Positions 1-64,000 of a stretch of DNA of 64,000 nucleotides are shown here, piece by piece (within the stretch, counting starts at the first letter, position 1; each line of letters begins with the position of its first letter). Both the position numbers and the translations under genes were made by a program. Under the pieces are notes generated by a model. It saw only the letters and a list, made by a program, of their open reading frames with translations, had not been told where the DNA came from and did not search any database. The stretch lies in NCBI GenBank assembly GCA_021788645.1, contig JAJYKK010000006.1:6022-70021 (forward strand), given 5' to 3'. This DNA is from Pseudomonadota bacterium. GTDB taxonomy: Bacteria; Pseudomonadota; Gammaproteobacteria; Burkholderiales; JAKAFK01.

Positions 1-779
1 ACGTCGAAGGCCCCGCCGTCGGCGAAAAGCCCCCTGTATTTGGTGAACTTCTGCATGTATTCCTTGGTGGCGTAGGTCGCGCCAAGGCTGAGCCGGTCAT
101 CGAGGAAATGGCCGAGCCAGCCGATCCGCGCGCCGAGGCCCCATGCATAGTCATGTCCCTGGTTGGTGACGTTATCGGGGTAGGCCGACATCGCCGTGAA
201 CGCGCTCAGCCCTTGCGCGGCGAATCGCTGTCCCGCCGGAACCAGCGAGAACCCAAAGGATTGTGAGTCGACCGGCCGCCATGCCACGGTGATCGGGATG
301 AACAGCTGGACCAGATCGACCCCCAGCTTGCCCCCGCCATTCGGCGTGGTGGAGAAGAAGTTGGTGCTGTATGTCGTGTCCATGCCGCCATTCCCCACCG
401 CGGCGACCCCAAAGGACCACCGGTGGTTGTAGGCGAAAGACACGCCCATCCCAGGGACCAGATAGGTGTTGGAGCCGCTCTTGACGCACTCCGTGCCCCC
501 GCTGCCGTTGGGGCTCCCGTCATTGAGGCCGACCTCCCCCGCGCACCGGCGTGGGTCGAAGACACCGACACCGATATCGAATCGGGTGCCCACGTCGCTC
601 AGGTCGGCCGGGTTGGCGGCCGCCGAAATGGAATTTTGGGGATACGCAACCGCCGCCCCCCCCATCCCGTCCGCCGCCGTTCCATAACCGATGGCGAAGT
701 AGCCGTTGGTCGCGAACGCCACCGGCGACACAAGCCAAGCCCCCAGCCCTAAGAAAGCCCAATAACGGGGTTTCCACAT
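1..779 (-). CDS. Outer-membrane transport protein, OmpP1/FadL/TodX family (N-terminal part; gene runs off the window start)
   Basis: Absent from the ORF track because it is open at the window edge. The ATG is the complement of 777-779. Hand translation gives MWKPRYWAFLGLGAWLVSPVAFATNGYFAIGYGTAADGMGGAAVAYPQNSISAAANPADLSDVGTRFDIGVGVFDPRR... This shows a signal peptide followed by the NGYF-x-GYG / GMGGA / NPA-x-L motif block typical of FadL-family barrels. Confidence 0.7.
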   Translation of the reverse strand, partial: MWKPRYWAFLGLGAWLVSPVAFATNGYFAIGYGTAADGMGGAAVAYPQNSISAAANPADLSDVGTRFDIGVGVFDPRRCAGEVGLNDGSPNGSGGTECVKSGSNTYLVPGMGVSFAYNHRWSFGVAAVGNGGMDTTYSTNFFSTTPNGGGKLGVDLVQLFIPITVAWRPVDSQSFGFSLVPAGQRFAAQGLSAFTAMSAYPDNVTNQGHDYAWGLGARIGWLGHFLDDRLSLGATYATKEYMQKFTKYRGLFADGGAFD

Positions 780-971
780 AACCACGCCTCCCTTTGTTCA
801 GAAAAATGATGGGTCCATCCGGGCAAGCCGCGCCCATCGGGCGACTCGTTGCGCAGCCACCGGCAAACGCGCGCCGACGCTTTTCTTGCCGGCAAGACCG
901 GGCCCTGCGGGCAACAAGAACCCGTCCGCCGTAGACGAGCCACGGCCTAGAATGGGCTCACTGGTTTCGGA

Positions 972-1598
972 TTAAATGAACAGGCACACGTCGGAGGTCT
1001 GCGCGGTCGGCAGAAACGATGCCGCGCCCACATAGTCGGATACCTCTGGAATGAATTCGGAGCGATCGAAGCCAAACAGATCGACCGTCATCTGGCACGC
1101 GACGAATTTGACGTCCGCCTCGATGCACAGCGTCCGCAATTCCGCGATGTCGGCGACGCCGACGTTGCCGATGGTCTTCTTCATCAGCGTCGTCGCCAGC
1201 GCTTCATAGCCGGGAATCGCCGCCTGAACGATGTTGGGGATTTTCCAGTTGATGGCCCTAAACCATTTTGGTCCCATGGGCATCTTCATCGGCATGGCCG
1301 GGTTGCCTAAAGGGCTGACTTGCGCATCGAGGTTTTTTTTGAGCAGCGTCAATCCATAGAAGGTGAAGAAAATCGCCGTGTCCCACCCCAGCGCCGCCGC
1401 CGTCGACGCCAGAATGAAGGGCGGGTAGGCCCAGTCGAGCGTCCCTTTGGTTGCGATGATGGATAGCTTAGGGACCTTCTTCCCGTTGATCTCCGCGAGC
1501 TTGCGCTCCAGGATCTCGTCGAGCCGCTCCTCAAGACGCGCATCCACGAGCTGCTGGACGTCGAGGGGGGTCTGCATGGTTTCCGCGCGAGTGGTCAT
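972..1598 (-). CDS. DsrE/DsrF-like sulfur-relay family protein (COG2210 type)
   Basis: 208 aa ORF. The core KLSIIATKGTLDWAYPPFILASTAAALGWDTAIFFTFYGLTLLKK...VKFVACQMTVDLFG matches my memory of DsrE/DsrF-like 'peroxiredoxin family' proteins. Confidence 0.75.
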   Translation of the reverse strand: MTTRAETMQTPLDVQQLVDARLEERLDEILERKLAEINGKKVPKLSIIATKGTLDWAYPPFILASTAAALGWDTAIFFTFYGLTLLKKNLDAQVSPLGNPAMPMKMPMGPKWFRAINWKIPNIVQAAIPGYEALATTLMKKTIGNVGVADIAELRTLCIEADVKFVACQMTVDLFGFDRSEFIPEVSDYVGAASFLPTAQTSDVCLFI

Positions 1599-1744
1599 TT
1601 AGTACGTCTCCTCGTAGGATCTTTATACGGTTAACGTTTTTTCACCATAGCACATGATTTAGCGTGCATTAGACATTCTCGGAGCAGGGACTCTAGGCGT
1701 TTCGCGACCCATCATCAGGCCCCACCGACAATGCGCTCTAGGAC

Positions 1745-1760
1745 AGCAACATTTGTGCCA
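1745..1760 (-). promoter_or_regulatory. Sigma-54 (-24/-12) promoter candidate upstream of the DsrE-like gene
   Basis: The minus strand reads TGGCACAAATGTTGCT, a perfect match to TGGCAC-N5-TTGCW with GG-N10-GC spacing. It lies in an AT-rich intergenic region about 148 nt upstream of the ATG at 1598. Confidence 0.55.
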
Positions 1761-1956
1761 CCAGCGGCATCCCCTTGCGGTTCATATTGTTATGGATCAG
1801 CCGCGAAAACCCATGACATGCCATGTAAGAATTGCTGACATTTTCGCTTCTAATATTCTAATTTTATGAATTGGCGAATTTTCGGAGGATTAGGACGGAC
1901 GCGCCGCGCGGCGCACAGCGGGTCGAGAGGGGGTCCTGGGCGATGCCCGTATGCGG

Positions 1957-3180
1957 CTAGGGACGGCAGCCGGCGAGGAGGCTGAGCATTTGCTTCGCCA
2001 ACTGTTGGCGGTCGTAGCGCGGCGCCGCCGCGAGGCAACGCGCCCTGATGGCGCCGTAGAGCCGCGGATCGTCCATGAGCCTGGTCAGCGCGGCGTCAAG
2101 TGCGGGCGCATCGCCCGAGGGGAACACGATGCCGACGTTCTCGCGCTCGACGATGCCGGCCGATTCGCCGGGGACGCCATGCAACAAGGGGATGCCCATA
2201 CCCATCGATTCGAAGAGTTTCGACGGGATCACGGTGGAAAAAAGGGCGGTGTCCCGCAGATGAATGATGGACACGCTGAGGAGCGACCAGTACCGGGCGA
2301 CTTGCGCCTTCGGTACGGAATCGACGAAAACGACGTTGGCCAGTTGCCTGCGCTGTGCCTCGCGGACCAGATGCGCCTTGCGGGCGCCATCGCCCAGAAA
2401 GAGAAAACGCACATCGCTACGCCGCGCGCGCTGGAAGCGTTCGGCCACGTCCAGCACCGTCTCCAGCCCGTGGGCCATGCCATGGGTGCCGATGTACCCC
2501 GCCACGAAACACCCGGAAAGACCGAGCGATCGGGCGAGCGCTTCGTCGCGTGCGCGAGGTGCGAAACGGGTCAGATCGACGCCGTTGGTCACCACCTCGA
2601 TCTTGCGCCCGTCGATGCCGCGCGCCATGAGGCTGCGCTTGAACGAGTGCGTCACGGATACGATAAGATCCGCCTTCCGGTAGAGGAAACCTTCGATGCC
2701 CTCCAGTGCCCGAAACACGGCCGCGCTTCGCATCGCGCCTACCGCCCGGATCGATTCGGGCCACAGATCGCGCAGTTCAAACACGAACGGGACGCGCTTC
2801 ATGCGACTGACCAGATAGGCGGCGCATGCGGTGAAGAACTGGGGCGACGTGCCGATGACGATGTCAGGTTTTCTTACAAACAACGAGGCCACCGTGCCCG
2901 ACGCCATGAAGCTTGCATAATCGAGGCTGCGCCGCACGAATCCCTCGTTCGCGGTGATATAGCTCCACACGCGGATGACGCGTATGCCTTCCACGTTCTC
3001 CGACTGCCACAGGCGGTTGCGGTATCCCGGAAAGACCTTGCCCTTCGGGAAGTTGGGCGCGCAGGTGATGATGGTGACGCGATGCCCCGCCCTGACCCAC
3101 TCGCGGGCATGCTCGAAGGTCCGGGACGCCGGGGCATTGACCTCCGGGGGAAAATTGTCGGTCAGAAAGAGGATGTTCAC
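1957..3180 (-). CDS. Glycosyltransferase family 4 (WbuB-like)
   Basis: The track ORF 1957..3360 is trimmed to the GTG at 3180, which gives VNILFLTDNFPPEVNAPASRTFEHAREW..., the usual N-terminus of WbuB-type GT4 enzymes. This GTG overlaps the upstream gene's TGA (GTGA). Confidence 0.85.
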   Translation of the reverse strand: MNILFLTDNFPPEVNAPASRTFEHAREWVRAGHRVTIITCAPNFPKGKVFPGYRNRLWQSENVEGIRVIRVWSYITANEGFVRRSLDYASFMASGTVASLFVRKPDIVIGTSPQFFTACAAYLVSRMKRVPFVFELRDLWPESIRAVGAMRSAAVFRALEGIEGFLYRKADLIVSVTHSFKRSLMARGIDGRKIEVVTNGVDLTRFAPRARDEALARSLGLSGCFVAGYIGTHGMAHGLETVLDVAERFQRARRSDVRFLFLGDGARKAHLVREAQRRQLANVVFVDSVPKAQVARYWSLLSVSIIHLRDTALFSTVIPSKLFESMGMGIPLLHGVPGESAGIVERENVGIVFPSGDAPALDAALTRLMDDPRLYGAIRARCLAAAPRYDRQQLAKQMLSLLAGCRP

Positions 3181-4871
3181 TCGCGCCAGTCCAGCCTGAA
3201 CAGGGTCCGCTCGCCCCTCATGTGCGTCTCGATGCGCGTCGAGGGCAACGACAAGCCGAATTCCGGATGCCACCAAGCCGTCCTTAGCGAGACGTCGCCG
3301 CCCAGCGCTTGCCACCGCGCCCTCGCCCCCGCCGCCTGGACATGCCCGCCGCCAGGGCACTGCACGACGCTGGCCTCGGGATGCAGGTACAGACGGGAGA
3401 TGGCGCGCGCGGCGCGGCCTTCGATGCGATCCTCGATCTCCAGCCGCTCGGACTCGAGGAGCCAGCGTCGGCGATGAACCGGCCGCCCTCTCAGGCGGCG
3501 ATACCCATCGTGGGCCCCTTCGATGACGATACCCTTGGGCGATTGCGCCACCTCGACATCAAAGGGATATGCGCGCCTCGCCACGCGAAAGGACGCCCAC
3601 ACTTCGGAGGAACTCTGTCCGTCAAGCTCCACGGTATTATGGGCCGCCGTCGAGCGTTCCCACGCCCGCTGGGCGCCCCCGGCATAGCACGAGGTTCCTG
3701 AATTGACCAGCAGACGACGGCCATTCACCGACAGTTCGAAGCTCAGGACATCGGCGTGCGCATGCCCGGGAAGGTAATCGGGCCCGACCGGCGCCAAGTC
3801 CGCAATCAGCACGGCGCCGTGCTTCTGAACCCGTACATAACCCGACGCATTCAGCCACGAGACGCCATCGCCCTGCGCCGCGACGGGCACGCCGAGCCGT
3901 CGGGCATAGCGGATGAGTTCACCGGGCGATGCGGCAACGCCCATCGCCGCGTCGTTGAAGAACGAGATTTCTTCGTCCGGATGGCACATGGCGAGAAGCC
4001 AGCGCAACATGTCGGCCGCGGTGTCGCGCCAGAGCGCGATTTCTCGCGCCCAGCCGGCGAACGCGCCGGGCCCGGCGCACGCGAGATTCACGAGATCCAG
4101 CAGGTCTTCGAGCGCGATGGCGTGATACATGGGGCTGCGCTCGAAGTGCCCGCCATCCGAAAGAATCTGTTCCGGCACCTCGCGCATCAGAATCTCCATG
4201 CCCCGGCGCATCCAGCGATCGGCCTCCGGCCCGGCAAAGAACGCCCCGGCGAAGACCAGCGCCTTGGCGTTGGCGAACAGATGATTCCCCAGGAGATGGT
4301 ACTCGAGACGCCGCGTGAGATAGCGCGCCTGCCGCGCCAGGGAATGGGCCGCGTCCGGCGATAGCGCGTGGCCGCACGCCGCCCATTTCACCCAGTTGAC
4401 GATCCTGAGCGACACGGGATAAGGCTCCCACCCGACGCCCTTTCCAGGGGGATTCTCGGCAATCCAGCGGGCAATCAGCCGTTCATGCGCCGCCACCCTG
4501 CGCTCGGCGTCCGCAGCGTTCAGGTCGTCGAAATAATGCAGGTTGTAGAGCCAAAGCTTGGCTCGCCCCGGTGCATTCCAATGGCCGGGGCCTTCGAGGT
4601 CATGCTCCTCGTTCAGGAACCGGAAACGCGTCGCCGACACCATGGCCGCACGCCGCTGCGCGGGGCGCACCCAACCGCCGCGCAGGGGTCTTCGGGGCGG
4701 CGTCGGCCGCCCGTCCGAAACGGGGGCAACGAATCGCGACGACAACCGGCCCCAAATCTGAACGGGCCGCAAATACCGCAACGTGTGATAATAAAGGACG
4801 GATCGCCGCCAAAGGACCGCCGCTTCTCCTGGCCGTTCGGGCGACGCCGAGTCGCCACCCGGGCGCCTCAT
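3177..4871 (-). CDS. Heparinase II/III-like family protein
   Basis: 564 aa. The N-terminal YYHTLRYLRPVQI and the central HLLGNHLFANAKALVFAGAFF motif are typical of heparinase II/III-like proteins found in glycan clusters next to wecB. Its ATG overlaps the wecB stop (ATGA). Confidence 0.8.
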   Translation of the reverse strand: MRRPGGDSASPERPGEAAVLWRRSVLYYHTLRYLRPVQIWGRLSSRFVAPVSDGRPTPPRRPLRGGWVRPAQRRAAMVSATRFRFLNEEHDLEGPGHWNAPGRAKLWLYNLHYFDDLNAADAERRVAAHERLIARWIAENPPGKGVGWEPYPVSLRIVNWVKWAACGHALSPDAAHSLARQARYLTRRLEYHLLGNHLFANAKALVFAGAFFAGPEADRWMRRGMEILMREVPEQILSDGGHFERSPMYHAIALEDLLDLVNLACAGPGAFAGWAREIALWRDTAADMLRWLLAMCHPDEEISFFNDAAMGVAASPGELIRYARRLGVPVAAQGDGVSWLNASGYVRVQKHGAVLIADLAPVGPDYLPGHAHADVLSFELSVNGRRLLVNSGTSCYAGGAQRAWERSTAAHNTVELDGQSSSEVWASFRVARRAYPFDVEVAQSPKGIVIEGAHDGYRRLRGRPVHRRRWLLESERLEIEDRIEGRAARAISRLYLHPEASVVQCPGGGHVQAAGARARWQALGGDVSLRTAWWHPEFGLSLPSTRIETHMRGERTLFRLDWRE

Positions 4872-5956
4872 AGGACGCGTTCAAGCACGCTGACAATGCG
4901 CTCCCCCGTCCGGCCGTCCCAGCGTTCCGGGACACGCCCCGTCTTCCATCGCCCATCGAACACGCGGTCCAGCGCGTCCTTGAGCTTCGAGGGGTCGGTG
5001 CCGATCAGCTCGTTCGTGCCCATCGTGATGGTCTCCGGACGCTCGGTCGTGTCGCGCAGCGTCAGGCAGGGAACCCCCATGACCGTGGTTTCCTCCGTGA
5101 TGCCGCCGGAGTCCGTCATCACCGCCTTCGCATGCCTGACCAGATAATTGAACTCGAAGTAGGGCTGCGGCTCGACCGGGCGCAGGTTCTCGGGTAAGGC
5201 GCCGATCGCACGCAGGGTCTTGGCGGTGCGCGGATGAACCGGAAACACGACCGGAAGCCCCCGCGCGGCGGTGCCGATCGTGCGCAGCCACGCGCCCAGC
5301 CCCTCGGGCATGTCGACGTTGGCCGGACGATGCAGCGTGAGCACGAAATACCCGCCGTCGGCAAGGCCGAGCGCCTGCCAGAAAGCCGGCGCGCGCAGCC
5401 GGTCCCAGTTGAACAGAAGCGTATCGATCATGGTGTTGCCGACGAAATGGATACGATCCTCCTGCACGCCGGCGCGGCGCAGATTGGCGTTCGCCGTCTC
5501 GCTGGTCGTGAAGAAGAGATCCGTGATGGCGTCGGTGACCATGCGGTTGATTTCTTCGGGCATCCTCCAGTCGCCGGAGCGAATTCCGGCCTCGACATGG
5601 GCCACCGGCACGCACAGTTTCTGCGCAGCGATGGCGCACGCCATCGTGGACGTCACATCGCCGACGACCAGGCATAGGTCGCTGCGGCTGCCCGACAAAA
5701 GCGCCTCGTAGCCCACCATGATGGCCGCCGCTTGACTGGCCTGCGTACCCGACCCTACCTCCAGGTTGACGTGCGGCTCCGGGATGCCCAGTTGGGCGAA
5801 GAAGTCCCCCGACATGCGGGCGTCGTAGTGCTGGCCCGTGTGCACCAGGCGATAGCCGAGGCGTTTGTCCGGTCCACGGGCCTCGAGCGCACGGATGATC
5901 GAAGCGATCTTCATGAAATTGGGCCGAGCCCCGGCGATGATGTCGATCCTTGTCAT
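4868..5956 (-). CDS. wecB: UDP-N-acetylglucosamine 2-epimerase (non-hydrolysing)
   Basis: 362 aa. MTRIDIIAGARPNFMKIASIIRALE...HTGQHYD...HVEAGIRS...DSGGITEETTVMGVPCLTLRDTTERPET is classic WecB. Confidence 0.93.
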   Translation of the reverse strand: MTRIDIIAGARPNFMKIASIIRALEARGPDKRLGYRLVHTGQHYDARMSGDFFAQLGIPEPHVNLEVGSGTQASQAAAIMVGYEALLSGSRSDLCLVVGDVTSTMACAIAAQKLCVPVAHVEAGIRSGDWRMPEEINRMVTDAITDLFFTTSETANANLRRAGVQEDRIHFVGNTMIDTLLFNWDRLRAPAFWQALGLADGGYFVLTLHRPANVDMPEGLGAWLRTIGTAARGLPVVFPVHPRTAKTLRAIGALPENLRPVEPQPYFEFNYLVRHAKAVMTDSGGITEETTVMGVPCLTLRDTTERPETITMGTNELIGTDPSKLKDALDRVFDGRWKTGRVPERWDGRTGERIVSVLERVL

Positions 5957-6023
5957 GCTTTCCTCATAACGCGAACGATGGCGGCCACCGCCGAATGCCG
6001 GCCGGTCGCGCCTCGGTGGGCCG

Positions 6024-8162
6024 CTATCTTTCGGCTTGCGACAACGCGATGGCGACGCGGCTCACTTCAAGAAGCTCGTCAAACGGGATAGGCGCGTCGA
6101 TTCCGCCCCGCACCGCAGCCAAAAACGCGCTCGCACAAGCATGCTGACCCTTGTCCTGGCGCCACAGCCGCATGCGCGAGAAGCCGGGCCAGCCGAAGCC
6201 TCGCAAGACCCTGAAATTGTCGAGCTGGAGCACCCGCCCGCCGGCGAAGACCTCGATGCGCTCCTTAGGGAAGGACTTGGTGCCGTTCGCGAAGTAATGG
6301 ATGGTCCCGATCGAACCCTCGGCAAAGCGAAGCTGCAAGGTCACGGTATCTTGGGTTTGCGAGCGCATCCCCATGCGGCTCCAGGCGACGATCCGTTCCC
6401 CCGCAAGGTGGCGCAGGAGGTCGATGAAATGGCAGGCTTCGCCGATGATCCGCCCACCGCCCGTGGCGGCGTCCTGGGTCCAGTGATCCGGCGGGATGCG
6501 ACCGGCGTTCACCGTCGCCACCAAGGCCTTCGGGCCGGCCACCCCCCCGAGCAGCGCTTTCATGCGCGCCACGTGAGGGCTGAAGCGCCGATTGAAGCCC
6601 ACCAGCACGACGAGGGCGCCCGGACCGATGCCTTGCACCGAACACTCCGCCTCGATCTCCTTGAGCTCCTCCAGCGTCAGGCAGAGCGGCTTCTCGACGA
6701 ACACATGCTTGCCCGCGCGCAAGGCCGCCAAGATCCAGCGGGCATGGCTGTCGTGGCGCGTGGTAATCACGACCGCATCGACCAGACGATCGGACAGGGC
6801 GTGGAGCGTATCCGTGGTCGTTTCCTCGAAGCCGAACTTCCGGCCCGCGTGAAGCCCGCTCACGCCCGCGCTCGAGGCCACCACGCGAAAACGCGCGCCG
6901 GCCGCCTTGAACGCCGGAATGAGGGCGGCGCTCGCGTAGTTGCCCGCGCCGACGAAGGCCAGTGCGGGCGCGCGTCCCTGGGCGGGCGCAATGACGGTCA
7001 CGCCGGCCAAGGGCACCGTTTGCCGCCTGACTTCCCCATCCGTCCTGCCTTGCGTGTCGGGATATTGCAGCACGATCCCCAGCGAGAACTCACGGCCGCC
7101 CACCAAGGCATACGCCTTGACCGCCTCCTCGATGGAAAACCGATGGGAAATCAGGGGTTTTACGTCAAGACGCCCATCGGCCATCATGTCCAACACGGCT
7201 TCGAAGTTGCGACCCTCGGTCCAGCGGACAAAGCCGACCGGATAATCGTGTCCCTTCTCCTCGTAATTGGCGTCATAGCGCCCTGGCCCGTAAGAGCAGG
7301 AGACCTGGAAAGTAAGCTCCTTCTCGAAGAAGTCGGCACGAGAGAGCTCGAGTCCGGTGACGCCCACCAGCACGATGCGCCCGCGTTTGCGGCACATCGT
7401 CGCGGCCTGATGCACCGGCTCGCTGCTCTTGCTCGATGCCGTGATGATGACGGCATCTAGGCCGCGCCCGCGCGAGAAGCGCTCCGCCGCACCGAGCGGG
7501 TCTTCCCCCGCATGCAGATCCACCACCTCGGCACCGAATGCGCGCGCCAGTCCGAGCTTGCGGGGGTCGAAGTCCAGCCCCAGCACGCGGCATCCCTGCG
7601 CGCGAAGGAGCTGGACGGTCAAGAGCCCGATCAGGCCAAGGCCGGTCACCGCCACCGCCTCTCCCAGCGTCGGCTGCACCAGCCGAATGCCCTGCAAGGC
7701 AATGGCCGACAGCACCGTGAAGGCGGCCTCGTCGTCGCTCACGGCATCGGGCACCCGGGCGCACAGATTGTGCGGGACCCTGACCGCTTCGGCGTGCCGG
7801 CCGTTGGAGACCACCCGGTCGCCCGCGCGGAGCGCCGCCACATCGCCGCCGACCTCCATGACCCGGCCGACGTTGCAATAACCCAAGGGCAACGGCTGGT
7901 CCAGCTTGCTAAACACCGCCTCGACGGTCGGCATGAGGCCATCGGTGCCGATCTTGTCCAGGACCATGCGCACCTTGTCCGGCTGCTGCCTGGCCTTTTC
8001 GATCCAGTTGGCCTTGCCGAACTCCACCAGCATCCGCTCCGTGCCGGCCGACACCAGGGTCCGCGACGAGCGAATGAGCACCTGCCCGCGCGCGGCTCCC
8101 GGACAAGGCACCTCCGCCACTTCCGTCGCGCCGGTTCTAAGACTCTGCAAGATTTGCTTCAA
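6024..8162 (-). CDS. Bi-domain oxidoreductase (Zn-dependent alcohol dehydrogenase-like domain plus Gfo/Idh/MocA domain)
   Basis: The track ORF 6024..8330 is trimmed to the TTG at 8162, preceded by GGAGG, giving LKQILQSLRTGATEVAEVPCP, the usual N-terminus of this family. An alternative ATG is at 8213. An MDR-type domain is followed by a Gfo/Idh/MocA fold (ALAFVGAGNYA..., HVFVEKP). Confidence 0.82.
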   Translation of the reverse strand: MKQILQSLRTGATEVAEVPCPGAARGQVLIRSSRTLVSAGTERMLVEFGKANWIEKARQQPDKVRMVLDKIGTDGLMPTVEAVFSKLDQPLPLGYCNVGRVMEVGGDVAALRAGDRVVSNGRHAEAVRVPHNLCARVPDAVSDDEAAFTVLSAIALQGIRLVQPTLGEAVAVTGLGLIGLLTVQLLRAQGCRVLGLDFDPRKLGLARAFGAEVVDLHAGEDPLGAAERFSRGRGLDAVIITASSKSSEPVHQAATMCRKRGRIVLVGVTGLELSRADFFEKELTFQVSCSYGPGRYDANYEEKGHDYPVGFVRWTEGRNFEAVLDMMADGRLDVKPLISHRFSIEEAVKAYALVGGREFSLGIVLQYPDTQGRTDGEVRRQTVPLAGVTVIAPAQGRAPALAFVGAGNYASAALIPAFKAAGARFRVVASSAGVSGLHAGRKFGFEETTTDTLHALSDRLVDAVVITTRHDSHARWILAALRAGKHVFVEKPLCLTLEELKEIEAECSVQGIGPGALVVLVGFNRRFSPHVARMKALLGGVAGPKALVATVNAGRIPPDHWTQDAATGGGRIIGEACHFIDLLRHLAGERIVAWSRMGMRSQTQDTVTLQLRFAEGSIGTIHYFANGTKSFPKERIEVFAGGRVLQLDNFRVLRGFGWPGFSRMRLWRQDKGQHACASAFLAAVRGGIDAPIPFDELLEVSRVAIALSQAER

Positions 8163-8462
8163 GTATCCTCCCGCTCGAACAACGCACCCCAGGGGGCGGT
8201 CGTGGGCGAACATCGATTGGAAAATTCGCCACGCCGCCGCGATCCTTCCCGTTATAGATGATTTTTCTGGTCTTCTCCCCGCCTCCGCGCAGGTCACGGC
8301 CGCTTCCGAGGCGACGCGTCCGGACGGCAAATGGGCCGCGCCGGGCGGTGCGGCTCGCTCGAGTGTTCGGCAGACCGGCCACGCCCAGCGGCGTCGATTT
8401 TTTTTACACCGCAGCGCCCGCCCTACAGGCTAACGCCCCGCCGATCCGCGCGTTAGAACGAC

Positions 8463-8478
8463 GGGCCCGGTTCTTGCT
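8463..8478 (+). promoter_or_regulatory. Sigma-54-like -24/-12 promoter candidate for cargo gene 1
   Basis: GGGCCCGGTTCTTGCT has correct GG-N10-GC spacing and a TTGCT -12 element. There are two mismatches in the -24 half. The GC lies 76 nt upstream of the ATG at 8553. It shares the 8-mer TTCTTGCT with the promoter at 9608. Confidence 0.45.
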
Positions 8479-8552
8479 CACCCATTCCCACGCGCGCGCG
8501 GCCGCGTGCGCCGCGGTTCTAAACATAATCGACAAGATGGAGAAGACAAGTC

Positions 8553-9302
8553 ATGACGAAAGGATGGCCCGGAACGAAGCGGATATGGACGATCGCCCTG
8601 ATGTGTGCGGCTATGGGAGGCGGGGCACAGGCCCAAGGGTCAACCGCCCTAGGCGTCGACCCGATCCTGAACTTCAATTTCAATGGCAGCTTCAGCATGT
8701 ATGATTCGACCGGCGCATTGGTGGGCGGGGACAGCACGCTGTCCGGAAGCATACAACTGGACACCGCCACCTTCGGCGGGACAGCCACCATGGCGGATCC
8801 GTCGCCGTTTTTCGGCTCCCACTGGTACGCGCACGATATTCAGATCTCGGCCACGCCTGACCTCGCCAACGGGAGTTTCCTGGCGAATTCCCACATGCTG
8901 TTCGACTGGGGGCCGGCGACAACGGCGAGTGCCTGCGGGCTTGCGGTCTGCGATTACAGCATCTACACCCAATTCCAGATTGCGCCTGCCGTCAATTTGA
9001 CCCTCGCGTCGTGGACCAGCCTCACAAGCGGGGTTCCGTTCAGCGTCACCACCACCGACGCAGACGGCGACGGGATTCCGGGAAACCAAATCACGTACGG
9101 GCCATTCAAGGGGTTCTCGCCCGCGTTCGGGGGTACCGCCACGTTTAAAAATCTCGGCCTAGGCTACATCGCCAACAACAACATCCCCGCCGTCGATCCT
9201 ACTCCCCTGCCGGGCACCGCCTTGCTCCTCGGGTCTGGGCTCCTGGGCCTCGTGGGTCTCGCACGCAGCCGCAAGAACCCGCCCCACCGAGCACGCGCAT
9301 AG
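8553..9302 (+). CDS. Secreted protein with exosortase-type C-terminal sorting domain (PEP-CTERM/VPLPA-CTERM-like)
   Basis: 249 aa. It has an N-terminal signal peptide (WTIALMCAAMGGGAQAQG) and a Gly/Ser/Thr/Asn-rich body. The C-terminus is ...VDPTPLPGTALLLGSGLLGLVGLARSRK. Confidence 0.85.
   Translation: MTKGWPGTKRIWTIALMCAAMGGGAQAQGSTALGVDPILNFNFNGSFSMYDSTGALVGGDSTLSGSIQLDTATFGGTATMADPSPFFGSHWYAHDIQISATPDLANGSFLANSHMLFDWGPATTASACGLAVCDYSIYTQFQIAPAVNLTLASWTSLTSGVPFSVTTTDADGDGIPGNQITYGPFKGFSPAFGGTATFKNLGLGYIANNNIPAVDPTPLPGTALLLGSGLLGLVGLARSRKNPPHRARA
9192..9299 (+). other. C-terminal sorting signal (P-L-P motif, TM helix, basic cluster)
   Basis: VDPTPLPGTALLLGSGLLGLVGLARSRKNPPHRARA has the tripartite exosortase-substrate architecture, but the canonical Glu of P-E-P is absent. 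Confidence 0.8.
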
Positions 9303-9607
9303 CCCCGGGCGGGGTGCGTGTAGCCCGCCGCAATGCGCCCTCCGCGCTCCCCATTTTTCCTTCCGCCGGGGCACGCCCCTCGGCGCCGCCCGCAGGGCGC
9401 GCGCGCTGTCGAACACCGCCGTTCTCCCTGCGGCGGATTGGACGCCTCTGCTCTTTATTTTCCGCGCCCTCGCTTGGCCCTAGACCCATGCGACGACAGA
9501 GGCCCTAATAACAATGCCGTATACATACTGTCGGCGTTTTTTACACAATCGATCGTCATCACCAGAATCACTATATCAATACTCTCTAAATCAGCCAGAT
9601 AGGTAGG

Positions 9608-9623
9608 TGGCATTCTTCTTGCT
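9608..9623 (+). promoter_or_regulatory. Sigma-54 (-24/-12) promoter candidate for cargo gene 2
   Basis: TGGCATTCTTCTTGCT matches TGGCA...TTGCT with exact GG-N10-GC spacing. It lies at the end of an AT-rich tract, 88 nt upstream of the ATG at 9710. Confidence 0.6.
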
Positions 9624-9709
9624 AATCGTATAGCCGCCGCTTTGTCACGGCACCGTTAGGCCGCGCCAATGCGGTCGTAGGGATCACCACTAGAGAACTG
9701 GAGAGCGCA

Positions 9710-10405
9710 ATGATCAGAGAATGGATGGCAACGAGAGGACGTTGGGAGGCGATGGCGATGGTCGGTTTGTGCCTATGCGCGGCTCGCGCGCATGCATCGT
9801 CGAATTTCGACCCCGCCCTCCTCGGGCCTGGCTTTTTCGGTTCGCGGGCGGTGACCGAATGGCACGGCCAGGGCCGCCGGGCCCTCGCCCACTGGGACAT
9901 GTTCTCCGACGGTCTCGGCTTCCGTGCGGGGTCTCAAGTCACGGGCAGAAGGGCTTACGACCTGCGGCGCATCGCCATGCGCGCGCGCAATGGGGCCCTC
10001 CCGCACGACGGGCGCGGCTTGTTTAGGCGGTGGACGCTGTGGACTGCCTCATGCCTCGGCGGAGAGTGCCTGTCGCGCGACGACACGCGAACCGGAACCG
10101 CCTCGTGGCGCGCGGGGGACCTCACGCCATGGGACGGCTTACCTGACGGTCCACGCTTCTCGTTCCGCCTGGGACCGAGGCGATGGGACCGCCTGGCGGA
10201 TGATCCGTTTGCGCGCCCCCCAGTCCGTTGGCTCGTCCCGGCAGGGGCGAGCGGCCGGCTCACGGTCGCACTCGTGAGGCTGGACCGGATCGCAGACCGC
10301 TCACCTTCCGTCGCTCCGGCCCCAATCCCCGCGCCTGTGACGCTATTGGGGTCCGGACTCCTCGGGCTGGTCGGCTTCGCGCGCCGGCGTCCGCCCCGCC
10401 TGTAG
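9710..10405 (+). CDS. Secreted Arg/Trp-rich protein with exosortase-type C-terminal sorting domain
   Basis: 231 aa. A signal peptide (MAMVGLCLCAARAHA) and the C-terminal ...APIPAPVTLLGSGLLGLVGFARRRPPRL are in the same frame. GGAGAG lies 8 nt before the ATG. Alternative in-frame ATGs are at 9725 and 9752. Confidence 0.7.
   Translation: MIREWMATRGRWEAMAMVGLCLCAARAHASSNFDPALLGPGFFGSRAVTEWHGQGRRALAHWDMFSDGLGFRAGSQVTGRRAYDLRRIAMRARNGALPHDGRGLFRRWTLWTASCLGGECLSRDDTRTGTASWRAGDLTPWDGLPDGPRFSFRLGPRRWDRLADDPFARPPVRWLVPAGASGRLTVALVRLDRIADRSPSVAPAPIPAPVTLLGSGLLGLVGFARRRPPRL
10313..10402 (+). other. C-terminal sorting signal (I-P-A-P motif, TM helix, Arg cluster)
   Basis: In APAPIPAPVTLLGSGLLGLVGFARRRPPRL, the helix LLGSGLLGLVG-[LF]-AR is nearly identical to that of cargo 1. 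Confidence 0.75.
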
Positions 10406-10415
10406 CGCATCTTCC

Positions 10416-10439
10416 GCCGTCCGCCTATGCGCGGACGGC
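10416..10439. terminator. GC-rich hairpin between convergent genes (possible terminator)
   Basis: GCCGTCCGC-ctatgc-GCGGACGGC forms a 9-bp perfect stem 11 nt after the stop codon of cargo gene 2. No U-tract follows, so intrinsic-terminator status is uncertain. Confidence 0.3.
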
Positions 10440-10596
10440 CCCGGCCCGGGCGCCAGCGCCATGGGCCGAAGCCCCTCATCCCTTCCGCGCCGTGGCGCCC
10501 AGCCGTGTATGATCGCGCCGATGTTGCGGCCGCCGTGCCAGGGTTTGCGGCGTGCCGCTCGCATGGCGAGCGGCTCCCGTCGCCATCGGCGGGCGT

Positions 10597-11334
10597 TCAC
10601 CCTGGCACAGGCACGGGAAGCCTCTCGATTTTCCGGCAGGCGAACACGACGAGACTGTCCGCATAGCGCGCGAACCCAAGCATTCGCATGGCGGCGCCGA
10701 ACCACCCGATGGCGCCGTAGAAGCGGGTGTCCAACACCTCTAGGGAATGTCGGGCGAGGACGCCTTTGAAGGCCGTCTCTCCGGTGATGGTCTTGACACA
10801 CCCGTAATACCTGGGGACCCCAAACCAGCGGTAAGCCCATCGCTCCACTCGCCTGTAGAGGCTCTGCGCATTGGGCATCGAGACCAGCAATACGCCCCCG
10901 GGTTTCAGCGACGACGAGATGAAATGCAGGTCACGGTCGAGCCGGCCGGAATATTCCAGCACGCTCGAGCACAGCAGCAGGTCCACGAGGGGCAACCCTA
11001 AGGCTGGCGCCTCTTCGAGGGTCGAATGCACAAAGCGGATATTGTTCAGGCGTTCCTGCTCCGCCTTCCGGGTGGCAAGAGCAAGCATCTGGTCGCTGCC
11101 ATCGAGGGCAATGACCTGGGCGCCTCTCTTCGCGGCATAGGTCGCGAAGATCCCGCTGCCGCAGCCCAGATCGAGCACGACATGGTCTCGGGCGCCGAAG
11201 CGATCGATAAGCGCCGTCCACAGCGCATAACGCTCCCGAAATGCGGGGCTTCCCCGGTATTTCGCATCGAAGGCCGAAGCGATGTCGGAGTGCCACTGGA
11301 TCGCGTCGCGGCTGGCGAGCGTCTTGGCGGTCAT
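10597..11334 (-). CDS. Class I SAM-dependent methyltransferase
   Basis: The track ORF is trimmed to the ATG at 11334 (MTAKTLASRD...). The SAM motif VLDLGCGSGIFATYAAKRGAQVIALDGS is present. The gene lies directly downstream of the TPR gene. Confidence 0.8.
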   Translation of the reverse strand: MTAKTLASRDAIQWHSDIASAFDAKYRGSPAFRERYALWTALIDRFGARDHVVLDLGCGSGIFATYAAKRGAQVIALDGSDQMLALATRKAEQERLNNIRFVHSTLEEAPALGLPLVDLLLCSSVLEYSGRLDRDLHFISSSLKPGGVLLVSMPNAQSLYRRVERWAYRWFGVPRYYGCVKTITGETAFKGVLARHSLEVLDTRFYGAIGWFGAAMRMLGFARYADSLVVFACRKIERLPVPVPG

Positions 11335-11344
11335 GGGCGGATCC

Positions 11345-13726
11345 TCATAGGTGCGCCAGCAGCGCCTTGGCCTGCGCCGCGCCCGGAAACTGCGCGCCGT
11401 CGGCAAGGGCCGCGCGCAAGTGCGCTTTGGCCCTTGTTCGGTTGCCTGCGTCGTAATAGGCAAGCCCCAGGTGGTACTGAAAAACAGGAATCTTCGGCGC
11501 CGCCGCGACGGAACGCTGGAGGAGCGCAATGGCGCGTCCGTACTGTCCCATCTTCACATAGACCCAGCCCAGCGTGTCCACGAAACCCGCATTGCCGCTG
11601 TTCTGGAAGGGCGCGGCGAGCGCCAGCGCTTGACGCAGGCTTGCGGGATCTCCCTTGGCACGGGTAAGGAGAGAGGCAAGATTATTGGCCGCCAGCTGGT
11701 CGCCTGGGAAACGCCGGAGTATGCCTTCGTACGCCCGTATCGCCTGAGCGCTCTGTCCGGCCGCGCCATAGGCCTGAGCAAGCGACATCGACAACGCGGG
11801 ATTGTCCGGTTGTACGCGCAACCCTTGCTCGAGAATGGCGATCGCATCGGTCATGCGTCCCTCACCCGCATCAAGCTGCGCGAGCGCCTGATAGGGTGCC
11901 GGCGTGCGCGGGCTCAACGCCATCGCGTGGCGCAGGGCCGCCTGGGATGCCGCAAACTGCTTGTCCGCCATTTCGAGCATGCCGATCAGTTCGTAATGGC
12001 GCGCGCTCTTCGGCACGACGCGAATCGCTTGCGCGACGCGCGCGATGGCTTGCCGGGCGTGCCCCTGCGCCAGCAGAATCCGGGTCAGCGCCGCCAGCGG
12101 GGGAAAGGCGCCGGGATCTTGCTGCAGCGCGAGGGCAAAGGCCGAAAGCGCCCGATCCGGCTCCTGGCGCTGCGCATAAAATATGCCCAGCTGATAGTTG
12201 CCGACGTAGGCCGCAGGATGCGCATTCCGCCAGCCAACAAGGGCCCGCTCGGCGGCGTCGAAGTCCTTCTCGCCCACCAGCAGGGCGGTCTTCTTCTGAA
12301 AAACGCCGAGATTGTCCGGTTCGTTCTTGAGGACCGCATTCAGCTGCGCGAGGGCGCCTCGGTAATGCTTCGTCGCCTCAAGAAAGTCGGCCATCGCGAT
12401 CCGGATGGCGGCATCGTCGGGATAGGCTGCGAGGGCGTTGGTAAAGACCGCCTGGGCGAGCTGCGGATCGCCGTTGGCCAGATGGGCCTTGGCCAGCAGC
12501 AGGAGGACCTCAGGCGAGTTCGGTTCCTCCTTCAAAACCGATCGGAAATCGTCCACCGCGTCCAGCGCATCGTCATGGGCCAGCCGCATCTCGCCTTGCA
12601 GCAGCAGCGCATCGACATTGCCCGCGTCGTGCGCGAGAACCGCCTTGAGGAGCTTGTCAGCCTGCGCGCGCTTCCCTTGCGCATTCTCCAGGCCGGCAAG
12701 CAGGGTCGATGCCTTAAGCCCGGCCGGTCCGTCGCCGTCGGCGTGAATGACGCGCTGCAACGCCGCTTGCGCCTCGTCGGGCCGCCCCATCTGCTGGTAG
12801 AGGCTCGCCAGGGCGAAGCTCAGCTCATAGACCTTGGGGTGCGTGTCCGCCACGCCGGCCAGCATTCGCGCGGCGGCCGGCAGGCCCTCCCGGGCCCCCA
12901 GGAAGGATGTCAGCAGGAGGTAGGGCTGCGGGTCGTCAGGCGTCTGCGCGATGGCCTGCCGGAGGGTGGCTTCCGCCCGAGCCGGGTGCGCGGTGCGGGC
13001 ATAGAAGGCGGCGAGGGCCGCGCGATACGGCAGCTCCTTCGGGGCGATGGCAATCGCCGCCCGATAGGCCTGCTCGGCCTGAGCCCATTGTCCGGCGCTC
13101 CCCGCCACCAGCGCGTAGTCCTCGCGCAGCGCGGCATCTCGCGGGCTCGCCTTGATCCCCATCGCGAGCACCGCCTCGGCGCGCGACGTATCGTGTGCTT
13201 CGCCATAGAGTTGGGCGAGCAGAACCACGGCGTCGGACTCGGCCGGATCCTGCCCGACCACTTGGGCAAGCTCCCGGATCGCGGCCGCGGCATTCCCCTG
13301 GCGCACCGCCACGGCCGCATCGAGCGTATGCCCTGCGGGATCGGCCGGTCGCGCGCGCAAGACGGCCTTGGCGAGCCGGGCGGCGTGGGCCGAGTCACCG
13401 GCGAACAGGTAGAGCTCGCCCAGGCGCACCTCGGCCTTGATGTCGCCGGGGTCGAGCTCGACCGCCTTGCGGTAGTCCGCGAAGGCCAGCGGCCAGTCCT
13501 GCTCGGCTTGCGCGACCCGCCCCGAGTAGTAGAAGCCTGCCACGCTCTTGGGGTCGATTTGCAGCACGTTTTCGAATTCCACCCGCGCCTTGCCATACTG
13601 GTGGCGGGCATAGAAGGCCTCGCCTCTTTTCAGATGCGCCGCCTCGCTCATGCCCCTCCCGCACCCCGCGAGCACCGCACACCCCAGCAACGCGAGAACA
13701 ACCCCCTTAGGCGCCAAGTTTCTCAT
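11345..13726 (-). CDS. prsT: TPR-repeat lipoprotein, PEP-CTERM-system PrsT-like
   Basis: The ORF is trimmed to the ATG at 13726, preceded by GGAGGG. The N-terminus MRNLAPKGVVLALLGCAVLAGC carries a lipobox. About 790 aa of tandem TPR-like repeats follow. It is adjacent to the exosortase, as expected for the PrsT family (TIGR02917, from memory). Confidence 0.78.
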   Translation of the reverse strand: MRNLAPKGVVLALLGCAVLAGCGRGMSEAAHLKRGEAFYARHQYGKARVEFENVLQIDPKSVAGFYYSGRVAQAEQDWPLAFADYRKAVELDPGDIKAEVRLGELYLFAGDSAHAARLAKAVLRARPADPAGHTLDAAVAVRQGNAAAAIRELAQVVGQDPAESDAVVLLAQLYGEAHDTSRAEAVLAMGIKASPRDAALREDYALVAGSAGQWAQAEQAYRAAIAIAPKELPYRAALAAFYARTAHPARAEATLRQAIAQTPDDPQPYLLLTSFLGAREGLPAAARMLAGVADTHPKVYELSFALASLYQQMGRPDEAQAALQRVIHADGDGPAGLKASTLLAGLENAQGKRAQADKLLKAVLAHDAGNVDALLLQGEMRLAHDDALDAVDDFRSVLKEEPNSPEVLLLLAKAHLANGDPQLAQAVFTNALAAYPDDAAIRIAMADFLEATKHYRGALAQLNAVLKNEPDNLGVFQKKTALLVGEKDFDAAERALVGWRNAHPAAYVGNYQLGIFYAQRQEPDRALSAFALALQQDPGAFPPLAALTRILLAQGHARQAIARVAQAIRVVPKSARHYELIGMLEMADKQFAASQAALRHAMALSPRTPAPYQALAQLDAGEGRMTDAIAILEQGLRVQPDNPALSMSLAQAYGAAGQSAQAIRAYEGILRRFPGDQLAANNLASLLTRAKGDPASLRQALALAAPFQNSGNAGFVDTLGWVYVKMGQYGRAIALLQRSVAAAPKIPVFQYHLGLAYYDAGNRTRAKAHLRAALADGAQFPGAAQAKALLAHL

Positions 13727-13798
13727 CCACTGCCCTCCATTATTGTTTCCATCCCGATGTCCAGCCGTTGCACGCGGCGTCCCCGAAAACACGCCTCG

Positions 13799-15436
13799 TC
13801 AGCTGGACAGCACCCATCTGGCGACCACGGCAAGAAGCGTGACATAGGACACCAGTCGCAAGCAGTCCCACCGGCGCCAGAGGTGGTTCAAGACCAATTC
13901 GACTCCATAGAACAACACGATCGCCTTGGCGACGGCGGCCCCCAAATGAATGCGGCTGCCATGCAAGGCAGGCAGGTTGGGAACCGCCAAGGCCAGGAAG
14001 ATCACCAGGAAATCGAGCGGAGTGACCTGGAAGCGGCCCTCGCTGGAAAAGCGAAAGCCCACCATGATCGCCGCCGCCAGCATGGCCATGTAGATGTTCT
14101 CGTACAACGCCATGTGGGCAAAGTCCCCGCCCGTCTGCCGGAGGTGGACCACCAGCACGCACGTGACATAGAGCACCGCACGCTCGATGGCGCCAAACGG
14201 CTGTCGCCGCTGCCGCGGATAAAGAAAAAGCGAAACCGCCCCCAGGGCGGCAGCAAGCCCACCCATGCCGGCCGACACGGGAGCGGCCTGGGCGACGGCG
14301 AGGAGGAAGTAGCCCGGGATCGTGAAGGCCGCGAAGAAGAACGCATAATTGGCTAATCGCCTTCGCTGTCCCGGCCACCGGCCGTTGCGCGCAAGGAAGG
14401 ATGCGGGCGGACGCCCGCCGGGCGGACGGGCCCGCCAACGCGCGCTCGCCGCCCATTGGAAGAAGAGGAGGACGCCGGCGCAGAACCCGACATAGGTTCC
14501 GACGATGAGCGAATCCGGGTCATCGCGCAGGAAGAGCGCGGCGACGACCAGCAGCGCCTGCGCCACATAGATCAGGAAAACCGCCTCATAATGGTCGAAT
14601 CCCAGGGCCAGCAGCTGATGGTGAATGTGCCGCTTGTCGGGCGAGAAGGGTGATTTGCCATCGCAGATGCGCAGCACCATCACCATCAGCGTGTCGAGGA
14701 TGGGCAAGCCCAGCAGCATCGCGGGAATGGCGGGGCTCAAGGGCGTGTCAGGCCGCTGCGTGAGAAGAATGGCCAGGACTCCCGTGGAAAAGCCCAGAAA
14801 CTGGCTCCCGCCGTCGCCCATGAAGATGCGCGCCGGATAGGTGTTGAAGCGCAGGAAGCCCAGAATGCTGCCCATGACCGCAAGCGCCACCACCATCAGG
14901 GCATAGGCGTCCACGATATAGGCGAGCGCGGCCACCGCCATCAGGCTGAGCAAGGTGGTTCCGCCGGCCAGCCCATCGAGGCCATCGGCGAGATTGATGG
15001 CGTTGGTAATCCCGAGGAGCGCGAACACGGTCAAGGGAATGGAGACGTAGGCGGGCAACCTCGAGGATTCCATGAACGGCACCGAATGGATCGCCACGCC
15101 GCCATGCACGACGACGATCAGGATGGCGATCAGCTGCCCGAGAAACTTGACCCGGTAGTCGAGGTTCTTGCGATCATCCCAGACCCCGAAGGCCAGGATG
15201 ATCGCGGTGCCCCACAGGTAGGCACTGACCGCCCGGGATGCGGCGAGCCAGAGGGCGACGGGCAGCACGGCGCCGACCGCCATCGCCAGGCCCCCGATGC
15301 GCGGGATCGGCCGCGTGTGGACCTTCCGCTCGTCCGGCACATCGACGAACTGCAGCCACTCTGCCGAGCGCATCAGGGGAGGGATCAACGCCATGGTGAC
15401 GAACATGGCGCTGAGGAAGCTGGCGAAATAAATCAC
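13799..15436 (-). CDS. WecA/MraY-family polyprenyl-phosphate HexNAc-1-phosphate transferase with extra C-terminal membrane domain
   Basis: 545 aa. VDVPDERKVHTRPIPRIGGLAMA...GVWDDRKNLDYRVKFLGQ...NAINLADGLDGLAGG are GT4 (MraY/WecA) motifs. About 190 additional hydrophobic residues follow the usual end of the domain. Confidence 0.85.
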   Translation of the reverse strand: MIYFASFLSAMFVTMALIPPLMRSAEWLQFVDVPDERKVHTRPIPRIGGLAMAVGAVLPVALWLAASRAVSAYLWGTAIILAFGVWDDRKNLDYRVKFLGQLIAILIVVVHGGVAIHSVPFMESSRLPAYVSIPLTVFALLGITNAINLADGLDGLAGGTTLLSLMAVAALAYIVDAYALMVVALAVMGSILGFLRFNTYPARIFMGDGGSQFLGFSTGVLAILLTQRPDTPLSPAIPAMLLGLPILDTLMVMVLRICDGKSPFSPDKRHIHHQLLALGFDHYEAVFLIYVAQALLVVAALFLRDDPDSLIVGTYVGFCAGVLLFFQWAASARWRARPPGGRPPASFLARNGRWPGQRRRLANYAFFFAAFTIPGYFLLAVAQAAPVSAGMGGLAAALGAVSLFLYPRQRRQPFGAIERAVLYVTCVLVVHLRQTGGDFAHMALYENIYMAMLAAAIMVGFRFSSEGRFQVTPLDFLVIFLALAVPNLPALHGSRIHLGAAVAKAIVLFYGVELVLNHLWRRWDCLRLVSYVTLLAVVARWVLSS

Positions 15437-15446
15437 CGCGGGCGCC

Positions 15447-17033
15447 TTAGTTCGGGACGTAGCTGGTCAGGCGCGGAACGGCGGCCCGCGCAAAACTGCT
15501 CAGGATCCGGTCGGCACGGCTGGGCGATTCGCCGGGCGAAAGTTCAGTGGTCAGGCGAACCAGCGCGCCGTCGGTGCGGTTTTGCCGGAGCGCATCCCAC
15601 AGCAGGTACCATTTCGCCAGGTATTCATTGGTAATGATCCTCCCCCGCTCCTGGAACCAGTAATACACAAGCTCCTTGACGTTGCCCTTGGCGATGACCA
15701 GACGATTCACGCGTAGCGGGTGTCCATTGACCCGCACGCCGCGCACCGCTCTTTGCGTCAGGCTCGTGATCTCCCAGCCGCCCCCGGGGATGCAGGTGCG
15801 CGGCGAGTGCGCCGACGCGCCTTTGCGCTGAGAGGCATAATAGGCCACATAGAAATTGACCACCTTGCGCGCCGTGCCGACATAATCGGCCAACAGGTAG
15901 TCCGTGAACTTGAGCTGCTTGATATAGATGTCGGCCATCTGTCCGCCGTGCCCTTGCCAGCCCGGAAGGTGCATCGGGAAGGTCGCAAAGTCTTGTCGCT
16001 TAGGCGTGACTTCGGCCCGCTTGGGGAGCGCGGTGGTGGCCAAAGCGACCAGGGCGAGGAGCCCCACCGCGACCAAATAGGAGGTGGGTAGCCGTCTGAC
16101 GCGGGCGCCGCGCGCGCGGGCACCGCGCGGCCACTCCAGCCCAAACACTTCGGCCAGATGCCGCCTGTCTCTGCCCACGCGGGCCATGACCCACATCTCC
16201 CCCACCAGGAGCGCCGTGCAGATCATGAAGATCACCCATCCCTCGAAAAGATGGAGAAAGCCCTCCGCCATCGCGCGGCCCCACCAGTCGACCGTCACGC
16301 CCACCAAGCCGATCCGGAAACTGTTCATCAGCACGGTCATGGGCACGGTGGAGACAAACACCAGCGCCCGTTTCCAGAGCGGCGCCTGAAACAGATAGGC
16401 CGCCACGAACCCCAGGGTCATCAGCGGAAACAGGTAGCGCAACCCGCTGCAGGCGTCGACCACCTGCAATTTGAGGCTGCCGAGATCGATGACGTTGCCG
16501 GCAAGATAGACGCTGTCCCCGAACGCCCGGATGAAGTCCACCCCCAACCGGGAGGACAACAGCTCGAGCTGCTCGGAGAGATTGTTGTAAAGGAAATTCG
16601 GCAGCGGAATCATCAGCCCCAGGATCAGCACGGGAATGCCGATCACCCGGAAGGCCCGCGGCCCCATGAAGGCCAGCGTCACGCCTGCCAGCACGACGAG
16701 AAAGGCGTATTGCACCAGAATGTACAGGGCGGACAGCTGCCCTGCGCCATACACCAGGGCGCCCAGCAGCACCACCGCGACACCCATCCAGGACCCGTCG
16801 AACGGCAAGCGCGCGAGGCGGTCCGACCGCTGCCAGACCAGGAACAGCGCAATCAATGGGATCAAGGGACCGTAACTGTATTCCGCGTGCGCTGGACTGA
16901 ACCACCATTGCACCATGACCGCGAGCCCGGCGTGGAAGACGCTCGCGAGAAGAAGCGCGGCCAGGGCCATGGAAGCCCATGCCGCGACCGACAGTTTCCA
17001 AAGGCTGGGTTCGTGTCCGCTCGCCACATCCAT
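15447..17033 (-). CDS. Exosortase fused to an EpsI-family domain
   Basis: 528 aa. Exosortase signature residues appear in VVDACSGLRYLF (Cys), LMNSFRIGL (Arg) and FLHLFEGW (His). The C-terminal ~200 aa carry the EpsI motif HSPRTCIPGGGW. Confidence 0.9.
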   Translation of the reverse strand: MDVASGHEPSLWKLSVAAWASMALAALLLASVFHAGLAVMVQWWFSPAHAEYSYGPLIPLIALFLVWQRSDRLARLPFDGSWMGVAVVLLGALVYGAGQLSALYILVQYAFLVVLAGVTLAFMGPRAFRVIGIPVLILGLMIPLPNFLYNNLSEQLELLSSRLGVDFIRAFGDSVYLAGNVIDLGSLKLQVVDACSGLRYLFPLMTLGFVAAYLFQAPLWKRALVFVSTVPMTVLMNSFRIGLVGVTVDWWGRAMAEGFLHLFEGWVIFMICTALLVGEMWVMARVGRDRRHLAEVFGLEWPRGARARGARVRRLPTSYLVAVGLLALVALATTALPKRAEVTPKRQDFATFPMHLPGWQGHGGQMADIYIKQLKFTDYLLADYVGTARKVVNFYVAYYASQRKGASAHSPRTCIPGGGWEITSLTQRAVRGVRVNGHPLRVNRLVIAKGNVKELVYYWFQERGRIITNEYLAKWYLLWDALRQNRTDGALVRLTTELSPGESPSRADRILSSFARAAVPRLTSYVPN

Positions 17034-17296
17034 GCATCAACCCCAAGCAATTTTGATTAAGTGGTTTCCGGCCCTGCTGTCGCGCAGGCCCCCTGCGGGA
17101 CAGCCTTCCGTCTAGGGTGCGCGCGGGGCGGCAATGCCCTTCCCCCCCGGGGATCGACCGCGCTCGCCGAGCAGCACGACGGGTGCTCGGACGGCCCTTG
17201 TCGCACGCCCTCAGGACGCTTGCGAGAGCCTCGCGCGATGACCCGCTGACGCCCGACGCGAGGGCCGCACGAGCTTGCGGACCCCAGGCGCGACGT

Positions 17297-17311
17297 GCGT
17301 CAACGGTGCCA
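17297..17311 (-). promoter_or_regulatory. Weak sigma-54-like candidate upstream of the exosortase
   Basis: The minus strand reads TGGCACCGTTGACGC. It has a perfect -24 TGGCAC and correct GG-N10-GC spacing, but the -12 element is ACGC rather than TTGC. It sits ~265 nt upstream of the ATG at 17033. Matches of this quality are expected by chance in GC-rich DNA. Confidence 0.25.
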
Positions 17312-17878
17312 TGCACCGCTGCACCTCACACGGTTTTCCATAGGACCGGCCCTTGCGGGATTTGCATGGGCCCTAGCGCCGTGCCGGATCTCCACCATGC
17401 CGCCGGCTCGGACGGATCTAGAGCAACGAGTGGCGCAACGCCTCCCCATTGCCCGAGAAAGTAAGGCAGCCTCCTTCCCCATGGATCGCCCCGATCGAGC
17501 CAATATCCCGAACCTCCCCATGTCTGAAGCCAGGGGCTTGCGCTCATACTTGGTCAAGCGGCGCATAAGCCAATGGACGACGGGATCTTGTCCCACAAAT
17601 AGGGCGCTTTTTCATCCATCATAGGAGACTTTCACGAAATTTAAAGGCGCTCACGCCTGTTTCCCACAGGCACCCCTTCGCTGCCGCGCCGCGCCCGATA
17701 TCCAATCCTAAGCGCGGCCCTAATCTGCTGCGGAAACGGTCTCATACGGCCTTCGCGCCGCCCCCGGAACCGGGCACGCGCATCGAGGTGAGCACCCCGA
17801 GCGCCCTGGGACAGAATCGCCCGGCGCCAGACCCTAAAAATGGCGCAGGGCGCACCGATAGACGACGCGGGCCGAACC

Positions 17879-19024
17879 TCATAGGGTGTGCGGGACCTCG
17901 CGGGCCACGCGGGACAGGAAGGAAAAGGTCTCGTGGGCGCATCGCCTCCACGAATAATCCTTCGCATACTCGCTCCCACAGCGGGCCAGCCGCTCCCGTC
18001 GCGTGCGATTGCGGACCAGTTCGCGCAAGGCGGCGGTCATGCTCCCCTGATCCTCAGGATTGAAATAAACGCCCGCATCGCGCAACACCTCGGGCATCGG
18101 ACCCGAATCGGAACAGGCAATCGGGGCGCCGCAGGCCATCGCCTCCAGCAAGATGATCGGCAGATTCTCGCAGGTCGAGGCGAAGATGACGCAGTCTGCC
18201 TGGGCCGCATAAGCCGGAAGCCCGTCGTAGGTCACCGCGCCGTGGTAACGCACGAAACGGCGCCCGGGATCGAAACGCCTCATCGATTTCATGAGCTTGC
18301 GCAATGCCGGGGGATAGGAAGGACCGACCAGATCCAGGTGCACCGGCAGACCTTCGCCGCGCAGACGCGCGACCGCCTCCACGACGCGCCATTGATGCTT
18401 GTACATGTCGACGATCGAGACGTACAGGAATCTCAGCGGGCGATCGAACGAATAGGCCTCTAGGTCCCACTGCGGCCTGGGAGGAGAAAAGAACTTCGCG
18501 CCGATGCCATGGGGTATCACCGCAGTCCGCGCGATGGCCCCTACCGCGTGCTCGACCCTGGCTTGCGCGTAGCGTGTCAGGAAGATCACGCCATCCGCAC
18601 GCCTGAAGGTCCGTGCCTGCGTCAAGCGCAGGGCCATGAGGCGCACCGCCACCGGCGACAGACCGAAGCGCAGGAGTTCCCGGGCCTCGAACGGCAGCAG
18701 GTTCTGGGACATGGTCACCACCGGCACGCGGCTCTTGGCGCAGGCGCCGCCCGGTACGAACAGGATATCGCAGCGCCGCGCCGCGAGTGTCGGAAGCACG
18801 CGCCGCTGCCAATAAATGCGCCGAATGAGAGGCCCTTCCAGGTCACCCACTGGGGCATGCTCGATCCAGTCCCTGGAAGGCAGGCGGCTCAAGGTCGCCC
18901 GCGCGCCCCAGACCACGACCTTCTCGAACCCGGCTTCCCCTGGATCGGCGGCATGCAGGAGTTCCGCGAGGTGCGTGAGGCCGCCACCTGCCCGGATGTT
19001 CGACGCATCGATCCCCAGCCTCAT
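17879..19024 (-). CDS. Glycosyltransferase family 4 (GT1-fold)
   Basis: The ORF is trimmed to the ATG at 19024 (MRLGIDASNIRAGGGLTHL...), a typical start of WbdA-like GT4 proteins. The C-terminal half contains FASTCENLPIILLEAMACGAPI (E-x7-E). Confidence 0.85.
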   Translation of the reverse strand: MRLGIDASNIRAGGGLTHLAELLHAADPGEAGFEKVVVWGARATLSRLPSRDWIEHAPVGDLEGPLIRRIYWQRRVLPTLAARRCDILFVPGGACAKSRVPVVTMSQNLLPFEARELLRFGLSPVAVRLMALRLTQARTFRRADGVIFLTRYAQARVEHAVGAIARTAVIPHGIGAKFFSPPRPQWDLEAYSFDRPLRFLYVSIVDMYKHQWRVVEAVARLRGEGLPVHLDLVGPSYPPALRKLMKSMRRFDPGRRFVRYHGAVTYDGLPAYAAQADCVIFASTCENLPIILLEAMACGAPIACSDSGPMPEVLRDAGVYFNPEDQGSMTAALRELVRNRTRRERLARCGSEYAKDYSWRRCAHETFSFLSRVAREVPHTL

Positions 19025-19040
19025 GGTGTGGCCCGACCCG

Positions 19041-19835
19041 CTAGGCACAGACCCATGACCCGTCCGGCTCATAGCCCAGTCTGATCAGGTTGTGGCCGGC
19101 GTACTGGTGAAACAGCTCGCGCGCCTCCTTCGAAAATTTGTTCTTCCAGTCCCCGGCCGTGCCCTTTCTCAGGAAGCTGCCTTTGACTTCCGTGCCGGCG
19201 CGTCTGCCGGCCACTGCCTGAAAGCAAAACCGCGCCTTCGCGCCTTCGAGCCGCGCGAGGTCGGCCGCACGCCCCGTCACCCGCTCGATCGGCTCCTTGA
19301 GCGCCGCCGCCGCGTCTTCCAGGAGATGTTCGTACTTGACCATCACGGCGCGGGGCCGGTCCGCCCAGGAGTCAATGAACTCATTCCAATTGAAATGAAA
19401 CAGCCGCCTGTTTTCGACGGTGAACAGATACTCGATCACGCGCGGCAGGTTGGCCTCCACATCCTCGTAGTCCCGGAATCGATTCTGCTTGCGCGCGCGC
19501 TCGACCAGGAGGGGAGAATTCTTTTCGTTGTGAAAGAACATGTGGTAGTACGCCGACACCATCACGTCCCGCCCGTCGCGAACGACGCAGAAGACGTTCC
19601 TCATGAGGGGCGAATAGAGGCTGTGGCAATGCATGATGCAACTCTCTATCCTGGGTGCGCAATTGCGCGGAAACGGCACGTCGAAGTAATGGGCCAGCAT
19701 CTGTCCGACCCATGTCCCGCCGGACTTGGGATATTCGGTCACGATATAAAGCGGCAAGACGTGGGACAACGTATGCTTCATGACCATGCGCTGAAGCGCG
19801 TCCATCTTGATGGCGAAACGAGGCCGATGATCCAC
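19041..19835 (-). CDS. PAPS-dependent sulfotransferase-domain protein
   Basis: It contains the 5'-PSB loop YPKSGGTW, the 3'-PB region VVRDGRDVMVSAYY, and the C-terminal FLRKGTAGDWKNKF characteristic of sulfotransferase domains. The start is uncertain, with in-frame ATGs at 19835, 19805, 19784 and 19778. Confidence 0.8.
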   Translation of the reverse strand: MDHRPRFAIKMDALQRMVMKHTLSHVLPLYIVTEYPKSGGTWVGQMLAHYFDVPFPRNCAPRIESCIMHCHSLYSPLMRNVFCVVRDGRDVMVSAYYHMFFHNEKNSPLLVERARKQNRFRDYEDVEANLPRVIEYLFTVENRRLFHFNWNEFIDSWADRPRAVMVKYEHLLEDAAAALKEPIERVTGRAADLARLEGAKARFCFQAVAGRRAGTEVKGSFLRKGTAGDWKNKFSKEARELFHQYAGHNLIRLGYEPDGSWVCA

Positions 19836-19927
19836 TGTTTTTCCCCTTCTGCAATGTCGCTTTGATCCTGCGGGAGGTTACGCCCCGCCCGCGCGTAAAA
19901 ACGCCCCCCTCGGCCGACGCGAACGCG

Positions 19928-21067
19928 TCAGCCGAGGGGGGCCGACAAGATGCTGTCGTACAGTTCGCCATAGCGACGCGCCACCGCCGCCACGCCGAAG
20001 CGCTCACGGACCGCGTTTGTCGCCGCTCCCGTGGGGTAACGCCGCTCCTCGGCAAAGCGCTTCAGGCGCCGGCCGAGGGCATCTGCGTCGTCGACGGGCG
20101 CCCAATAGGCGACCGGCGCCCCCAGTTCCTTGAGCGCCGGGATATCCGAGAAGATGCAGGGCAGGCCGGTTCCGACCGCTTCGATGCCCGCCAGAGGCAG
20201 GCCTTCCCAGCGGCTCGGCATGACGAAGCAGTCGGCGGCGACCAGCCAGTCGGGAACATCGGACCGAACGCCATGGAATAGGATGCTCGGGTCGCCCGCC
20301 GCCAACGATTCCAGCTCCCCGCGCAGATCGCCGTCGCCGACGAGGTGCAACATCGCTTGCGCTTCGCCCAGGCGCGAGCGCCGCCAAGCCCTGATCAGGA
20401 CGTCGTGCGCCTTCGGGGCACCGGCGGCGCGACCGCCCTGGTGCGCATCCATGCGTCCGACCGACAGGTAGTGCAGGCGCGCCACGTCCAGCCCCAACGC
20501 GCGCTTGCGGGCCTGCGATGCCTGCGCGTCCCGCACCGGCCACGCAAAACGAACGCCGTTGAGAATCGTCGCAATCTCACCGGTCACCAGCATGCGGCAT
20601 GCGTCCGCGGCTTCGTGCCCGCAACCGATCGTGATCCGCGCCCGATTGCTGCGCAAGGCCAGGCGCTTGTCCCAGCGCACCTTCAATGTCGTGCTGTGGA
20701 CCGTCCTAACGATAGGGGGCGCCGCGCCATAAATCATCCGCATCAGACCATGGGCGAGGTCCGTATTGGCCGTGTGCAAATGCACCAGAGCAGGCGCCAG
20801 GCGACGAATTTCTCTCCCGTACCAGAGGACGGTTCTCAGGCCGAGACGGGCTGTCGGCCCGGTGGCGAAGATGACGCCACCCGCCTCAAGCTGCCTTGCC
20901 ATGGCGCGCCCCACCGGATCGGTCCTGGAACTGAGCACCGCCAAGCTCACCGCCACGCCCTGCTGCTTGAGCTCGCACAGCAGATCCACGACGAAGCGCT
21001 CGGCGCCTCCTGTGCACAGCGCGCCGACGACATGCACGATGGCGTGCTCTTGCGCAGCACGCGTCAT
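19928..21067 (-). CDS. Glycosyltransferase family 4
   Basis: 379 aa. VHVVGALCTGGAERFVVDL... and the E-x7-E region PSRWEGLPLAGIEAVGTGLP are present. Confidence 0.85.
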   Translation of the reverse strand: MTRAAQEHAIVHVVGALCTGGAERFVVDLLCELKQQGVAVSLAVLSSRTDPVGRAMARQLEAGGVIFATGPTARLGLRTVLWYGREIRRLAPALVHLHTANTDLAHGLMRMIYGAAPPIVRTVHSTTLKVRWDKRLALRSNRARITIGCGHEAADACRMLVTGEIATILNGVRFAWPVRDAQASQARKRALGLDVARLHYLSVGRMDAHQGGRAAGAPKAHDVLIRAWRRSRLGEAQAMLHLVGDGDLRGELESLAAGDPSILFHGVRSDVPDWLVAADCFVMPSRWEGLPLAGIEAVGTGLPCIFSDIPALKELGAPVAYWAPVDDADALGRRLKRFAEERRYPTGAATNAVRERFGVAAVARRYGELYDSILSAPLG

Positions 21068-22383
21068 GGCGGTGGCGCCTCCGTGACATCCTCAGGCCAG
21101 TAAGCCGTCTGCGCGGCCGAACGCCCGCCACCCAGCAGCTTCCCGGACAACAGGAAGATGCCCCCCACGGCCAAGGCGACATAGGCGGAATACATGAAGG
21201 GCACGGCCGCAATCGCGGTCGCCCCCCGCACCAGCATGTAGCCGTGCCAGGTATAGAATGGCAGCAGCAGCCCAAGGAGCTCAGGTCGGCCCAGCATCAA
21301 GCGTTCCCACGCAGAGAGGACGGCACCCCAAAGGAGCCCTAAGACGACGCCCCATGCGCCAAACGAGACGTACGCGTCGGAATACCAGAGCGCGGGAAAA
21401 TGGAAATAGATGGGCCATCCAGCGGGGATCCCCTCCATCAGCCGCGCGATATAGACGGGCGTGTCCTCGATCTTGGGCGGTTTGTACTTGAATAGGCGCA
21501 GGAACGGGTTGACGAGGTTGTAGCCATATTTCGTCAGGCTGTTGTACCCCGTATGCACCCCGACCTCGTCGGTCATCTGGAACGCGATCCCCATGCCGTA
21601 AACCAGCCCGGCGTCCGGCAGGCCGCGCGCGCCTGGCGCCGACATGTCCTCCGCCTTCTTGTGCATGACCATGGCGCTCACGCCCACCAGCAGAAAGAAC
21701 ACCACGAGGCTGCGCGCCAGCAGCATCATGAGGTTTTTTCGATCGGCAAGGGTCTGGAAGTAGAAGACGACCGCCGCCGGGACAAGCGAAAGCAGCGCGA
21801 ACGACCGAACATCCAGATAAACCGCAAAAACCAGGAACGGGATCGTGGCCAAGGCCGCGCGCAGGTAGCGCCGCTGCAAGGCGCTCAGCGTAATGAAGGG
21901 GGAAGAGGCCCACAAAAACACCTGCGACCAACTGGAGTGGTCATATTGGACGTAATTGTGATAGCCCAGGCCCCGCATCTCCGTCCAGTACGATGCCGCA
22001 CCGGCAAGCATCATCCCCAGGAACACAAGCCCGGCGACCCCCAGCCCCGGCTTGTTCCGGGCAATCTGCCAGGCCACGCGCGAGGGCCTGATGCCCAAGA
22101 CCCACCCCAGGCCGCCTTCCGCAAGCGCGAACAATCCATTGAAGACGAGCGCATAGCCGCACATGTAGCGTATGGTACGGGCGTGGACGGTCACGACGTC
22201 GTGGTGCCACCCACGGACATGGTCAAACGGCCCGGCGAACGCAAGCCCGAGCAGAAAGATCGAGAAATAGCTAATCAGGAGCCAGATGGCGGCGATCAGC
22301 CGACGGCTCTTGAGGGTACGCCAGAGCCTTGCCACGCTAAGCACGACATTGACGGATGCCAACGATATCGCAACGTAGTCCAT
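21064..22383 (-). CDS. Polytopic membrane protein, probable Wzy-type repeat-unit polymerase
   Basis: The ORF is trimmed to the ATG at 22383, preceded by GAGGA and 6 nt after the upstream stop. There are many hydrophobic segments and no soluble domain. Its position among GTs and a flippase suggests a polymerase. The assignment rests on context only. Confidence 0.55.
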   Translation of the reverse strand: MDYVAISLASVNVVLSVARLWRTLKSRRLIAAIWLLISYFSIFLLGLAFAGPFDHVRGWHHDVVTVHARTIRYMCGYALVFNGLFALAEGGLGWVLGIRPSRVAWQIARNKPGLGVAGLVFLGMMLAGAASYWTEMRGLGYHNYVQYDHSSWSQVFLWASSPFITLSALQRRYLRAALATIPFLVFAVYLDVRSFALLSLVPAAVVFYFQTLADRKNLMMLLARSLVVFFLLVGVSAMVMHKKAEDMSAPGARGLPDAGLVYGMGIAFQMTDEVGVHTGYNSLTKYGYNLVNPFLRLFKYKPPKIEDTPVYIARLMEGIPAGWPIYFHFPALWYSDAYVSFGAWGVVLGLLWGAVLSAWERLMLGRPELLGLLLPFYTWHGYMLVRGATAIAAVPFMYSAYVALAVGGIFLLSGKLLGGGRSAAQTAYWPEDVTEAPPP

Positions 22384-22388
22384 AGTCC

Positions 22389-23594
22389 TCACCTGCTCAT
22401 CAACACTGCATGCCGACGCTCGGGGGGCGCCTTGCACACCGCCTGGTAGACCGCCAAGTGGTCGTGCGCAAGCCCCTCCCAGGCGAAGTGTTCGGCCACG
22501 TACAGGCGGGCGGCCTCGCCCATCCGCTTCAGGCGATCAGCATCGCGAAGCAGACGTTCCAGCGTTCCGGCCAAGGCCTCGGGATCGTTTGGCCTCACCA
22601 GGGCGCCTGTCGTCCCCTCGACGACCATCTCCGGCAGCGCCCCCACGCGCGTGGCCACGACGGGCTTGCCGAACGCATAGGCCATGGGAATGACCCCGCT
22701 CTGGGTGGCGGAGCGGTAGGGCAGGACCACGAGGTCTGATGCCTCGAAGATGCCGCGTATTTCCGTATCGTCGATGAAGCGGTTGATCACCGTGACGCGG
22801 CCGCTCGCCGGCTTGAGGGCCGATGCGGCGATCGACCCGGCGCCCGCGATGATCAGCCGGCAGCGGATGCCCCTGTGCTGGAGGTCCACCATGCACGCCA
22901 GCAAATCGTCGAGCCCCTTGTAGGGCTCGATCCTTCCGAAAAACAGCATCGTCGGCTCTGCGCTGCGTGCCGGGAGTTCCGGCGCACGGGTGCCGCCCCC
23001 CGCCACCCGGCGGGTGAGCCCGCCGCCATGCGGGACCACATAGGTCGCGGCCGCGAGCGAGGCGCCATAGCGCGCCGTGAGTGCCGCCACGTGGTCGTTC
23101 GAGTGCACATGCACCGCCGCGCAACGGGCGAGCGCATGGGGGATCTGCCAAGCCCGCTGGTACCAGCCGAAGACGCGCCCCCATAGGGTTAGCCGCTCTT
23201 CGTGCGGGCGCGGGTCATGGACCGTGTACACCACATGCACGCCCCGGGCGCGCAGCGCGTCGACCAGTGCCGCCAATCCCTGCACATACGCCGTGATATG
23301 CACGACATCCGGCCGGTACCGGCCGCAGATCGTGCGCGCAATGGCCCGATAGAACAATGGGTTATAGCGTTCGAGGAGCTTCCGGCAGACGGCATTGGCG
23401 GACCAAGCGATGGCCCGGAGGTTCTCCCCGTCCGGCAGACCGGCGAGCACCCCCCGCTCGCCCAACACGACCACCGTCGCCTGGGCACCCCGGGCGGCGC
23501 CGCCCGACAGGGACTGGGCATAGTGCAGCATGCCTCCTTGCGCGCAGGCGCACAGATAGACAATCCTAAGCGGCCTTGACACGACGTCCTCCAT
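22389..23594 (-). CDS. Glycosyltransferase family 4
   Basis: 401 aa. PLRIVYLCACAQGGMLHYA...GRIEPYKGLDDLL...LPYRSATQSGVIPMAYAFGKPVVATRVGALPE are present. Confidence 0.85.
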   Translation of the reverse strand: MEDVVSRPLRIVYLCACAQGGMLHYAQSLSGGAARGAQATVVVLGERGVLAGLPDGENLRAIAWSANAVCRKLLERYNPLFYRAIARTICGRYRPDVVHITAYVQGLAALVDALRARGVHVVYTVHDPRPHEERLTLWGRVFGWYQRAWQIPHALARCAAVHVHSNDHVAALTARYGASLAAATYVVPHGGGLTRRVAGGGTRAPELPARSAEPTMLFFGRIEPYKGLDDLLACMVDLQHRGIRCRLIIAGAGSIAASALKPASGRVTVINRFIDDTEIRGIFEASDLVVLPYRSATQSGVIPMAYAFGKPVVATRVGALPEMVVEGTTGALVRPNDPEALAGTLERLLRDADRLKRMGEAARLYVAEHFAWEGLAHDHLAVYQAVCKAPPERRHAVLMSR

Positions 23595-25032
23595 AGAGCC
23601 CTCTCACGCGGTAGTTGACCCCGTGCATGAGCGCGAGCAATGCCGCCGCGCAACCGACCAGCGGGGCGCCCCGGACATGCCCGCTCGCCCAGTGCAGGAC
23701 CAGAATCCCAGGCGCGGCGAACGCGGCCTCGAGAAGCCCGATGGCCAGGACGCGACGCAGGGAAACCCCGGCGAGGGAGAGCAGCCAGGCCGTCTTGAGC
23801 ACCAGGAATGCCCCGCAGGACACGCCCAAAAGCGCGATGGCCGCGCGGCTGCCCCAAAAAGCGCCCCCCAGCGGGGCGCCGACGATGAGGATCAGGTAAC
23901 CGATCTGCAGCGCGAGTTCCTGCCCCTGTTTCTGCAACACGCTCACCAGGCGCGACAAGGTTTCCGAGATCAGCGAAAACATGATCCAGGGCATGAGCCA
24001 CTGCGCGTAGACGCCGGATGTCATCCAGCGCGCGCCGAACGCCATCCGGGTCACCTCGGGCAGGACGCAGGCCGCGAGGCCGAAGGTGGGCAGCGCAAAC
24101 GCCAGCAGGCTGGCGAATACGCGCTGCGTGACGGGCGCCAGATTATCGGTCCGATGCGCCTGCGCGGCCATGGCGAAAAAGACCTGCGAGGTCGATTGCC
24201 CCACGAACCGGGCCGGCACCTGCAGGATCCGTCGGCTCAGGGCGAAGAAGCCGGCCGCGCCGGCGCCGAACAGCAGGGAAAGCAAGAGCACGGGCAAATT
24301 GGCGGACAGGGCGTTGATGAGACTGGACCAAGTCGTCAGCAGCGGGAATTTTCGGTACTTGTGTGCGCTCGCCCGCAGCCTCGCAAGCCCCCGCGCCTGT
24401 CCGAGGCGCAGTGCCCGCGCGGGGACCAGGCGTACGAGGGCCGCCGCCGCGGCGAACTGCCCTACCGCTTGCCCGATGAGCAGCGCGAAAAGCCCGCCGC
24501 CGAGCAGCCCGCCGGCCACCTGCGGCACGCATTGACCCACGCCCTGGCACGTCTTTGCGATCGCCGAAACGCCGAATGCCTCGCGACGGATCGCCCAGGT
24601 CGACAGGATTGTCGCAAACCCGGTGAGAAACAGGACGCAGGGCATGAGCCAGGCGAACGGGGCGAGCCCGGGGGCGTGGACCAGCGCAAACAGCCGGGCC
24701 TGGAACACCCATGCCAGCAGGCCGACCAGACCCGAGAATGCGGCGGTGCTCAACACGGCCAGCTGCAAGACGGGTAGCGCGTGCGCTTCACGGCGCGGCA
24801 GCGGAATGGCGAGCTCGAAATGAAGGGAGACGATGGTCGAAAAAAGGCCGACGAGCGCCACGAATACGGCATAGAGGCCGAACATTCCCGGGCTATACAG
24901 GCGGGTCAGGATCGGCATGCTGGCGATCACGGCCCCCTGCCCGGCGAGGGCGCCGCCGGTGACGAGCACGACGTGCCGAATCCGGCGGGAACGACCGGGC
25001 GCGAATGCTCGCAGGCTCGCCGGGCTGTTCAT
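23566..25032 (-). CDS. Oligosaccharide flippase (Wzx / MOP superfamily)
   Basis: The track ORF 23566..25914 is trimmed to the ATG at 25032, which overlaps the upstream stop (ATGA). MNSPASLRAF...VVLVTGGALAGQGAVIASMPILTRLYSPGMFG is followed by ~12 hydrophobic segments. The upstream 880 nt of the track ORF overlaps the next gene in another frame. Confidence 0.8.
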   Translation of the reverse strand: MNSPASLRAFAPGRSRRIRHVVLVTGGALAGQGAVIASMPILTRLYSPGMFGLYAVFVALVGLFSTIVSLHFELAIPLPRREAHALPVLQLAVLSTAAFSGLVGLLAWVFQARLFALVHAPGLAPFAWLMPCVLFLTGFATILSTWAIRREAFGVSAIAKTCQGVGQCVPQVAGGLLGGGLFALLIGQAVGQFAAAAALVRLVPARALRLGQARGLARLRASAHKYRKFPLLTTWSSLINALSANLPVLLLSLLFGAGAAGFFALSRRILQVPARFVGQSTSQVFFAMAAQAHRTDNLAPVTQRVFASLLAFALPTFGLAACVLPEVTRMAFGARWMTSGVYAQWLMPWIMFSLISETLSRLVSVLQKQGQELALQIGYLILIVGAPLGGAFWGSRAAIALLGVSCGAFLVLKTAWLLSLAGVSLRRVLAIGLLEAAFAAPGILVLHWASGHVRGAPLVGCAAALLALMHGVNYRVRGLYGGRRVKAA

Positions 25033-27986
25033 GGGCGGGGGGGGCCGAGCGGACGGCTGCCGGCCGTCGCCGGAATTTCGAAGAACCGGTAATCCAGGGC
25101 TCGCACGGAGGTGTCCGCGCAGTAGGCCGGGCCGCTCGCGACACCGGGCAATGGTCGCCGATGCGGCCAGGTCACGAGTCGGCCGACCGCGCCGACGACG
25201 CGCCCGTCGATGCACAACCGTCCGCGCCAGGGTTGGCGCGACAGGTTGCCCGCCACCAGCAGCCATGCGCCGTCCTTCCTCCTGTAGGCGCTGACATACA
25301 CGTCCCGAGCCCCGGTCGTCGCGGGCGGGGTTTGGGCAAAGTAGGGGTAGAAGCTCGCCCCGGCGTAGCCGAAGGCATCCAGATCCGCGAGGGCCCGGTT
25401 CACTTCGGCGACATTGCAATGCAGCGGCCAGGGCGCGACATCGTGCAGCATCAGGAGCGCCATAAGCGCGCGCGTCGGCTGGCGGCGCGCCGCCTCCCGG
25501 GCGTCGAATTCGGGCAGAAAGACGGGGATGAGGCCCCATTGCCGCCCCATGAATTCGGCCCGGAACGCCGCCAAGCTCATCACATCGAGATAGTCGTCCT
25601 TGACGATCCCCCGATACTGCTCGCCGTCCACATAGGCATCGACGAAAGCCAGCATCGGGATCGCCGGATTGCCCGACGCATGGGCAATGGAGACGCTTCC
25701 CGGGCCATTGGCCTGCAGGATCTCGTCGAGCGTGCGGTAGAGCCGGCGATAGGCGAACATAGGGTACTCGTCCTCTTCGCGTCCGTCTCTCAGGTAGCCC
25801 ACCCCGGCATGGGGCGCGAAGCCGCCCCACGGCATCGTGTTGTCGAAATAGAGGCCCCGCAGGCCGAACGTCTTCACGAACGCGGCGGTCTTCCATTCGA
25901 TGAACCGGCGCCATCCGGCCGCACGCGGCGACATCAAGGCGAAGCTGTCACCGTAGGCCCGCACGTCGGCCGGGGCCGACTGCACATTGTTCATGAACCA
26001 TGCGCGCTTGAAGAACGGCCATTGCGGGCTCCCCGTCGACAGGAAGGTCGGGCACACATAGGGCACGGGGTCGAGCCCCGCCGCCCGCAGCCGCGCCAGG
26101 CGCGCGCGGAAGCGGGCAGGATCGCTGGCCTCGGGATAGCCGTAATACTTCATCGAGTCGGGCGTCGGCGTCGGCCAGAGGATGGTGACATTCGCCCCGC
26201 GCGCCGGCGCAATGCGCAGCGTACGCCACCCGGAAGGCAACGGCTTGACCGGAGTCGCCTCGAGGCCGATCGTGAAATGCCAGGGGCTGGGCAGCGGCTG
26301 GGCCGGCGATTTGAGGTTGAGGCGCAAGGTCACCACGCCGGGCCTTCGCACGACCTGGAGGGCATTGGCGCGATCCGCGTTCGGCCACTGAGCGCCGGTT
26401 TCGGCGAACCAGAACAAGCCGACCTCGTTATCGCCGATCCAATAGAACGGGATGAACCGGCTTTGATCCACGACCCCGGCGCCAACAGGTATTCGCCCCG
26501 AGTCCGCATACCCGCGGGCATTCCATTTGGAGCGCAGGCTCGCGTGCGCGGCGGCAAGCGGGATATTGAGCACGAGTTGCCCGAGGCCCTTCTCCGCGCC
26601 CGCCGCGGAGAGCTCGATGCGTGCAAGGCCGTCGAATGCGATCGTCGTCGACACGTCGATCCGTACCGCCGATGGGCCACCGGAATATGACAGAGTCTGC
26701 GTCGCCCTGACCCGGTTTCCCTCACGGACGATACGGACGGCACCGGCCCTGGCCAGGGCCGGCCGGCCGTCCAGGGTCGCCTGCAGAGAGACGGGCGAAG
26801 CCAGCAGGGGACGCCCCAGAGAGACGATCTGCGTGGGCAGGGCACTCGGGCCGAAACGGTAGGTGCGTCCCCACACGCGAACCGCGCCTCGGACGACGCT
26901 CGGGGCTGTCCATGGCCGGGGAATCCGGCGATCCAACAAGGCCTCTTCGTCGGGCCAGCGCAGGGCAGGCACGGTCAGCGTGCGCCGCAAGGTCGCCACC
27001 AGGCGACCCCTGTCGTAGACCCACGCGACGATGTCGTAGGTTCCCGCGGCCGGCCACGGCACGCGTACCCTCATGAGGGACCCCGCAAACGGGCGCAGCG
27101 CCGCCCCCGCCGGCAGCGGGGCCCCGTGCCGCACCAGCGCGAGGCGCGCGGCGATTCCCCGACGTCGCCCGGTGGCCTCGTCCGCGATTTCGAGGTCGAG
27201 CGCCTGGTGCGCATCGTCGACATCATAGTGAAGCGCGAATGCCCGGGCGCCCGTCGCGGGAGGCTCGTAGACCCCCGCGAAATGGCGCGCGACTTGCGCA
27301 GGGGTCAGGGCAACGTCGTAGAGGCGCACCTCATCGAGAAGCGTCGTCGTGAACCTGGGCCGGTCCCAGGCCAGATCGCCCAGGCTGAAGGAAGATCCCA
27401 GGCTTTTTGGGAGCTGGCACGGCACGGGTCGGCGCGTCGTCGGCACCCCGTCCACATACAGCATCACCCCGCGGGAAGACCACGTTCCGGCGATGAAATG
27501 CCATTTCCCGGGCGCCCAGTCGACCGCCGCCGCACTCGAGAAATAGGGGCCATGCGCCTGATCGGCGGTGCTCAGCATCAGAAGTTCGGCGTTCTGGTAA
27601 TACTTGTAGAGATACAAAGCCCCCTGTCCCCGGGCATCGAAGAAGACATGGAACCACCCATCCGTACTCCGCCAGTCGACCGGCTTGACCCACATCTCGA
27701 TCGACCCTTCGCGGGCGTTCAGGATGCCGGCCGTGGGATAGTCGAGGTGCCCAGAGAGCGGCCCGATCTTGAGGGCCTGCCCCACCTTTCCCGCCGCCAG
27801 GGTGGGCGATAGCCCGACGACTGTCGCCTTCACCACGCCGCCTGGGCCTTGGCCGTCGAACCCACGGTCAAAGGACACATACAGGGTCGGGCGCGGGTCG
27901 GCGAGGGTCTCCCCGACTCGAAACCAGAGCATGACCAGCAGAACCACGGCGAACCCGCGCGCCCGCCTATCGCCGCCACGCCACAT
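25029..27986 (-). CDS. Large secreted protein with an N-terminal LamG/concanavalin-like domain and a putative glycoside-hydrolase-like domain
   Basis: 985 aa. A signal anchor (GFAVVLLVMLWF) is present. The LamG-like block runs GSIEMWVKPVDW...WHFIAGTWSSRGVMLYVDGV...LDEVRLYDVALTPAQV. The C-terminal ~600 aa (IPFYWIGDNEVGLFWFAE..., LRGLYFDNTMPWGGF...) resemble DUF4091/GH-like domains from memory. Confidence 0.6.
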   Translation of the reverse strand: MWRGGDRRARGFAVVLLVMLWFRVGETLADPRPTLYVSFDRGFDGQGPGGVVKATVVGLSPTLAAGKVGQALKIGPLSGHLDYPTAGILNAREGSIEMWVKPVDWRSTDGWFHVFFDARGQGALYLYKYYQNAELLMLSTADQAHGPYFSSAAAVDWAPGKWHFIAGTWSSRGVMLYVDGVPTTRRPVPCQLPKSLGSSFSLGDLAWDRPRFTTTLLDEVRLYDVALTPAQVARHFAGVYEPPATGARAFALHYDVDDAHQALDLEIADEATGRRRGIAARLALVRHGAPLPAGAALRPFAGSLMRVRVPWPAAGTYDIVAWVYDRGRLVATLRRTLTVPALRWPDEEALLDRRIPRPWTAPSVVRGAVRVWGRTYRFGPSALPTQIVSLGRPLLASPVSLQATLDGRPALARAGAVRIVREGNRVRATQTLSYSGGPSAVRIDVSTTIAFDGLARIELSAAGAEKGLGQLVLNIPLAAAHASLRSKWNARGYADSGRIPVGAGVVDQSRFIPFYWIGDNEVGLFWFAETGAQWPNADRANALQVVRRPGVVTLRLNLKSPAQPLPSPWHFTIGLEATPVKPLPSGWRTLRIAPARGANVTILWPTPTPDSMKYYGYPEASDPARFRARLARLRAAGLDPVPYVCPTFLSTGSPQWPFFKRAWFMNNVQSAPADVRAYGDSFALMSPRAAGWRRFIEWKTAAFVKTFGLRGLYFDNTMPWGGFAPHAGVGYLRDGREEDEYPMFAYRRLYRTLDEILQANGPGSVSIAHASGNPAIPMLAFVDAYVDGEQYRGIVKDDYLDVMSLAAFRAEFMGRQWGLIPVFLPEFDAREAARRQPTRALMALLMLHDVAPWPLHCNVAEVNRALADLDAFGYAGASFYPYFAQTPPATTGARDVYVSAYRRKDGAWLLVAGNLSRQPWRGRLCIDGRVVGAVGRLVTWPHRRPLPGVASGPAYCADTSVRALDYRFFEIPATAGSRPLGPPRP

Positions 27987-29277
27987 TCTGTGCGCCTCCT
28001 GATGAGCGCCTCACGATCCGGTAGAACGACGCCCCCGTGTCGAGGACCTCGATCCGCTTCGTGGCGAGCGAAACGGCGAATGCGCCGATCCGCCGATACG
28101 GGCCGATGCCCGAGTCGGCCCCGTAGAGCCCATAGAACCCGGGCGGCAGCGTTTGCACGTCGACAGCCCAGTAACGCCCTTCGCGGTGGATCGCATGACC
28201 GCCGTATGGCCTCGCCAGCGGCTCGCCGATGAAGACCCCCTGGCCTGGCATGGCCACGCTCTTCCAGTACGCCTCGATCAAGGTTTCGCCGCGCAAGTAG
28301 CGGCTGATGGCGACGGCCGGATCCGGAAATTTCCCCGGAAAATCGCACGGCTCGACCACGGTGCCATAGCTGCCGGTGGCTCCGGCCTTCAGCCAGGCCA
28401 GGGCACTCATCTGGCTGCTGCCCAGGAGCACCCCGCCGTAGGACGTCAGGTGGTCGGCAATCGCCCCGGGAAGATAGCGGTTGCTGTCGATCATGGGCAC
28501 GCGCGCCAGCCCGGTGAAGTAAAAAAGGACGTCCTTCCTGCGCTCGATGGCATTGGCCCGCACATGGACGAGATGCACGAGCGGACGCATGCTGCGAACC
28601 AGCGGGGAAAATTCGACGGCGCGCACATCGCGGGCACGATCGTTGGTGTCCACGAGGTAGCCGGTCCCCGCCGGGTGCGTTCCGTCCGAGGCCACGCCCC
28701 GGTCGATCAGGGCCTTGACGTCGGCGAAGGTCGTGCCCGCGAGCATCATGGTGGGGCGCCATCCGAAGTCCCGATAAGGATGGGCGCTGTCGGACCTGAA
28801 GTAGGGATCGAAACGCGTCGGCTTGCAGCCGGTGGCGCAAAAGCGCCGGTCATAGCCGGCGGCAAACGCCGTCGTGATCGACATGCAGCCCACCCGGTAG
28901 GGCAATGTCCAGGTGAGCGCGAAGGCCTGCACGTCCCGCGGCGTATGGGCATCGACCCACGCCTTGAGGGCGATGAATTGTGCCGGCGGCATCACCGCCT
29001 CCCCAGGCGGAAAGCGTACGTGGATCACGTTGCGGGGCGGGATCCGGCGAACCTTGGCGTAGTAGCGCCCGATGCGAACACTGAGCGGATCGGCGTCGTT
29101 GACGATGACCGCGAGCTCCTGCGGCGTCAAACAGGTCCTGGGAAAGAAGACTCGCGGCATGGCATCGGCATGGGCCACGGCCACGCCGGCCGACAGCATC
29201 CAGCCGACGAGGAGCAGCAGCGCGTGCCTCCATGCGGCCATCGCGCCTTGCCGGAAAAGGGGCGCCGTGCGGGCCAT
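27967..29277 (-). CDS. Secreted conserved hypothetical protein (TIGR03790-like, from memory)
   Basis: The ORF is trimmed to the ATG at 29277, 3 nt after the upstream stop, with an alternative ATG at 29241. The signal peptide is MAAWRHALLLLVGWMLSAGVAVAHA. AVIVNDADPLSVRIGRYYAKVRRIPPRNVIHVRF resembles the N-terminal pattern I associate with the TIGR03790 family. Confidence 0.55.
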   Translation of the reverse strand: MARTAPLFRQGAMAAWRHALLLLVGWMLSAGVAVAHADAMPRVFFPRTCLTPQELAVIVNDADPLSVRIGRYYAKVRRIPPRNVIHVRFPPGEAVMPPAQFIALKAWVDAHTPRDVQAFALTWTLPYRVGCMSITTAFAAGYDRRFCATGCKPTRFDPYFRSDSAHPYRDFGWRPTMMLAGTTFADVKALIDRGVASDGTHPAGTGYLVDTNDRARDVRAVEFSPLVRSMRPLVHLVHVRANAIERRKDVLFYFTGLARVPMIDSNRYLPGAIADHLTSYGGVLLGSSQMSALAWLKAGATGSYGTVVEPCDFPGKFPDPAVAISRYLRGETLIEAYWKSVAMPGQGVFIGEPLARPYGGHAIHREGRYWAVDVQTLPPGFYGLYGADSGIGPYRRIGAFAVSLATKRIEVLDTGASFYRIVRRSSGGAQNVAWRR

Positions 29278-29279
29278 CG

Positions 29280-30152
29280 CTATGGGCGGGCGCCCGCCAC
29301 GGCGTTCGGCTCGTCGATGCGGGCAGGCGCCTCGCGCAACGGGAAAAGTCCGCCCTTGAGCTTGTCTTGCGCCACCAGATGAATGAGACCGGCGTCGATG
29401 CCCGGCCGCTGCTCGGCGAATCCGTAAACCAGGGCCGTGTCGCACAGCAGATTGATGAGGCGCGGGACGCCTTGGCTATACCCGAACGTTGCGGCGATCG
29501 CCGCATCGTCAAACATGGCCGGATCGCCGCCCACCAGGCCCAGCCGATGGCGGATGTAGGTCGCCGTCTCCTCCGCGTCCAAGGCCTCGAGGTGGTAATC
29601 GACGGCAATGCGCTGGGCGAATTGCAGGAGATCCGGTCGGCGCAGCATCTCGCGCAACTGGACCTGCCCCACGAGAATCACCTGCAGCACGAGTCCCTTG
29701 TCCGCATTCACGTTGGAGAGCATGCGAAGCTCTTCGAGGGTCTCCGGCAGCATGTTTTGCGCCTCGTCGACGATGAGCAGCGCCCGATGCCCGCGCGCCG
29801 ACTGCGCCGCAAGGAAGTCGAGAAACGTGTGGAGCATTTCCGTGCTGTCGCGGCCGCGATAGTCCAGCCGGAAGGCAAACAGGATGCGGGGGAGCAACTC
29901 GGCATAGGTACGCGGCGTATGCGAGACGAGCCCGACCGCCGTCCCGTGCGCGACCTGCCCGAGCAGATGCCGGACCAGCGTGGTCTTTCCGGTCCCGATC
30001 CCGCCCGTGATCACATTGAAGCCCGCCTGGTTCATGAGCCCGTATTCAAGGAGATCCATGCCCAGCCGGTGCTTCCTGCTGAAGTACAGAAAACCGGGAT
30101 CCGGATGGATGGAAAAGGGCTTTTCGCGAAATCCGTAGAACGCCTCGTACAT
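29280..30152 (-). CDS. ExeA/GspA-like AAA ATPase, PEP-CTERM-locus subfamily
   Basis: 290 aa. MYEAFYGFREKPFSIHPDPGFLYFSRKH...ITGGIGTGKTTLVRHL...LLIVDEAQNM has Walker A and B motifs intact. Confidence 0.85.
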   Translation of the reverse strand: MYEAFYGFREKPFSIHPDPGFLYFSRKHRLGMDLLEYGLMNQAGFNVITGGIGTGKTTLVRHLLGQVAHGTAVGLVSHTPRTYAELLPRILFAFRLDYRGRDSTEMLHTFLDFLAAQSARGHRALLIVDEAQNMLPETLEELRMLSNVNADKGLVLQVILVGQVQLREMLRRPDLLQFAQRIAVDYHLEALDAEETATYIRHRLGLVGGDPAMFDDAAIAATFGYSQGVPRLINLLCDTALVYGFAEQRPGIDAGLIHLVAQDKLKGGLFPLREAPARIDEPNAVAGARP

Positions 30153-30155
30153 GGA

Positions 30156-31004
30156 TCACCCCCTTTGCAGCAGGCGGCTGAAGAGTCCCCGTTTCGTCTT
30201 GGCCGGCTCGCGCATGGACTCCTGGGACTTATTGAGCACAGTGCCGATGAGCCGAGAGCCCAGCAGATGCGCGGCCTGCGCCACCTTGTCGGCGGGCGTC
30301 TTCCCCTCTTCGACCACCAGCAGCGCGCAGTCGGCCAGGGGGGCGAAGGCCAGGGCATCGGCTGCGCTGAGCACCGGCGGCAGGTCAAAAATCACGATCC
30401 TGGAGGGATAGCGGTGCTTGAGCTCGTCCACCAGCGCCGCCATCCGGGGCGAACCCAGCATCTCCGACGAGGTCGCGAGGCGTTCCCCGGCGGGCAGCCA
30501 GACGAAGTGGTCTATGCCCGGATGGATCAAAAGATCCTCCAGGGCCGCATCCTGGGTCAGATAATGGCTCAACCCCGCAGCGCTGCGGAGGCCGAAATAA
30601 TCATGCGCGCGCGGGGTGCGCAGGTTGGCATCCACCAGAAGCACCGTGTGCGCGACCTCCATCGCCAGGCTGATCGCCAAATTGATGGCCACGAGGGTGG
30701 ACCCTTCGCCTTCGCTCGGGCTCGTGACCGCAAGCACGTTGGCCCCCAGATCGCGCATCCGCTTGAGCACCTGCGTGCGCAGGATCTTGTAGGCATCCGC
30801 ATAAGGCCCGGGGCCGTACCCCGTGATCACCCGCCGCTCCCTCAGGACGGCAGGCGGCACCACCACGTTGCGCGTCTGGGTATAGACGATGCTTCCCACC
30901 TCCTCTGCCCGGTGAGCGCGCAGGTGAGGAACCGCGCCGAGCGCTGAAGGATGGGCTTGGGGTTCGCTTCTCACTCGCCGAAGGGCTTCCGTAATGTGTT
31001 CCAT
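30156..31004 (-). CDS. BY-kinase-like (chain-length/tyrosine autokinase family) protein with degenerate P-loop
   Basis: 282 aa with the overall CpsD/Wzc-C fold pattern (LAVTSPSEGEGSTLVAINLAISLA, LLVDANLRTP, IVIFDLPPV). The Walker A reads GEGST, with no Lys. The last 30 aa contain no Tyr. Confidence 0.78.
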   Translation of the reverse strand: MEHITEALRRVRSEPQAHPSALGAVPHLRAHRAEEVGSIVYTQTRNVVVPPAVLRERRVITGYGPGPYADAYKILRTQVLKRMRDLGANVLAVTSPSEGEGSTLVAINLAISLAMEVAHTVLLVDANLRTPRAHDYFGLRSAAGLSHYLTQDAALEDLLIHPGIDHFVWLPAGERLATSSEMLGSPRMAALVDELKHRYPSRIVIFDLPPVLSAADALAFAPLADCALLVVEEGKTPADKVAQAAHLLGSRLIGTVLNKSQESMREPAKTKRGLFSRLLQRG

Positions 31005-31018
31005 AGACCGACTCCCGA

Positions 31019-32767
31019 TCAGGGCATGAAGGCGCCAACGTGGCGCAGGGCAGAGAACCAGAGAACGTCAAGCGGCATGACGAAGAATTGCACCACCAGG
31101 AAGAGCGTAATCACTCCCGCGACGCCGGAGACCATGATGGCACGGCGCGTGCGCCGGCCGCGCATGAGGTCTTCATCGTTGCGCGCATAGGGCACGACCG
31201 ACAACACCGGCGTGCGGGCGACCATGGCGAGGCCCTGGGGCCCCCGAACCGAGCGGTCGATGCTTTCCAGCACGCCGGCATACCCCAGGCCACCGCCGAT
31301 GGACAGCACCATCCCCAACAGACAGATCGCCAGCCGATTCGGGCTATGCGGCTTCTGCGGGTACTCCGGCGGATCGATGAGCGAGAACCGCTCGCCTTCC
31401 GAGTCCTGCTCCAGTGTCTGCGCGATCCGGGCCGAGAGTTCCTTGTCCTTGATCTTCTGGTATTCCGCCAGCGAGTTGTCGTGGTCGCGGCTCAAATCCT
31501 CATACTCGCGCTCCACTTGCGGAGTGTCTTCGATGCGCGTCTCGAGGGACGTCATGCGGGCCTGCAGCTGGGTCCGGAGCGCGTACGCGGCTTTGAGCTG
31601 GGTTTCGACGCCATCGCGCTGAGCGGCGAGCGACAGATAGGCGGGATTCTCCGGCGTGGCCTGGGGCATGGCCGGCGCATGTTGCGTGGACTGCTGCAAG
31701 GCTTGGACTGCCGCGATGGACTTCTTCAGGCGAATGATCTCGGGGTAATCGTCCGAATATTTCTGGCGCGCCTTGGCCAGATCGGTTTCGAGCCGCATCA
31801 GCTCCTTCGCCTCGTTCGCGGCGCTTTCGCCCACACCGACGTCCTTTTTGAGCGCCGCGATCTCCCGGCGCAGTTTCACGACGCCGGGATACTCCGGGGC
31901 GTAAACCGCCGCCTCCGTCGCATACTCGGTCTCCAGGGCCTTCAGCTGGTCGGCCGGTCCCAGCACCCGCTCGCCGCTCTTGGTCACGATCGGGAGATCC
32001 GGATTGATCTGGGCCAGCTGGCTGTCGAGATAGAATTTCTGCTGCTCGAGACCGTTGATGCGCTGCGCGACGTCCATGAGCTCGGTGTCGGTGCGGTCGC
32101 GCATCTCGTAATTGAGCTGCGTGAGTTCGGGCAGCGAGCCCATGTGCGCCGCCTTGAAGGCGGCGAGCTTCGCCTCGATCTTGGAGATATGGGCGCCCAG
32201 CCGCCGCGCCTGGGTGGCAAGGAAGGCCGTCGTGCGGCTCGCGTCGCGCTCGCGCGACTTGAGATTGTCGCTGAGAAAGAGCGACACGAGTTCGTTATCT
32301 ACCCTTTGCGCGTCCGAAGGCGTCTGGCCGTCGTAGGACAAGGTGAAGGCGATGGTCGCCTTGACGGGCTGCAGACTCTGCGGATCCACGACATTCGCGT
32401 TGATGAGATTTAGGTGAATGTCCTTGCGCATGCGGTCGAGGACCTCGCCCGAGGTTTCCGTGCGGCGCTGACGCGCGTAGAGGTTGTACTTTCGGATGAT
32501 GGCCATCAGGTTGGCACGCGTCATCACGCGCTGACTGATTTCCTGGATGCGCTGCGTCGCAAAGCTGGTCACCGTCGAGCGCACGAGATCAGGCGGGATC
32601 TGCTGCTCCTCGATCAGGATGGTCGCGCTTGAGCGGTAGGTGGGCGGCCACAGCAGGGCAATCCCAAGGGTCACTGCGAGAAGCATCCCGAACACCGCGA
32701 AGATCTGCGACTTTCGGCGCCGGAAAGCCGCCAGATAGGCGGCGAAGTCCTTCTGCTGTTCTGCCAT
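31019..32767 (-). CDS. Polysaccharide chain-length determinant protein (PCP, PEP-CTERM-locus type)
   Basis: The ORF is trimmed to the ATG at 32767 (MAEQQKDFAAYLAAFRRRKSQIF...). There is an N-terminal TM, a long coiled-coil periplasmic region and a C-terminal TM (AICLLGMVLSIGGGLGYAGV). Confidence 0.85.
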   Translation of the reverse strand: MAEQQKDFAAYLAAFRRRKSQIFAVFGMLLAVTLGIALLWPPTYRSSATILIEEQQIPPDLVRSTVTSFATQRIQEISQRVMTRANLMAIIRKYNLYARQRRTETSGEVLDRMRKDIHLNLINANVVDPQSLQPVKATIAFTLSYDGQTPSDAQRVDNELVSLFLSDNLKSRERDASRTTAFLATQARRLGAHISKIEAKLAAFKAAHMGSLPELTQLNYEMRDRTDTELMDVAQRINGLEQQKFYLDSQLAQINPDLPIVTKSGERVLGPADQLKALETEYATEAAVYAPEYPGVVKLRREIAALKKDVGVGESAANEAKELMRLETDLAKARQKYSDDYPEIIRLKKSIAAVQALQQSTQHAPAMPQATPENPAYLSLAAQRDGVETQLKAAYALRTQLQARMTSLETRIEDTPQVEREYEDLSRDHDNSLAEYQKIKDKELSARIAQTLEQDSEGERFSLIDPPEYPQKPHSPNRLAICLLGMVLSIGGGLGYAGVLESIDRSVRGPQGLAMVARTPVLSVVPYARNDEDLMRGRRTRRAIMVSGVAGVITLFLVVQFFVMPLDVLWFSALRHVGAFMP

Positions 32768-32861
32768 TGTTCTTGTATCCTCTTGAGCGCATGACACGTG
32801 AGACTGCTTGCAAAGACCATGACCCCGCGGGAGCGGCTACTCGCCAAGGCGTGCCGGCCGT

Positions 32862-34112
32862 TCAGCGGGAGACCGACAGCTGCGGCCACCGATAGATGAG
32901 CGTGGCGTAGACGCGGTTGTCGCTGCTCGCCTTGCTCGCCAAATCGTATTTGGAGCGGGCATAGCTATACCCGGTGCTCACGGTCCACTCGCGCGTGAGC
33001 TTCCAGCTCATGCTCGGATTGACCAGGCTGTACCGGTTGTTGTTGGCGTCCAGGGTTCCGTCGAGAAAGCGCGTCCGATAGGTCGCTACCGACACCCGTG
33101 CCGCCCATGTGGCGGAAAGATGATGCGCCCAGTCGAGCCCCAGGCGGTCGGTCTGGACCAGAGCGCCCAGCCCGCTGGGGGTAACGGCACGGCTGAGCGA
33201 CAGCGCGAGGGACGCGCTTTGCCAGTGGCGCTTGACATTGCCGTCGAAGGTGTAGCCGGTGGAGTCGGCGGACTGCGGCGAGCTCAGCGATGCGATCGGG
33301 ATACAAGTCGCCACGCCTTGCGCCACCACGATCGCGCACAGCTCGGTATTCGCCAGCAGCGTGGCGTGCGTGCGGCGTGCGCCCACGGCGACATCGCCTT
33401 CCAGGGTCGGCGAGAAATGGTAACGATAGCCCGCCTGCAGGCCATAGGTGCGGGCCTTGTACTGGGCAGGCCGGGTGCGGTATTGATCGTAGTATGCGCT
33501 CAAACTCGCCACGCCCCTCGGCGAGAGGTCGTACTGCAGCCCCAGGATCCCGTTCTGGTCGCTGTAATTGACGAGGTTTGTGCCGGCCGCATCGCTGTAG
33601 TCGGCCTTGGAAACGTCATAAGCCGCCGTAACCAGCCAGCGCGGCGTCAGGTGGAATGACCAGGTCGGATTGAGCTCGCTCAAGCTCCGCTGCGCGCGCA
33701 GCTCGACGAGCCCGGTGGTCGCGAGTTCGGACTCCAGGGTGGAATCCCGCGTGTAGTTGACGTTCACGCCAAATTGGCTCCGCTGGGTGTTCGTAGCCAT
33801 ATCCAAGGCAAACAGGCGATCGTTGCTGTTCAGGTTGTGCTCGGAGAATCGATTCGCGTTGAGTTGGGCGCTGCCCGTCACGCTCAGCGTCTGGGTCTGC
33901 CCGGTGAAGCTCGCGGCCGGCGAAATCACCGTCGACCAGATCGACGCGTGCGGCGCGGTGGTCATCAGCAGGTTACTGTCGTATTGCCCAGTCGCACTGA
34001 CTGACGGATTCATCGACCATTGCGCCGCGTGCGCAACCCGAACCCCTCCCCACCCCAACAGCGCGCTCAGCGCCCACCCTGCAAGTTTCCGCTTCACGCC
34101 CACCTCGAACAT
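32862..34112 (-). CDS. Outer-membrane beta-barrel protein, PEP-CTERM-system associated (TIGR03016-like)
   Basis: 416 aa. It has a signal peptide (LSALLGWGGVRVAHA), alternating beta-strand patterns throughout, and the C-terminus ...ATLIYRWPQLSVSR. Confidence 0.7.
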   Translation of the reverse strand: MFEVGVKRKLAGWALSALLGWGGVRVAHAAQWSMNPSVSATGQYDSNLLMTTAPHASIWSTVISPAASFTGQTQTLSVTGSAQLNANRFSEHNLNSNDRLFALDMATNTQRSQFGVNVNYTRDSTLESELATTGLVELRAQRSLSELNPTWSFHLTPRWLVTAAYDVSKADYSDAAGTNLVNYSDQNGILGLQYDLSPRGVASLSAYYDQYRTRPAQYKARTYGLQAGYRYHFSPTLEGDVAVGARRTHATLLANTELCAIVVAQGVATCIPIASLSSPQSADSTGYTFDGNVKRHWQSASLALSLSRAVTPSGLGALVQTDRLGLDWAHHLSATWAARVSVATYRTRFLDGTLDANNNRYSLVNPSMSWKLTREWTVSTGYSYARSKYDLASKASSDNRVYATLIYRWPQLSVSR

Positions 34113-34212
34113 CCGCCTCGTCTTGCCATCTTGGGTACCCCGGCACGAACGGCAAGCCGCCGTCGCCGGGCCGCTGTCAGCCTGCTAGTCGCATTCCCTG
34201 CCAGGCTGGCAT

Positions 34213-34830
34213 TCAGGGGACGACGACCACGTCCCCGGGTTCAAGCTGGATGTCCTGGGAAAGATCGTTCCCCTTCTCCAGGTCCGCATAGTGGAAGGAG
34301 AACACGCGGCTTTGGCGCCCATCCTGACGGATGACCTTGATGTCGTTATCGGCGGCATAGGGCGTGAGGCCTCCGGCCATGCTCAAGGCCTGGAGCACGG
34401 TCACATAGCCGCCGGTCACAAATTCGCCGGGCTTGTTCACCTGCCCGATCACATAGATGCTGTTGCCTTCGACCTTGTCCACCATGACGGTCACGACGGC
34501 GGCGGGAATGTATTTCTTGAGACGCCGCGTGATCTCCGTCTCAAGCTGGGCAACCGTCTTTCCCGCCGCCCGCATGTCGCCCGCCAAGGGGTAGGAAATG
34601 CCGCCGTCGGGACGCACCACCACCTCCTCGGGCAAATCCTTCTCGCCCCACACGGAAATGCCCAGCACATCGCCGGGGGCGAGCAAATAGCCCGCTGGCG
34701 CCATCACCTTTTGGGCAGCGCCGGGGGGCGCGACCGGAAACGCGGACGCGAAAGGGGAAACGAAAAGAGGCAAAAGCAGCGCAAGGCGCCATGGCATCCG
34801 CAGACGGTTTTTCATTCGCCACCCTAACAT
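34213..34830 (-). CDS. Polysaccharide export protein (Wza/EpsE-like, short form)
   Basis: 205 aa. It has a signal peptide and the motif YLLAPGDVLGISVWGEKDLPEEVVVRPDGGISYPLAGDMRAAGKTVAQLETEI (Poly_export plus SLBB). An alternative ATG is at 34815. Confidence 0.88.
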   Translation of the reverse strand: MLGWRMKNRLRMPWRLALLLPLFVSPFASAFPVAPPGAAQKVMAPAGYLLAPGDVLGISVWGEKDLPEEVVVRPDGGISYPLAGDMRAAGKTVAQLETEITRRLKKYIPAAVVTVMVDKVEGNSIYVIGQVNKPGEFVTGGYVTVLQALSMAGGLTPYAADNDIKVIRQDGRQSRVFSFHYADLEKGNDLSQDIQLEPGDVVVVP

Positions 34831-34960
34831 GTCGTAAAAATAATTATCTCGAGCGCAGTTCTATGCAAATCGGTATAGCCACTATAGTTCACGTTTTTCA
34901 ATCCGCAACCGCGAAACGCGCCGCCATCCGTCCATTAGACCATTCAAATAGGCTAATGGC
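34831..34960 (-). promoter_or_regulatory. AT-rich putative promoter/regulatory region of the EPS operon
   Basis: There is a sharp drop in GC immediately upstream of the first EPS gene (...tgtcgtaaaaataattatctcgagcgcagttctatgcaaatcggtatagccactatagttcacgtttttcaatcc...). I could not define a convincing consensus promoter by eye. Confidence 0.35.
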
Positions 34961-35221
34961 GCGGAAGGCATGACTGTCGGCCCGGCGCGACAAGACGAGC
35001 GGCCATTGGCGGCGGAACCAAGGCCACGTTGGCGATTGAGGTTCCGCGCGCCGGTTCGCGCTCGGCCGTCCATTAGGGTCGGGCGAGACGAGTCCGGCAC
35101 GCCACCTTGGCGGATGTAGGGTCTTTTTAGGGTTCGGCGATGCGCCGTCGGAACGGGGGGACCCGGATCACCTGCGCGGGCGGGAGGGGATAGGCGCTGC
35201 AGGCTCGAACGGAGGGGGTTG

Positions 35222-36037
35222 TCAAGGAAGCGCGGCCACCAGCCCCTGGGGCCACAGGACCCGGTAGCTCCCGTTCGGCTGCCGTCTGCCCATGCGGCTG
35301 GCGAAGAAATCGAGGGCCGCGGCACGAGGCCCTTGCGGCCGCGCCAGCCCCTCGAAGTGCACGCCAAGCGGCTTTGACCAGGTCCCGGCGCCCGACAGCG
35401 CCAGCGGCCCTTGCACCGTCGCGACGCGAAATCGCGCGCCGGCGCGGGCAAAAACGATGTGGACGGCATAGGTACCGAGCTTGGGCACAGGCCCGAGCGA
35501 TGTGGTTACGCCGCTCAAGATCAGGTCGGCGCGCCCCTTGGGCCCGCCTGAGCGGCTGAAGGTCAAGGCGTCGCTGTGCACCCGCACCCGCGCCTTGAGC
35601 CCCGCCGGGGCCAGCAGGGGCAGCAGGCGCATGAGCGGGCCGCCGTCAAAGGCGGCCGCCAAATGCGTGACGCGAACGCCCCCGAACGCCAAGGCCATGA
35701 TGGCGCGCGCGTTATCGTCTGCCCCCGCGATCTCGACCGGGATCGCAAGACGCCCCTTCCAGAGGTTGCGCCAACGCACCTGCCAGCGCATTCCGCCCAA
35801 GGGATATTCCTGCCGTTGGCCCAGCCGCACGACGGCTTCCCGGGCGGCCCCGTCCCATAGACTGCCTGCCGTTCCGCTCAGCAGCATATGGCCGGCACTC
35901 GCCTTCGCCACCAGCCACGCCCCCACGCTCGCCGGTGCGCTCGCCGCGAGAAAGCCGGCATAGCCCACGACCAGGAACAGGCCCCAAAGCGTCCGGCGCC
36001 CTCGCCGCGGCTGCGGGGATATGGGTCGCGCGCTCAT
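35222..36037 (-). CDS. gspN: Type II secretion system protein N
   Basis: 271 aa. It is the last gene of the gsp operon. It has an N-terminal TM (LWGLFLVVGYAGFLAA) and the LSGTAGSLWDG motif. Its ATG overlaps the gspM stop (ATGA). Confidence 0.8.
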   Translation of the reverse strand: MSARPISPQPRRGRRTLWGLFLVVGYAGFLAASAPASVGAWLVAKASAGHMLLSGTAGSLWDGAAREAVVRLGQRQEYPLGGMRWQVRWRNLWKGRLAIPVEIAGADDNARAIMALAFGGVRVTHLAAAFDGGPLMRLLPLLAPAGLKARVRVHSDALTFSRSGGPKGRADLILSGVTTSLGPVPKLGTYAVHIVFARAGARFRVATVQGPLALSGAGTWSKPLGVHFEGLARPQGPRAAALDFFASRMGRRQPNGSYRVLWPQGLVAALP

Positions 36038-36534
36038 GGCGCGTCACGCTGCGGGGCAGCCAACGACACATCCACCGAGACCCACCCGGGAGGCCCTGCT
36101 GGCCGCACCCGTGCTCCTTCGACCCTAACGCCGAGGTGGCGCTGGAGCCGCCCGATCCACTGAATCCAGCCGTCGAACTGCACCGAGGCGAAACGCACGG
36201 TCAAGGCGTCCGATCCGTCGGGGACGACGGCCTCCGGCCTCAGCCCAGCACCGCGCGCGGATTGCGAGACCGCCGATTGCAGCTTGGCCCCGGAGAGGGG
36301 CGCGACCGCGGCCGACGCCTTGAGCACGCGCACCGCCGTCTCATCGCGCCGCATCGCCTGCGCCTGGGCAACGAGCGCCGGCAGGGCCTGTGTCAGCCGC
36401 GCGCGCGTCTTCACCATGGGCACCCATAGGTAGAGGAAAAAGAAGATGGCCAGTACCAGCGTCCCCCCCGCCAGGAAGAGGGCACGCTCGCGGGGCAACC
36501 GCTCGCGCCAGAACTGCCGCATGGTCTCGTTCAT
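36034..36534 (-). CDS. gspM: Type II secretion system protein M
   Basis: 166 aa. MNETMRQFWRERLPRERALFLAGGTLVLAIFFFLYLWVP is a typical GspM N-terminus. Confidence 0.82.
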   Translation of the reverse strand: MNETMRQFWRERLPRERALFLAGGTLVLAIFFFLYLWVPMVKTRARLTQALPALVAQAQAMRRDETAVRVLKASAAVAPLSGAKLQSAVSQSARGAGLRPEAVVPDGSDALTVRFASVQFDGWIQWIGRLQRHLGVRVEGARVRPAGPPGWVSVDVSLAAPQRDAP

Positions 36535-37820
36535 GTTGGGTCTCTGGATAACCGCAGCTGGATGTTCACGCCGTGCGACGCTCGCTCGATTCTTGCACGG
36601 ACCCGAAACCCGGCGGCCAGCAGACGGCGCTGCAGCAAGGCAGCACCCGCCTCGTTCGGCAGCGCCACATCGAGCGTCAGCGTGCCGGCAGCATAGGTCA
36701 GCGCAGTGAGTCGGGCGGGCGCCAACGCGCTTGCGGCTCGCGCGAGAAGCGGCAGGAAGTCGCGCGGATCGAGCTGGCCATGGGCGTGCCGCAAATCCAT
36801 GAGATTGCGGCGCATCTGCAAGACCGGATCGACGATCGCCGTGGTCTCCGGAAATGCCCGCCTGAAGCTGCCGAGCATATCGGCACGCAGCCGCTTCGCC
36901 TCATGGGCCATCTTCAGCGTGGCGAGCCCTTCGCCGCCCACGGCGAGCAGCAGGAGGGCCGCGGCGGCCCACAGGGCCGGGCGCAGCTGCAGCAGGCGCT
37001 CGCGGGTAAACCACGCCGCCCCGACGATTCCCATGCCGGGGGCCAAGTTGATCGCCGCGCCGCGCGCAGGCAGGTATTCGGCTGAGCCAGCGGGTTCTGC
37101 CAGACGCACCGGCACCCCGAGCATCCCCTCCCATGCGCGGACATCCGGCGCCTGCCCGCCCACGGCACGCAGCACCAGCTCGCGCGGTGCCGAGCCCTGC
37201 GCGGCCGCTTCCGACAGGGCCAAGCCCAGGGTATAGGGCGGCGCCCCCTCGGGCGCGCCGTCGAGCGCGAATCCGGACGTCTCACCCGTGCGCACGAAGC
37301 CGCCGCCCCCCTTCCACACCACCCCCCATTGCCCCTGTTCCACGGGCACGCTCAACGACTCCGGAATGATGGCTTGCGGGAAAAGGCGCGCCTCCCGCAA
37401 CCGGACCACCAGCGCGTTCCAATACGTACGGTCGACGACGGCCACCGGGAACTCGCCGCTGGGGAGCCTTGGGCCCGGCGCGACGTGGATCGCCTCCGGA
37501 TCGCACATCAGCTTCTCTTCCACCGCGAAGGGAAGCAATTGCGCGAGCCTTCGCCCGCGCACTTGCGGCACCCGCACGCAGGTCAACAACACGAGACTGG
37601 CCGGCAAGACGACGGTGAGCCGATCAGCCTTCGGCATCTGGGCTAGCGGGGCCTGGCCGCGCCGGGGCTCGGCCTGTCCCCGATACCACGCATAGTCGAT
37701 GGCCGCAGGCTCCGCTCCCCACGTTTCCGGCATGTAAACGTGCAAGGCGGACACGGCGCGTCTCCTTCCGTTGTGCGGCCGCAAGACCAAGGTCTCGGCA
37801 AGGGTTCCCGTCAGGCGCAT
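36531..37820 (-). CDS. gspL: Type II secretion system protein L
   Basis: The track ORF 36531..38558 is trimmed to the ATG at 37820, which overlaps the gspK TGA by 1 nt. MRLTGTLAETLVLRP...LLPFAVEEKLMCDPEAIHVA is the GspL cytoplasmic-domain motif, and a mid-protein TM is present. Confidence 0.85.
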   Translation of the reverse strand: MRLTGTLAETLVLRPHNGRRRAVSALHVYMPETWGAEPAAIDYAWYRGQAEPRRGQAPLAQMPKADRLTVVLPASLVLLTCVRVPQVRGRRLAQLLPFAVEEKLMCDPEAIHVAPGPRLPSGEFPVAVVDRTYWNALVVRLREARLFPQAIIPESLSVPVEQGQWGVVWKGGGGFVRTGETSGFALDGAPEGAPPYTLGLALSEAAAQGSAPRELVLRAVGGQAPDVRAWEGMLGVPVRLAEPAGSAEYLPARGAAINLAPGMGIVGAAWFTRERLLQLRPALWAAAALLLLAVGGEGLATLKMAHEAKRLRADMLGSFRRAFPETTAIVDPVLQMRRNLMDLRHAHGQLDPRDFLPLLARAASALAPARLTALTYAAGTLTLDVALPNEAGAALLQRRLLAAGFRVRARIERASHGVNIQLRLSRDPT

Positions 37821-38752
37821 CAGCTTACCTTCTTCCACAGGATCTGCGTTCCCGAACCGCGCGCGCGGTACAGCAACGCCTTCTCGGTCACCCGCACCCG
37901 GTGATAGCGGATGTGCACGTGCACCAGAAAATATTGGCTGTTGACCGAGAATGCCTGGTCGCGCACCCCCGCAAGCTGCCCGGCCGTGAGCCGCCCGGCA
38001 AAGTCCGCTTGGCTCTGGAAATACGCGTCCCCGCGGCTCGCCACCAGGGCCTGCGCTTCGCTCAGGCCGAGCCCGGGAAACACGGCGGCGAGCACCTCCG
38101 CCGGGGCCGTGTTCACGTTCACCGGCGTGTACCCCGGAAGCGCCGTGACGAAGGGGCGCAGGCGTTCCACGATGCGCGCATCGAAGCCCTTGATGCGATA
38201 CAGCTCGTCGACGTCGGTCAGGGGGCGGTGCGCATCCCGGTACGGCGGCTCCTGCGCCAGATAATAGGCATCCAGCGCCCCGGGATAGGGCGGCGATACC
38301 CAATCGGCCACCGCACCGGCCAGCTCCGGGGGCAGATCCAGCAGGACGAGCAAGCGCCTGAACGCCGCGACATCCTGCGCACTGCCGCCGCCCACGCCGG
38401 CGAGATCGTTGAGATTGAAGCGGCTTTGCGCATCCGTCACGTTCCCCGCCACGGACCCGGATCCCACGGCGACGGGCGGCAAGGGGCGCGCCCATAGCTG
38501 CCCGAGGTCGTCGATGCCGCTTTGGCGCCCCTCCTGGGCAAGGATCGCCCCGGCCCACGCGATACCCGCGCGGGCGACGGCGTCGGCCTGCGCCGCGTCC
38601 TCAAGATTCGCCACTTGCCTCACCCACATCCGCTCCCGCCAAGCCATCGCGCCCACCGCGGCTGCCGCCAGCGCCACCACGAGAAGTGCCGTCACGACCG
38701 CCAGGCCCGCTTGGCGCGGCGCGATTCCGCCTGCGCGCATCGCCCTGCTCAT
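37820..38752 (-). CDS. gspK: Type II secretion system minor pseudopilin K
   Basis: 310 aa. GLAVVTALLVVALAAAAVGAM...NVTDAQSRFNLNDL... is present. Confidence 0.9.
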   Translation of the reverse strand: MSRAMRAGGIAPRQAGLAVVTALLVVALAAAAVGAMAWRERMWVRQVANLEDAAQADAVARAGIAWAGAILAQEGRQSGIDDLGQLWARPLPPVAVGSGSVAGNVTDAQSRFNLNDLAGVGGGSAQDVAAFRRLLVLLDLPPELAGAVADWVSPPYPGALDAYYLAQEPPYRDAHRPLTDVDELYRIKGFDARIVERLRPFVTALPGYTPVNVNTAPAEVLAAVFPGLGLSEAQALVASRGDAYFQSQADFAGRLTAGQLAGVRDQAFSVNSQYFLVHVHIRYHRVRVTEKALLYRARGSGTQILWKKVS

Positions 38753-39369
38753 CGTGCAAACACCCGCACCAGCCGCCCGCCCCCCGCCAGCACCACAGTC
38801 ACCTTGACCGCGCGCGGCAGATCCTCACCGGCGCGCGCCGGCCATGCGCCCGCCCAGCGCCCCTCACGGTCGAGGTACGCAAAATCCAGACGCGTCACGT
38901 GGGCGAGCATGCGCGTGACGAGTGGGCGGGTGGACGGCGCGGCGTCCAACGCCGGCCACAACAGCCACTCGACGCGCCCGCCGCGCAGGCGATAGCCCAC
39001 GCGCTGGGGCGCGGCCATCGGATCGTGCCGGTCGGGAAAACCCATGCGCGTGAACACGATCTCGGGCGCGCCGTGGGGCCCGTCCGGCCCGCCGTAGAAG
39101 GCCGGCTCTGCGGTAAGGCCGTCCGGCGCGCTCACCGGGCGGTCGACGGCGGAGCCGAGATCCTGTCCGAAGCGGGCAAAGAAAATCGCCACATCGCGCC
39201 ATTTGCGGTCCTCCGCCAGGACGTGGTCGCGCGTCGCCAGCACGGCATCGAGCCCCCGGTAAGCCAAGGCCGACAGGAGCGCGAAGATCGCCACGGCGAC
39301 CAGGAGCTCCACCAGGGTGAAGCCGCCGTCCGCATGGCCAGACTCCCGCCGCACCGGCATCCGGGTCAT
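38749..39369 (-). CDS. gspJ: Type II secretion system minor pseudopilin J
   Basis: 206 aa with the prepilin-type leader GGFTLVELLVAVAIFALLSALAY. Confidence 0.9.
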   Translation of the reverse strand: MTRMPVRRESGHADGGFTLVELLVAVAIFALLSALAYRGLDAVLATRDHVLAEDRKWRDVAIFFARFGQDLGSAVDRPVSAPDGLTAEPAFYGGPDGPHGAPEIVFTRMGFPDRHDPMAAPQRVGYRLRGGRVEWLLWPALDAAPSTRPLVTRMLAHVTRLDFAYLDREGRWAGAWPARAGEDLPRAVKVTVVLAGGGRLVRVFAR

Positions 39370-39773
39370 GGCGAAGCGACCGACGCGGCCGAGACGTGCG
39401 CCAGATAGCCCACCACGTGCGCCACCGCGTACTGCGGGTCGCCGCTTGCATAGACGCGGATGTCGATCCGCTCAAAACGCCGATTCGGGGTCTTGGTCAC
39501 CGCCTCCCGCCACTCGAACGACCGGCCCGCCTCGGCTTGCGTCCCGCTGGCCGTACCCACCGCCGGCCAGTCGCGCATCGCCTCGTGGAGCGCGAGCCGA
39601 TTCTGCGCCACGAAGCCGCCCAGCAGGCGCGTGCGGACCTGGCCCGCAGCGTCCACCAGACTCAATGTCGCGCGCGAGACCGCCGCCAAGGCAATCGCGA
39701 GAATGGCAAGGGCGACGATCACCTCGAGCAAGGTAAACCCCCGGCTGCCTCTTTTTTCCCGTCTACTGTCCAC
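39366..39773 (-). CDS. gspI: Type II secretion system minor pseudopilin I
   Basis: The track ORF is trimmed to the GTG at 39773 (VDSRREKRGSRGFTLLEVIVALAILAIAL...), which carries a prepilin leader. The start overlaps the gspH end by 11 nt. Confidence 0.82.
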   Translation of the reverse strand: MDSRREKRGSRGFTLLEVIVALAILAIALAAVSRATLSLVDAAGQVRTRLLGGFVAQNRLALHEAMRDWPAVGTASGTQAEAGRSFEWREAVTKTPNRRFERIDIRVYASGDPQYAVAHVVGYLAHVSAASVASP

Positions 39774-40278
39774 GGAGGCCTCCGAGGCGCACGGCACCCC
39801 GTCCGTCGCAGGCCACGGACACGCGCCGCCCGGCCAAGGCGAGCGTAAGCCGAAACGGAAGCCCGATGCCCTGCGCCGCAAAAACGATGCGCGAGCCACC
39901 TGCGAGCGGTGCGCCGTCGGCCTGCGCCGCGACGATGCGCACCCCGGGCGGCAGCTCGCGCGCACGAAAGACGCGCGCCGCATCGAGCGCCCAACGCCCC
40001 GTCCCGTCCCGTTGCCAGAATGCGTAGCCCCCACCCTCCTGGGACCAGCCGATGCTGCTCCCGGTAATCAGCGCCTCTTCGCGCGCCTGCTCCAGGAGGG
40101 CCGCCAAGCGGCGGGCCGAGTCCTCAAGCCGGCGTGACGGATCCGGCATCAACCGCACGGCGGCAACGCCGACCATGATGCCGACGATCGCGAGCACGAC
40201 CAGGAGCTCGATCAGGGTGAATCCGGTGCCCCTGCCGGGGGGCGACGCATCAGTGCTGCCAGGAGCCGATTTCCGCAT
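39763..40278 (-). CDS. gspH: Type II secretion system minor pseudopilin H
   Basis: The track ORF is trimmed to the ATG at 40278 (MRKSAPGSTDASPPGRGTGFTLIELLVVLAIVGIMVG...). The start overlaps the gspG end by 29 nt and is therefore somewhat uncertain. Confidence 0.8.
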   Translation of the reverse strand: MRKSAPGSTDASPPGRGTGFTLIELLVVLAIVGIMVGVAAVRLMPDPSRRLEDSARRLAALLEQAREEALITGSSIGWSQEGGGYAFWQRDGTGRWALDAARVFRARELPPGVRIVAAQADGAPLAGGSRIVFAAQGIGLPFRLTLALAGRRVSVACDGRGAVRLGGLRGQ

Positions 40279-40684
40279 CTTCTCCCTGCCCTCCGGGTTG
40301 TCCTTGCGGGCCGTAGCTGAACACGTCGATTCGGCCGTGGACGCCGGGATTGAGGTACAGGTACTCGCGCCCCCAGGGATCCTTCGGCAGCCGTTCCAGG
40401 TACCCCCCGGGCTTCCAGTTGGCAGGAATGGGCGGCACGGTGGGCCTGGACACCAGCGCCGACAGCCCCTGGTCGGTGGTGGGATAGGTCCCGTTGTCCA
40501 GCTCGTAGAGCTTGAGGGCCTGCATGATGGTGCTGATGTCGGCCCGGGCGGCAACGACCCGCGCCTGCTCGGGACGGCTCATGATCTTGGGCACCACCAG
40601 GGCTGCCAGAATGCCCAGGATCACGACCACGATCATGATTTCGATCAGGGTGAACCCACGTTGTTCGTCGCGCGCGCGCATCAT
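40250..40684 (-). CDS. gspG: Type II secretion system major pseudopilin G
   Basis: 144 aa. QRGFTLIEIMIVVVILGILAALVVPKIMSRPEQARVVAARADISTIMQALKLYELDNGTYPT...DPWGREYLY is canonical GspG. Confidence 0.97.
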   Translation of the reverse strand: MMRARDEQRGFTLIEIMIVVVILGILAALVVPKIMSRPEQARVVAARADISTIMQALKLYELDNGTYPTTDQGLSALVSRPTVPPIPANWKPGGYLERLPKDPWGREYLYLNPGVHGRIDVFSYGPQGQPGGQGEDAEIGSWQH

Positions 40685-40729
40685 TCAAAGCCTCCTTCCA
40701 TTGCACCGATGCCTGGCGGAGCCCGCTCC

Positions 40730-41929
40730 TCAGTGCACCAGCTGATTCATGTCGAAGATGGGCAGCAAGATCGCCAGCACGATGACCAGCACGGTCGCGC
40801 CCATCGCCAGAATAAGGGCCGGCTCGAGCAGCGTGACCAGCATGGAGATGCGCCCTTCGACTTCGAGCGCCTGTTGCGAGGCCACGCGCTCCAGCATCGC
40901 CGCCAGCTGCCCGCTCGTCTCGCCGCTCGCCACCAGGTGGACCATCATCGGCGGGAACAACCCGCTATGCGACAGGGCACGCGCAAGACTGACCCCTTCG
41001 CGCACCTTGCGCATGGCCTCCTCGGCAGCCAGCCGCATCGGCACGTTGCCCACGACCGCGGCGGCGGCACCGAGCGCGCTCAGGAGCGGCACGCCGCTAC
41101 CCACCAGGATCGCGAGGCTCGCCGCGAAGCGCGCGGTATTGAGCGCGCGCACCATGCGTCCGACCACCGGCACACGCAGCACCCGCTCGCCCACAAAGCG
41201 GCGCCAACGCGCCTCCTTCAGCGCCCGACGCACCGCCAGCGCGGCGAGCGCGGCTCCCGCGACGAGCACCGGCCAAGCGTGCGCAAACCACTGGCTGAGC
41301 GCGATCAGGGCGCGGGTGAGCCAGGGAAGCGGCTGGCCGCTGTCCTCGAAGACGCCGGCTATTTGCGGCACCACATAAGTGAGCAGGCCACCGACCACCA
41401 GAACCGCCACCGTCGTCACGATGGCGGGATAGACGAAGGCAAGCCCCACTTTCTGCCGCAGCCGCTGCCGGTTGTCGAGATAGTCGGCCAACCGCAGCAT
41501 GACGGCGCCCAGCTGGCCCGAGCGTTCGCCGCTGTCCACCAGCGCCAGGTAGATCGCCGGGAAGGCCCGGGGCTGCTTGGCCAGCGCCTGACCGAGGCTC
41601 AAGCCCGCCAGCACGTCGGCGCGGACGGCCGCGAGCAGCTGCCGCACGGCATGGGATTCCATATGCTCGATACAGGCCGTCAAGGTCCGCTCGACGGTGA
41701 GCCCGGCGTTGAGCAAGGTCGCGAGCTCGCGCGTGAGGACACCCAGCTGCGCCGCACCCGGACCGGCGCGCCATGCTCTCGGGGCGCCCCCCGACAGGGC
41801 ATCGAGGGTCACGGCGGTCAGTCCCCGCGCGCGCAGGCTCAGGCGCGCCTGCCGGGGCGTATCGGCCTCGAGCACGCCCTTCACGAGATGCCCGTCGTCC
41901 CCCACCGCCTCATATTTGAAGCCCGCCAT
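40730..41929 (-). CDS. gspF: Type II secretion system inner-membrane platform protein F
   Basis: 399 aa. MAGFKYEAVGDDGHLVKGVLEADTPRQARLSLRARGL is followed by the duplicated T2SF domain. Confidence 0.95.
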   Translation of the reverse strand: MAGFKYEAVGDDGHLVKGVLEADTPRQARLSLRARGLTAVTLDALSGGAPRAWRAGPGAAQLGVLTRELATLLNAGLTVERTLTACIEHMESHAVRQLLAAVRADVLAGLSLGQALAKQPRAFPAIYLALVDSGERSGQLGAVMLRLADYLDNRQRLRQKVGLAFVYPAIVTTVAVLVVGGLLTYVVPQIAGVFEDSGQPLPWLTRALIALSQWFAHAWPVLVAGAALAALAVRRALKEARWRRFVGERVLRVPVVGRMVRALNTARFAASLAILVGSGVPLLSALGAAAAVVGNVPMRLAAEEAMRKVREGVSLARALSHSGLFPPMMVHLVASGETSGQLAAMLERVASQQALEVEGRISMLVTLLEPALILAMGATVLVIVLAILLPIFDMNQLVH

Positions 41930-41950
41930 GGTGCCCTGTCAGCCCCCGGT

Positions 41951-43501
41951 TCAGGCGGCCGCCTCCTTCTCCTTGAGGCGGCCATGTTCTTCGGCGACAC
42001 GCAGAACCTCCTCCATGCTCGTCTCGCCACTCGCCACCCAGCGCATGCCGTCCTCGCGCAGGCCGATGAGGCCGTGGGCGCGCGCATAGGCGCGCAAGGT
42101 CTCCTCGGAGTCCCGATTGTGGATCTTGCGCAGCATGCCTTCATCCATGACCATCAGCTCATAGATCCCCGTACGTCCCCGATAGCCGGTCCCATCACAG
42201 GCCGCGCAGCCGACCGGGTGATAGACCACGGGCGGCGCCGCCCCAGGCGCGAAGAGCGAGCGTTCGGTCGCATCCGGAGCGCGGGCGCTGCGGCATTCCG
42301 GGCACAACCGCCGCACGAGCCGCTGCGCCAGGACCGCCCGCAGGCTGGAGGCCAGCAGGAACGGCTCGACCCCCATATCGGTCAGGCGGGTCACCGCGCC
42401 GAGCGCATCGTTGGTATGCAGGGTCGCCAGCACCAGATGCCCGGTGAGACTCGCCTGGACCGCGATCTCGGCGGTCTCCAGGTCGCGAATCTCGCCGATC
42501 ATGATGACGTCGGGATCCTGGCGCAGGATCGCGCGCAGCGCCCGCGCGAAGGTCATGTCGATGCGCGGATTGACCTGCGTCTGGCTGATGCCGGCGAGAT
42601 CGTATTCGATCGGATCTTCGACGGTCGCGATGTTGAGCACGGTCTCGTCCAGCCTCGAGAGCGCGGCATACAACGTGGTGGTCTTGCCGGAGCCGGTCGG
42701 GCCGGTCACCAGAATGATCCCGTTCGGATGGTGAATCGCTTCGTCGAGGGCGGCCATCGTCCCCGCGTCAAGCCCCAGGGCAGGGAGCTCGAGGCGGCCT
42801 TGCAGCTTGTCGAGCAGCCGCAGCACGACGCGCTCGCCGTGGCCCGTGGGCAGGGTGGACACGCGCACATCGACGGGGCGGCCGGCGATGCGCAGCGTGA
42901 TGCGTCCGTCCTGGGGCAGCCGCTTTTCCGCGATGTCGAGTTCGGCCATCACCTTGATGCGCGACACGATCGCCGCATGGAGTGCCCGCTGCGGTTCGAT
43001 CACCTCCCGCAACAGCCCGTCGACGCGAAAGCGGACGACCGAGCGCGTTTCATAAGGCTCGATATGGATGTCGGAGGCCTGCTCGCGCAGCGCCTGCGTG
43101 AACAGCGCATTGATCAGGCGAATGATCGGCGCCTCGTCCTCGACATCGAGCAGGTCGCCCACCTTGGGCAATTCCTGGGCCAGTTGCTGCAAGTCGAGAT
43201 CTTGCTCAAGATCGACCATGAGGCTCGCCGTCTGGTGGTCAGGGCGCGAGTAGGCCTGCGCGAGGCAATCCTCGAAACGGCCTGCGGGGATGACGCGCAC
43301 CGACAAGGGCGCCCCGAGCACACGCCGCGCCTCCACCAGCATCTCGGCCCGCACGCCCTCGCGCGCCCAGACCTCGATCTCCGCGCCGCGCGCGCGCGCC
43401 GCGATGATGCCCTTGGCCTTGGCGATCGGGTAGGGCAGCCGAACGGCGATGGCCGGGTCCGGCGCATCCCGTTCATCGGGCGCATCCGAGAGGATGCTCA
43501 T
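41951..43501 (-). CDS. gspE: Type II secretion system ATPase E
   Basis: 516 aa. It has Walker A VTGPTGSGKTTTLYAAL, Asp/His boxes, and the tetracysteine motif CPECR...CAACDGTGYRGR. Confidence 0.97.
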   Translation of the reverse strand: MSILSDAPDERDAPDPAIAVRLPYPIAKAKGIIAARARGAEIEVWAREGVRAEMLVEARRVLGAPLSVRVIPAGRFEDCLAQAYSRPDHQTASLMVDLEQDLDLQQLAQELPKVGDLLDVEDEAPIIRLINALFTQALREQASDIHIEPYETRSVVRFRVDGLLREVIEPQRALHAAIVSRIKVMAELDIAEKRLPQDGRITLRIAGRPVDVRVSTLPTGHGERVVLRLLDKLQGRLELPALGLDAGTMAALDEAIHHPNGIILVTGPTGSGKTTTLYAALSRLDETVLNIATVEDPIEYDLAGISQTQVNPRIDMTFARALRAILRQDPDVIMIGEIRDLETAEIAVQASLTGHLVLATLHTNDALGAVTRLTDMGVEPFLLASSLRAVLAQRLVRRLCPECRSARAPDATERSLFAPGAAPPVVYHPVGCAACDGTGYRGRTGIYELMVMDEGMLRKIHNRDSEETLRAYARAHGLIGLREDGMRWVASGETSMEEVLRVAEEHGRLKEKEAAA

Positions 43502-43551
43502 CGCCTGCCCCCTGGCCCCCTGAATCGCCGGATGCGCATCTGTCGCCCCTT

Positions 43552-45666
43552 TCAGTGACCCGCCGCCGGTGGCCCCGGTGGCTCGACGCTCCGGGGGACG
43601 CTGGCGGGCCCTTGTGGGGCGACCTTGGGCATGAACGGGCCCGGCACGGTCGGCGTGGGATAGTTGGGGAGCAGCACGCGGTGCGGCAGGGCCGCCGCGC
43701 CCTCCTGGCTCATGATGTAACGATAGCGCTGGTCCGTGAGCGCCGCACCCGCCCCGGGGCCGCGCAGGATAATCGGCCGCAGGAAGACCATGAGATTCGT
43801 CTTGACGCGTTTCCGGGTTTCATACCGGAACAGCCCCCCCAGGATGGGAATGCTGCCCAGCACCGGCACCTTGTCCACGGCGTTTTCCACGTCGTCCTGG
43901 ATCAGTCCGCCGAGGACGATGATCTGCCCGTTGTCGACGAGGACGGTCGACTTGAGCGAGCGCTTGTTGGTGATGATCCCGGCCGGGTTCGACGTGTCCG
44001 CGATGGCCGAGACCTCCTGATAGATGGTGAGCTTCACGGCGCCGCTTTGCGTGATCTGCGGCTTGACGTCCAGGGTCAAGCCGACGTTCTTGCGCTCGAT
44101 CGTCTGAAAGGGCGTGACCGTCGCGGAGGCAGCCGTCCCCGCCGCCCCATAGGCGCCGGTCTGGGCATAGCTGCCGGTGATGAAGGGGACGTTCTGGCCC
44201 ACGACGATCTTCGCGTCGTGGTTGTCGAGGGTCAGCAGGTCCGGGGTCGAGAGGATGTTGGCGTTCGAGTCCTGCTCCAGGGCGCGCGCGAGCGCCGTCA
44301 GCCCGGTCACTTCCTGCCCGCCGATGGTAAGGCGCTGCAAAAGACCAATGTTGAGGCCCAAGGCCGGCAGCACGGCGCCGCTGGCAATGCCGGCAGACAG
44401 GTTGATGAGGTTCGCACCGCCGCCTCCCGTGGCGACCCCCGTGGAGAAATTAGTCCCTCCCACCAGGGCCGAATTGCCGCTCTGTCCCAACACCGACTGC
44501 CACTGGACGCCCAGCTCCGCCGCCCTGTTGAGCGTGACCTCGGCGATCAGCGCCTCGACGTAGACCTCGGCCGGCCGCACGTCGAGCCGGTCGATCACGG
44601 CCCGCAGGGAATTATAGACATTGTCCGGCGCCGTCACGATCAGCGAGTTGGTCGCGGCGTCGGCGCGGATGACGCTGTTGCCGGCCGTCACCGGCGCCGC
44701 CGCGGGGGCCGACGGATAGGGCGCCGGGGGGTGCGGCGCGGCGGCGGCGCCCGGCGCCCCTGACAGAATCCCGGCCAGGGTCTTGGCAAGGTCGACGGCA
44801 TTGGCGTTCTTGAGATATATGACGTGCATGTTGCCGCCCGCGCTGGTCGGCACGTCCAGCTGATAGGCGAGCCTGCGCACCTTGTCGATCATCGCGGGAT
44901 CCGGGGCGCGAACGATGAGGCTGTTGGTGCGGGCATCCGGATCGATGACCAGGCTGTCCGCCGCCGGAGAGAGGCCGGCAGGGAGCGGGACGCCGTTAGG
45001 CAAGTGCGGCGCTCCACCGCCGCTTCCAAGCACGGTGGAAATCTGCTGCGCAACGTCCACCGCGGAGGCGTAGTGCAGGGCAATGACCGCGACGTTGCTC
45101 TTGGCCGGCTGATCCACCGCATCGATGATGGCATCGATGCGGTGGATATTTTCCGCGTAGTCGGTAATCACCAGCGCATTGGCGGTCGGATCGGCCGCGA
45201 TGGCGTTGTTGGGCGAGATGAGCGGGCGCAGCACCGGTATGAGCTGCTCCGCGGAGGCATACAGGAGCGGACGCACCTGCGTGATCACGCGGTCGCCATG
45301 GACAGGCACCGAGGTGCCCACGGTCGGGCTGAAGTTGTGCTTCGCGTCGGCTTCCGGCACGATCTTGACCCCGCCCGGGCCGGGGACGGCCGCGAATCCC
45401 TGCATGCGCAGGGCGGCCAGCAGCATCCGATATGCGGTGGCGCGCGAGACCGGATGCGTCGAGACGATATCGATCGTCCCGCCGACCTTGGGATCGATGA
45501 TGAAATTCTTGTGCGCCAACATGCCGACGGCCTTGATGACCGAGACGACGTCGGCATGAACGAAATTGAGCGTGACGCGCGTCGTCTCCTGTGCCCGCGC
45601 GGCCAAAGGAGAAAGACACCACAAGAGCAAAACGGCACGGCATGCGAGACCACCACCCCTCTTCAA
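43552..45666 (-). CDS. gspD: Type II secretion system secretin D
   Basis: 704 aa. It has a signal peptide, N0-N3 domains (VTLNFVHADVVSVIKAVGMLAHKNFIIDPKV...) and the secretin core (VLVDNGQIIVLGGLIQD...KVPVLGSIPILGGLFR). Confidence 0.97.
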   Translation of the reverse strand: MKRGGGLACRAVLLLWCLSPLAARAQETTRVTLNFVHADVVSVIKAVGMLAHKNFIIDPKVGGTIDIVSTHPVSRATAYRMLLAALRMQGFAAVPGPGGVKIVPEADAKHNFSPTVGTSVPVHGDRVITQVRPLLYASAEQLIPVLRPLISPNNAIAADPTANALVITDYAENIHRIDAIIDAVDQPAKSNVAVIALHYASAVDVAQQISTVLGSGGGAPHLPNGVPLPAGLSPAADSLVIDPDARTNSLIVRAPDPAMIDKVRRLAYQLDVPTSAGGNMHVIYLKNANAVDLAKTLAGILSGAPGAAAAPHPPAPYPSAPAAAPVTAGNSVIRADAATNSLIVTAPDNVYNSLRAVIDRLDVRPAEVYVEALIAEVTLNRAAELGVQWQSVLGQSGNSALVGGTNFSTGVATGGGGANLINLSAGIASGAVLPALGLNIGLLQRLTIGGQEVTGLTALARALEQDSNANILSTPDLLTLDNHDAKIVVGQNVPFITGSYAQTGAYGAAGTAASATVTPFQTIERKNVGLTLDVKPQITQSGAVKLTIYQEVSAIADTSNPAGIITNKRSLKSTVLVDNGQIIVLGGLIQDDVENAVDKVPVLGSIPILGGLFRYETRKRVKTNLMVFLRPIILRGPGAGAALTDQRYRYIMSQEGAAALPHRVLLPNYPTPTVPGPFMPKVAPQGPASVPRSVEPPGPPAAGH

Positions 45667-45693
45667 ACGCCTTCCCCTTTCTCTCCGCTTCCG

Positions 45694-46200
45694 TCAGTCC
45701 GCTCGTTGCAGGTGGCGCGCGTAACGCCCTTGAACGGCCATTGGCGCCGCCGCCGGCCCGGGCAGCGCGACGCGGGCCATGGTGCCGCCATCATCCACCA
45801 GCACATGGTGGGCATACACCGCGCGCAGGATCACGCCCGGCGCAAGCGCGGCCCCCACCGCGACCGGCTCGGGTGCGCCGCCGACTCTGCGGATGATCGC
45901 ATAGCCGGGCTGTCCGTCCCCCCCCGCCATGACCCCTTCAAGTTCGACGCCGACGGCCACGGACAATGGTTTCATCTCGGCGCGCTGCGCCGTCCCGAAG
46001 AGGTGTCCGTCGGCAATGCGCTCGGCGTCCGAATCGGCCGATGCCGGGTTCGAAGAGATCCACAGGGGCGGCGCCGAAGGGGCCAAGAACACCCACGTCC
46101 AGTAGGCGGCGCACCAACACAAGGCCACGCCGAGGCCCGCCGTCAAAACCCATACCCATGAGGGCTTGGCGGTATGCGCGAACAATCTGACTGGGGCCAT
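45694..46200 (-). CDS. gspC: Type II secretion system protein C-like (short; TM plus HR domain, no PDZ)
   Basis: 168 aa. It is the first gene of the operon. It has an N-terminal TM (WVWVLTAGLGVALCWCAAYWTWVF) and an HR-like segment LEGVMAGGDGQPGYAIIRRVGG...GVILRAVYAHHVLVDDGG. The assignment rests on position and pattern. Confidence 0.62.
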   Translation of the reverse strand: MAPVRLFAHTAKPSWVWVLTAGLGVALCWCAAYWTWVFLAPSAPPLWISSNPASADSDAERIADGHLFGTAQRAEMKPLSVAVGVELEGVMAGGDGQPGYAIIRRVGGAPEPVAVGAALAPGVILRAVYAHHVLVDDGGTMARVALPGPAAAPMAVQGRYARHLQRAD

Positions 46201-46566
46201 TTACATTTATAGGGGTTTGACCGGGGGCTTCCGTTTCATCCTCTTGATCGATCATAGTTCATGGCATCGGCATTGTCCACAAAGCCCCATGGAGGCGCCA
46301 GGCAAAACAAGAAGCTGCTCTTGACCCCGCCCAGGGGGCATAGCCATGCGGTCGGGCACAACCGCCGATTGGTATAAAGTATCCGCGCAGGCGAGCCGTT
46401 ATTTAGGTCACGCAACGAAGCGCTCATCATGGCGGCCAGCACAGTGCTTTTTAGAGTCTTACCGAAGTCTTCGCATCGGCCCATGCCCGCCTGTGGGCGG
46501 CCGGGAGCATCAGCCCGTTCCGCATCCATCAGCCGCCGAGAGCGCCATCGTCGTGAGTCTTGACTG

Positions 46567-47133
46567 ATGGCCCGTGCACGGACAGCGGCGCCGATCGCGG
46601 CATGCCTTTCCATCTGTCGCATGGCCCTCAAGCCGGGCTGGCGGTTCCTGGCAAACAGCCGCCGCGCAGCTCCGCGAACCCGCAGTTCAGCCGCCACCCG
46701 CGTGCGGGCGGGGCTCCGCTTCGGGCTGCTTCTCCTGGGCGGCCTCTCGGCCGTGGCAACCTCTTGCGCCAACGTCGGCGCCCCATCTCGAGGGAACGGG
46801 GTACTCACCCCGATGGTGGCCTCCCTTTGCGCCTGCGCGAAGCAAGGCACCGCGCCGACGCGGTGCGGCGGCGTTCCCCGCAACCTGATCCGCACCGATG
46901 CCGCCGGGCGAATTCAGGTGGACGCCGCCTATTCTTGCAGCATTAACGCGCCAACCCACGCCGCGAAGGCTGCGGGTCTGCAGATCTCGGCGCAAGTCCA
47001 TGCCGCGCCGTTTTGTGTCATGGAGGGCTGGATCGAGCCCGCCAGGCTCGCAACGCTGGCGCGTGTCCCGGGGATAAGAACCATCTCGTTGCCGAATTAT
47101 GCAAGGGCCCGGGACCAAAAGATGCGTCGGTAG
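46567..47133 (+). CDS. Small secreted protein paralogous to the N-terminal domain of the adjacent protease
   Basis: The frame is supported by 30/72 ungapped identities (hand alignment) between its C-terminal domain and residues of the downstream protease. The start is uncertain: ATG at 46567, ATG at 46621, or GTG at 46702. The GTG gives a signal-peptide-like RAGLRFGLLLLGGLSAVATSC. The ORF ends 22 nt before the protease ATG. Confidence 0.55.
   Translation: MARARTAAPIAACLSICRMALKPGWRFLANSRRAAPRTRSSAATRVRAGLRFGLLLLGGLSAVATSCANVGAPSRGNGVLTPMVASLCACAKQGTAPTRCGGVPRNLIRTDAAGRIQVDAAYSCSINAPTHAAKAAGLQISAQVHAAPFCVMEGWIEPARLATLARVPGIRTISLPNYARARDQKMRR
46897..47112 (+). repeat. Copy 1 of a ~72-aa paralogous two-Cys domain (in the small ORF)
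   Basis: DAAGRIQVDAAYSCSINAPTHAAKAAGLQISAQVHAAPFCVMEGWIEPARLATLARVPGIRTISLPNYARAR. Confidence 0.75.
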
Positions 47134-47155
47134 CGAACCTAAGGGAGAGAAAATC

Positions 47156-49441
47156 ATGACCCTGGCAGGCCCAGTGGGGGCCGTCGTGGAAATCCTCGTG
47201 GCGGCTTGCCTGCTTGCCCTCCTGGCACCGGCCCAAGTTGCCTTTGCCAGCGCCTGGCAAGCGCACATTTCGACACGCCTATCGGCTGAACTGCAGCGGG
47301 AAGGCATCATCCCCTCGACCGTTGCGCCCGCCGCCCGCCGGACCCTGTCCGTAGGCGGCGCCCGCTTCGACGCGGCGGGCGGCATCCAGGTGGACATTTC
47401 CCATCCATGCGGACAGCCCGTCGACGCAGGGTCGCTGGCCGCCGCCGGCTTTCATGTCAGCGCCACCGCATCGGCACCTCCCTTTTGCGTCGTGGAAGGG
47501 TGGGTCAGTGCGAGCAGCGTGCCGTATCTCGCGAGCCTGTCCAACGTCACGCTGATGGACCTGCCGCACTATGCGCGCGTCAGGGGCGGTGCGTCTTTCT
47601 CGCCTCGAACGGGCGGCGGTGTCGCGACGATGGCCGGCACGACCCCGATTGACGGGAATGGCGTGAGCATCATGAACGCCGACCTCTACGCCTCCAGCAC
47701 GGGCATCAACGGGAGCGGCGTAACCGTGGGCGTCATCTCTGACGATGATACGAGCCTCGCCACCATACAAGGCCGAGGAGAACTGCCGGGCAATATCACG
47801 AATTATTGCAGCGCCGCAGATCCTTGCAGCGGGTCGACTTTCACCAACACGAACCTGACCCCCACCGATGAAGGCACGATGATGCTCGAGGAAGTGCATG
47901 CCGTGGCCCCTGGCGCGGCACTCGCCTTCTGCGGCCCCCAGACCGATGTCGAGTACGTCCAATGCCTGCAGGCCTTCGCGAACGCCCACGTCAACATCGT
48001 GGCCGACGACCTGGGGTTTCTGGGCGAGGACATCATGTCCAACCAAAGCACATTTACCCAAGGCGTCCAGAACGTCCTGCAAGGCGATTCAGCCCTCACC
48101 CTGTTCAGCGCATCGGGTAACAACGAGGCCGGCTACTGGGAGGGCAATTACGCGCCGACACAGAATACAACAGGCCTCACGCTCACCTGCAATGGGCACA
48201 CGGACGCCTATGTGGAAAATTTCGGAAGCGCCGTTTTCGACCCCTACACCTTCTACAACGACTCATGGGGCGTGTTCCTCGAATGGGATGATCCTTACTC
48301 GAGCAACATCAGCAACTTTGACCTCTACGTCGTCGACCCGTCGAACCACAACGCCATCGTTGGCTGCGTGAGCGGAAGCAGCCAGGCCGATCCGGTGGAT
48401 GCGCTGTGGGCGAATGGGCAGTTCACTGCCGGCAAGACCTATGATATCTACATTGGCAACGACGGATCGTTGGCTGGGAAATTTCTCAAGCTCGACATCA
48501 TGGCCGACGGGGCGAGCTCGTTGGGTACGACCAGCACGGGGGGACTGGATTCGCCCCAGCAATTTGCGATCGGCGATCAGCCCATCGGGGCGGTCAATGG
48601 TTCCGACGGGGTCGGTGCGAGCATCGAGCCATACAGCCAGCAAGGGCCTATCAATCTCGCGTTTTGGAACTCAAGCACGACCCTGAGCAACCCGCTCCAA
48701 CAGATCGATGCACCGGTGCTCGTCGCCCCCGATGGGATCTACGTCGACAATTCGGGAACCGACTTCTCGACCAATATGTTTTTTGGGACATCTGCGGCCA
48801 CACCCAATGCCGCTGCATCGCTGGCGTTGCTCGAAGGCGCCTTCAAAAGTCTGTCCGCCAGCCAACTCATGGGAGACCTGGAGCAGGGTGCCTATCCGCT
48901 CAGTCCCCCATGGAACGGCACATTCGGTTATGGGCGCGTCGATGTGTGGAATGCGCGCCAACAGATTTCGCTGCCCACCGTTAGTCCCATCAAGAACCTC
49001 ACGATGACCGATGGGCAAAGCGCAAGCACCTCGGTCATGGTCAGCGGAACAGCACCTCTGACGATCAGCGTGTCATCGGCCAACAGCATCCTCATCCCCG
49101 CCGCGAACGTTGCGCTCTCCCCATCCAATTGCGGGCAGTCGGGATACAGCAACAACTGCAGTCTCACGATAACGCCCGTCTCGGGGCAAAGCGGCACCAC
49201 CAACCTCACCGTCACCGTCGCCAACAGTTCCAACGAATCGCAGGCGACAACCTTCACCGTGACCGTCGACCCGCCTGCCCTCACGGGTGGAAGCGCAGGC
49301 GGCGGGGGCGGCGGCGGGGGCGGGTGTACCCTCGGGCACGCAGGGCGTCCTGATCCTGTGCTTCCGCTCCTGGTCATCGCCGCTCTCTTCGGGCGCCTGA
49401 GACGACGCCTCCGGCCACACGGCAACGGCAGCCCGAAATAG
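47156..49441 (+). CDS. Subtilase-superfamily (S8/S53-like) serine peptidase with N-terminal two-Cys domain, Ig-like domain and C-terminal Gly9-Cys sorting signal
   Basis: The ORF is trimmed to the ATG at 47156, preceded by GGGAGAG. The signal peptide is MTLAGPVGAVVEILVAACLLALLAPAQVAFA. Peptidase motifs are GVTVGVISDDD, DEGTMMLEEVHAVAPGAAL, FSASGNNEAG and FFGTSAATPNAAASLALL. Confidence 0.85.
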   Translation: MTLAGPVGAVVEILVAACLLALLAPAQVAFASAWQAHISTRLSAELQREGIIPSTVAPAARRTLSVGGARFDAAGGIQVDISHPCGQPVDAGSLAAAGFHVSATASAPPFCVVEGWVSASSVPYLASLSNVTLMDLPHYARVRGGASFSPRTGGGVATMAGTTPIDGNGVSIMNADLYASSTGINGSGVTVGVISDDDTSLATIQGRGELPGNITNYCSAADPCSGSTFTNTNLTPTDEGTMMLEEVHAVAPGAALAFCGPQTDVEYVQCLQAFANAHVNIVADDLGFLGEDIMSNQSTFTQGVQNVLQGDSALTLFSASGNNEAGYWEGNYAPTQNTTGLTLTCNGHTDAYVENFGSAVFDPYTFYNDSWGVFLEWDDPYSSNISNFDLYVVDPSNHNAIVGCVSGSSQADPVDALWANGQFTAGKTYDIYIGNDGSLAGKFLKLDIMADGASSLGTTSTGGLDSPQQFAIGDQPIGAVNGSDGVGASIEPYSQQGPINLAFWNSSTTLSNPLQQIDAPVLVAPDGIYVDNSGTDFSTNMFFGTSAATPNAAASLALLEGAFKSLSASQLMGDLEQGAYPLSPPWNGTFGYGRVDVWNARQQISLPTVSPIKNLTMTDGQSASTSVMVSGTAPLTISVSSANSILIPAANVALSPSNCGQSGYSNNCSLTITPVSGQSGTTNLTVTVANSSNESQATTFTVTVDPPALTGGSAGGGGGGGGGCTLGHAGRPDPVLPLLVIAALFGRLRRRLRPHGNGSPK
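47369..47584 (+). repeat. Copy 2 of the ~72-aa paralogous two-Cys domain (protease N-terminus)
   Basis: DAAGGIQVDISHPCGQPVDAGSLAAAGFHVSATASAPPFCVVEGWVSASSVPYLASLSNVTLMDLPHYARVR. Confidence 0.75.
49286..49438 (+). other. C-terminal sorting signal of a different class (Gly9-Cys, hydrophobic helix, Arg cluster)
   Basis: GGSAGGGGGGGGGCTLGHAGRPDPVLPLLVIAALFGRLRRRLRPHGNGSPK is tripartite, but it has a poly-Gly/Cys signature instead of a P-x-P motif. Confidence 0.7.
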
Positions 49442-50012
49442 CGTCATGGAGGACAGATCGAAGGGCACTCGCTGAAAAGCCGTGGGCATGCGCGTCAGCC
49501 GTTGGCGCGTCGCGGGCGCCCAGCCCTCCATCGCCGCGGATACCCGCATCATCGCGGAGCCCTAGGTACCGAGCACATGGGGCACCGCGCATGGCGGCAC
49601 CATAACATCGTCGGCAAACGGCTCGTCACGGTCGATCCGGGTTTCGATCCGGATGCCGGCACGGCGGTCACAGGCCCCATCAACCCCATGTCTCGCGCGG
49701 CAATTCGGACCTCGCGGCCGACGGCGTCCACGGGCCGCCGCGCGGGGCAGTGAACCTCTCGGGGAACAATGCCTTCTGCGCCGTGTCACCCGGCGCGCCG
49801 CGCCAGGGGCGCAGACTCTTCCTTGATCCAGGGCAGGCTTGCCCGCTCTGGCCGATGCGGCGGCACCACGAGCGGCACACCGATTGCAGGGACGGCACCC
49901 GACAGCCCTGGCCGCCCGATGGGCTCGTCACACACATCGCGCCATGGACGCCGCCTTCCCTTAAGGGGGAACGGTTCCGTTGATCGGCCATGCGACCCGC
50001 GGGAAGTTCGGC

Positions 50013-50903
50013 CTAGTAGGTGTAACGCAGCCCCAATGCGCAACTCGCGATTGCCGTCGTGCTGCTTGGCTCGACCATCACCATGGCGAGGTAGGTGGTC
50101 CCGGAATACAGCCAACCCTGGCTGCTGGCGCCATACTCGAACCGGCTATACGCCAGCTTTGCGAACGCATGGAGCCGCCGCCCCAAGGCGACATCGGCGC
50201 CGATCTCGGCCCTATAGTAGGGCGCAGGTCCGAGCCGCATGGTCGTCTGGCCCAGGCCCGCCCTCGCCATGTCGACGGTGATGCGGGCATCCGCCGTGCG
50301 GCCCGCCGCAACGGCACCGGACAGAATCCATCGGGCGCCGGCCGCATACTGCACCCGGACCCCGAGACCGTAGAAGGCGTTGCGATACGTCTCCTGATAG
50401 CCCCATTCCCCAGACAGCGTCCGATCCCACTCGTGCAGTCCCAATTCCAGGTAGGGTGTCAGCAGCACCTGCGCGGACGGCACGAACCCCTGGCCCAACC
50501 GGAAAATCCCATCTTTGAATCTTGCCCGCGAGGTGTTGTGCAGAGACTCCAGAACCTGGCCTTGCAGGGTCTGCAGCGCACCATCATAGTGAAGCCCCCC
50601 GGCAGTCTCGCGATAAGCCACATGCAGGTAGAACCCGCGGACAACCCCGGCGTGGCGATGCACCCGAACCGGCATGCGCAGCGCGCCCATCCAAGACAAT
50701 CCGAGTTCGCCGCCGCGCAGCGCGCCGTTTTCCGTATCCAGATAGGCCCCGTTGCGCATCTCGCCGTAGTGCACTTCGCTTAGGGCATACGACGCTTCAA
50801 CGGCATTGTTGGCTTCGATCAAGCGGGCCGCGGACGTATCCGTCGCGGCCCGGGCCGCGACGGACGCAAGAAGCAAGAACGCAAGGCAGCACTTCGCGAG
50901 CAT
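50013..50903 (-). CDS. Outer-membrane beta-barrel protein (family not recognised)
   Basis: 296 aa. It has a signal peptide (MLAKCCLAFLLLASVAARA), alternating amphipathic strands, and a C-terminal aromatic end ...ALGLRYTY. Confidence 0.6.
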   Translation of the reverse strand: MLAKCCLAFLLLASVAARAATDTSAARLIEANNAVEASYALSEVHYGEMRNGAYLDTENGALRGGELGLSWMGALRMPVRVHRHAGVVRGFYLHVAYRETAGGLHYDGALQTLQGQVLESLHNTSRARFKDGIFRLGQGFVPSAQVLLTPYLELGLHEWDRTLSGEWGYQETYRNAFYGLGVRVQYAAGARWILSGAVAAGRTADARITVDMARAGLGQTTMRLGPAPYYRAEIGADVALGRRLHAFAKLAYSRFEYGASSQGWLYSGTTYLAMVMVEPSSTTAIASCALGLRYTY

Positions 50904-51181
50904 GGGGCATGCGACTCATCATGGCGGCTTGGCTCCCTGGAATGCCCCTCGTCTCCAGGGTCCGCCGTCGCAACCATGCGTGCCGAAGCACGCGACACAG
51001 GCCAGGAAGGGGTCAGTGAAGATAAGGATGGCTTCTATGGCTTGCACAGGGCAAGCACTCTTCTCGATCTTTCTGCCACTATAGTGCACAGCACTGGAAT
51101 CTCAACCAAGGGAGGAGCGACGGGCGGGCCGTCTTGCGGAAATGCCGCGGGACGCAGGCGAACCGGGAACGGCCCGCCGGA

Positions 51182-52429
51182 TCAGAGGTCGGGCAGATGC
51201 TCGAGCGCGAAGAGCGCTTCGGCACGCTCCCGCGCCCGGATCAGGTGGGTGCGTGTGCCGTCGACCAGGACTTCGGCCGCTCGCGGGCGCGTGTTGTAGT
51301 TGGAACTCATGCTCATGCCATAGGCCCCGGCCGACAGGATCGCAAGGCAATCGCGCTCCTCGATCGCCAACTCCCGGTCATGGCCCAGGAAGTCGCCGCT
51401 TTCGCAGACCGGCCCCACCACTTCGTAGCGACTCGCGGCCCGCGCCCGGGCATGCACCGGGACGATCTCGTGGTAGGCATCGTACAGCGCCGGACGCATC
51501 AGATCGTTCATGGCGGCGTCGACGATGGCGAAATTGCGCCCTTCCCCGCGCTTCAGGTATTCCACCTTGGTGAGCAAAAGACCCGCATTGCCGACAAGTG
51601 CCCGGCCGGGCTCCAAGAGAATGCGCTGCGGGCGCCCGTTGAGGCGCCCCAGCAGGGCCTGGGCATAGCGCCCGATGTCGGGCGGCGTCTCGTCGCGATA
51701 GCGGATGCCCACCCCGCCCCCTAGATCCAGATGGGTGATCTCGATGTCCTCGCGCGCCAGGAGATCGACCAGGGCAAGAACCTTGTCAAGGGCGTCGACG
51801 AAGGGCTCAATGTCGATGAGCTGAGAGCCGATATGACAATCGATGCCGCGGATGGCCACGTGCTTGAGCGCTCGCGCCGTGCGATACAGCGCCAACGCCT
51901 CGGCGTAGGGGACCCCGAACTTGTTTTCCTTGAGCCCGGTGGCGATGTAGGGGTGGGTCTTGGCATCCACGTCGGGATTTACGCGCAACGAAATCGGCGC
52001 CACGCGCCCAAGCGCTCCGGCGAGCGCCTCGATGCGGTGCAGCTCGGCTGCGGATTCGACGTTAAAGCAGAGAATATCTGCCGCAAGCGCATCGCGAATT
52101 TCCGCTTCACTCTTGCCCACGCCGGAGAAAACGATTTTTCGGGGGTCTCCGCCGGCGGCGAGCACGCGCTTCAGTTCGCCGCCCGAAACGATGTCAAACC
52201 CGCTCCCGAGCCGAGCGAAGAGGTTGAGGATCGCCAGGTTCGAATTCGCCTTGACGGCATAGCAGATCAGCGGGTCATGCCCGGCGAACGCTTGGGAAAA
52301 AGCTTGATAGGCCTCGGTCAAGGCCGCACGCGAATAGACATAGCAAGGCGTGCCAAACTGCGCCTCGATCCTCGACAGAGGCACGGATTCGGCGCACAGT
52401 TCGCCGTCGATCGCGCGCAGCCAGTTCAT
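51182..52429 (-). CDS. lysA: Diaminopimelate decarboxylase
   Basis: 415 aa. FGTPCYVYSRAAL...ICYAVKANSNLAILNLFARLGSGFDIVSGGEL...HIGSQ... is canonical LysA. Confidence 0.96.
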   Translation of the reverse strand: MNWLRAIDGELCAESVPLSRIEAQFGTPCYVYSRAALTEAYQAFSQAFAGHDPLICYAVKANSNLAILNLFARLGSGFDIVSGGELKRVLAAGGDPRKIVFSGVGKSEAEIRDALAADILCFNVESAAELHRIEALAGALGRVAPISLRVNPDVDAKTHPYIATGLKENKFGVPYAEALALYRTARALKHVAIRGIDCHIGSQLIDIEPFVDALDKVLALVDLLAREDIEITHLDLGGGVGIRYRDETPPDIGRYAQALLGRLNGRPQRILLEPGRALVGNAGLLLTKVEYLKRGEGRNFAIVDAAMNDLMRPALYDAYHEIVPVHARARAASRYEVVGPVCESGDFLGHDRELAIEERDCLAILSAGAYGMSMSSNYNTRPRAAEVLVDGTRTHLIRARERAEALFALEHLPDL

Positions 52430-52542
52430 TGCTGGACAGCCTTGTGGGCAGGCGCGTGCGGCGGGGGAAGGTACAGCGGGCCTTTGATCCCGCAGCCTTG
52501 CAGCGCCACCGCGACCAAGGCTAGCAAACAGGCGAGCCGCAT
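52426..52542 (-). CDS. lptM: Small lipoprotein LptM (YifL family)
   Basis: Below the ORF-track size cutoff. Hand translation gives MRLACLLALVAVALQGCGIKGPLYLPPPHAPAHKAVQQ*. The lipobox plus GCG-x-KGPLY-[LF]-P signature is present, its stop overlaps the lysA ATG (ATGA), and it lies between cyaY and lysA as in other proteobacteria. Confidence 0.75.
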   Translation of the reverse strand: MRLACLLALVAVALQGCGIKGPLYLPPPHAPAHKAVQQ

Positions 52543-52595
52543 TGTATTCTTCCTATCCTTTAAAGAAGCGGGATCATAGCACAAAGGCGCGACCC

Positions 52596-52928
52596 ATGAC
52601 GCAGAGCGAATATGAGCAGCAAGCCGAGGAAACCCTGAACGCGATCGAGGAAGCGCTCGAGGCGGCGGACACGGACGACGTCGACTATGAACGCAGGGCG
52701 GCAGGCATCCTCGAGCTCGAATTCGGGGACGGCTCGAAGATCATCATCAACCGACAAAGTGCGACGCAGGAAATCTGGGTCGCGGCCCGCGCGGGCGGCT
52801 TTCATTTCCGGTGGACGGGGCAGGCGTGGGAAGACACCCGCGACGGCACGGAACTCTTCCGCGCGCTGGAGCGCCTCGCCAGCAGCCAGGCAGGCGCCGC
52901 CGTCGAGCTGACTCGCGGCCGACCCTAG
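52596..52928 (+). CDS. cyaY: Frataxin-like iron-sulfur cluster assembly protein CyaY
   Basis: The ORF is trimmed to the ATG at 52596. MTQSEYEQQAEETLNAIEEALEAA...GILELEFGDGSKIIINRQSATQEIWVAARAGGFHF is present. Confidence 0.9.
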   Translation: MTQSEYEQQAEETLNAIEEALEAADTDDVDYERRAAGILELEFGDGSKIIINRQSATQEIWVAARAGGFHFRWTGQAWEDTRDGTELFRALERLASSQAGAAVELTRGRP

Positions 52929-52987
52929 CGCTTCTGGCGCGGGTGCGCCGGACAAACCTGCCCCGGTCCACAGGCTGCTGTTGCTTG

Positions 52988-54406
52988 TCAGCCGCCCGCC
53001 GCAAGCCGCTGCCTGGCTCGGGCGATGGCTGCCCGCACCTGCACGGGAGCCGTTCCGCCCACGTGGTTGCGGGCGTCAAGCGCGCCTTCGAGCGTTAGCA
53101 CCTGATACACGTCCGCCTCGATCTTGTCGCAAAAACCCCGCAAGGTCTCGAGCGGGAGGTCGGCGAGATCGCAGCCCTGGGCCTCCGCATGGCGCACGGC
53201 ACGCGCCACGGCCTCATGCGCATCCCGAAAAGGCACGCCCCGCTTGACCAGGTAATCCGCGAGGTCGGTGGCCGTGGCAAAGCCCTGCCGGGCGGCGGCT
53301 CGCATGGCCTCGGGGTGCACCGTGATGCCGCGCAGCATGTCGGCAAGGATGGCCAGCGTCTGCGCCAGCGTATCGACCACGTCGAACAGGGGCTCCTTGT
53401 CTTCCTGATTGTCCTTGTTATAGGCCAGGGGCTGCGACTTCATGAGCATGAGGAGCGCCATCAGGTGGCCCACCACCCGCCCGGTCTTGCCTCTGATCAG
53501 CTCCGGCACGTCGGGATTCTTCTTCTGCGGCATGATGGACGACCCGGTGCAGAAGCGGTCAGCAAGGTCGATGAAGCCGAAACGCGGGCTCATCCAGAGA
53601 ATAAGCTCTTCCGACATGCGCGAGAGGTGCACCATGAGCAACGAGGCGGCGCCGGAAAATTCGATGGCGAAATCCCGGTCCGAGACGGCATCGAGGGAGT
53701 TCTCGCAGACCCCGTCGAAGCCCAGCTCGCGCGCGACCATCTCCCGATCGATGGGGTAGCTCGTCCCGGCCAGGGCGGCAGCCCCCAGCGGCAACCGGTT
53801 CATGCGGGTCCGGCAGTCGACGAGCCGGCCGATGTCGCGATCGAGCATCTCGAAGTAGGCCATCAGATGGTGACCGAAGCTGACCGGCTGGGCGACCTGC
53901 AGATGGGTAAAGCCCGGCATCACGGTGGCCGCATGGTGCTCCGCCAGATCCAGAAGGGCGACCTGCACGCGCCGGGCGAGCTCCGCCAGGTCATCGAGCG
54001 CCTCGCGCAGGAAAAGGCGCACGTCGGTCGCCACCTGGTCATTGCGCGAGCGGCCGGTATGCAGGCGCTTGCCCGCCTCGCCGATGCGCTCGGTCAGGCG
54101 CCGCTCGATGTTCAGGTGCACGTCCTCAAGATCCAGCGACCATTCGAAACGCCCGGCGCGAACGTCGTCTGCGACCGACGACAGGCCTCGCTCAATCGCC
54201 TCCCAATCCTCGCGGCTCAAGATGCCCACGGCATGCAGCATGCGCGCATGCGCCACCGAGCCGCGGATATCGAACAAGGCCAGGCGCCGGTCGAAGCCGA
54301 CCGATGCGGTGTAGCGCTTGACGATCTCGGCCACGGGTTCGCCGAAGCGTCCCGACCACGTGCCGCCCGCTTGCGGGACCGGCGCGTTCGTTTCGTTGTC
54401 TTGCAT
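52988..54406 (-). CDS. argH: Argininosuccinate lyase
   Basis: 472 aa. [23 protein letters not shown]...[14 protein letters not shown]...[20 protein letters not shown] is present. Confidence 0.97.
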
Positions 54407-54489
54407 GGAAGAGGGGCCTTGTTCAGAATATATGACAATGTCGACCGTGCGGCGCCGCCAGCGGCGCCCCCTGCGATCGACGGCGCTGC

Positions 54490-55521
54490 ATGGGAGCGGA
54501 AGTGGCGATTATAAATCAAAAAGGACCTGCGCATGCCCTGCCCGATTTCTGCAATATGGGCGTCGCGTTGCGCATACTCGTAGCCGTCAACGGCGGGGCG
54601 GTCCTCGGTGCGGCCCTCATGGCGAGATCGGCGGCCGGGGTCTGGGAGGCGCTCACGGCCATCTCCGGGCTGCTGCAGCCGATCCTGCTTTTGAGCCTCC
54701 TCACGCTGTGCGCCTCGCGCCGCATCCTCAGACGGCTGCCCTACTTCCTGGGGGTGGGCGCGATCCTGGCGATCGAGCTGTTGCTGACCGGTCTCGTCAC
54801 GGCGGCGGGCCATGCTCTCCTGGCCGGCGACGAAGCGCTGGCCCTCTGGCACAACGGGCTTGCCTGCCTGGCGGCGACGGGAGGGCTGCTCGCCTACTTC
54901 GATCTGCGCGCGCGCGCCCTCTCGCCGGCCCTGAGCGAGGCGAAGCTGCAGGCCCTGCAGGCCCGCATACGGCCGCACTTCCTGTTCAATAGCCTGAACG
55001 CGGTGCTCAGCCTCATCCGCAGCGACCCCAGGCTCGCCGAGAAGGCGCTCCAGGACATGGCCGACCTGTTTCGTGCGGTGATGGCGGACAGCAGCGAGCT
55101 CGTCCCTCTCGAACGCGAGCTCGCCTTGTGCTCGGAATATCTCGAGCTCGAACAGCTGCGCCTGGGCGAGCGCCTGCAAGTGGCCTGGCACCTGGATAAG
55201 CGGCCCATCGATGCGCTGGTGCCCCCGCTCATCCTGCAACCCCTGCTGGAAAACGCGGTGTACCACGGGATCGAACCCTCCAGCGCGCCCGGGAGCATCA
55301 CCGTCAACGTCTACCACGCCCGCAATCAAGTCCACATGGTCCTGCGCAACCCTTACAACGCGGGGACAGGCGGCCACCATGCCGGCAACAAGATGGCGCT
55401 GCAGAATATCCGCGAACGCTTGGCCCTGCACTTCGACGCCGAGGGGACGCTGCGCACCCAGGTCACCGGGACGGCTTATCAGGTGCATGTCGCCATCCCC
55501 TACCTGAGGGCCCGGCCATGA
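54490..55521 (+). CDS. algZ: LytS/AlgZ(FimS)-family sensor histidine kinase
   Basis: 343 aa. It has the LPDFC N-terminal motif, four TM segments, and the His_kinase motif [21 protein letters not shown] followed by an ATPase domain. Confidence 0.85.
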
Positions 55522-56291
55522 ACGCGCCAGCGCCGCCGCTCCGGCTGCTCATCGTCGATGACGAGGCCCCGGCTCGGCGCCGGTTGCGCGCGCTGCTGGC
55601 CGACTGCGAGGGCGTGTTGCCGGTGGCGATCGTGGGCGAAGCGGGCAATGGGCTGGACGCCTTGCGCCTGCTCGCGGAACGACCGGCCGACGTCATCCTG
55701 GCCGACATCCGCATGCCCTCCATGGGCGGCATTGAACTGGCTCGCCATCTCCAGCAGCTGCCCAAGCCGCCGGCCATCATCTTCACCACGGCGTACGGCG
55801 ACTTCGCGATCCAGGCCTTCGAGGCCAATGCCGTCGATTATCTGCTCAAGCCCGTGCGCCCGGAGCGCCTCGTCAATGGGCTCAGAAAGGCGCGCGCCTT
55901 GCAAGCGGCGGCGCTGGCCGATCTTTCCCGGGTGGCGGGCGCCCCGACCCACCTCAGCATCGTCGAGCGCGGCAAGATCGTCCTGATCCCGGTGGACGAG
56001 GTGGTCTACCTCAAGGCCGAACTCAAGTACGTCACCGTGCGTACGTGCCCGCGCGAATACCTGATCGAGGACTCGCTCACCCGGCTCGAGCGCGAACACG
56101 CCGGCCGCTTTCTGCGCATCCACCGCAACTGCCTGGTCGCCCGCGCGCACCTCGCCGGTTTCGAAAAGGCGTCCGCGCACTCCGACAAGGAGGACGCCAC
56201 CGGGCACTGGGCAGCCATCCTCAAGGGACTGGACGAAACGCTCCCGGTCAGCCGCCGCCATATCCATGTACTGCGGGACTTCAAGGCGTGA
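55518..56291 (+). CDS. algR: LytTR-family response regulator AlgR
   Basis: 257 aa. The receiver domain is LRLLIVDDEAPARRRL...DVILADIRMPSMGGIEL. The LytTR DNA-binding domain is YLKAELKYVTVRT...FLRIHRNCLV. Its start overlaps the algZ stop. Confidence 0.9.
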   Translation: MNAPAPPLRLLIVDDEAPARRRLRALLADCEGVLPVAIVGEAGNGLDALRLLAERPADVILADIRMPSMGGIELARHLQQLPKPPAIIFTTAYGDFAIQAFEANAVDYLLKPVRPERLVNGLRKARALQAAALADLSRVAGAPTHLSIVERGKIVLIPVDEVVYLKAELKYVTVRTCPREYLIEDSLTRLEREHAGRFLRIHRNCLVARAHLAGFEKASAHSDKEDATGHWAAILKGLDETLPVSRRHIHVLRDFKA

Positions 56292-56434
56292 CCGCGGCGG
56301 CGAGGATCTCCTTGCCCCGGGACCCGCTCATCAGTATTCTATGCGCCCAGGCACCGGAGCGTCGCACCTCTGCAGGCATCCGCTCCCGATGCTCAAGGTC
56401 TCAATCCTCAAGGAAAGGGTAAAGGGCACGAGTC

Positions 56435-57802
56435 ATGTCCGACGGCGCACGCTTGCAGGAAAACGCACTGGGTCTCACCGAATCGACGATCATGGGCATC
56501 GCCGGCACGGCGCCGGCCTTCAGCGCGGCCGCGACGACGGCGGCATTGGCGGCCGGGGTCGGCATCCTCTCGCCGGCAAGCTTGCTCTATTGCGGCCTCA
56601 TCATGTTTGGCGTCACGTTCGCCTACCTGCATCTCAACCGGACCAACCCGAATGCCGGGGCGGCCTATGCCTGGGTGGGCGCGGAATTCGGCCCTGTCCT
56701 CGGCTTCTTCGCCGGCTGGGCGCTGCTGGTCGCCTCGGCGGTCTTCATGGTCTCCGGGACCATCCCCGCGGCCACGGCGACGCTGCTCCTCATCCGCCCG
56801 GACCTCGCGAGCCACCCGGCCCCCGTCGCCTGGGTGGCGGGCGCTTGGCTCGTCGTGGTGAGCGCGGTGCTCATCAAAGGCATCAAGGCGACGAGCTACA
56901 CGCAGGTGGTCATGACCCTGGTCGAGGTCGGCGTATTGGTGGCGGTCAATGTGGCTGCCTTCGTCCAATATGGGAGTCACCCGGCGCACCCCTTCAGCTG
57001 GACCTGGCTCTCGCCGCTGGCATTCACGCCCAAGCTCTTCGCGACCGGCGCGCTGACGTCGCTGTTTTTCTTCTGGGGCTGGGACGTGACGGTCAACCTC
57101 AACGAGGAGACGCGTGATGCCGCCAGCGTGCCGGGGCGGGGGGCGCTGGCCGCCATGGTGATCGTGCTGCTGCTGTTCGTTACCTTCGTCACCGCCACGC
57201 AGCTCGTCCTGACCGATGCGCAAATTCAGCAGGCGGGCACGGACGTCATCTTCGCCGTCGCCGACAAGCTTTTTCCCCGCCCCTGGAGCTACATGGCCGT
57301 CCTCGCCGTCATGCTGAGCACCATCGGCACCCTGGAAACATCGATCCTCCAATTCACGCGCACCATGTTCTCCAAAGGCCGCGACGGCTCGCTTCACCCG
57401 CGCTATGCGCGCCTGCACAGGAACTGGAAGACGCCATGGGTCGCCACCGTGACCATTGCGGGTTTCGGACTGGCGCTGCTCGCGCTCGCCTCGACCTTCC
57501 CGAGCGTGAACACGATCATCCACGACTCCGTCAATGCCATCGGGTTTCAGGTCGCGTTCTACTATGGGCTCGCGGGGTTTGCGTGCGCCTGGGCGTACCG
57601 CAAGGAAGCCCTGGATTCGGTCCGGCATTTCGTCACCTTGCTGGCCTGGCCGGCCGCCAGCGCGCTGTTTCTGGTGTTCGTCGCCTTGTACAGCATCCCC
57701 ACCTTCGATGTCACGACCAACATCGTCGGCTTGGGCGGCATCGCGATCGGGGTCGTGCCCTGGTGGCTGAACCGGCGCCGGCTGAGCGTCGATCCCGCTT
57801 GA
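56435..57802 (+). CDS. APC-family amino acid/polyamine permease
   Basis: 455 aa with 12 predicted hydrophobic segments. GLTESTIMGIAGTAPAFS...NPNAGAAYAWVGAEFGPVLGFFAGW is present. Confidence 0.88.
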   Translation: MSDGARLQENALGLTESTIMGIAGTAPAFSAAATTAALAAGVGILSPASLLYCGLIMFGVTFAYLHLNRTNPNAGAAYAWVGAEFGPVLGFFAGWALLVASAVFMVSGTIPAATATLLLIRPDLASHPAPVAWVAGAWLVVVSAVLIKGIKATSYTQVVMTLVEVGVLVAVNVAAFVQYGSHPAHPFSWTWLSPLAFTPKLFATGALTSLFFFWGWDVTVNLNEETRDAASVPGRGALAAMVIVLLLFVTFVTATQLVLTDAQIQQAGTDVIFAVADKLFPRPWSYMAVLAVMLSTIGTLETSILQFTRTMFSKGRDGSLHPRYARLHRNWKTPWVATVTIAGFGLALLALASTFPSVNTIIHDSVNAIGFQVAFYYGLAGFACAWAYRKEALDSVRHFVTLLAWPAASALFLVFVALYSIPTFDVTTNIVGLGGIAIGVVPWWLNRRRLSVDPA

Positions 57803-57858
57803 TCGCGCAACGGCTTCGCGCACCGCTCTCGCGGGCGCCGCAGGCCGGCCGGACATCG

Positions 57859-57867
57859 TGTTAGAAT
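57859..57867 (+). promoter_or_regulatory. Extended -10 (TGnTAGAAT) sigma-70 promoter candidate for hemC
   Basis: tgttagaat lies ~95 nt upstream of the hemC start. No good -35 element is present, which is compatible with an extended -10 promoter. Confidence 0.3.
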
Positions 57868-57960
57868 GGCCATGGGCCCGAGTCGTCGGCGCGCGCCAGA
57901 CCGGCGCCGCCCGCGAAGGACCCAAGCCCTTACATCGGACATAGCGCAGGATCCCACGCC

Positions 57961-58914
57961 TTGAGCACTTCCCCGTTGTCACCCACGCCGCTCCGGAGTG
58001 TCGTCATTGCCTCGCGCGAGAGCCAGCTCGCCATGTGGCAAGCGGAGCATGTCAAGAGCCTCCTCGAGCGCTGGTATCCGGATCTCGACGTCAGGATCCT
58101 CGGCATGACCACACAAGGCGACCGCATCCTCGACAAGACGCTCAACAAGATCGGCGGCAAGGGCCTCTTCGTCAAGGAACTTGAGGAAGCCTTGGCGCAA
58201 GGGCGCGCCGATCTCGCCGTGCACTCCATGAAGGATGTTCCCATGGCGCTCCCGGAGGGATTTTGCATCGCCGCCATCGGCCCGCGCGAGGATCCGCGCG
58301 ATGCCTTCGTCTCCAACCGGTTCGAGCGCCCTGCGGCCATGCCCCCCGGCAGCATCCTCGGCACCTCCAGCCTGCGCCGCCAAAGCCAGCTCCTGGCCGC
58401 CTTCCCCCATCTCGAGATCCGCGTCTTGCGCGGAAACGTGGGCACGCGCCTGAAAAAGCTGGACGAGGGGCAGTACGACGCCATCATCCTCGCCAAGGCA
58501 GGGCTGGAACGGCTGGGCTTGGCCCACCGCGTTCGGCATGTGCTGGACCCCGAGACCAGCCTGCCGGCCGTCGGCCAGGGTGCCTTGGGCATCGAATGCC
58601 GGGCCGACCGCGCCGATGTGCAGGCGCTGCTGCGGCCCTTCAACGACGAAGACAGCGCACGGTGCGTGACCGCCGAACGCGCCATGAGCCGAGCGCTCAA
58701 CGGCAGCTGCCAGGTCCCGCTGGGGGCTTATGCGCGCATCGCCGACGGACAGCTGAGGATTCGCGGTTTCGTCGCAAGCCCCGATGGCCGCCGCATGATC
58801 AGGGCCGATCGGGCAGGCGATCCCGCACAAGCCGAGACGCTGGGCAAGCGTCTCGCGGCCGCGCTTCTCGACCAGGGGGCCGGAGAAATCCTGGAGGCAC
58901 TGGAGGAGCACTGA
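57961..58914 (+). CDS. hemC: Hydroxymethylbilane synthase (porphobilinogen deaminase)
   Basis: 317 aa with a TTG start. [16 protein letters not shown]...[11 protein letters not shown]...[12 protein letters not shown]...AVHSMKDVP is present. Confidence 0.96.
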
Positions 58915-59754
58915 GTGGCGGGGCCGAACACTTCCGGCGGGACGGACGGCGACGACGCCCCGCCGCTCCTGGGGCGCACCATCGTCGTCACGCGCCCGCG
59001 CGAACAGTCAAAGGAGCTTGCCGCCCTCATCGAGACGGCCGGTGGCCTTCCCCTCTTCTTCCCCGTCCTCGAGATCCTCGACGCCGAGGATCTGCGCCCC
59101 TTCAAGGCGATCATCGCGGGTCTGGACACCTTCGACATCGCCATCTTCATCAGTCCGACGGCGGTACGGAAGGCCATGAACCTCATCCTGGCGCAACGCG
59201 CGCTCCCGGCGTCTCTGCGGGTCGCGGCCATCGGCAAGGGGAGCGCGCGGGAGCTCAAGCATTTCGGCGTCGCCCGCGTCATTTCGCCCACCGAACGCTT
59301 CGACAGCGAGCACCTCCTGGCGTTGCCCGATTTCCAATCGGTCGACGGGCGGCGTATCGTCATCTTCCGCGGGGACGGCGGGCGCGAGACCCTTGGCGAC
59401 ACGCTCACTTCGCGTGGCGCCCGCGTCGAATACGCCGAATGCTACCGGCGGGCGCGGCCCCATGCCGACGCGGGCGAACTCCTGCGACCTTGGGCGCGGG
59501 GTGAGCTCGATGCCATCACCGTGACGAGCGGCGAAGGGCTGCATAACCTTTACGATATGGTCGGGAAACTGGGGCAACAGTGGCTTAAAAATACGCCGAT
59601 CTTCGTCTTTCATGAGAGAATCGCAGAAAAGGCGGCCCGGCTCGGCTTGCAACAGGTCGTCGTCACCGGGCCGGGCGACGACGGCCTGTATCGCGGACTC
59701 ATCGCCTGGTTTAAAAGCAGCGGCGCCGCCACGGCGCGAGATGGACATGAATAA
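58915..59754 (+). CDS. hemD: Uroporphyrinogen-III synthase
   Basis: 279 aa with a GTG start immediately after the hemC stop. LLGRTIVVTRPREQSKELAALIETAGG...FISPTAVR is present. Confidence 0.9.
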   Translation: MAGPNTSGGTDGDDAPPLLGRTIVVTRPREQSKELAALIETAGGLPLFFPVLEILDAEDLRPFKAIIAGLDTFDIAIFISPTAVRKAMNLILAQRALPASLRVAAIGKGSARELKHFGVARVISPTERFDSEHLLALPDFQSVDGRRIVIFRGDGGRETLGDTLTSRGARVEYAECYRRARPHADAGELLRPWARGELDAITVTSGEGLHNLYDMVGKLGQQWLKNTPIFVFHERIAEKAARLGLQQVVVTGPGDDGLYRGLIAWFKSSGAATARDGHE

Positions 59755-60826
59755 CGTGACTCCAGAGGACCAGGGAACGCCGGGACCGCTCTCCGAAGGC
59801 GCCGCGAGCGGCATGGGTCAGGATCGCCGCCAGCCGGCCGCCGCCTGGCCCAAGCTCGCGGCGATCGCGGCGATCGTGGCGCTCGCCCTCTCGGGCTGGC
59901 AACTGTTGACCCTCCATCAGAAGTTCGCGGTGCTCAGGGCGGAACTGGGGCAACAGCTGGCACGCGCGAAGTCGGCCAATGAGGCGGACCGCCTGATGGC
60001 CTCCAACGCCCAGGAAGGCGCACGGGAGACACTGGTCAAGCTCGGGGTCCTGCAAAACACCGTCGCGCAGTATCAAGGCCAGGCGGCGGCCCTGCAGTCC
60101 CTGTATCAGCAACTCGCGAGCACCCAGGACGAGCGCAGCCTCGCGGACATCGAACAGCTGCTGTTGGACGCCAACCAGCAGGCGCAACTGGCCGGCAACG
60201 TCCATGCCGCGCTCATCGCCCTCGAACTGGCGGACAGCCAGCTCGCCACCCTCGACAGGCCGCAGCTCTTTGCCCTGCGCGCCGCGATCCGCCGCGACAT
60301 CGGGCGTCTCAAGGCCCTGCCGGCGGTCGACGTGGTCGGCATCAGCCTCGAGCTCGACGATCTCGCCCACAAGGTGGACAGCCTGCCCTTCGCCTACGAC
60401 GCAATGCAAGGCGCGGCCGTGACGGCGCAAGCGCCCCCGACGCCCAAGGGGCGTTGGGAAAGATTCGGACAGGAGCTTTGGAGCGGCGTGCGGCAACTCG
60501 TCCAGATCCAGAAAATCGGCACGTCGACGCCGCCCCTGCTGGCCCCCTCACAACGCTACTTCTTTCGCGAGAACGTCAAGCTGAGGCTGCTCACGGCACG
60601 CATCGCGCTTCTGCAGCATGACTCGGCAAGCTACCAGCGGGATATCCGAGGCGCCCAAAGCTGGATCGGCCGCTACTGCGATACGCAGGCGCCCGCCACG
60701 CGGGCGGCGCTGGGCGCGTTGGACGCACTCGCGCGCACCCCGATCAGCGTCCGACTGCCCGATATCTCCGACTCTCTGGAGGCCTTGCGCAGATATCAAA
60801 TGCTGCATGGGGGACGCCCGCAGTGA
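59741..60826 (+). CDS. hemX: HemX (uroporphyrinogen-III C-methyltransferase-like membrane protein)
   Basis: The track ORF is trimmed to the ATG at 59741, with an alternative at 59747. A single TM (LAAIAAIVALALSGWQLL) is followed by a coiled-coil periplasmic domain. The gene lies between hemD and hemY. Confidence 0.83.
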   Translation: MDMNNVTPEDQGTPGPLSEGAASGMGQDRRQPAAAWPKLAAIAAIVALALSGWQLLTLHQKFAVLRAELGQQLARAKSANEADRLMASNAQEGARETLVKLGVLQNTVAQYQGQAAALQSLYQQLASTQDERSLADIEQLLLDANQQAQLAGNVHAALIALELADSQLATLDRPQLFALRAAIRRDIGRLKALPAVDVVGISLELDDLAHKVDSLPFAYDAMQGAAVTAQAPPTPKGRWERFGQELWSGVRQLVQIQKIGTSTPPLLAPSQRYFFRENVKLRLLTARIALLQHDSASYQRDIRGAQSWIGRYCDTQAPATRAALGALDALARTPISVRLPDISDSLEALRRYQMLHGGRPQ

Positions 60827-62004
60827 AAGCCCTCTTCTGGACCCTGGCGCTGTTTGCCCTGGCCGTCGGCCTGACACTGGCCGGGAAGAACAGCCACAGC
60901 TACATCGTGGTGGTCTATCCCCCCTATCGCATCCAGCTCGCCCTCAATCTCCTCATCGCCCTGTGGGCGGCCACCTTGGCGCTCGGCTATGGCCTCGTGC
61001 GCGTCGTCGTCCATACGCTGCGCCTGCCGGCCTCGGTGCGCCGCTTCCGCGCGGACCAGCAGCGGCGCCAGGGGCGAAAGGCGCTGCTCGACGGCCTGAT
61101 CGCCTACTTCGAGGGACGCTTCGCCCGGGCCGAGAAATTGGCCGCCAAGGCGCTCGCCTTGCGGGAGTTCCCTGCCGTGAGCGCACCGCTGGCCGCGCGC
61201 GCGGCGCACGAGATCAAGGCGTTCAACAGGCGGGACGACTACTTGGCGCAGGCCGAGCGGCTCGCCCCTGGCTATCCGCTGCCGCGCCTCATGACGCAAG
61301 CCGAGCTACTGGTCGGCACGCGCGACTATGCAGGCGCGCTCGCGGCACTCCATCACGTCTATGAGATTGCGCCCAAGCACCCGGCGGCGCTCAAGCTGGA
61401 ACTGCCGGTGCAAAGCCAGGCCAAGAACTGGGAGCAGGTCCTGCAGCTCACCACCGCCTTGGAAAAGCGCGACGCCATCGAACCGGCGCAAGCCAGGCAG
61501 CTGCGCATCAAGGCGCATACGGAAATCATGACCCGCAAGGCCTCGGACAACCAGATGTTCGATGAATGCTGGGCGCGCATCCCGGCCGCGGAGCAGGTCA
61601 TCGCGCCGATCGCCCTGGCGGCGGCGCGGCACTTCATGGCGCTCGGCCGTTGCGAGCAGGCCCATGGCGTGATCGAGCGCAGCCTCGCGCGCGAATGGAA
61701 TGTCGCATTGATCAAGGCATACCCCGAATGCCGCGGCGGCGACCTGCTCAGGCGGATCGAGCAGGCGGAGCGGTGGCTGGCTGCCCATGCGGATGACGCG
61801 GCGCTGCTGCTGACGCTGGGCCGGCTATGCACACAGCAGGCCTTGTGGGGCAAGGCACAAAGCTACCTCGAAGCGAGCCTCGCGGTCGAGCCCACGGCCG
61901 AAGCCCATGTCGCGCTGGCCCAGTTGCTCGAAAACCGCAGCCAGCTCACCGATGCCTGCGTGCACTATCGCCGCAGCCTGGAACTCGCCCTTGCCGGGGA
62001 TTGA
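60823..62004 (+). CDS. hemY: HemY (heme-biosynthesis-associated TPR membrane protein)
   Basis: 393 aa. It has two N-terminal TMs (MKALFWTLALFALAVGLTLAG...) and C-terminal TPR repeats. Confidence 0.85.
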   Translation: MKALFWTLALFALAVGLTLAGKNSHSYIVVVYPPYRIQLALNLLIALWAATLALGYGLVRVVVHTLRLPASVRRFRADQQRRQGRKALLDGLIAYFEGRFARAEKLAAKALALREFPAVSAPLAARAAHEIKAFNRRDDYLAQAERLAPGYPLPRLMTQAELLVGTRDYAGALAALHHVYEIAPKHPAALKLELPVQSQAKNWEQVLQLTTALEKRDAIEPAQARQLRIKAHTEIMTRKASDNQMFDECWARIPAAEQVIAPIALAAARHFMALGRCEQAHGVIERSLAREWNVALIKAYPECRGGDLLRRIEQAERWLAAHADDAALLLTLGRLCTQQALWGKAQSYLEASLAVEPTAEAHVALAQLLENRSQLTDACVHYRRSLELALAGD

Positions 62005-62028
62005 GGGCGGCGCCCCCGCCCCGCGTGC

Positions 62029-63057
62029 TCAGGTCGCAGGCTTCGGGTCCGTCGAGAACAGGAAGGCGTCCGAGAAGAAGGCCCCTTCGGGCAATCCCCT
62101 GGCGCTGAAGGCGCGGTGGGCGGCCTCGACCATGGCCGGATTGCCGCAGACATACACCTCGTAGTCGGCGAGATTCGGGATGTCCTGCAAGACCGCCTCA
62201 TGGACAAGTCCCGTGCGCCCGGTCCACATATCGGCGGCAACCGGCTCCGACAGCACGGGAACGAAACGGAAGCCCGGCTGCGCGCGGCTCCACTCCTCGG
62301 GCAATTGCGGCATGTACAGGTCGCGCTTGGCGCGCGCTCCCCAGTAAAGCGTCATGGGCCGCCCCGATCCAACGTGAAAGGCGTGTTCGATCATGGCCTT
62401 GACCGGCGCGAATCCGGTCCCGCCGGCGACGAACAGGATCGGCTTGGCGCTGTCCTCGTGCAAGAAGAATGTGCCCAGCGGACCCTCGAAGCGCAAGATA
62501 TCCTTCTCCTTCAGCTGGGTGAAGACAGACTCGGTAAAGGTGCCGCCGGGCACGTTGCGGACGTGCAACTGGAGCAATTCGTCATCATGCGGCGCGTTCG
62601 CCAGCGAGAAGCTGCGGCGCCGCCCGTCCTTGAGCAGGATATCGACATACTGCCCGGCGAGGAACTGCAGGCGTTCGTTGGCCGGCAATTTGAGCGACAG
62701 CACCATGACATCGGGAGCCACCTGCTCCATCGCCTGCACGCGGCAGGGCAGCGTCTTGATCGGAATCTCGCGCGCCGCGCCGATCTCCCTCACTTCGATC
62801 AGCAAGTCCGACTGCGGCCGCGCGCAGCAGAACAGCGCGTACCCCGCCAGCTTCTCGTCTTCGGTGAGGGCCGTGGCCTGATAGCTTCCATAATCCACGG
62901 AGCCTTCAAGGATCTTGCCCTTGCAGGTCCCGCATGCCCCGTTACGGCATCCATAGGGAAGCGCGAAGCCCTCGCGCAGCGCGGCCTCCAGGATGGTCTC
63001 GTCGTTCTGCGTGTGAAACAGGTGCCCGCTGGGCTTGATGGTGACTTGGTGAGACAT
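62029..63057 (-). CDS. 2Fe-2S ferredoxin / FAD-NAD(P)-binding oxidoreductase (FNR family, AscD-like)
   Basis: The ORF is trimmed to the ATG at 63057. The plant-type ferredoxin motif is MSHQVTIKPSGH...PYGCRNGACGTCKGKILEG. RRSFSLAN and GGTGFAP motifs follow. Confidence 0.85.
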   Translation of the reverse strand: MSHQVTIKPSGHLFHTQNDETILEAALREGFALPYGCRNGACGTCKGKILEGSVDYGSYQATALTEDEKLAGYALFCCARPQSDLLIEVREIGAAREIPIKTLPCRVQAMEQVAPDVMVLSLKLPANERLQFLAGQYVDILLKDGRRRSFSLANAPHDDELLQLHVRNVPGGTFTESVFTQLKEKDILRFEGPLGTFFLHEDSAKPILFVAGGTGFAPVKAMIEHAFHVGSGRPMTLYWGARAKRDLYMPQLPEEWSRAQPGFRFVPVLSEPVAADMWTGRTGLVHEAVLQDIPNLADYEVYVCGNPAMVEAAHRAFSARGLPEGAFFSDAFLFSTDPKPAT

Positions 63058-63141
63058 AGAATCGATCCTCTGTTGCCAAGGCATAGGCCACACTCCCATG
63101 CGCCCAGGCAAAATAACCCGACTTGCGATAAACTGGCATCC

Positions 63142-64000
63142 ATGCGCCGACTACTGATCATCGGCCTGGGTGATGTCGCGGCTCGCGCCTTGACCCAGCT
63201 TCGAGCCCGCTACCGCGTATACGCCTTGACCCATCGTCCGGAGGCAATGCAGGACCTGCGCACGCTCGGCGTACGCCCCCTGCTGGGCGACCTGGATGAT
63301 CCCACAAGCCTCGAAAGGCTCGGGGGACTCGCCCACGCGGTCCTCTACGCGGCCCCCCCACCGGGTCGGGGCACCCACGACCCACGCACGCGAAACCTGC
63401 TCGCCGCGTTGAGTAGAGCGCAAATTCTACCACAAGCCCTCGTCTATATCAGCACGAGCGGGGTCTATGGCGACTGCCAGGGCGAGTGGGTCTCGGAGAC
63501 GCGGCCCCTCGCGCCACAGAACGCCCGCGCGCGCCGCAGGGCCGATGCGGAAGCGCGTCTGCGTGCCTGGGGGCGGGCTGGCGGGGTTCGCGTGTCCATC
63601 CTGCGCGCCCCCGGCATCTACAGCCGCGAGCGCCTGCCCATCGCCCGCCTGACCCTGGGTACGCCCGCCCTTCGCGCCGCCGAGGATCCCTACACCAACC
63701 ACATCCATGCCGACGACCTCGCACGCGCGGCGGTCGCGGCCCTGGCGCGCGGCCGCCCGGGGCGCGTCTACAACGTGGCGGACGATTCCGGCCTGCGCAT
63801 GGGGGAGTATTTCGACTTGGTCGCCGACGCCCACGGCCTCCCGCGCCCCCCGCGCATCAGCCGGGCAGAGGCGCTGCAACGCCTCCCGGAGACGCAGCTG
63901 TCGTTCATGCGCGAATCGCGGCGGCTGTCGAATACCCGCATGAAGCGCGAACTCAGGCTCAGGCTGTGCCACCCCACGGTCGCGGCCTGCATGGGAGATC
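63142..64000 (+). CDS. NAD-dependent epimerase/dehydratase (SDR) family protein (3' end outside window)
   Basis: Absent from the ORF track because it is open at the window end. Hand translation from the ATG at 63142 gives MRRLLIIGLGDVAARAL...LVYISTSGVYGD...VSILRAPGIY...HADDLARA...YNVADD, i.e. a Rossmann N-terminus and SDR-like motifs. Confidence 0.72.
   Translation, partial: MRRLLIIGLGDVAARALTQLRARYRVYALTHRPEAMQDLRTLGVRPLLGDLDDPTSLERLGGLAHAVLYAAPPPGRGTHDPRTRNLLAALSRAQILPQALVYISTSGVYGDCQGEWVSETRPLAPQNARARRRADAEARLRAWGRAGGVRVSILRAPGIYSRERLPIARLTLGTPALRAAEDPYTNHIHADDLARAAVAALARGRPGRVYNVADDSGLRMGEYFDLVADAHGLPRPPRISRAEALQRLPETQLSFMRESRRLSNTRMKRELRLRLCHPTVAACMGD

Follow-up and report, generated by a model that had tools for sequence, protein, structure and literature searches.

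We found that three envelope modules abut in a 64-kb window, the whole stretch of DNA that was analysed (GC ~66%): a gspC-N T2SS operon, an XrtD exosortase/EPS locus, and a gene for a protease-like protein with a JDVT-CTERM tail (Table 1). The juxtaposition of gsp and EPS genes is a real and long-conserved synteny of one betaproteobacterial T2SS lineage, and is not general to XrtD systems. With modest confidence, we favor an explanation in which the modules stand side by side and the T2SS most likely handles the JDVT-CTERM protein among the sorted cargo.

Gene content of the three modules

Table 1. Features of the window, from left to right
Feature	Position	Strand	Support
Leftward EPS extension: dehydrogenase fusion, WecB, heparinase II/III-like, WcaI-like GT	1957..8330 (left end approximate)	-	
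Cargo 1: signal peptide and tail ...DPTPLPGTALLLGSGLLGLVGLARSRK	8553..9302	+	86% conserved in L092
Cargo 2: signal peptide and tail ...APIPAPVTLLGSGLLGLVGFARRR	9710..10405	+	ORF and tail kept in L092, 54% identity
Methyltransferase	10597-11529	-	
PrsT TPR protein	11345-13792	-	TIGR02917 317.2 bits, cut-off 312.2
WecA-like priming transferase	13799-15436	-	Glycos_transf_4 140 bits
XrtD exosortase, fused EpsI domain	15447..17033	-	TIGR04152 547.2 bits, cut-off 400; TIGR02914 149.9, cut-off 42.8
Wzx, GT4, Wzy-like polytopic protein, GT4, sulfotransferase, GT4	17879..25032	-	
LamG/GH123_N-like exported protein, 985 aa (LamG_985)	25029-27986	-	Laminin_G_3 82.7, GH123_N 24.5
TIGR03790-family exported protein	27967-~29277	-	TIGR03790 244.7 bits, cut-off 67
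Pepcterm-type ATPase	29280-30152	-	Best match TIGR03015 278 bits, below XrtA-specific cut-off
Tyrosine autokinase	30156-31004	-	Best match TIGR03018 180 bits, below XrtA-specific cut-off
Chain-length determinant	31019-32797	-	Best match TIGR03007 252 bits, below XrtA-specific cut-off
Beta-barrel OMP, 416 aa	32862-34112	-	Weak porin/SlipAM/Omp85 matches
Short OPX polysaccharide export protein	34213-34830	-	TIGR03027 149.6 bits (below cut-off 180), EpsY 121.6
Spacer between gspN and EPS export gene, 391 bp	34831..35221	-	Likely EPS promoter and 5' leader
gspK-gspN block	35222..38752	-	Pfam calls on L001 orthologs also
gspN	35222-36037	-	Pfam T2SSN 77 bits, cut-off 29.6
gspM	36034-36534	-	Weak YghD/GspM match; L001 ortholog (71% identical) called PF04612
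gspL	36531-~37820	-	TIGR01709 195 bits, cut-off 65
gspK	37820-38752	-	NF037980 282.5 bits, cut-off 130
Pseudopilin block gspG-gspJ	38749..40684	-	
gspJ pseudopilin	38749-39369	-	TIGR01711 107 bits, cut-off 65
gspI pseudopilin	39366-~39776	-	TIGR01707 69 bits, cut-off 44
gspH pseudopilin	39763-~40275	-	TIGR01708 85 bits, cut-off 80; Pfam GspH
gspG pseudopilin	40250-40684	-	TIGR01710 190 bits, cut-off 89
gspF platform protein	40730..41929	-	TIGR02120 459.5 bits, cut-off 424
gspE ATPase	41951..43501	-	TIGR02533 703 bits, cut-off 630
gspD secretin	43552..45666	-	TIGR02517 598 bits, cut-off 351
gspC, 168 aa, without PDZ domain	45694..46200	-	Pfam T2SSC 65.2 bits, cut-off 27
Small ORF just 5' of protease-like gene, lipobox-like ATSC	46699..47133	+	GC3 0.78
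Subtilase-like (clan SB) protein, JDVT-CTERM tail GGGGGGGGGCTLGHAGRPDPVLPLLVIAALFGRLRRR	47156..49441	+	NF033191 40.5-47.2 bits, cut-off 27

The 12 T2SS genes all occupy the minus strand between 46200 and 35222, where neighbors overlap by 4 nt or are separated by gaps of no more than 50 nt. A gspCDEFGHIJKLMN operon in this place, as proposed in an earlier sequence-only reading, was confirmed by profile scores over curated cut-offs, except for the weak gspM, which is backed by its ortholog; the system is a canonical Gsp-type T2SS. The 17-gene exosortase/Wzx-Wzy EPS locus of the same reading (34830 down to 10597, sharing the strand of gsp) was also borne out, its exosortase being XrtD. The Wzx flippase matched Polysacc_synt_3 (72.7 bits), the sulfotransferase matched Sulfotransfer_1 (60.6) and three glycosyltransferases matched GT4, and the Wzy-like protein, with no family match, is 95% conserved in locus L092. 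The locus may make a sulfated, Wzx/Wzy-polymerised polysaccharide, which would exit via the PCP (chain-length determinant and tyrosine kinase), the short OPX protein and the beta-barrel porin. The OPX protein and the beta-barrel OMP are the polymer's own outer-membrane route; the ortholog of the latter in Sulfurirhabdus autotrophica (L089) weakly matches TIGR03016, a PEP-CTERM-associated OMP. The XrtD-WecA-PrsT trio is kept in L006, L008 and 20+ metagenome loci, and neither PrsK nor PrsR was found in the window.

The whole had been described as a ~41 kb supercluster spanning 8553-49441. Its listed genes are where they were placed, but the left limit did not hold, with EPS-type genes reaching ~1957; the genes of this extension also accompany XrtD loci in L032, L045, L059, L064 and L088. 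Housekeeping genes make up the right flank from ~51.2 kb: lysA, argH, a LytS-like sensor (with no family match, so named because of its position beside the LytTR regulator), a LytTR response regulator and hemCDXY.

Conservation of the gspN-PolyExport junction

Five lineages share the junction of gspN with PolyExport: the window, a ~90% relative (L001/L004), Sulfurirhabdus autotrophica (43% GC) and three metagenomic contigs (L090, 54% GC; L091, which is L040; L094), L090 and L094 being MAG or metagenome lineages. Thus, the adjacency, whose absence from all relatives had been set as a refutation of the supercluster, recurs outside the window, spans several distantly related sulfur bacteria and has been kept by all members of this GspN lineage that were sampled. 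These loci share the gsp-to-EPS orientation, with spacers of 137-391 bp and GC of 43-66%, and between the two junction clades identity is 26-31% for GspN, 36-46% for GspL and 53-60% for PolyExport. Synteny across such divergent genomes could reflect functional coupling of the T2SS with EPS, which, if true, would favor the wider claim of a sort-and-secrete supercluster.

The arrangement is restricted to this lineage. Among about 53 related metagenome EPS loci with enough sequence upstream of PolyExport, PrsT was directly upstream in 29-30 and other genes in 22, an antisense TIGR03790 gene stood there in L013 and an antisense WecA-like gene in L080; gspN was found only in L040, and no Gsp matches were detected in the about 52 others. 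Besides, the T2SS-free loci include PolyExports as close to that of L091 (75-80%) as those from T2SS-linked loci.

The spacer has the predicted length of ~390 bp (391 bp) but is AT-rich only for its last 130 bp (45% GC, against 61% overall). In an alignment with L001, the ~150 bp directly before the EPS start were almost invariant and the remainder was ~65% identical. The spacer is likely where the EPS operon has its promoter and 5' leader.

Sorted cargo and outer-membrane routes

Tripartite C-terminal tails were sought by regular expression in all six frames, and just three ORFs had credible ones (8553-9302, 9710-10405 and 47156-49441). Two are the exosortase-type cargo genes expected at 8553-10405, whose tails match exosortase-signal models only, though below cut-off: 14.5 (cargo 1) and 19.4 bits (cargo 2) for VPLPA-CTERM (cut-off 25.35), and 12.3 and 15.3 bits, respectively, for PEP-CTERM (cut-off 16). 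Cargo 2 is fast-evolving. The two genes share conserved -24/-12-like elements (sigma-54-like, at 8463-8478 for cargo 1 and 9608-9623 for cargo 2) and an upstream motif, GTCG-N3-TTTTTTACAC (8393-8409 and 9530-9546, respectively), which in perfect form occurs only upstream of these two; neither was found upstream of gsp. The cargo genes appear to carry their own sigma-54-type promoters, and the elements fit the published RpoN dependence of PEP-CTERM genes. These two secreted proteins, under sigma-54 control and ending in VPLPA/PEP-CTERM-like tails, would be processed by XrtD.

The third ORF, divergent from gspC, had been read as a protease with a second class of tail, and this class proved to be JDVT-CTERM, above cut-off. 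The tail contains one Cys, with a DP motif nine residues further on, as well as a Leu-rich helix and a cluster of Arg. Only one JDVT-CTERM protein was seen, which is typical of the family. The Peptidase_S8 match was marginal (23.5 bits, cut-off 21.8) and covered the Ser-motif half only, no PDB sequence match was found, and the catalytic status of the protein is uncertain. The last 74 aa of the small ORF upstream are 42% identical to residues 70-143 of the protease-like protein (BLASTP E = 9e-17). The homologues of the latter mostly bear GlyGly-CTERM tails, 5 of 10 passing the cut-off of that model.

JDVT-CTERM tails have a dedicated protease, MrtJ, which is closely related to the experimentally verified myxosortase MrtX and adjoins its client in 16 of 17 cases (Haft 2023 preprint, 10.1101/2023.06.07.544157). 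No mrtJ was found in the 64-kb window by tblastn with MrtJ, and the ~90% relative has none in its gsp operon; given the published adjacency this absence counts against a JDVT-CTERM client of the T2SS. In the window 45 nt lie between gspF and gspG, unlike in L089 and L090, whose gsp neighborhoods, read from gspD onward, carry mrtJ between these two genes (160-162 aa; NF033192 111.7 and 119.7 bits, cut-off 75). There mrtJ overlaps the end of gspF by a shared boundary base, suggesting translational coupling, and its presence inside the operon directly links this T2SS lineage with the sorting protease.

From gene identities, tail classes, synteny and the placement of mrtJ in relatives, we infer the following transport steps. 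The JDVT-CTERM protein would be exported by Sec and modified at the invariant Cys; the CPBP protease MrtJ, presumably encoded elsewhere in this genome rather than inside the gsp operon as in relatives, would remove the transmembrane/Arg tail, and the T2SS would move the folded protein to the surface, as for MYXO-CTERM and GlyGly-CTERM proteins, for which a T2SS requirement in surface display was shown experimentally. The mrtJ genes in relatives' gsp operons, the GlyGly-CTERM homologues and this T2SS dependence make a linked sort-and-secrete unit well supported for JDVT-CTERM and T2SS, and export of the protein by this T2SS is likely.

The sequence-only reading had proposed such a linked system for the exosortase cargo, and here it fared less well. 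Were the T2SS the dedicated outer-membrane route for XrtD cargo and/or the LamG and TIGR03790 proteins, gsp and eps would form one supercluster; we consider this unlikely, and export of XrtD cargo by the T2SS is similarly doubtful. The evidence that joins this cargo to the T2SS is the clade-restricted synteny: orientation and spacer length are kept across lineage members of 43-66% GC, yet about 52 of 53 informative EPS loci, some with an equally close PolyExport, have no T2SS upstream, and none lies within +/-10 kb of three XrtD neighborhoods inspected directly. No terminator-like hairpin was found in the spacer, and neither the window nor L089 showed an intrinsic terminator past gspN, so that read-through into the EPS operon is possible, but L090 has terminator-like hairpins there. 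Similarly, the LamG_985 and TIGR03790 proteins have signal-peptide-like N-termini, with no C-terminal sorting tail on either in the six-frame scan, and TIGR03790 is retained beside the module in L090, but LamG_985 is absent from both L089 and L090. No path of exosortase cargo across the outer membrane is known from the literature, and two other C-terminal sorting systems use a T2SS; against this, cargo and EPS genes have their own conserved promoter regions, cargo motifs are absent upstream of gsp, and the polymer has its own OPX/beta-barrel route.

It is also quite improbable that this is a general-purpose T2SS whose position beside the EPS and protease-like genes is inherited order devoid of functional meaning. 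The standard gspC-N set with equivalog-level scores would agree with that, as would the separate promoter-like regions at the modules, which look separately promoted, and the restriction of the adjacency to one lineage (the gspN-to-EPS-export junction is absent from the Caballeronia T2SS and most EPS loci). However, mrtJ overlaps the end of gspF in two relatives, and the protein adjoining gspC bears a tail of MrtJ's exact class. Moreover, it is unusual for unrelated genes to keep an inter-operon boundary while GspN falls as low as 26-31% identity, which is a general-knowledge judgement on gene-order decay rather than a formal test.

Comparison with known sorting systems

One of the closest known systems is JDVT-CTERM/MrtJ (10.1101/2023.06.07.544157; NF033191, NF033192), which has the same tripartite tail with Cys and DP nine residues later. 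It was published as a two-gene pair of MrtJ and client, with no T2SS neighborhood reported, whereas the client in the window adjoins gspC, mrtJ is absent from the 64 kb, and that of relatives lies between gspF and gspG. The mechanism of the protease-like protein is best modelled on MYXO-CTERM/MrtX of Myxococcus xanthus (Sah 2020; mBio 2025, PMC11980579): its protease belongs to the same CPBP superfamily with the Mrt core, the Cys-containing signal has the same tripartite design, and the need for a T2SS in surface display was shown there. It differs in having dozens of clients per genome, genes unlinked to the T2SS, and an occurrence in Myxococcota only. In GlyGly-CTERM/rhombosortase, as reported for Vibrio cholerae VesB (cited as Gadwal 2018), the client is of serine-protease type, as here, and is retained at the surface after tail removal in a T2SS-dependent manner; homologues of the window protein carry GlyGly-CTERM, but its own tail does not match that model and no rhombosortase was seen in the window.

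For the EPS locus, XrtA/PEP-CTERM systems (Haft 2006, PMC1569441; floc formation in Aquincola and Zoogloea, PMC9850573) likewise have the exosortase in an EPS locus and share PrsT, the pepcterm-type ATPase, chain-length determinant, tyrosine kinase, OPX protein and -24/-12 cargo promoters. In contrast, the window has XrtD with a fused EpsI, accessory proteins below XrtA-specific cut-offs, and no PrsK/PrsR. The gene order of its locus is a permutation of the common XrtD-WecA-PrsT-PolyExport, with the T2SS operon taking the place upstream of PolyExport. A precedent for a myxosortase-family protease that tracks a particular co-occurring divergent T2SS is Synerg-CTERM/MrtS (Haft 2023 preprint); there the connection was drawn from phylogenetic profiles in Synergistota, whereas in the relatives L089 and L090 a sorting protease is embedded in a proteobacterial gsp operon.

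Gene content of the T2SS-EPS region

The gene map of the window (GC content ~66%) was unambiguous on the basis of codon-position GC and family scans. The sequence-only reading had described 12 gsp genes of a type II secretion system (T2SS), a 17-gene exosortase polysaccharide (EPS) locus behind an AT-rich spacer, and three ORFs with tripartite C-terminal tails, all in one contiguous cluster. These genes were confirmed, and the exosortase and the tail of the protease-like protein could be refined as XrtD and JDVT-CTERM, respectively. The cluster is contiguous but larger than had been described, with EPS-type genes extending leftwards to ~1957; similarly, the spacer is present (391 bp) but AT-rich in its last third only.

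Features of the window (L092 is a sequence of a ~90% relative)
Feature	Coordinates	Strand	Remarks
Perfect sigma-54 consensus TGGCACAAATGTTGCT	1745-1760	-	~150 bp upstream of DsrE2 sulfur-carrier gene (972-1598)
Cargo 1 upstream motif	8393-8409		Conserved in L092
Cargo 1 sigma-54-like element	8463-8478		Conserved in L092
Cargo 1	8553-9302	+	
Cargo 2 upstream motif	9530-9546		Conserved in L092
Cargo 2 sigma-54-like element	9608-9623		Conserved in L092
Cargo 2	9710-10405	+	
17-gene EPS locus	34830 to 10597	-	Begins after 391-bp spacer
EPS export/assembly set			Short OPX protein (PolyExport), 416-aa beta-barrel OMP, chain-length determinant (ChnLen), tyrosine kinase (TyrKin), pepcterm-type ATPase
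EPS exported proteins			TIGR03790 protein, 985-aa LamG/GH123_N protein
EPS synthesis set			Wzx, three GT4, Wzy-like membrane protein, sulfotransferase
EPS remaining genes			Exosortase, WecA-like transferase, PrsT, methyltransferase
Gap between GT4 gene and xrtD	17034-17878	-	845 bp; no convincing gene
Putative Wzy	21064-22437		Polytopic; no family match
gspC-D-E-F-G-H-I-J-K-L-M-N	46200 to 35222	-	Tightly packed/overlapping; most above NCBIfam equivalog cut-offs
ORF treated as non-coding	46236-46895	-	Arg-rich, no family match, low GC3
Small ORF directly upstream of protease-like gene	46699-47133	+	Lipobox-like ATSC, GC3 0.78
Protease-like gene	47156-49441	+	
ORF convergent with protease-like gene	50013-50903	-	296 aa, signal peptide, beta-barrel-like C-terminus (...LGLRYTY), no family match; ~570 bp past the protease-like stop codon
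Housekeeping right flank	lysA onwards		

GspD, GspE, GspF and GspL exceeded curated cut-offs, and GspC was identified by Pfam T2SSC. All pseudopilins (GspG-K) exceeded the cut-offs of TIGR01710, TIGR01708, TIGR01707, TIGR01711 and NF037980, and TIGR02532 prepilin motifs were found as well. The GspM match was weak, with PF04612 present on its ortholog. No prepilin peptidase (GspO/PilD) was found among the annotated genes of the 64-kb window; this gene is often located elsewhere in the genome, and its absence from 64 kb says little. An Rfam scan of the window returned nothing.

The exosortase was assigned to XrtD and carries a fused EpsI domain (TIGR04152, 547.2 bits, cut-off 400; TIGR02914, 149.9 bits, cut-off 42.8), and PrsT scored 317.2 bits against a cut-off of 312.2. 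The XrtD-WecA-like-PrsT trio recurred in more than 20 metagenome loci as well as in L006 and L008; another XrtD locus, L007, has an epimerase and a fragmented TPR gene after XrtD and the WecA-like gene. The best matches of the accessory proteins were XrtA-system families, but all fell below cut-off (XrtA, 161 vs. 208; ATPase, 278 vs. 324.5; ChnLen, 252 vs. 278.85; TyrKin, 180 vs. 230.65; export protein, 149.6 vs. 180). The locus thus works like an XrtA/PEP-CTERM EPS system but is not one of its members. Wzx/Wzy-pathway parts included Wzx, a PCP divided between two proteins, OPX and the WecA-like transferase. The common order of XrtD loci is XrtD-WecA-PrsT-PolyExport-OMP-ChnLen-TyrKin-ATPase. 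In the window, the gsp operon takes the place upstream of PolyExport and the trio is found at the far end, so that the EPS locus here is a permuted version. This permutation was seen in comparison with L032, L038, L045, L059, L064-L066, L081 and L083, where the trio is directly upstream of PolyExport. Besides, the gap before xrtD was poorly conserved in L092 and contained indels, except for an invariant island of ~70 bp (CGCCTTTAAATTTCGTGAAAGTCTCCTATGATGGATGAAAAAGCGCCCTATTT), from whose ATGATG an L092 ORF reads ...DKVPLPIALGG; the island may be an internal xrtD promoter or a tiny ORF.

A six-frame scan of the window found credible tripartite C-terminal tails in three ORFs only. Those of cargo 1 and cargo 2 end in ...TPLPGTALLLGSGLLGLVGLARSRK and ...IPAPVTLLGSGLLGLVGFARRR, respectively, and matched exosortase-signal models only, below cut-off (VPLPA-CTERM model, 14.5 and 19.4 bits, cut-off 25.35). 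Both genes and their tails were retained in L092, at 86% identity for cargo 1 and 54% for cargo 2. The latter aligned with L092:16552-17232 and kept its signal peptide and tail while neighbouring genes were 82-96% identical; judging from this comparison, the body of cargo 2 is evolving fast. Conserved -24/-12-like elements precede the two cargo genes (GGGCCCGGTTCTTGCT and TGGCATTCTTCTTGCT), and 70-78 bp upstream of each element is a shared motif, GTCG-N3-TTTTTTACAC, whose perfect form occurred within the window at these two sites only. Sigma-54-like matches across the window were at chance level (25 found, 28.7 expected), and the sites retained were those conserved ahead of the two cargo genes. 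Motif and element together look like an enhancer-binding-protein site with a predicted RpoN promoter, and the elements match the RpoN dependence published for PEP-CTERM genes. No PrsK/PrsR pair was found in the window.

Conservation and control of the gsp-EPS junction

The junction was surveyed from both sides using PolyExport and GspN alignments, since the 416-aa OMP was too sparse a probe (10 homologues, 2 genome loci). From the EPS side, a metagenome scan with the PolyExport alignment (80 loci) was followed by tblastn with all window proteins. PolyExport was directly preceded by PrsT in 29-30 loci, and by other genes in 22 (rotamase, sugar transferase, deacetylase, response regulator, divergent PEP-CTERM or Ig-like proteins); an antisense TIGR03790 gene preceded it in L013 and an antisense WecA-like gene in L080. 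Only in L040 was gspN found before PolyExport, and at E < 0.01 the other EPS-side loci still had no Gsp match. On the T2SS side, a GspN-profile search with gene-context look-ups found gsp...L-M-N followed by PolyExport-OMP-ChnLen-TyrKin-ATPase in L089 (Sulfurirhabdus autotrophica, Sulfuricellaceae), L090 (a MAG labelled Gammaproteobacteria), L091 (identical to L040) and L094. The ~90% relative (L001/L004) has the same arrangement. The adjacency seen in the window thus recurs in relatives, but from the EPS side it was recovered in L040 only.

Genomes bearing the junction span 43% to 66% GC, and identity between the two junction clades was 26-31% for GspN, 36-46% for GspL and 53-60% for PolyExport. 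In Caballeronia, taken as the outgroup, OEP and MarR genes follow gspN. Also, gsp genes were absent beside L074, L018, L024 and L016, whose PolyExport proteins are 75-80% identical to that of L091, as close as those of T2SS-linked loci. Rarity from the EPS side together with recurrence from the T2SS side indicates a long-lived junction that characterises one T2SS lineage and not XrtD-type loci generally. Look-ups around XrtD showed the XrtD-WecA-PrsT core and covered ±10 kb; since the T2SS lies 18 kb away, beyond their reach, they are weak evidence against linkage.

Within the spacer, the window and L001 were nearly invariant over the 150 bp that lead up to the start of PolyExport, and ~65% identical elsewhere. 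No terminator was found in the window spacer. L089 has a 137-bp spacer with a good sigma-70-like promoter and no terminator, and L090 has terminator-like hairpins after gspN. Spacers could not be aligned across clades; a TAGTATA-like element alone recurred (L089, L091, L094). A candidate sigma-54 promoter in the window spacer, TGGCTAT-N-TTTGCA, was rejected because its spacing is wrong. The conserved block upstream of the EPS genes, the signals in L089 and L090 and the elements before the cargo genes suggest that the modules are separately controlled; read-through from gspN into the EPS operon is possible.

A JDVT-CTERM protein beside gspC and mrtJ in gsp operons

The protease-like protein has a marginal subtilase match and a clear JDVT-CTERM tail (NF033191, 40.5-47.2 bits, cut-off 27). 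The tail contains a single Cys, and CTLGHAGRPDP places D at +9, in agreement with the family definition; the GlyGly-CTERM model TIGR03501 did not match it. Pfam S8 scored 23.5 bits (cut-off 21.8) over the C-terminal half only, including the GTSAATP Ser motif. Around EGTMMLEEVHAVAPGA, we read EGTMMLEE where subtilases have HGT; EGTxMLE is conserved in homologues and GTSAATP is intact. This could mean an atypical clan SB enzyme or a non-canonical triad; a PDB sequence search gave no match. Over its last 74 aa, the small upstream ORF shares 42% identity with residues 70-143 of the protease-like protein; it may represent a free-standing copy of the N-terminal (possibly pro-) domain or a duplication remnant.

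At E ≤ 1e-30, 57 relatives of the protease-like protein were found, the best full-length ones ending in GGGG-x-LD-hydrophobic-RRR tails. The closest homologues (P0159-P0208) bear GlyGly-CTERM-type tails, and five of the 10 tails tested passed the GlyGly-CTERM cut-off. On these tail assignments, members of one protein family carry different sorting tags, GlyGly-CTERM in the homologues and JDVT-CTERM in the window, and this swap suggests that either tag can give access to the same secretion route. Across all fetched loci, a search for JDVT-like tails gave two spurious matches only.

NF033192 is the model for MrtJ, a glutamic intramembrane protease of the CPBP family to which JDVT-CTERM tails are assigned. 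In L089 (4727-5209) and L090 (1433-1921), a gene for a 160-162-aa CPBP protein sits between gspF, whose end it overlaps, and gspG, and scores 111.7 and 119.7 bits, respectively, on this model (cut-off 75). In Caballeronia this position is taken by a short gspC; in the window it is a 45-nt gap, geneless there and in the close relative. Tblastn with two MrtJ sequences gave no match at E ≤ 10 in the 64-kb window, and neither the surroundings of the protease-like gene nor the gspF-gspG gap contained an mrtJ remnant. The client therefore has no cognate MrtJ adjacent to it in the window and adjoins gspC directly. JDVT-CTERM is typically found on one protein per genome, whose neighbour is MrtJ in 16 of 17 cases; no T2SS neighbourhood was reported for the pair (Haft 2023, 10.1101/2023.06.07.544157).

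Routes to the cell surface

The polysaccharide would leave by Wzx/Wzy, PCP and the pair formed by the short OPX and a beta-barrel porin. With such a route of its own, the polymer would not need the T2SS. As a sorted cargo linked to the T2SS, the protease-like protein is the best candidate, since one family bears either tag and both point to the T2SS. With the MYXO-CTERM pathway as the model, it would be exported by Sec, modified on its Cys, cleaved by MrtJ and displayed on the surface via the T2SS.

The sequence-only reading had proposed a sort-and-secrete unit in which the T2SS may be the dedicated outer-membrane route for the sorted cargo and/or for the large secreted EPS-modifying proteins. 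That reading is partly supported. The unit is best supported for the tail class of the protease, by mrtJ in gsp operons and a client beside gspC, but for the exosortase it stays hypothetical. Use of the T2SS by the XrtD cargo and by the LamG and TIGR03790 proteins, both of which bear signal peptides, is possible, and more attractive given the conserved synteny. Still, we consider it rather unlikely that the T2SS exports exosortase cargo too. Papers found to mention PEP-CTERM together with the T2SS gave no experimental evidence that PEP-CTERM proteins require it; searches for exosortase XrtD returned unrelated uses of the string only, and VPLPA-CTERM appeared once, in an unrelated reactor study. 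In its most integrated form, the T2SS of this betaproteobacterial lineage would be a specialised surface-display machine serving two unrelated sorting systems, JDVT-CTERM/MrtJ and XrtD/VPLPA-CTERM, at once, mrtJ having been absorbed into the gsp operon and the XrtD EPS locus having stayed fused to its 3' end. We regard this as unlikely. If true, however, the T2SS would be the long-sought outer-membrane route for exosortase cargo, a question that dates from the 2006 description of the system (PMC1569441). The locus type is a concrete, conserved candidate for that route, and its presence in cultured Sulfurirhabdus autotrophica makes the question testable by genetics.

Every component of the locus is of a known kind. 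What is new is the fusion that one lineage conserves between a gsp operon and the 5' end of an exosortase EPS module; the presence of mrtJ within gsp operons of relatives and of a JDVT-CTERM client adjoining gspC in the window; and the exchange of GlyGly and JDVT tags inside one protein family. According to two sources, GlyGly-CTERM (rhombosortase) clients need the T2SS for surface arrival (Haft 2023, 10.1101/2023.06.07.544157; PMC11980579). The same holds for MYXO-CTERM clients of the myxosortase MrtX (PMC11980579), a close relative of MrtJ (10.1101/2023.06.07.544157). Within the searched literature, mrtJ in gsp operons and a client beside gspC are the first gene-neighbourhood evidence that JDVT-CTERM/MrtJ feeds the T2SS. 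With that link, the paradigm set by rhombosortase and myxosortase takes in a third sorting system.

Follow-up and report, generated by a model that had tools for sequence, protein, structure and literature searches.

Two neighbouring genes in a 64-kb window (the whole stretch of DNA analysed here, 64,000 nucleotides) encode predicted secreted proteins whose C-termini resemble exosortase sorting signals and lack the Glu of the P-E-P motif. Does this locus combine VPLPA-like cargo with XrtA-type machinery, does it carry a sorting signal of an undescribed kind, or does it belong to a system that is already described? The data below argue strongly for the last of these: the two proteins, cargo 1 and cargo 2, are very probably substrates of the exosortase XrtD encoded 5 kb away, and the locus falls in the described XrtD/VPLPA-CTERM branch. 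With this sorting enzyme so close to the cargo, the locus is neither a hybrid nor the source of a new signal. The absence of Glu is a defining property of the subclass, in which an aliphatic residue replaces the Glu of P-E-P.

The cargo genes and their products

Cargo 1 (8553..9302, + strand) is a 249-residue secreted beta-rich protein and a member of a VPLPA-CTERM protein family; cargo 2 (9710..10405, +) is a lineage-restricted, Arg/Trp-rich secreted protein of 231 residues with a VPLPA-type tail. Independent gene calls on a matching 78-kb metagenome contig (ENA ERZ27233565 k141_1278437) gave products of the same two lengths. The first-pass annotation had read both as open reading frames with signal peptides. 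The reading frames are real, and by sequence both N-termini look like Sec signal peptides, in which a hydrophobic core follows a basic n-region and AQA/Q or AHA/S comes last; orthologs and the aligned family members keep this arrangement. Compared with its ortholog in a sister betaproteobacterial MAG (GCA_028064455.1), cargo 1 had a dN/dS of 0.17. The predicted structure of cargo 2 was unusable (pLDDT 28).

In all 40 distant relatives of cargo 1 the C-terminal motif is [VIT]P[VLI]P[AP]A[AV]W, mostly as VPVPAA[AV]WLLGSGLLGLVGVARRK. Members of this family have canonical tails that pass the VPLPA-CTERM model TIGR03370 at 30-32 bits (cut-off 25.35), and one of them carries the NCBI name VPLPA-CTERM; the earlier view that the tails of the window are VPLPA-like, not PEP-like, was borne out. 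An origin of cargo 2 as a tandem paralog that diverged from cargo 1 was rejected, as the profile-profile alignment of the two spans the 30-residue tail only.

The two tails share one register

The sorting tail of cargo 1 (9201..9275, +; T217-PLPGTALLLGSGLLGLVGLARSR-K241) consists of the motif TPLPG, a transmembrane helix and a basic cluster, and that of cargo 2 (10319..10390, +; A204-PIPAPVTLLGSGLLGLVGFARR-R227) has APIPA in register. The complete C-termini read ...TPLPGTALLLGSGLLGLVGLARSRK(NPPHRARA) and ...APAPIPAPVTLLGSGLLGLVGFARRR(PPRL). Both thus show the tripartite signal of P-[aliphatic]-P abutting a transmembrane helix, followed by a C-terminal basic cluster. The first-pass annotation had described the two C-termini as almost superimposable and as free of the Glu of P-E-P, and both observations held: the 11-residue core LLGSGLLGLVG is identical, MAFFT aligned the tails without a gap (P-x-V-x-P-x-P-[LI]-P...LLGSG), and neither tail contains P-E-P. 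The likeness of the tails is not chance, as a cargo 1-family profile matched the tail of cargo 2 with a probability of 96.7% and E = 3.5e-10 (hhalign). A six-frame scan of the 64-kb window found credible tails of this type in cargo 1 and cargo 2 only.

At the DNA level just 23 of the 33 nucleotides of the core are identical between the two genes. Recent gene conversion was therefore rejected, and the shared peptide is instead maintained by selection. The cargo 2 tail has a dN/dS of 0.08, the same as XrtD.

The motif of cargo 2 had been parsed as I-P-A-P, which proved to be out of register; the motif in register is A204-P-I-P-A208, as both MAFFT and hhalign showed. The distance from P-x-P to the LLGSG core was exactly four residues in all 134 P-[LVI]-P tails and in all 21 P-E-P tails. 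In cargo 1 the P-L-P motif lies four residues from the core, and in cargo 2 and its ortholog this spacing fits P-I-P alone. The ortholog of cargo 2 in the sister MAG does contain a Glu (IPEP), which is likewise out of register, two residues from the core. Cargo 2 has a proline ladder, P-x-P-x-P-x-P, which holds two overlapping registers, and one base change (GCG to GAG) makes the distal one P-E-P.

Curated models miss both tails

Neither the VPLPA-CTERM nor the PEP-CTERM model called either tail; the outcome that would have counted against a VPLPA-like assignment, scores well above threshold for PEP-CTERM only, was not what we found. With TIGR03370 (cut-off 25.35) the scores were 11.1 and 14.5 bits for the whole proteins and rose to 14.8 and 19.7 when only the tails were scored. 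With the PEP-CTERM model TIGR02595 (cut-off 16) cargo 2 scored 11.9 and cargo 1 gave no match as whole proteins, while the tails alone scored 12.5 and 15.7. With PF07589 (cut-off 20.7 bits) only cargo 1 produced a match, at 15.3 bits. The ortholog of cargo 1 was also sub-threshold for TIGR03370, and that of cargo 2 passed TIGR02595 with 17.7 bits and bears the NCBI name PEP-CTERM.

The curated HMMs miss the tails of the window because these are mildly degenerate at positions 1, 5 and 8. The cargo 1 tail aligned to TIGR03370 positions 2-25, and in both tails P2, P4, the aliphatic residue at position 3 and L9-L10-G11-S12 match columns that are invariant or nearly so among 55 reference tails. Besides the absence of Trp at position 8, a residue that 40 of 40 distant relatives of cargo 1 have, the tails deviate at position 1, which is T or A, and at positions 5-7, with G at position 5; the invariant positions are intact throughout. 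Near-identical tails such as PVPIPGTLILLGSGLLGL are scattered across databases, and P-[LVI]-P occurs in 96 of the 120 database tails that are nearest to the window tail profile (best 120). The same profile search of the protein database returned short proteins and fragments only, none attributable to the source genome.

The exosortase of the locus is XrtD

The sole exosortase at the locus (15447..17033, -) is XrtD with a fused EpsI domain (residues 350-525), and it scored 547.2 bits with TIGR04152 (cut-off 400), the curated model whose name designates XrtD as the VPLPA-CTERM-specific exosortase. Its score with the XrtA model TIGR03109 was 161.4 bits, below the cut-off of 208, and the next-best model, XrtW, gave 300 bits, also below its cut-off (425). 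The catalytic Cys, Arg and His are present, as C195, R240 and H261, and these residues are invariant in 41 homologs.

The cargo genes lie 5-8 kb from XrtD. Between them are genes for a class I SAM methyltransferase (10597..11334, -), a PrsT-like TPR protein (11345..13792, -, with gene calls starting at 13726; TIGR02917, 317.2 bits, cut-off 312.2) and, by model match, a WecA/MraY-family polyprenyl-phosphate sugar-phosphate transferase (13799..15436, -). Synteny of both cargo genes, the methyltransferase, PrsT-like and WecA-like genes and XrtD is kept in the sister MAG.

Further along the window, all on the - strand, are a gene for a TIGR03790 family protein (27967..29445; 244.7 bits, cut-off 67) and an export and accessory module. 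The module comprises an ExeA-like ATPase resembling that of XrtA systems (29280..30152; TIGR03015, 278, cut-off 324.5), a tyrosine autokinase (30156..31004; TIGR03018, 180, cut-off 230.65), a polysaccharide chain-length determinant (31019..32797; TIGR03007, 252, cut-off 278.85), a putative outer-membrane beta-barrel (32862..34112) with weak Pfam hints only (SlipAM, Omp85), and a Wza-like polysaccharide export protein (34213..34830; TIGR03027, 149.6, cut-off 180). A homolog of the barrel occupies the equivalent position of the module in five loci from other genomes (L061, L070, L076, L078 and L083). The first-pass annotation had taken the accessory genes for the XrtA-type set and had not recognised the exosortase as XrtD. 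They are indeed XrtA-like, but four of the five XrtA-system accessory models scored below their equivalog cut-offs, with PrsT just above, and these genes also accompany XrtD in many genomes.

XrtD loci in other genomes

We compared the locus with 80 XrtD-like loci from other genomes, 46 of them long; the best XrtD identity among the genome contigs searched was 55%. Within 10 kb of XrtD, the flanks of the 80 loci contained 15 tails, in 14 loci. All 15 have P-[VIL]-P, and none has P-E-P. They include TPLPG (L068), a tail with Glu at position 5 (L067) and tails without Trp (VPLPAALPLL..., VPLPASASLAL..., IPLPSSVIMLG...), and several of them likewise fail the TIGR03370 cut-off. All 16 exosortases tested (the 14 beside tails, that of the window and that of the sister MAG) matched the XrtD model only, with E ≤ 1e-110.

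Gene order was also shared. In 40 of the 80 loci XrtD is followed by a PrsT-like and a WecA-like gene; among the 46 long loci, a PrsT-like gene lies downstream of XrtD in 39 and a WecA-like gene immediately downstream in 32. The module of exporter, barrel, chain-length, kinase and ATPase genes recurs beside XrtD in three phyla. A literature search on XrtD and VPLPA-CTERM returned nothing beyond incidental mention.

Upstream regions resemble those of PEP-CTERM genes

Genes for PEP-CTERM proteins have been described with an upstream motif 1 that ends in TTTACA, a spacer of 62.8 ± 10.6 nt to a sigma-54 motif, and a -24GG/-12GC motif about 71 nt before the start codon (Haft 2006, PMC1569441). On sequence grounds the regions upstream of cargo 1 and cargo 2 match this putative enhancer and promoter. 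Before cargo 1, a putative PrsR-type enhancer site with TTTACA at its end (8392..8408, +; CGTCGATTTTTTTTACA) is followed after 54 nt by a sigma-54-like -24/-12 element (8463..8478, +; GGGCCCGGTTCTTGCT), 74 nt from the ATG. Before cargo 2, motif 1 (9529..9545, +; TGTCGGCGTTTTTTACA) is followed after 62 nt by a sigma-54-like element (9608..9623, +; TGGCATTCTTCTTGCT) that has one mismatch to the consensus and lies 86 nt from the ATG. Both copies of motif 1 are conserved in the sister MAG, where the sigma-54-like site of cargo 1 sits in an identical block of 17 nt and TGGCAT-N5-TTGCT of the cargo 2 promoter is kept.

Across the whole window TTTACA occurs five times, and the composite TTTACA-N33-93-GG-N8-TTGC exactly twice, once upstream of each cargo gene. 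The sigma-54 consensus itself was not enriched across the window (25 found, 28.7 expected), and the two sites are credible only by position, conservation and the composite motif. Neither PrsK nor PrsR was detected in the window. Near the cargo genes, a terminator scan gave no more hits than in shuffled controls, and the single sigma-70-like match overlaps the TTTACA motif of cargo 2. An Rfam scan of the window detected no RNA family.

Alternative readings of the locus

Could XrtA-type machinery serve the VPLPA-like cargo, as the first-pass annotation had offered as one possibility? PrsT narrowly passes the XrtA/PEP-CTERM model, XrtA-system models are the best matches of the ATPase, kinase, chain-length and exporter genes, and the sigma-54/TTTACA site before the cargo genes is the classical one of PEP-CTERM genes. 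However, the only exosortase at the locus is XrtD, which fails the XrtA cut-off, and most of the accessory models are sub-threshold. Moreover, dozens of other genomes from different phyla have the same PrsT-like, WecA-like and export-module genes beside XrtD, and the locus is therefore a normal XrtD locus, not a chimera. The hybrid reading is already largely refuted, and we regard it as extremely unlikely. Equally little credence goes to a second exosortase, encoded elsewhere in the genome, that would take cargo 2 as a PEP-CTERM-type substrate in the I-P-[E/A]-P register, with the window copy having lost its Glu through a single GAG-to-GCG change. The IPEP of the sister ortholog, with its passing TIGR02595 score and its NCBI name, speaks for this, but the spacing of this motif to the core is two residues, as against four in all PEP tails with this core, while P-I-P is kept at the correct spacing in both orthologs. 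In addition, an XrtD-adjacent tail, that of L067, likewise has Glu at position 5, and cargo 2 is syntenic with XrtD in both lineages.

The other possibility that had been raised, an undescribed motif variant, gains a little from both tails falling below both curated cut-offs, and loses by their intact invariant positions and by the near-identical Trp-less or TPLPG tails elsewhere, including beside XrtD. In its strongest form, it would make the Trp-less [T/A]-P-[L/I]-P-[G/A]-x-x-x-LLGSG a separate signal subclass with its own specificity, co-evolved with the XrtD of this lineage. The ortholog of cargo 1 shares the low TIGR03370 scores, W8 has been lost, and the variant is kept between two MAG lineages under purifying selection, all of which would fit such a subclass. 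Yet the XrtD of the window is a canonical high scorer, near-identical tails are widely scattered, and several genuine XrtD-adjacent tails also fail the cut-off, which indicates a strict HMM, not a new class. We therefore judge a separate subclass very unlikely. It is likewise very unlikely that tails of the cargo 2 type lie at the boundary between VPLPA-CTERM and PEP-CTERM recognition, where a point mutation could re-route a surface protein between two exosortases, or that XrtD is far more permissive than the name of its model suggests and needs only P-[aliphatic]-P at a fixed spacing.

Proposed mechanism

With XrtD as the sorting enzyme, a plausible sequence of events can be put together. Each cargo gene would form its own operon, with a TTTACA enhancer and a sigma-54 promoter, and judging from these DNA motifs may be switched on with the exopolysaccharide programme through a PrsR-type activator. 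The precursor would leave the cytoplasm by the Sec route, directed by its N-terminal signal peptide, while the C-terminal helix LLGSGLLGLVG and the cytoplasmic Arg/Lys cluster would keep it anchored in the inner membrane. XrtD would then recognise the x-P-[L/I]-P-x motif abutting the helix, cleave there with its putative Cys-Arg-His centre and, by analogy, transfer the cargo to an acceptor that is probably linked to exopolysaccharide. The latter may be made and exported by the products of the adjacent glycosyltransferase, flippase, chain-length, kinase and exporter genes. For cargo 1 and cargo 2, we infer processing by XrtD from adjacency and co-occurrence only. We know of no exosortase for which the chemistry has been established.

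Comparison with known systems

The result leaves the understanding of exosortases unchanged; its value lies in annotation. Genuine XrtD-linked cargo, here and in other genomes, falls under the VPLPA-CTERM cut-off, which suggests that TIGR03370 under-calls Trp-less tails, and an out-of-register match has given one ortholog the label PEP-CTERM.

The PepA-type floc-forming PEP-CTERM proteins of Zoogloea and Aquincola (PMC9850573) are, like the cargo proteins, small and secreted, have an RpoN-type promoter and are encoded near prsT in an exopolysaccharide locus. The tails of the window match the C-terminus of the floc_PepA model weakly (15-20 bits, cut-off 80), but the homology is confined to the tail.

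The classical XrtA/PEP-CTERM system (Haft et al. 2006, PMC1569441) shares single-gene cargo operons with large upstream regions, TTTACA motif 1 and sigma-54 motif 2, as well as the PrsT TPR protein, ExeA-like ATPase, tyrosine kinase, chain-length determinant and exporter. It differs in that the exosortase of the window is not XrtA, the cargo has no Glu in P-x-P, the accessory proteins mostly score below the XrtA equivalog cut-offs, and the window is without detectable PrsK or PrsR. XrtD loci and classical XrtA systems thus have PrsT-like and WecA-like genes and the export module in common, and in the window also the TTTACA/sigma-54 control region, so gene neighbourhood alone cannot separate them.

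From the XrtD/VPLPA-CTERM system (TIGR04152, TIGR03370) the window departs in its degenerate tails (TPLPG, APIPA, no Trp8), which extend 4-8 residues past the basic cluster and, being below the TIGR03370 cut-off, would be missed by automated annotation. In other respects it agrees: the exosortase passes the XrtD model and has the fused EpsI domain, the cargo combines a signal peptide with an x-P-[LVI]-P-x motif directly next to a Gly/Leu-rich helix, which is followed by a basic cluster, the homologs of cargo 1 include proteins above the VPLPA-CTERM cut-off, and the gene order XrtD, WecA-like, PrsT-like is that of other XrtD loci.

Cargo proteins and their sorting signals

The two tandem ORFs, cargo 1 (249 aa; 8553-9302, plus strand) and cargo 2 (231 aa; 9710-10405, plus strand), end in ...VDPTPLPGTALLLGSGLLGLVGLARSRKNPPHRARA and ...VAPAPIPAPVTLLGSGLLGLVGFARRRPPRL, respectively. 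The first-pass annotation had described these C-terminal sorting signals (tails) as almost superimposable, and both ORFs were called identically in a matching 78-kb metagenome contig. A six-frame scan of the 64-kb window found no further credible tail of this type. The DNA encoding the 11-residue core common to both tails is only 23/33 identical, so the tails have been kept alike as peptides. GC3 is 0.78 in both genes, the same as in their neighbours. The N-termini have the layout of putative Sec signal peptides, as had been proposed, and this layout is kept in the orthologs.

Neither protein reached a sorting-signal cut-off in NCBIfam or Pfam. Against the VPLPA-CTERM model (TIGR03370, cut-off 25.35 bits), cargo 1 and cargo 2 scored 11.1 and 14.5 bits (tails alone, 14.8 and 19.7). 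Against the PEP-CTERM model (TIGR02595, cut-off 16), cargo 1 gave no hit and cargo 2 scored 11.9 (tails alone, 12.5 and 15.7), and against Pfam PF07589 (cut-off 20.7), cargo 1 scored 15.3 and cargo 2 gave no hit (tails alone, 20.5 and 14.1). The outcome that the first-pass annotation had named as refuting its reading, with both tails well above threshold for the generic PEP-CTERM model only, did not occur: all models left them below cut-off. On their own, these scores decide nothing between VPLPA-CTERM and PEP-CTERM.

It is the identity of the exosortase, and not the tail scores, that decides the class of the system. With TIGR04152, the model for the 'VPLPA-CTERM-specific exosortase XrtD' (cut-off 400), the enzyme (15447-17033, minus strand) reached 547.2 bits, against only 161 bits on the XrtA model (cut-off 208). 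It carries a fused EpsI domain, and Cys195, Arg240 and His261 are invariant across 41 homologs. VPLPA-like cargo is just what an XrtD enzyme in the locus would lead one to expect. Two XrtD-like representatives, P0053 (955 aa) and P0110 (837 aa), are fusions with ~330-430 extra N-terminal residues before the exosortase domain.

Cargo 1 and the range of XrtD-adjacent tails

A homolog search with cargo 1 returned 42 proteins, including two near-identical orthologs. The other 40 share the ending [VIT]-P-[VLI]-P-[AP]-A-[AV]-W, in most cases as VPVPAA[AV]WLLGSGLLGLVGVARRK; representatives score 30-32 bits on TIGR03370, above its cut-off, and one carries the NCBI name VPLPA-CTERM. On the evidence of these relatives, cargo 1 can be assigned to a VPLPA-CTERM family, which agrees with the first impression that the tails are VPLPA-like. 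In register, its motif reads T-P-L-P-G-T-A-L-LLGS. The invariant prolines at positions 2 and 4, the aliphatic position 3 and the L9-L10-G11-S12 core are kept, while positions 1, 5 and 6 deviate and position 8 is without Trp.

Is this an undescribed motif variant, as had been considered? Among the 120 database tails nearest to the window tail profile, 96 have P-[LVI]-P and 21 P-E-P, and Trp-less near-twins such as PVPIPGTLILLGSGLLGL are present. The flanks (±10 kb) of 80 XrtD-like loci from named genomes contained 15 tails in 14 loci; all 15 have V, I or L between the prolines, and none has P-E-P. One of these tails, at L068, is TPLPG, as in cargo 1. Trp8 is absent from 6/15, and several of the 15 fail TIGR03370. 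The deviation is large enough to defeat the curated HMM, yet within the range of XrtD-adjacent tails, and the motif counts as a new variant only in a limited sense. Tails at three loci, L067 (14027-14452, minus strand; SPVPELQIW...), L068 (17949-18542, plus strand; TPLPGAIW...) and L083 (15749-16498, plus strand; VPVPAAFW...), fail or miss the TIGR03370 cut-off, which suggests that this model under-calls real XrtD cargo.

Cargo 1 is under purifying selection (dN/dS 0.17), contains no Glu (0/249), and is rich in Ser, Thr, Gly and Asn. Its predicted structure is confident (pLDDT 82) and all-beta with a C-terminal helix. The model had no significant match among solved structures in the PDB; its closest plausible likeness is to surface-protein barrels of the TbpB/fHbp type (E 0.07, TM 0.32). 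The sequence includes a DADGDGIPGN stretch. Directly upstream (6024-8330, minus strand) lies a zinc-type alcohol dehydrogenase and Gfo/Idh/MocA oxidoreductase fusion (712-768 aa), which is also conserved in the sister MAG.

Register and constraint of the cargo 2 tail

The sole other cargo 2 homolog was found in this sister betaproteobacterial MAG (GCA_028064455.1; 57% identity). The tail of this ortholog (locus L003; ...VPIPEPLTLLGSG...) narrowly passes the PEP-CTERM model (17.7 bits, cut-off 16) and the protein bears the NCBI name PEP-CTERM, because of a single base: codon 208 of cargo 2 (10331-10333) is GCG (Ala) and that of the ortholog GAG (Glu). P-x-P lies exactly 4 residues ahead of LLGSG in all reference tails with this core (134/134 with P-[LVI]-P, 21/21 with P-E-P), a uniformity that is partly built in, as these tails were picked for their resemblance to the query. 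A spacing of 4 holds for P-I-P alone in cargo 2 and its ortholog; P-A-P or P-E-P stands at spacing 2. MAFFT, the TIGR03370 alignment and hhalign (probability 96.7%, E = 3.5e-10) agree with this register. For cargo 2, the motif is therefore A-P-I-P-A, in place of the I-P-A-P originally parsed; its ortholog in the sister MAG has V-P-I-P-E. Judged by spacing, the P-E-P of the ortholog is out of register and its Glu occupies position 5, as it likewise does in the XrtD-adjacent tail of another genome (SPVPE, L067).

Cargo 2 contains 15% Arg, no Lys and 4% Trp (passenger GC2 0.63). Structure prediction gave no usable model, and by hhalign its likeness to cargo 1 is confined to the tail. Compared with its only ortholog, dN/dS is 1.46 for residues 30-120, 0.50 for residues 121-195 and 0.08 for the tail, which equals that of XrtD. 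The first of these values could mean that a surface protein is diversifying under selection, or that the passenger is under almost no constraint. No other part of the protein is as constrained as the sorting signal, which argues for a functional tail.

Locus architecture

The first-pass annotation had also raised the possibility of a hybrid, in which VPLPA-like cargo is combined with an XrtA-type accessory set. It had listed the accessory genes, and had not recognised the sorting enzyme as XrtD. The accessory proteins score below XrtA-system equivalog cut-offs, with PrsT the marginal exception. The 80-locus comparison shows P-[VIL]-P in every XrtD-flank tail, and the XrtD model was the only match at E ≤ 1e-110 for 16/16 exosortases tested, 14 of which lie beside tails. 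The accessory genes recur there too: among long XrtD loci, 39/46 have a PrsT-like and 32/46 a WecA-like neighbour, and the one-strand order XrtD, WecA-like, PrsT-like of the window occurs in 40/80 loci, many of the others being truncated. At least three export-set genes lie within 10 kb of XrtD in 11 loci, a lower bound, since the window's own export module is >12 kb from XrtD. All five (exporter, barrel, chain-length protein, kinase, ATPase) occur in window order in L061, L070 and L083, from Methylococcales, Nitrospira and Verrucomicrobia MAGs, respectively. The window has the architecture of a normal XrtD locus, and not of a hybrid system.

Upstream regions of the cargo genes

Upstream of proteobacterial PEP-CTERM genes, a 17-nt motif 1 with TTTACA at its end is separated by 62.8 ± 10.6 nt from a sigma-54 -24/-12 motif 2, which lies ~71 nt from the start codon; this region is phylogenetically linked to PrsK, PrsR and PrsT (Haft et al. 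2006, PMC1569441). In Aquincola, a PEP-CTERM gene was shown to depend on RpoN (PMC9850573). Both cargo genes share this published architecture. Upstream of cargo 1 (8392-8478), a 17-mer ending in TTTACA (8403-8408) is followed by 54 nt, a sigma-54-like element (8463-8478) and 74 nt to the ATG; for cargo 2 (9529-9623; TTTACA at 9540-9545), the spacer is 62 nt, the sigma-54-like element lies at 9608-9623, and the ATG is 86 nt further on. TTTACA occurs five times in the window, and the composite pattern exactly twice, once per cargo gene. The sister MAG retains all four elements; the intergenic DNA around them is 77-84% identical. Plain sigma-54 consensus matches were not enriched across the window, so the promoter reading is supported by where the sites lie, by their conservation and by the composite pattern. 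PrsK and PrsR had no match among those window ORFs that were scanned against NCBIfam. A perfect sigma-54 consensus (TGGCACAAATGTTGCT; 1745-1760, minus strand), without an accompanying TTTACA, lies ~147 nt upstream of a DrsE_2-like ORF (972-1598, minus strand).

The exosortase-EPS locus

The surrounding EPS cluster includes, on the minus strand, genes for a heparinase II/III-like protein (3177-4871), a sulfotransferase (19041-19835) and a 985-aa LamG/GH123_N-like protein (25029-27986), a combination that hints at a sulfated, heparosan-like polysaccharide. Beside the EPS export module, the type II secretion genes GspN (35222-36037) and GspL (36531-38558) were confirmed; further large minus-strand ORFs, candidates for the same secretion system, run on to ~45.7 kb.

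The exosortase is XrtD, cargo 1 belongs to a VPLPA-CTERM family, and the register, conservation and locus architecture are established. Read from its genes, the locus is typical of XrtD/VPLPA-CTERM exosortase-EPS loci; its two cargo genes are predicted to be sigma-54-controlled, and their tails are mildly degenerate. The cargo genes would be under PrsR control, and their products would be exported by Sec, cleaved by XrtD and attached to an EPS-linked acceptor. The locus is thus of the known XrtD/VPLPA-CTERM kind, to which it adds one more example.

Follow-up and report, generated by a model that had tools for sequence, protein, structure and literature searches.

The analysed window is a stretch of 64,000 nucleotides holding an exopolysaccharide (EPS) locus of the XrtD exosortase type. 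Two of its genes, encoding a 985-residue protein and a member of the TIGR03790 family, are situated at the junction between the conserved export block (OPX, an outer-membrane barrel, a PCP chain-length protein, a tyrosine kinase and an ExeA-like ATPase) and the polymer-specific Wzx/Wzy cassette. The genes of relevance are:

11345..13792, minus strand: PrsT-like TPR protein (TIGR02917, 317 bits against a cut-off of 312)
13799..15436, minus strand: WecA-like (PF00953) priming transferase, a conserved XrtD partner
15447..17033, minus strand: exosortase XrtD with fused EpsI domain (TIGR04152, 547 bits)
23566..25032, minus strand: Wzx-type flippase (Polysacc_synt), its start sharing ATGA with the stop of the 985-residue gene
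25029..27986, minus strand: 985-residue LamG plus DUF6067 (PF19543) glycoside-hydrolase-like protein (open reading frame, ribosome-binding site, Pfam, AF2)
27967..29277, minus strand: TIGR03790 family protein (NCBIfam TIGR03790, AF2)
29280..30152, minus strand: ExeA-like ATPase (TIGR03015-like, below cut-off), directly upstream of the TIGR03790 gene

The reading frame of the 985-residue protein has an AGGAGG 8 nt before its ATG, and the TAG stop of the TIGR03790 gene (27967-27969) generates an overlap of exactly 20 nt with it. At the other end, the flippase ATG (25032-25030) shares an ATGA with the TGA of the 985-residue gene, and the translational coupling claimed for both genes in a preliminary description of this DNA is thereby confirmed. 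Two starts are available to the TIGR03790 protein: ATG 29277, 2 nt past the ATPase stop, gives 436 residues, and ATG 29241, the start picked by gene callers, gives 424. The export signals were assessed by eye, and both N-termini are signal-like as previously described, with MAAWRHALLLLVGWMLSAGVAVAHA before DA in the TIGR03790 protein and RRARGFAVVLLVMLWFRVGETLA before DP in the 985-residue protein.

The exosortase score on the XrtD model exceeds the cut-off of 400, as opposed to 161 bits on the XrtA model TIGR03109 (cut-off 208). Across 79 XrtD loci two partners are conserved: the WecA-like PF00953 transferase, present in 56 (and in 23 of the 23 with full flanks), and PrsT. The window shares with the XrtA/PEP-CTERM EPS loci (Haft 2006, PMC1569441) the block of OPX, PCP, tyrosine kinase and ExeA-like ATPase as well as PrsT and an exosortase with EpsI. 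It differs in its XrtD with fused EpsI, in accessory proteins that fall below the XrtA-system cut-offs, in a WecA-like instead of a PF02397 primer, and in having no deacetylase, FemAB or AsnB gene. The locus type is hence corrected from XrtA to XrtD, and a conserved core of XrtD, WecA-like transferase and PrsT is defined.

This correction bears on the earlier proposal that the two proteins substitute for missing XrtA functions, namely a CE4 deacetylase, a FemAB-like protein, an asparagine synthase and the EpsB primer. None of the deacetylase, FemAB-like, AsnB and Bac_transf families was found among the window ORFs scanned, and the TIGR03790 gene occupies the slot behind the ATPase gene, which in XrtA loci would typically hold the deacetylase. 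The XrtA premise, however, fell with the exosortase assignment: the XrtA set is not expected in an XrtD-type locus, and with a WecA-like primer and PrsT in place nothing needs replacing. Moreover, FemAB, AsnB and EpsB work in the cytoplasm or at the inner membrane, unlike the two exported proteins here, no CE4 deacetylase is among the top-50 Foldseek matches listed for either model, and most XrtD loci are without both families. We consequently regard such a substitution as highly improbable.

The AF2 model of the 985-residue protein (pLDDT 88, pTM 0.83) displays, in order, a LamG domain, an Ig-like domain, the PF19543 beta-sandwich, a (beta/alpha)8 barrel and a C-terminal beta-sandwich, distributed as follows:

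27897..27986, minus strand: signal peptide or anchor, residues 1-30 (basic residues then a hydrophobic stretch; AF2 helix 7-26)
27279..27884, minus strand: LamG/concanavalin-like domain, residues ~35-236 (PF13385; profile match to 5hon)
26970..27239, minus strand: Ig-like beta-sandwich, residues ~250-339 (AF2 secondary structure)
26247..26909, minus strand: PF19543 (GH123_N/DUF6067) beta-sandwich, residues ~360-580, with invariant Asp452 (Pfam, AF2, alignment)
25347..26195, minus strand: (beta/alpha)8 barrel, residues ~598-880 (AF2 model; invariant alignment columns)
25074..25304, minus strand: C-terminal beta-sandwich, residues ~895-971 (AF2 model)

The LamG assignment made earlier is upheld by PF13385 (Laminin_G_3; 82.7 bits, 4e-23, residues 80-233, gathering cut-off 27.6), which is matched by all 31 family members. 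A profile search of the PDB sequences with the family returned LamG relatives only, among them the LamG-like domain of the extracellular arabinanase 5hon at 9.5e-14. The PF19543 match (GH123_N, formerly DUF6067) is marginal in the window protein itself, scoring 24.5 bits (cut-off 22) over residues 342-524 only, while 31 of 31 members match it, the best at 6e-25, and a homologue devoid of LamG (P0308) is labelled 'DUF6067 family protein' by NCBI. The protein is thus a member of the rare, uncharacterised DUF6067 family. The part loosely related to DUF4091/GH-like domains before is the one that matches PF19543; DUF4091 (PF13320) itself is not matched.

Within the barrel, Y643, Y713, D715 (end of strand 4), R747, H769 (strand 5), E789 (after strand 6, in a DGEQY motif) and H848 are invariant, D715 and E789 being the sole invariant carboxylates in a family alignment spanning 22-49% identity, and the barrel motifs persist in a homologue of only 27% identity (L134). 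In GH66 and clan GH-D enzymes the nucleophile is an Asp on strand 4, and the acid/base follows strand 6. GH66 dextranases and GH36 of clan GH-D also share with the predicted structure of the 985-residue protein the succession of N-terminal beta-sandwich, (beta/alpha)8 barrel and C-terminal beta-sandwich, together with an invariant Asp on strand 4 and acid after strand 6. In Foldseek searches of the PDB with the full-length model as query, the most global matches were a GH66 dextranase (8iu8, TMt 0.45) and a GH36 alpha-galactosidase (3mi6, TMt 0.40-0.42), the TM-scores being low throughout. A significant sequence match to these enzymes is absent: some of the 31 members weakly match Glyco_hydro_66, GHL6 or DUF6259, PF13199 is hit weakly in six members, and Pfam E-values are no better than ~3e-3 in a minority of members. 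Thus, the predicted fold and the positions of D715 and E789 fit the GH66/GH-D layout, with weak sequence and fold matches.

The Pfam name GH123_N invites a different assignment, namely a GH123-type beta-N-acetylgalactosaminidase operating by substrate-assisted catalysis, all the more as a GH123_cat protein is encoded next to one homologue, and GH123 enzymes have a PF19543-matched beta-sandwich and a similar sandwich-plus-barrel plan (PMC11087588). Nevertheless, at E<=1 not one of the 31 members matches PF13320 (GH123_cat/DUF4091), and aligning the family profile to the GH123_cat neighbour with hhalign yields a probability of 0.3. In GH123 and its relatives, moreover, the catalytic Asp and Glu stand side by side in the sequence (PMC11087588), whereas here Asp715 on strand 4 is followed by Asn716, with Glu789 74 residues further on, and the invariant or near-invariant columns contain no neighbouring Asp and Glu. 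A GH123 enzyme is thus hardly credible, and judging from the predicted model the protein resembles GH66/GH36 rather than GH123.

The 985-residue gene lies directly upstream of the flippase gene in three divergent EPS loci: that of the window, to which L007 corresponds with 86% protein identity, and those of L008 (49%) and L134 (27%); the same protein is also present in Betaproteobacteria MAG contigs. In other phyla, DUF6067 homologues of 43-46% identity stand alone outside EPS loci, and hence the family is not intrinsically a component of EPS biosynthesis. Such solitary homologues, including the one beside another GH gene, would suit a glycosidase that serves catabolism or scavenging, or that attacks the matrix of competitors, and is merely carried in the operon with no action on the polymer made there. 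The translational overlap with both neighbours and the flippase adjacency conserved in three divergent EPS cassettes speak against this explanation, which we deem unlikely.

The TIGR03790 protein matches its NCBIfam model with 245.1 bits (cut-off 67, E 1.2e-72) across profile positions 1-311 of 316, confirming the family proposed earlier. Homologues of 52-63% identity are found in Sulfuricella, Thiobacillus, Chromatiaceae and Methylococcaceae, and at 50% identity the family falls into about 4,100 clusters. When 32 members were scanned against Pfam at E<=10, nothing but noise came up, a profile search of the PDB sequences gave no match, and Foldseek with the AF2 model (pLDDT 88, pTM 0.85) gave no significant structural match. 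It is accordingly a large family without a Pfam or solved-structure relative. Assignments to the alkaline-phosphatase superfamily, LmbE/CE14, SGNH or CE4, considered on the basis of motifs, were dropped, as no such structures were among the Foldseek matches listed. The model is divided into two parts:

28207..29154, minus strand: alpha/beta domain, residues ~30-345 in 424-residue numbering (AF2, conservation)
28009..28197, minus strand: C-terminal beta-sandwich, residues ~349-411 (AF2; absent in many members)

Many homologues match the query only to residue ~347-350; the window protein has the optional C-terminal beta-sandwich and does not otherwise differ from the family. Twelve positions are conserved at ~99%: D51, S54, R204, R207, D263, T266, S267, E297, P298, K304, Y315 and S328. 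Long relatives additionally carry, as fusions, G8 plus CEMIP beta-helix, dockerin, LamG, PKD/He_PIG and FG-GAP domains, and these fusion partners, along with the residue conservation, weakly hint at an enzyme.

The sole high-probability Foldseek match in the PDB was human separase (9hvy; probability 0.87, 224 columns, E 0.07), and His264 at a strand end and Cys299 after the next strand are both invariant in close homologues. This would be compatible with a clan CD (caspase/gingipain-like) cysteine peptidase or transpeptidase that uses His264 and Cys299 as its dyad and processes exosortase substrates in a manner comparable to PorU of type IX secretion. Among 156 diverse representatives, however, His264 is conserved in only 85% (otherwise N, S, T or D) and Cys299 in 84% (otherwise Y, F, G, T or others), and the two are lost independently of each other, while D263, T266, S267 and E297 stay at ~99%. 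Furthermore, position 139 is also non-Cys in 20 of the 21 sequences lacking Cys299, as expected for a disulfide. The dyad is thereby refuted and the peptidase is scarcely plausible. From the covariation of the cysteines we instead infer disulfides C119-C135 and C139-C299, which would place the TIGR03790 protein outside the cytoplasm.

The TIGR03790 gene likewise follows the ATPase gene in Sulfuricella and in five other loci (L010, L017, L129, L138 and L145). In 16 of 80 TIGR03790 genome loci, PCP/OPX/ATPase or XrtD/PrsT genes lie no more than 10 kb away, against a chance expectation of roughly 2%, itself a rough estimate that was not computed. The other 64 are located among housekeeping genes, and clustering of the neighbours in the 80 loci disclosed no universally conserved partner; hence only about one in five close homologues has an EPS-operon setting. 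Conversely, a TIGR03790 gene occurs in 4 of 79 XrtD loci and a DUF6067-like gene in 1 of 79. The co-occurrence with exosortase loci that the preliminary description asked to be profiled thus amounts to a weak, partial link: an enrichment for TIGR03790, but not regular for either family. Next to the PCP/OPX/ATPase block and PrsT/XrtD the TIGR03790 gene is enriched without being obligatory. Neither protein belongs to the core of exosortase loci; both are accessory.

Glycanases encoded in EPS operons include PslG (GH39), BcsZ (GH8), AlgL (PL5), PelA (GH166) and ExoK (GH16), and in their respective systems PslG, BcsZ, AlgL and ExoK set chain length or release polymer. The 985-residue protein would be analogous as an exported glycan-cleaving enzyme from a biosynthetic operon with its own polymer as presumed substrate. 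It is distinct from them in its affiliation with DUF6067/PF19543, which lacks a characterised member, in its N-terminal LamG and in its location in the Wzx/Wzy cassette of an XrtD locus. Asp715 and Glu789 would constitute the predicted catalytic pair and LamG a glycan-binding module, and the enzyme may cleave the polysaccharide of its own operon, GlcNAc-primed and probably sulfated, in the periplasm or outside the cell, thereby setting chain length or releasing the polymer. The TIGR03790 protein, by weaker inference, may be a periplasmic component that binds or processes the growing polymer together with the export machinery, the near-universal cluster of Asp, Glu, Arg, Lys, Ser, Thr and Tyr representing a putative active or binding site. 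We consider the chances evenly balanced for this combination of an EPS-cutting glycanase and a periplasmic glycan-binding or -processing component. The periplasmic or extracellular trimming put forward originally is therefore retained as plausible for the 985-residue protein, given its TIM barrel, invariant Asp and Glu, beta-sandwiches and flippase adjacency in three divergent loci, yet without the replacement role attached to it.

Alternatively, one or both proteins may be non-catalytic, serving as lectin-like matrix scaffolds or adhesins, or as periplasmic polymer chaperones. The LamG and several beta-sandwich domains of the 985-residue protein, the adhesin-type repeats fused to TIGR03790 relatives and the failure of the TIGR03790 model to match an enzyme fold would all agree with such roles. 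On the other hand, the invariant Asp, Glu, His and Tyr residues in the TIM barrel and the near-universal charged cluster of the TIGR03790 family speak against them, and we view this option as rather doubtful, though not negligible. A bolder version of the glycanase proposal can also be envisaged, which we put forward tentatively and with less than even confidence. Here the DUF6067 barrel would found a new family of glycoside hydrolases or transglycosylases dedicated to the sulfated Wzx/Wzy exopolysaccharides of XrtD systems, and TIGR03790 would be a new-fold periplasmic polysaccharide-processing enzyme docking on the PCP/OPX machinery.

That both proteins are uncharacterised, as stated beforehand, agrees with the Pfam/NCBIfam and structure searches, which lead to DUF6067 and TIGR03790 only. 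A literature search covering TIGR03790, DUF6067, PF19543, XrtD and VPLPA-CTERM likewise yielded nothing relevant and no biochemistry for either family. D715 and E789 are testable candidate catalytic residues for a rare candidate GH family, and TIGR03790 is a large, structurally unmatched periplasmic family that merits a crystal structure and a knockout. In environmental and wastewater bacteria, exosortase/PEP-CTERM EPS systems underlie the formation of flocs and biofilms. As for exosortase substrates in the window, a strict VPLPA regular expression retrieved no gene, and a looser tail pattern returned two candidates.

The two secreted proteins are encoded within a long minus-strand operon, the strand shared by all its genes. 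It comprises, in order, T2SS K/L/M/N, an OPX export protein, a 416-aa protein, a PCP chain-length protein, a tyrosine kinase, an ExeA-like ATPase, the TIGR03790 protein, the 985-aa protein, a Wzx flippase, a GT4 glycosyltransferase, a 439-aa membrane protein, a second GT4, a sulfotransferase, a third GT4, an exosortase, a WecA-like transferase and PrsT, followed by a methyltransferase and further sugar-modifying genes. Central to the analysis are:

25029..27986, minus strand, 985-aa ORF, its ATG 8 nt past an AGGAGG
15447-17033, minus strand, exosortase with a fused EpsI domain
13799-15436, minus strand, WecA-like PF00953 transferase of 545 aa
11345-13792, minus strand, PrsT-like TPR protein

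The layout claimed in the preliminary description was recovered: the TIGR03790 gene ends with a TAG at 27967-27969, yielding the 20-nt overlap with the 985-aa ORF, while the TGA of the latter and the flippase ATG at 25032 share an ATGA. Two starts are possible for the TIGR03790 protein: ATG 29277 (436 aa, 2 nt past the ATPase stop) and ATG 29241 (424 aa, the choice of gene callers). Both proteins carry, as judged by eye, the signal sequence ascribed to them, in which basic residues precede a hydrophobic run and a cleavage motif of small residues. Betaproteobacteria MAG contigs encode an identical 985-aa protein. The original observation is confirmed, and its interpretation is in part supported.

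It had been assumed that the locus is of the XrtA type, with the two proteins possibly replacing missing XrtA-locus functions. This premise does not hold: the exosortase scores 547 bits on the XrtD model TIGR04152 (cut-off 400), versus 161 bits on the XrtA model, under the cut-off of 208, and the export proteins of the window also fall under the XrtA-system cut-offs. Among 79 XrtD loci from metagenomes (L090-L168), the conserved core has the order XrtD, WecA-like PF00953 transferase and PrsT-like TPR protein; the transferase is present in 56 of the 79, and in 23/23 where both flanks reach at least 8 kb, with PrsT in 19 of these 23. A locus of the XrtD type with this conserved core is not expected to carry the XrtA partners, and it has its primer; the proposed replacement is not supported. 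Neither protein is a core exosortase component. The WecA match spans only approximately the first 300 of the 545 residues, leaving an unexplained C-terminal extension.

The families of both proteins are catalogued but uncharacterised, and the earlier domain calls were essentially right, except for DUF4091 (PF13320), which was not detected. Laminin_G_3 matches the 985-aa protein at 4e-23, and the GH-like part corresponds to PF19543, marginal here (24.5 bits versus a cut-off of 22) and matched by 31/31 aligned homologues (top 6e-25); a LamG-less homologue is labelled "DUF6067 family protein" by NCBI. The family is rare, with about 65-70 clusters reached via the word index in a collection of 5.8 billion proteins. 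An AlphaFold2 model built with 31 homologues as input (pLDDT 88, pTM 0.83) comprises:

residues 7-26, N-terminal helix
residues 35-236, LamG
residues 250-339, Ig-like sandwich
residues 360-580, beta-sandwich, the PF19543 region
residues about 598-880, (beta/alpha)8 barrel
residues 895-971, C-terminal sandwich

Foldseek against the PDB returned many weak, multi-domain matches, the most global being the GH66 dextranase 8iu8 (TMt 0.45) and the GH36 alpha-galactosidase 3mi6 (TMt 0.40-0.42); Glyco_hydro_66, GHL6 and DUF6259 matched weakly in a minority of family members. In an alignment reaching down to 22-27% identity, the barrel residues Y643, Y713, D715, R747, H769, E789 and H848 are invariant, as is D452 in the sandwich. 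D715 is located at the end of strand 4 and E789 in a DGEQY motif after strand 6, and GH66 and clan GH-D enzymes have a catalytic Asp on strand 4 and a catalytic acid following strand 6. The protein represents a candidate new GH family, its candidate catalytic residues being open to testing. A GH123 identity was rejected, as such enzymes require DUF4091 and an adjacent Asp-Glu motif (PMC11087588), both of which are lacking; comparing the family profile with a GH123_cat protein in hhalign was also negative.

An 86%-identical homologue of the 985-aa protein resides in the same operon as in the window, and the locus of a 49% homologue runs TIGR03790 (61% identical), LamG-DUF6067, flippase, GT4, 428-aa protein and GT4. 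A 27% LamG-less homologue (locus L134) is part of a DUF6067-like, flippase-like and sulfotransferase group divergent from an XrtD, WecA and PrsT block. Homologues of 43-46% identity from other lineages are solitary and outside EPS loci. We conclude that polymer-specific Wzx/Wzy cassettes have recruited the 985-aa protein as a putative glycosidase-like enzyme, which most likely trims or releases the polymer of its own operon. Of the earlier proposal, polymer trimming is plausible for this protein, given the glycosidase-like barrel and the flippase-adjacent cassettes, and substitution for XrtA-locus functions is not supported. In one distant lineage, a DUF6067 homologue (L006, 7056-9797, plus strand) lies directly after a CBM_4_9 plus GH123_cat protein, which suggests a degradative pairing in that lineage, quite unlike the EPS-operon context.

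Membership of the second protein in TIGR03790 was substantiated (245 bits versus a cut-off of 67), and a Pfam scan of the protein and family members gave no Pfam family. Its AlphaFold2 model (pLDDT 88, pTM 0.85) has an alpha/beta domain (residues about 30-345) and a beta-sandwich (349-411; 424-aa numbering). Foldseek against PDB and BFVD yielded nothing significant, and a profile search of PDB sequences gave no match. The sole high-probability Foldseek match is separase (probability 0.87), which, with His264 and Cys299 each placed where one of two neighbouring strands ends, raised the idea of a clan-CD cysteine protease. Among 156 diverse representatives, however, the two residues are 85% and 84% conserved, respectively, and are lost independently. 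Moreover, Cys299 covaries with Cys139 (position 139 is non-Cys in 20 of 21 sequences without Cys299) and Cys119 with Cys135, pointing to two disulfides, and the protease idea was consequently dropped. About 99% conserved are D51, S54, R204, R207, D263, T266, S267, E297, P298, K304, Y315 and S328. The family, comprising 4,120 clusters at 50% identity, is large, periplasmic and structurally unmatched; long members are fused to G8 and CEMIP beta-helix, dockerin, LamG, PKD/He_PIG, FG-GAP or TSP3 modules, all extracellular or glycan-associated.

Co-occurrence with exosortase loci was partial: PCP/OPX/ATPase or XrtD/PrsT genes lie within 10 kb in 16 of 80 TIGR03790 genome loci, in several different arrangements, but the gene is found in only 4 of the 79 XrtD loci. 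Housekeeping genes surround the remaining 64. In Sulfuricella, it occupies the slot after the ATPase, as in the window. The family is genuinely, though optionally, associated with EPS export (chance about 2%, a rough estimate of our own). Our best guess, held with low confidence, is that the protein processes or binds glycans in the periplasm.

Several further genes of the region merit mention:

3177-4871, minus strand, heparinase II/III-like protein (PF07940 and PF16889), distal end of the locus
6024-8330, minus strand, 768-aa fusion of zinc-type alcohol dehydrogenase and GFO/IDH/MocA oxidoreductase domains, inside the EPS locus
8553-9302 and 9710-10405, plus strand, adjacent ORFs of 249 and 231 aa
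19041-19805, minus strand, Sulfotransfer_1 gene among the GT4 genes
21064-22383, minus strand, 439-aa membrane protein
32862-34112, minus strand, 416-aa protein after the OPX gene
about 35222-38752 and further upstream, minus strand, GspK/L/M/N (T2SS), directly upstream of the EPS export block

The 439-aa and 416-aa proteins have no Pfam or NCBIfam match; the former is probably the Wzy polymerase, the latter a presumed outer-membrane barrel, with a faint BBP2_2 beta-barrel match in its Sulfuricella counterpart. The plus-strand ORFs, which match no Pfam family, have PEP-CTERM-like tails at their C-termini (...TPLPGTALLLGSGLLGLVGLARSRK... and ...APIPAPVTLLGSGLLGLVGFARRR...). They give sub-threshold matches to VPLPA-CTERM (14.5 bits versus a cut-off of 25.35) and to the floc_PepA tail, and are candidate XrtD substrates encoded within the locus. 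Sulfotransfer_1 homologues adjoin XrtD in three other loci (L134 6-530, L109 and L157), in L134 alongside the DUF6067-like gene; the polymer may therefore carry sulfate, an unusual trait among proteobacterial EPS. The T2SS/EPS-export juxtaposition recurs in Sulfuricella (L004) and a Burkholderiales MAG (L010), and a functional link is possible because the family of the ExeA-like ATPase is tied to T2SS secretin assembly. The window from 46 to 64 kb holds housekeeping genes. The 768-aa fusion, of unusual architecture, is presumably a sugar-nucleotide-modifying enzyme, and the heparinase II/III-like protein, adjoining a UDP-GlcNAc 2-epimerase and a GT4, is possibly a second glycan-cleaving or glycan-modifying enzyme of the locus.

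Follow-up and report, generated by a model that had tools for sequence, protein, structure and literature searches.

To our knowledge, no JDVT-CTERM protein has been studied experimentally to date. The domain is defined by one invariant Cys, by an Asp-Pro that follows nine residues later and is nearly invariant, by a membrane segment rich in Leu and by a cluster of Arg (10.1101/2023.06.07.544157). For the MYXO-CTERM signal, it was shown experimentally that cleavage needs MrtX and the Cys residues and that the type II secretion system delivers the protein to the surface, while it is only proposed that a separate enzyme, possibly Lgt, lipidates the Cys (PMC11980579). GlyGly-CTERM has been linked to type II secretion export as well (statement in PMC11980579). 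The tag dealt with here has already been modelled, published and assigned to this very protein in GenBank, which limits what can be called a discovery; our additions are modest and consist of a signal swap in a protease family linked to type II secretion and of an observation on tails with an RPDP motif.

The protease and its tail

The gene at 47156..49441 on the forward strand of the window (the whole stretch of 64 kb analyzed here) encodes a subtilase-like protease (Peptidase_S8) with an Ig-like domain and a JDVT-CTERM tail, predicted to be secreted (Pfam, NCBIfam). The product lies above the Pfam threshold for Peptidase_S8, and a weak match to an Ig-like domain precedes the tail. The reading frame gives 761 aa from the start at 47156 and 780 aa from an alternative upstream ATG at 47099, which is also kept in the sister lineage; after either start, a hydrophobic core and an AFA-S site look like a signal peptide, as judged by eye. 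The 761-aa form, P0001, is identical to the MAG protein MDA8384572.1 (Betaproteobacteria bacterium), named “JDVT-CTERM domain-containing protein” by NCBI, and its counterpart in the sister lineage, P0002, is 89% identical overall and has retained the tail. Across 32 members of the protease family (alignment A4), no His is invariant; the position of the subtilase HGTH is taken by an invariant DEGTxxLEE, while the Asp motif (SDD) and the Ser motif (GTSAAxP) are preserved. Lacking an invariant His, the family does not follow textbook catalytic chemistry, and it may use Ser/Glu/Asp for catalysis, like the sedolisins, in place of the set of a classical S8 peptidase.

The last 51 codons of the gene (49286..49438, forward strand), followed by the stop codon at 49439-49441, translate into the tail GGSAGGGGGGGGGCTLGHAGRPDPVLPLLVIAALFGRLRRRLRPHGNGSPK, exactly as read in the first-pass annotation, and all of the parts described there were found again. 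Nine consecutive Gly codons (49298..49324), a run common to the GlyGly-CTERM tails of the homologues and with G722 and G723 invariant in the family alignment, are followed by a single Cys (49325..49327), an Asp-Pro motif (49352..49357), the hydrophobic membrane segment VLPLLVIAALFG (49358..49393; hydropathy 2.38), which is short with 12 residues, and the Arg cluster RLRRRLR (49394..49414), which presumably faces the cytoplasm and is separated by eight residues from the stop codon; all of these lie on the forward strand. Cys and Asp are residues 14 and 23 of the tail (C-TLGHAGRP-DP), so that the Asp comes nine residues after the Cys. By analogy with the described systems, this Cys is the presumed site of a side-chain modification, with the cut directly after it (10.1101/2023.06.07.544157, PMC11980579). 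Only the remark that the tail has no P-x-P motif proved wrong, as R-P-D-P-V abuts the helix; there is still no match to the PEP-CTERM or VPLPA-CTERM model. Over 52 aligned codons, the tails of P0001 and P0002 display 12 synonymous and nine non-synonymous differences, while the Cys, the Gly run beside it, RPDPVLPLL and RRR reveal no codon difference at all. Since the signature stayed unchanged while codon differences accumulated between the lineages, the tail is translated and under constraint.

Class of the sorting signal

The JDVT-CTERM model NF033191 (cutoff 27 bits) scored 40.5 bits on the whole protease (E=1.8e-10) and 47.1 and 48.6 bits on the isolated tail (E=5e-13), a match far beyond chance that spans model positions 1-33 of 35 (49310..49408, forward strand; residues 738-770 of the 780-aa form). 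MYXO-CTERM (TIGR03901) remained below its cutoff of 20 bits with 13.9 and 16.2 bits, and neither GlyGly-CTERM (TIGR03501, cutoff 15.5 bits) nor PEP-CTERM (TIGR02595) or VPLPA-CTERM (TIGR03370) matched the tail at E<=10, so that membership in these four classes was rejected by the scores. Several tail classes had been put forward at the outset, and with 40.5 bits for NF033191 the HMM scoring bore out the Cys-type JDVT option. Every published hallmark of the domain is present in the tail: it has only one Cys, the DP begins at Cys+9, and a helix rich in Leu precedes the Arg cluster. Its membership in the JDVT-CTERM family and its conservation are direct observations.

The left part of the window holds an exopolysaccharide locus with the exosortase XrtD, PrsT, chain-length and export proteins, a sulfotransferase and a heparinase-like gene. 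XrtD (15447..17033, reverse strand; TIGR04152, 547 bits, cutoff 400) is not cognate to the JDVT tail. Two small secreted cargo proteins (8553-9302 and 9710-10405, forward strand) carry the PEP/VPLPA-like tails DPTPLPGTALLLGSGLLGLVGLARSRK and IPAPVTLLGSGLLGLVGFARRR. With the JDVT tail on the one hand and XrtD and these two cargo tails on the other, the earlier claim that the organism runs at least two C-terminal sorting systems holds at the level of the signals.

The same tail on other proteins

Three matches in all came from an exhaustive search that used the 36-aa tail as query. A near-identical signature, CTLGHTGRPDPVLP, ends the unrelated 928-aa beta-helix/CLIPPER protein P0121, the 1475-aa ORF P0123 contains the signature twice, and P0122, a TPR-like repeat protein, was discarded as spurious. 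When the DNA pattern C-x-L-G-x3-RPDP-x-[LF]-P was scanned over one genome per species, five of 54 matches were genuine tails, one per genome: those of the sister lineage, a Mariprofundus MAG, Salinisphaera sp. PC39 and two multihaem-cytochrome genes. A broader pattern yielded at least 120 loci on metagenome contigs, with about 110 genuine tails among the matches listed. Because nearly the same signature ends P0121, and closely related RPDP tails end a multihaem cytochrome and a Salinisphaera protein, the tail can be regarded as a portable module; that unrelated proteins of distant taxa have kept it implies that a partner recognizes it specifically.

P0123 (L009 802-5229) displays two internal JDVT-type tails, each followed by an in-frame segment resembling a signal peptide, and a C-terminal OmpA-like barrel; from this layout, either a polyprotein that MrtJ and signal peptidase would cut or read-through of three genes is conceivable. 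On a contig assigned to a Halobacteria archaeon MAG (L017 2600-5609), the tail of a multihaem cytochrome hardly differs from one in an Ectothiorhodospiraceae MAG (L046) and the locus also has a duplicated segment, oddities that are probably due to mis-binning and an assembly artefact. In another MAG from the ENA study that also produced the MAG of the window (L188 1-10519), a single operon comprises four JDVT-tailed proteins followed by mrtJ. Its clients are three CLIPPER/DUF11 proteins and an S8 peptidase that is not orthologous to the protease of the window, and it is a multi-client system, contrary to the rule of one client per genome.

Search for the sorting enzyme

A motif scan for MrtJ/CPBP proteins revealed none in the 64-kb window. 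Small membrane ORFs directly downstream of tails were recovered from the metagenome loci as MrtJ candidates, and all ten that were tested passed the MrtJ model NF033192 with 78-118 bits (cutoff 75). A profile built from 20 of these ORFs (A3), which gave 140 bits for positive controls, found no match when the window and the contig flanks were translated in all six frames, a search that covered about 77 of the contig's 78 kb, i.e., all except for the last 830 bp or so at one end; the Pfam annotation of the flanks contained neither PF02517 nor a rhomboid. The claim that no cognate sorting enzyme is encoded in the window was thus confirmed for MrtJ/CPBP and can be extended to about 77 kb of the contig. 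Among the best 120 of 197 matches in a protein search with the profile, none could be traced to assemblies of this MAG. P0207 and P0208 (source pattern) and P0145 (high-GC composition) were considered as its MrtJ and turned out to come from other organisms.

The absence of mrtJ next door departs from the two-gene cassette of the published description but is normal, since only 41 of 87 tails (47%) had mrtJ in the same metagenome locus and mrtJ was reported within 4 kb of the client in 17 of 36 cases (10.1101/2023.06.07.544157). From the co-occurrence reported in the same work, an MrtJ is likely to be encoded somewhere in this genome. At three further loci (L184 2212-3840, L203 8603-10462 and L204 2073-3932), a gene for an OmpA-like outer-membrane barrel lies directly upstream of mrtJ, with candidate clients further upstream. 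This arrangement was seen in two unrelated organisms (L184; L203/L204), and the same kind of barrel is fused C-terminally in P0123; some JDVT cassettes may include such a barrel as their third component.

Type II secretion operon and gene neighborhood

Divergent from the protease gene lies the complete type II secretion operon gspC-D-E-F-G-H-I-J-K-L (36531..46200, reverse strand; T2SS C through L by Pfam), with NCBIfam scores of 598 bits for GspD, 702 bits for GspE and 197 bits for GspL. The protease had been placed next to gspC: a gspC-like gene is indeed found at 45694-46200 (reverse strand), but a conserved 188-aa ORF sits in between. This ORF (46567..47133, forward strand), directly upstream of the protease gene, shows 43% identity (E=2e-30) to a 189-aa ORF upstream of P0003 (L201). 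It resembles the N-terminal domain of the protease itself, both sharing the motif ...FCV.EGW...LP.Y, has a lipobox-like start and overlaps the protease start at 47099, though not that at 47156; it may be a stand-alone pro-domain, an inhibitor or a chaperone. The protease gene is divergent to gspC-L in the same layout in both sister lineages. The gene order supports a role of the protease as a client of type II secretion, the best evidence being that its synteny with gsp survives the swap of the tail described below.

On the other side, a gene for a 296-aa protein resembling an outer-membrane barrel (50013..50903, reverse strand) is convergent with the protease gene and found in the same place in the sister lineage. 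The protein matched no family; compared with the OmpA-like gene of the JDVT operon L184, it gave no match. In the 570 bp between both genes (49442-50012), no ORF was convincing, and neither an Rfam match nor anything like a terminator was present; Rfam, promoter and terminator scans around the protease gene gave nothing.

Replacement of the GlyGly-CTERM signal and alternative readings

The best 120 homologues of the protease are 39-50% identical to it, and in about 115 of them the C-terminus consists of a Gly run followed by a short helix and Arg/Lys; seven out of ten tails tested pass the GlyGly-CTERM model TIGR03501 (cutoff 15.5 bits). Among these 120, the Cys...DP element occurs only in P0001 and P0002: the GlyGly-CTERM tail has been replaced in this lineage. 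As the Gly run is common to the homologues, the change looks, from the aligned sequences, like an insertion of 11 residues (CTLGHAGRPDP) or like the exchange of the module that follows this run. The gene of the nearest GlyGly-CTERM homologue, P0003 (50% identity), is likewise divergent to a gsp operon and preceded by the same small ORF, while that of the more distant GlyGly-CTERM homologue P0025 does not adjoin one.

This history raises the question of whether the tail could still be a working GlyGly-CTERM cut by a rhombosortase, the Cys...DP element being merely a lineage-specific linker. The tails of the homologues just described, the retention of the Gly run with its invariant G722 and G723, and the type II secretion genes also found around the 50% identical P0003 would fit such a reading. 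We nevertheless find it quite improbable, given that the GlyGly-CTERM model does not match even at E<=10, that eleven residues part the Gly run from the helix at the exact JDVT spacing, that the CTLGHxGRPDPVLP block is also present on unrelated proteins, and that a rhomboid-family gene is absent from all annotated parts of the contig. It is very hard to see the tail as a PEP-CTERM/VPLPA-CTERM signal that has diverged and is served by the XrtD encoded 30 kb away, even though this enzyme is present in the window and P-D-P-V-L-P abuts the helix much as in the exosortase cargo tails, which read DPTPLPGTALLL and IPAPVTLL; those tails have no Cys, the Cys-to-DP spacing is diagnostic of JDVT-CTERM, and TIGR02595 and TIGR03370 failed to match at E<=10 where the JDVT model reached 40-48 bits.

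A plain membrane anchor or a decaying signal would remain unprocessed, leaving the protease tethered to the inner membrane or freed by unspecific proteolysis. Such an anchor would explain why a cognate enzyme was not found in about 77 kb and why tails of the RPDP type never had mrtJ nearby, yet we consider it a poor candidate in view of signature residues that stayed unchanged between lineages despite synonymous changes and that recur on unrelated proteins of distant taxa. The HMM results, the exact JDVT spacing and the conservation of the signature on unrelated proteins together disfavor the GlyGly-CTERM, XrtD-substrate and unprocessed-anchor readings. The RPDP tails themselves allow a further reading. 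mrtJ was nearby in none of six loci with such tails, as against 47% overall, and was not found near the tail in this lineage either; if loci are taken as independent, the chance of zero in seven at 47% is roughly 1%, a figure from a small and not fully independent sample. The RPDP-[VL]-[LF]-P sub-type, carried by the protease of the window, the CLIPPER adhesin, the multihaem cytochrome and the Salinisphaera protein, might therefore be a separate sorting class, processed by a distal housekeeping MrtJ or an undescribed protease, that displaced GlyGly-CTERM here and left the link to type II secretion intact. We think this rather unlikely; if true, rhombosortase-type and Cys-type tails would be interchangeable entry tickets to surface display mediated by type II secretion.

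Proposed pathway

Our preferred reading, which we regard as highly probable, is that a subtilase-like exoprotein bears a JDVT-CTERM domain as its tail, is cleaved by MrtJ and follows a type II secretion pathway. An N-terminal signal peptide would carry the protease through the inner membrane, in which the C-terminal helix would retain it with the Arg cluster on the cytoplasmic side. By analogy with MYXO-CTERM, the single Cys would then be modified, probably by a lipid, and an MrtJ-type CPBP glutamic intramembrane protease, with its gene somewhere else in the genome, would cleave right after it. The adjacent type II secretion system would finally export the folded protease over the outer membrane, and the modified C-terminus would anchor it at the cell surface. 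Modification, cleavage, export route and surface retention are what we infer, the mechanism being carried over from the MYXO-CTERM system. The protease offers a convenient test case for JDVT-CTERM, combining a readable enzyme activity with a gene beside its probable exporter, the type II secretion operon, and as close relatives carry GlyGly-CTERM, a tail swap could show whether Cys-type and rhombosortase-type signals share a route of surface display.

Comparison with known systems

With the GlyGly-CTERM/rhombosortase system, the tail shares a Gly run before a helix and an Arg cluster, and homologous proteases bear GlyGly-CTERM; it differs in lacking a match to the model and in the 11-residue Cys...DP insert between Gly run and helix. 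MYXO-CTERM/MrtX resembles it in its Cys-bearing tripartite tail, a sorting enzyme of the CPBP family and surface display that depends on type II secretion. However, the score for this class is below the cutoff, the tail of the protease has a single Cys and a DP motif, and MYXO-CTERM is confined to Myxococcota with dozens of clients per genome.

The JDVT-CTERM/MrtJ system (NF033191/NF033192) typically has one client per genome. In the GTDB representative of the sister lineage (L025), one match was obtained with the narrow DNA pattern, which misses other variants. The locus differs from this system in that no mrtJ lies beside the protease gene or on the part of the contig that was read, and in its passenger, a subtilase-like protein with GlyGly-CTERM relatives whose gene is linked to a type II secretion operon. 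Features in common with JDVT-CTERM are a model score above the cutoff, a proteobacterial host, and the make-up of the tail with its one Cys, DP at Cys+9, Leu-rich helix and Arg cluster.
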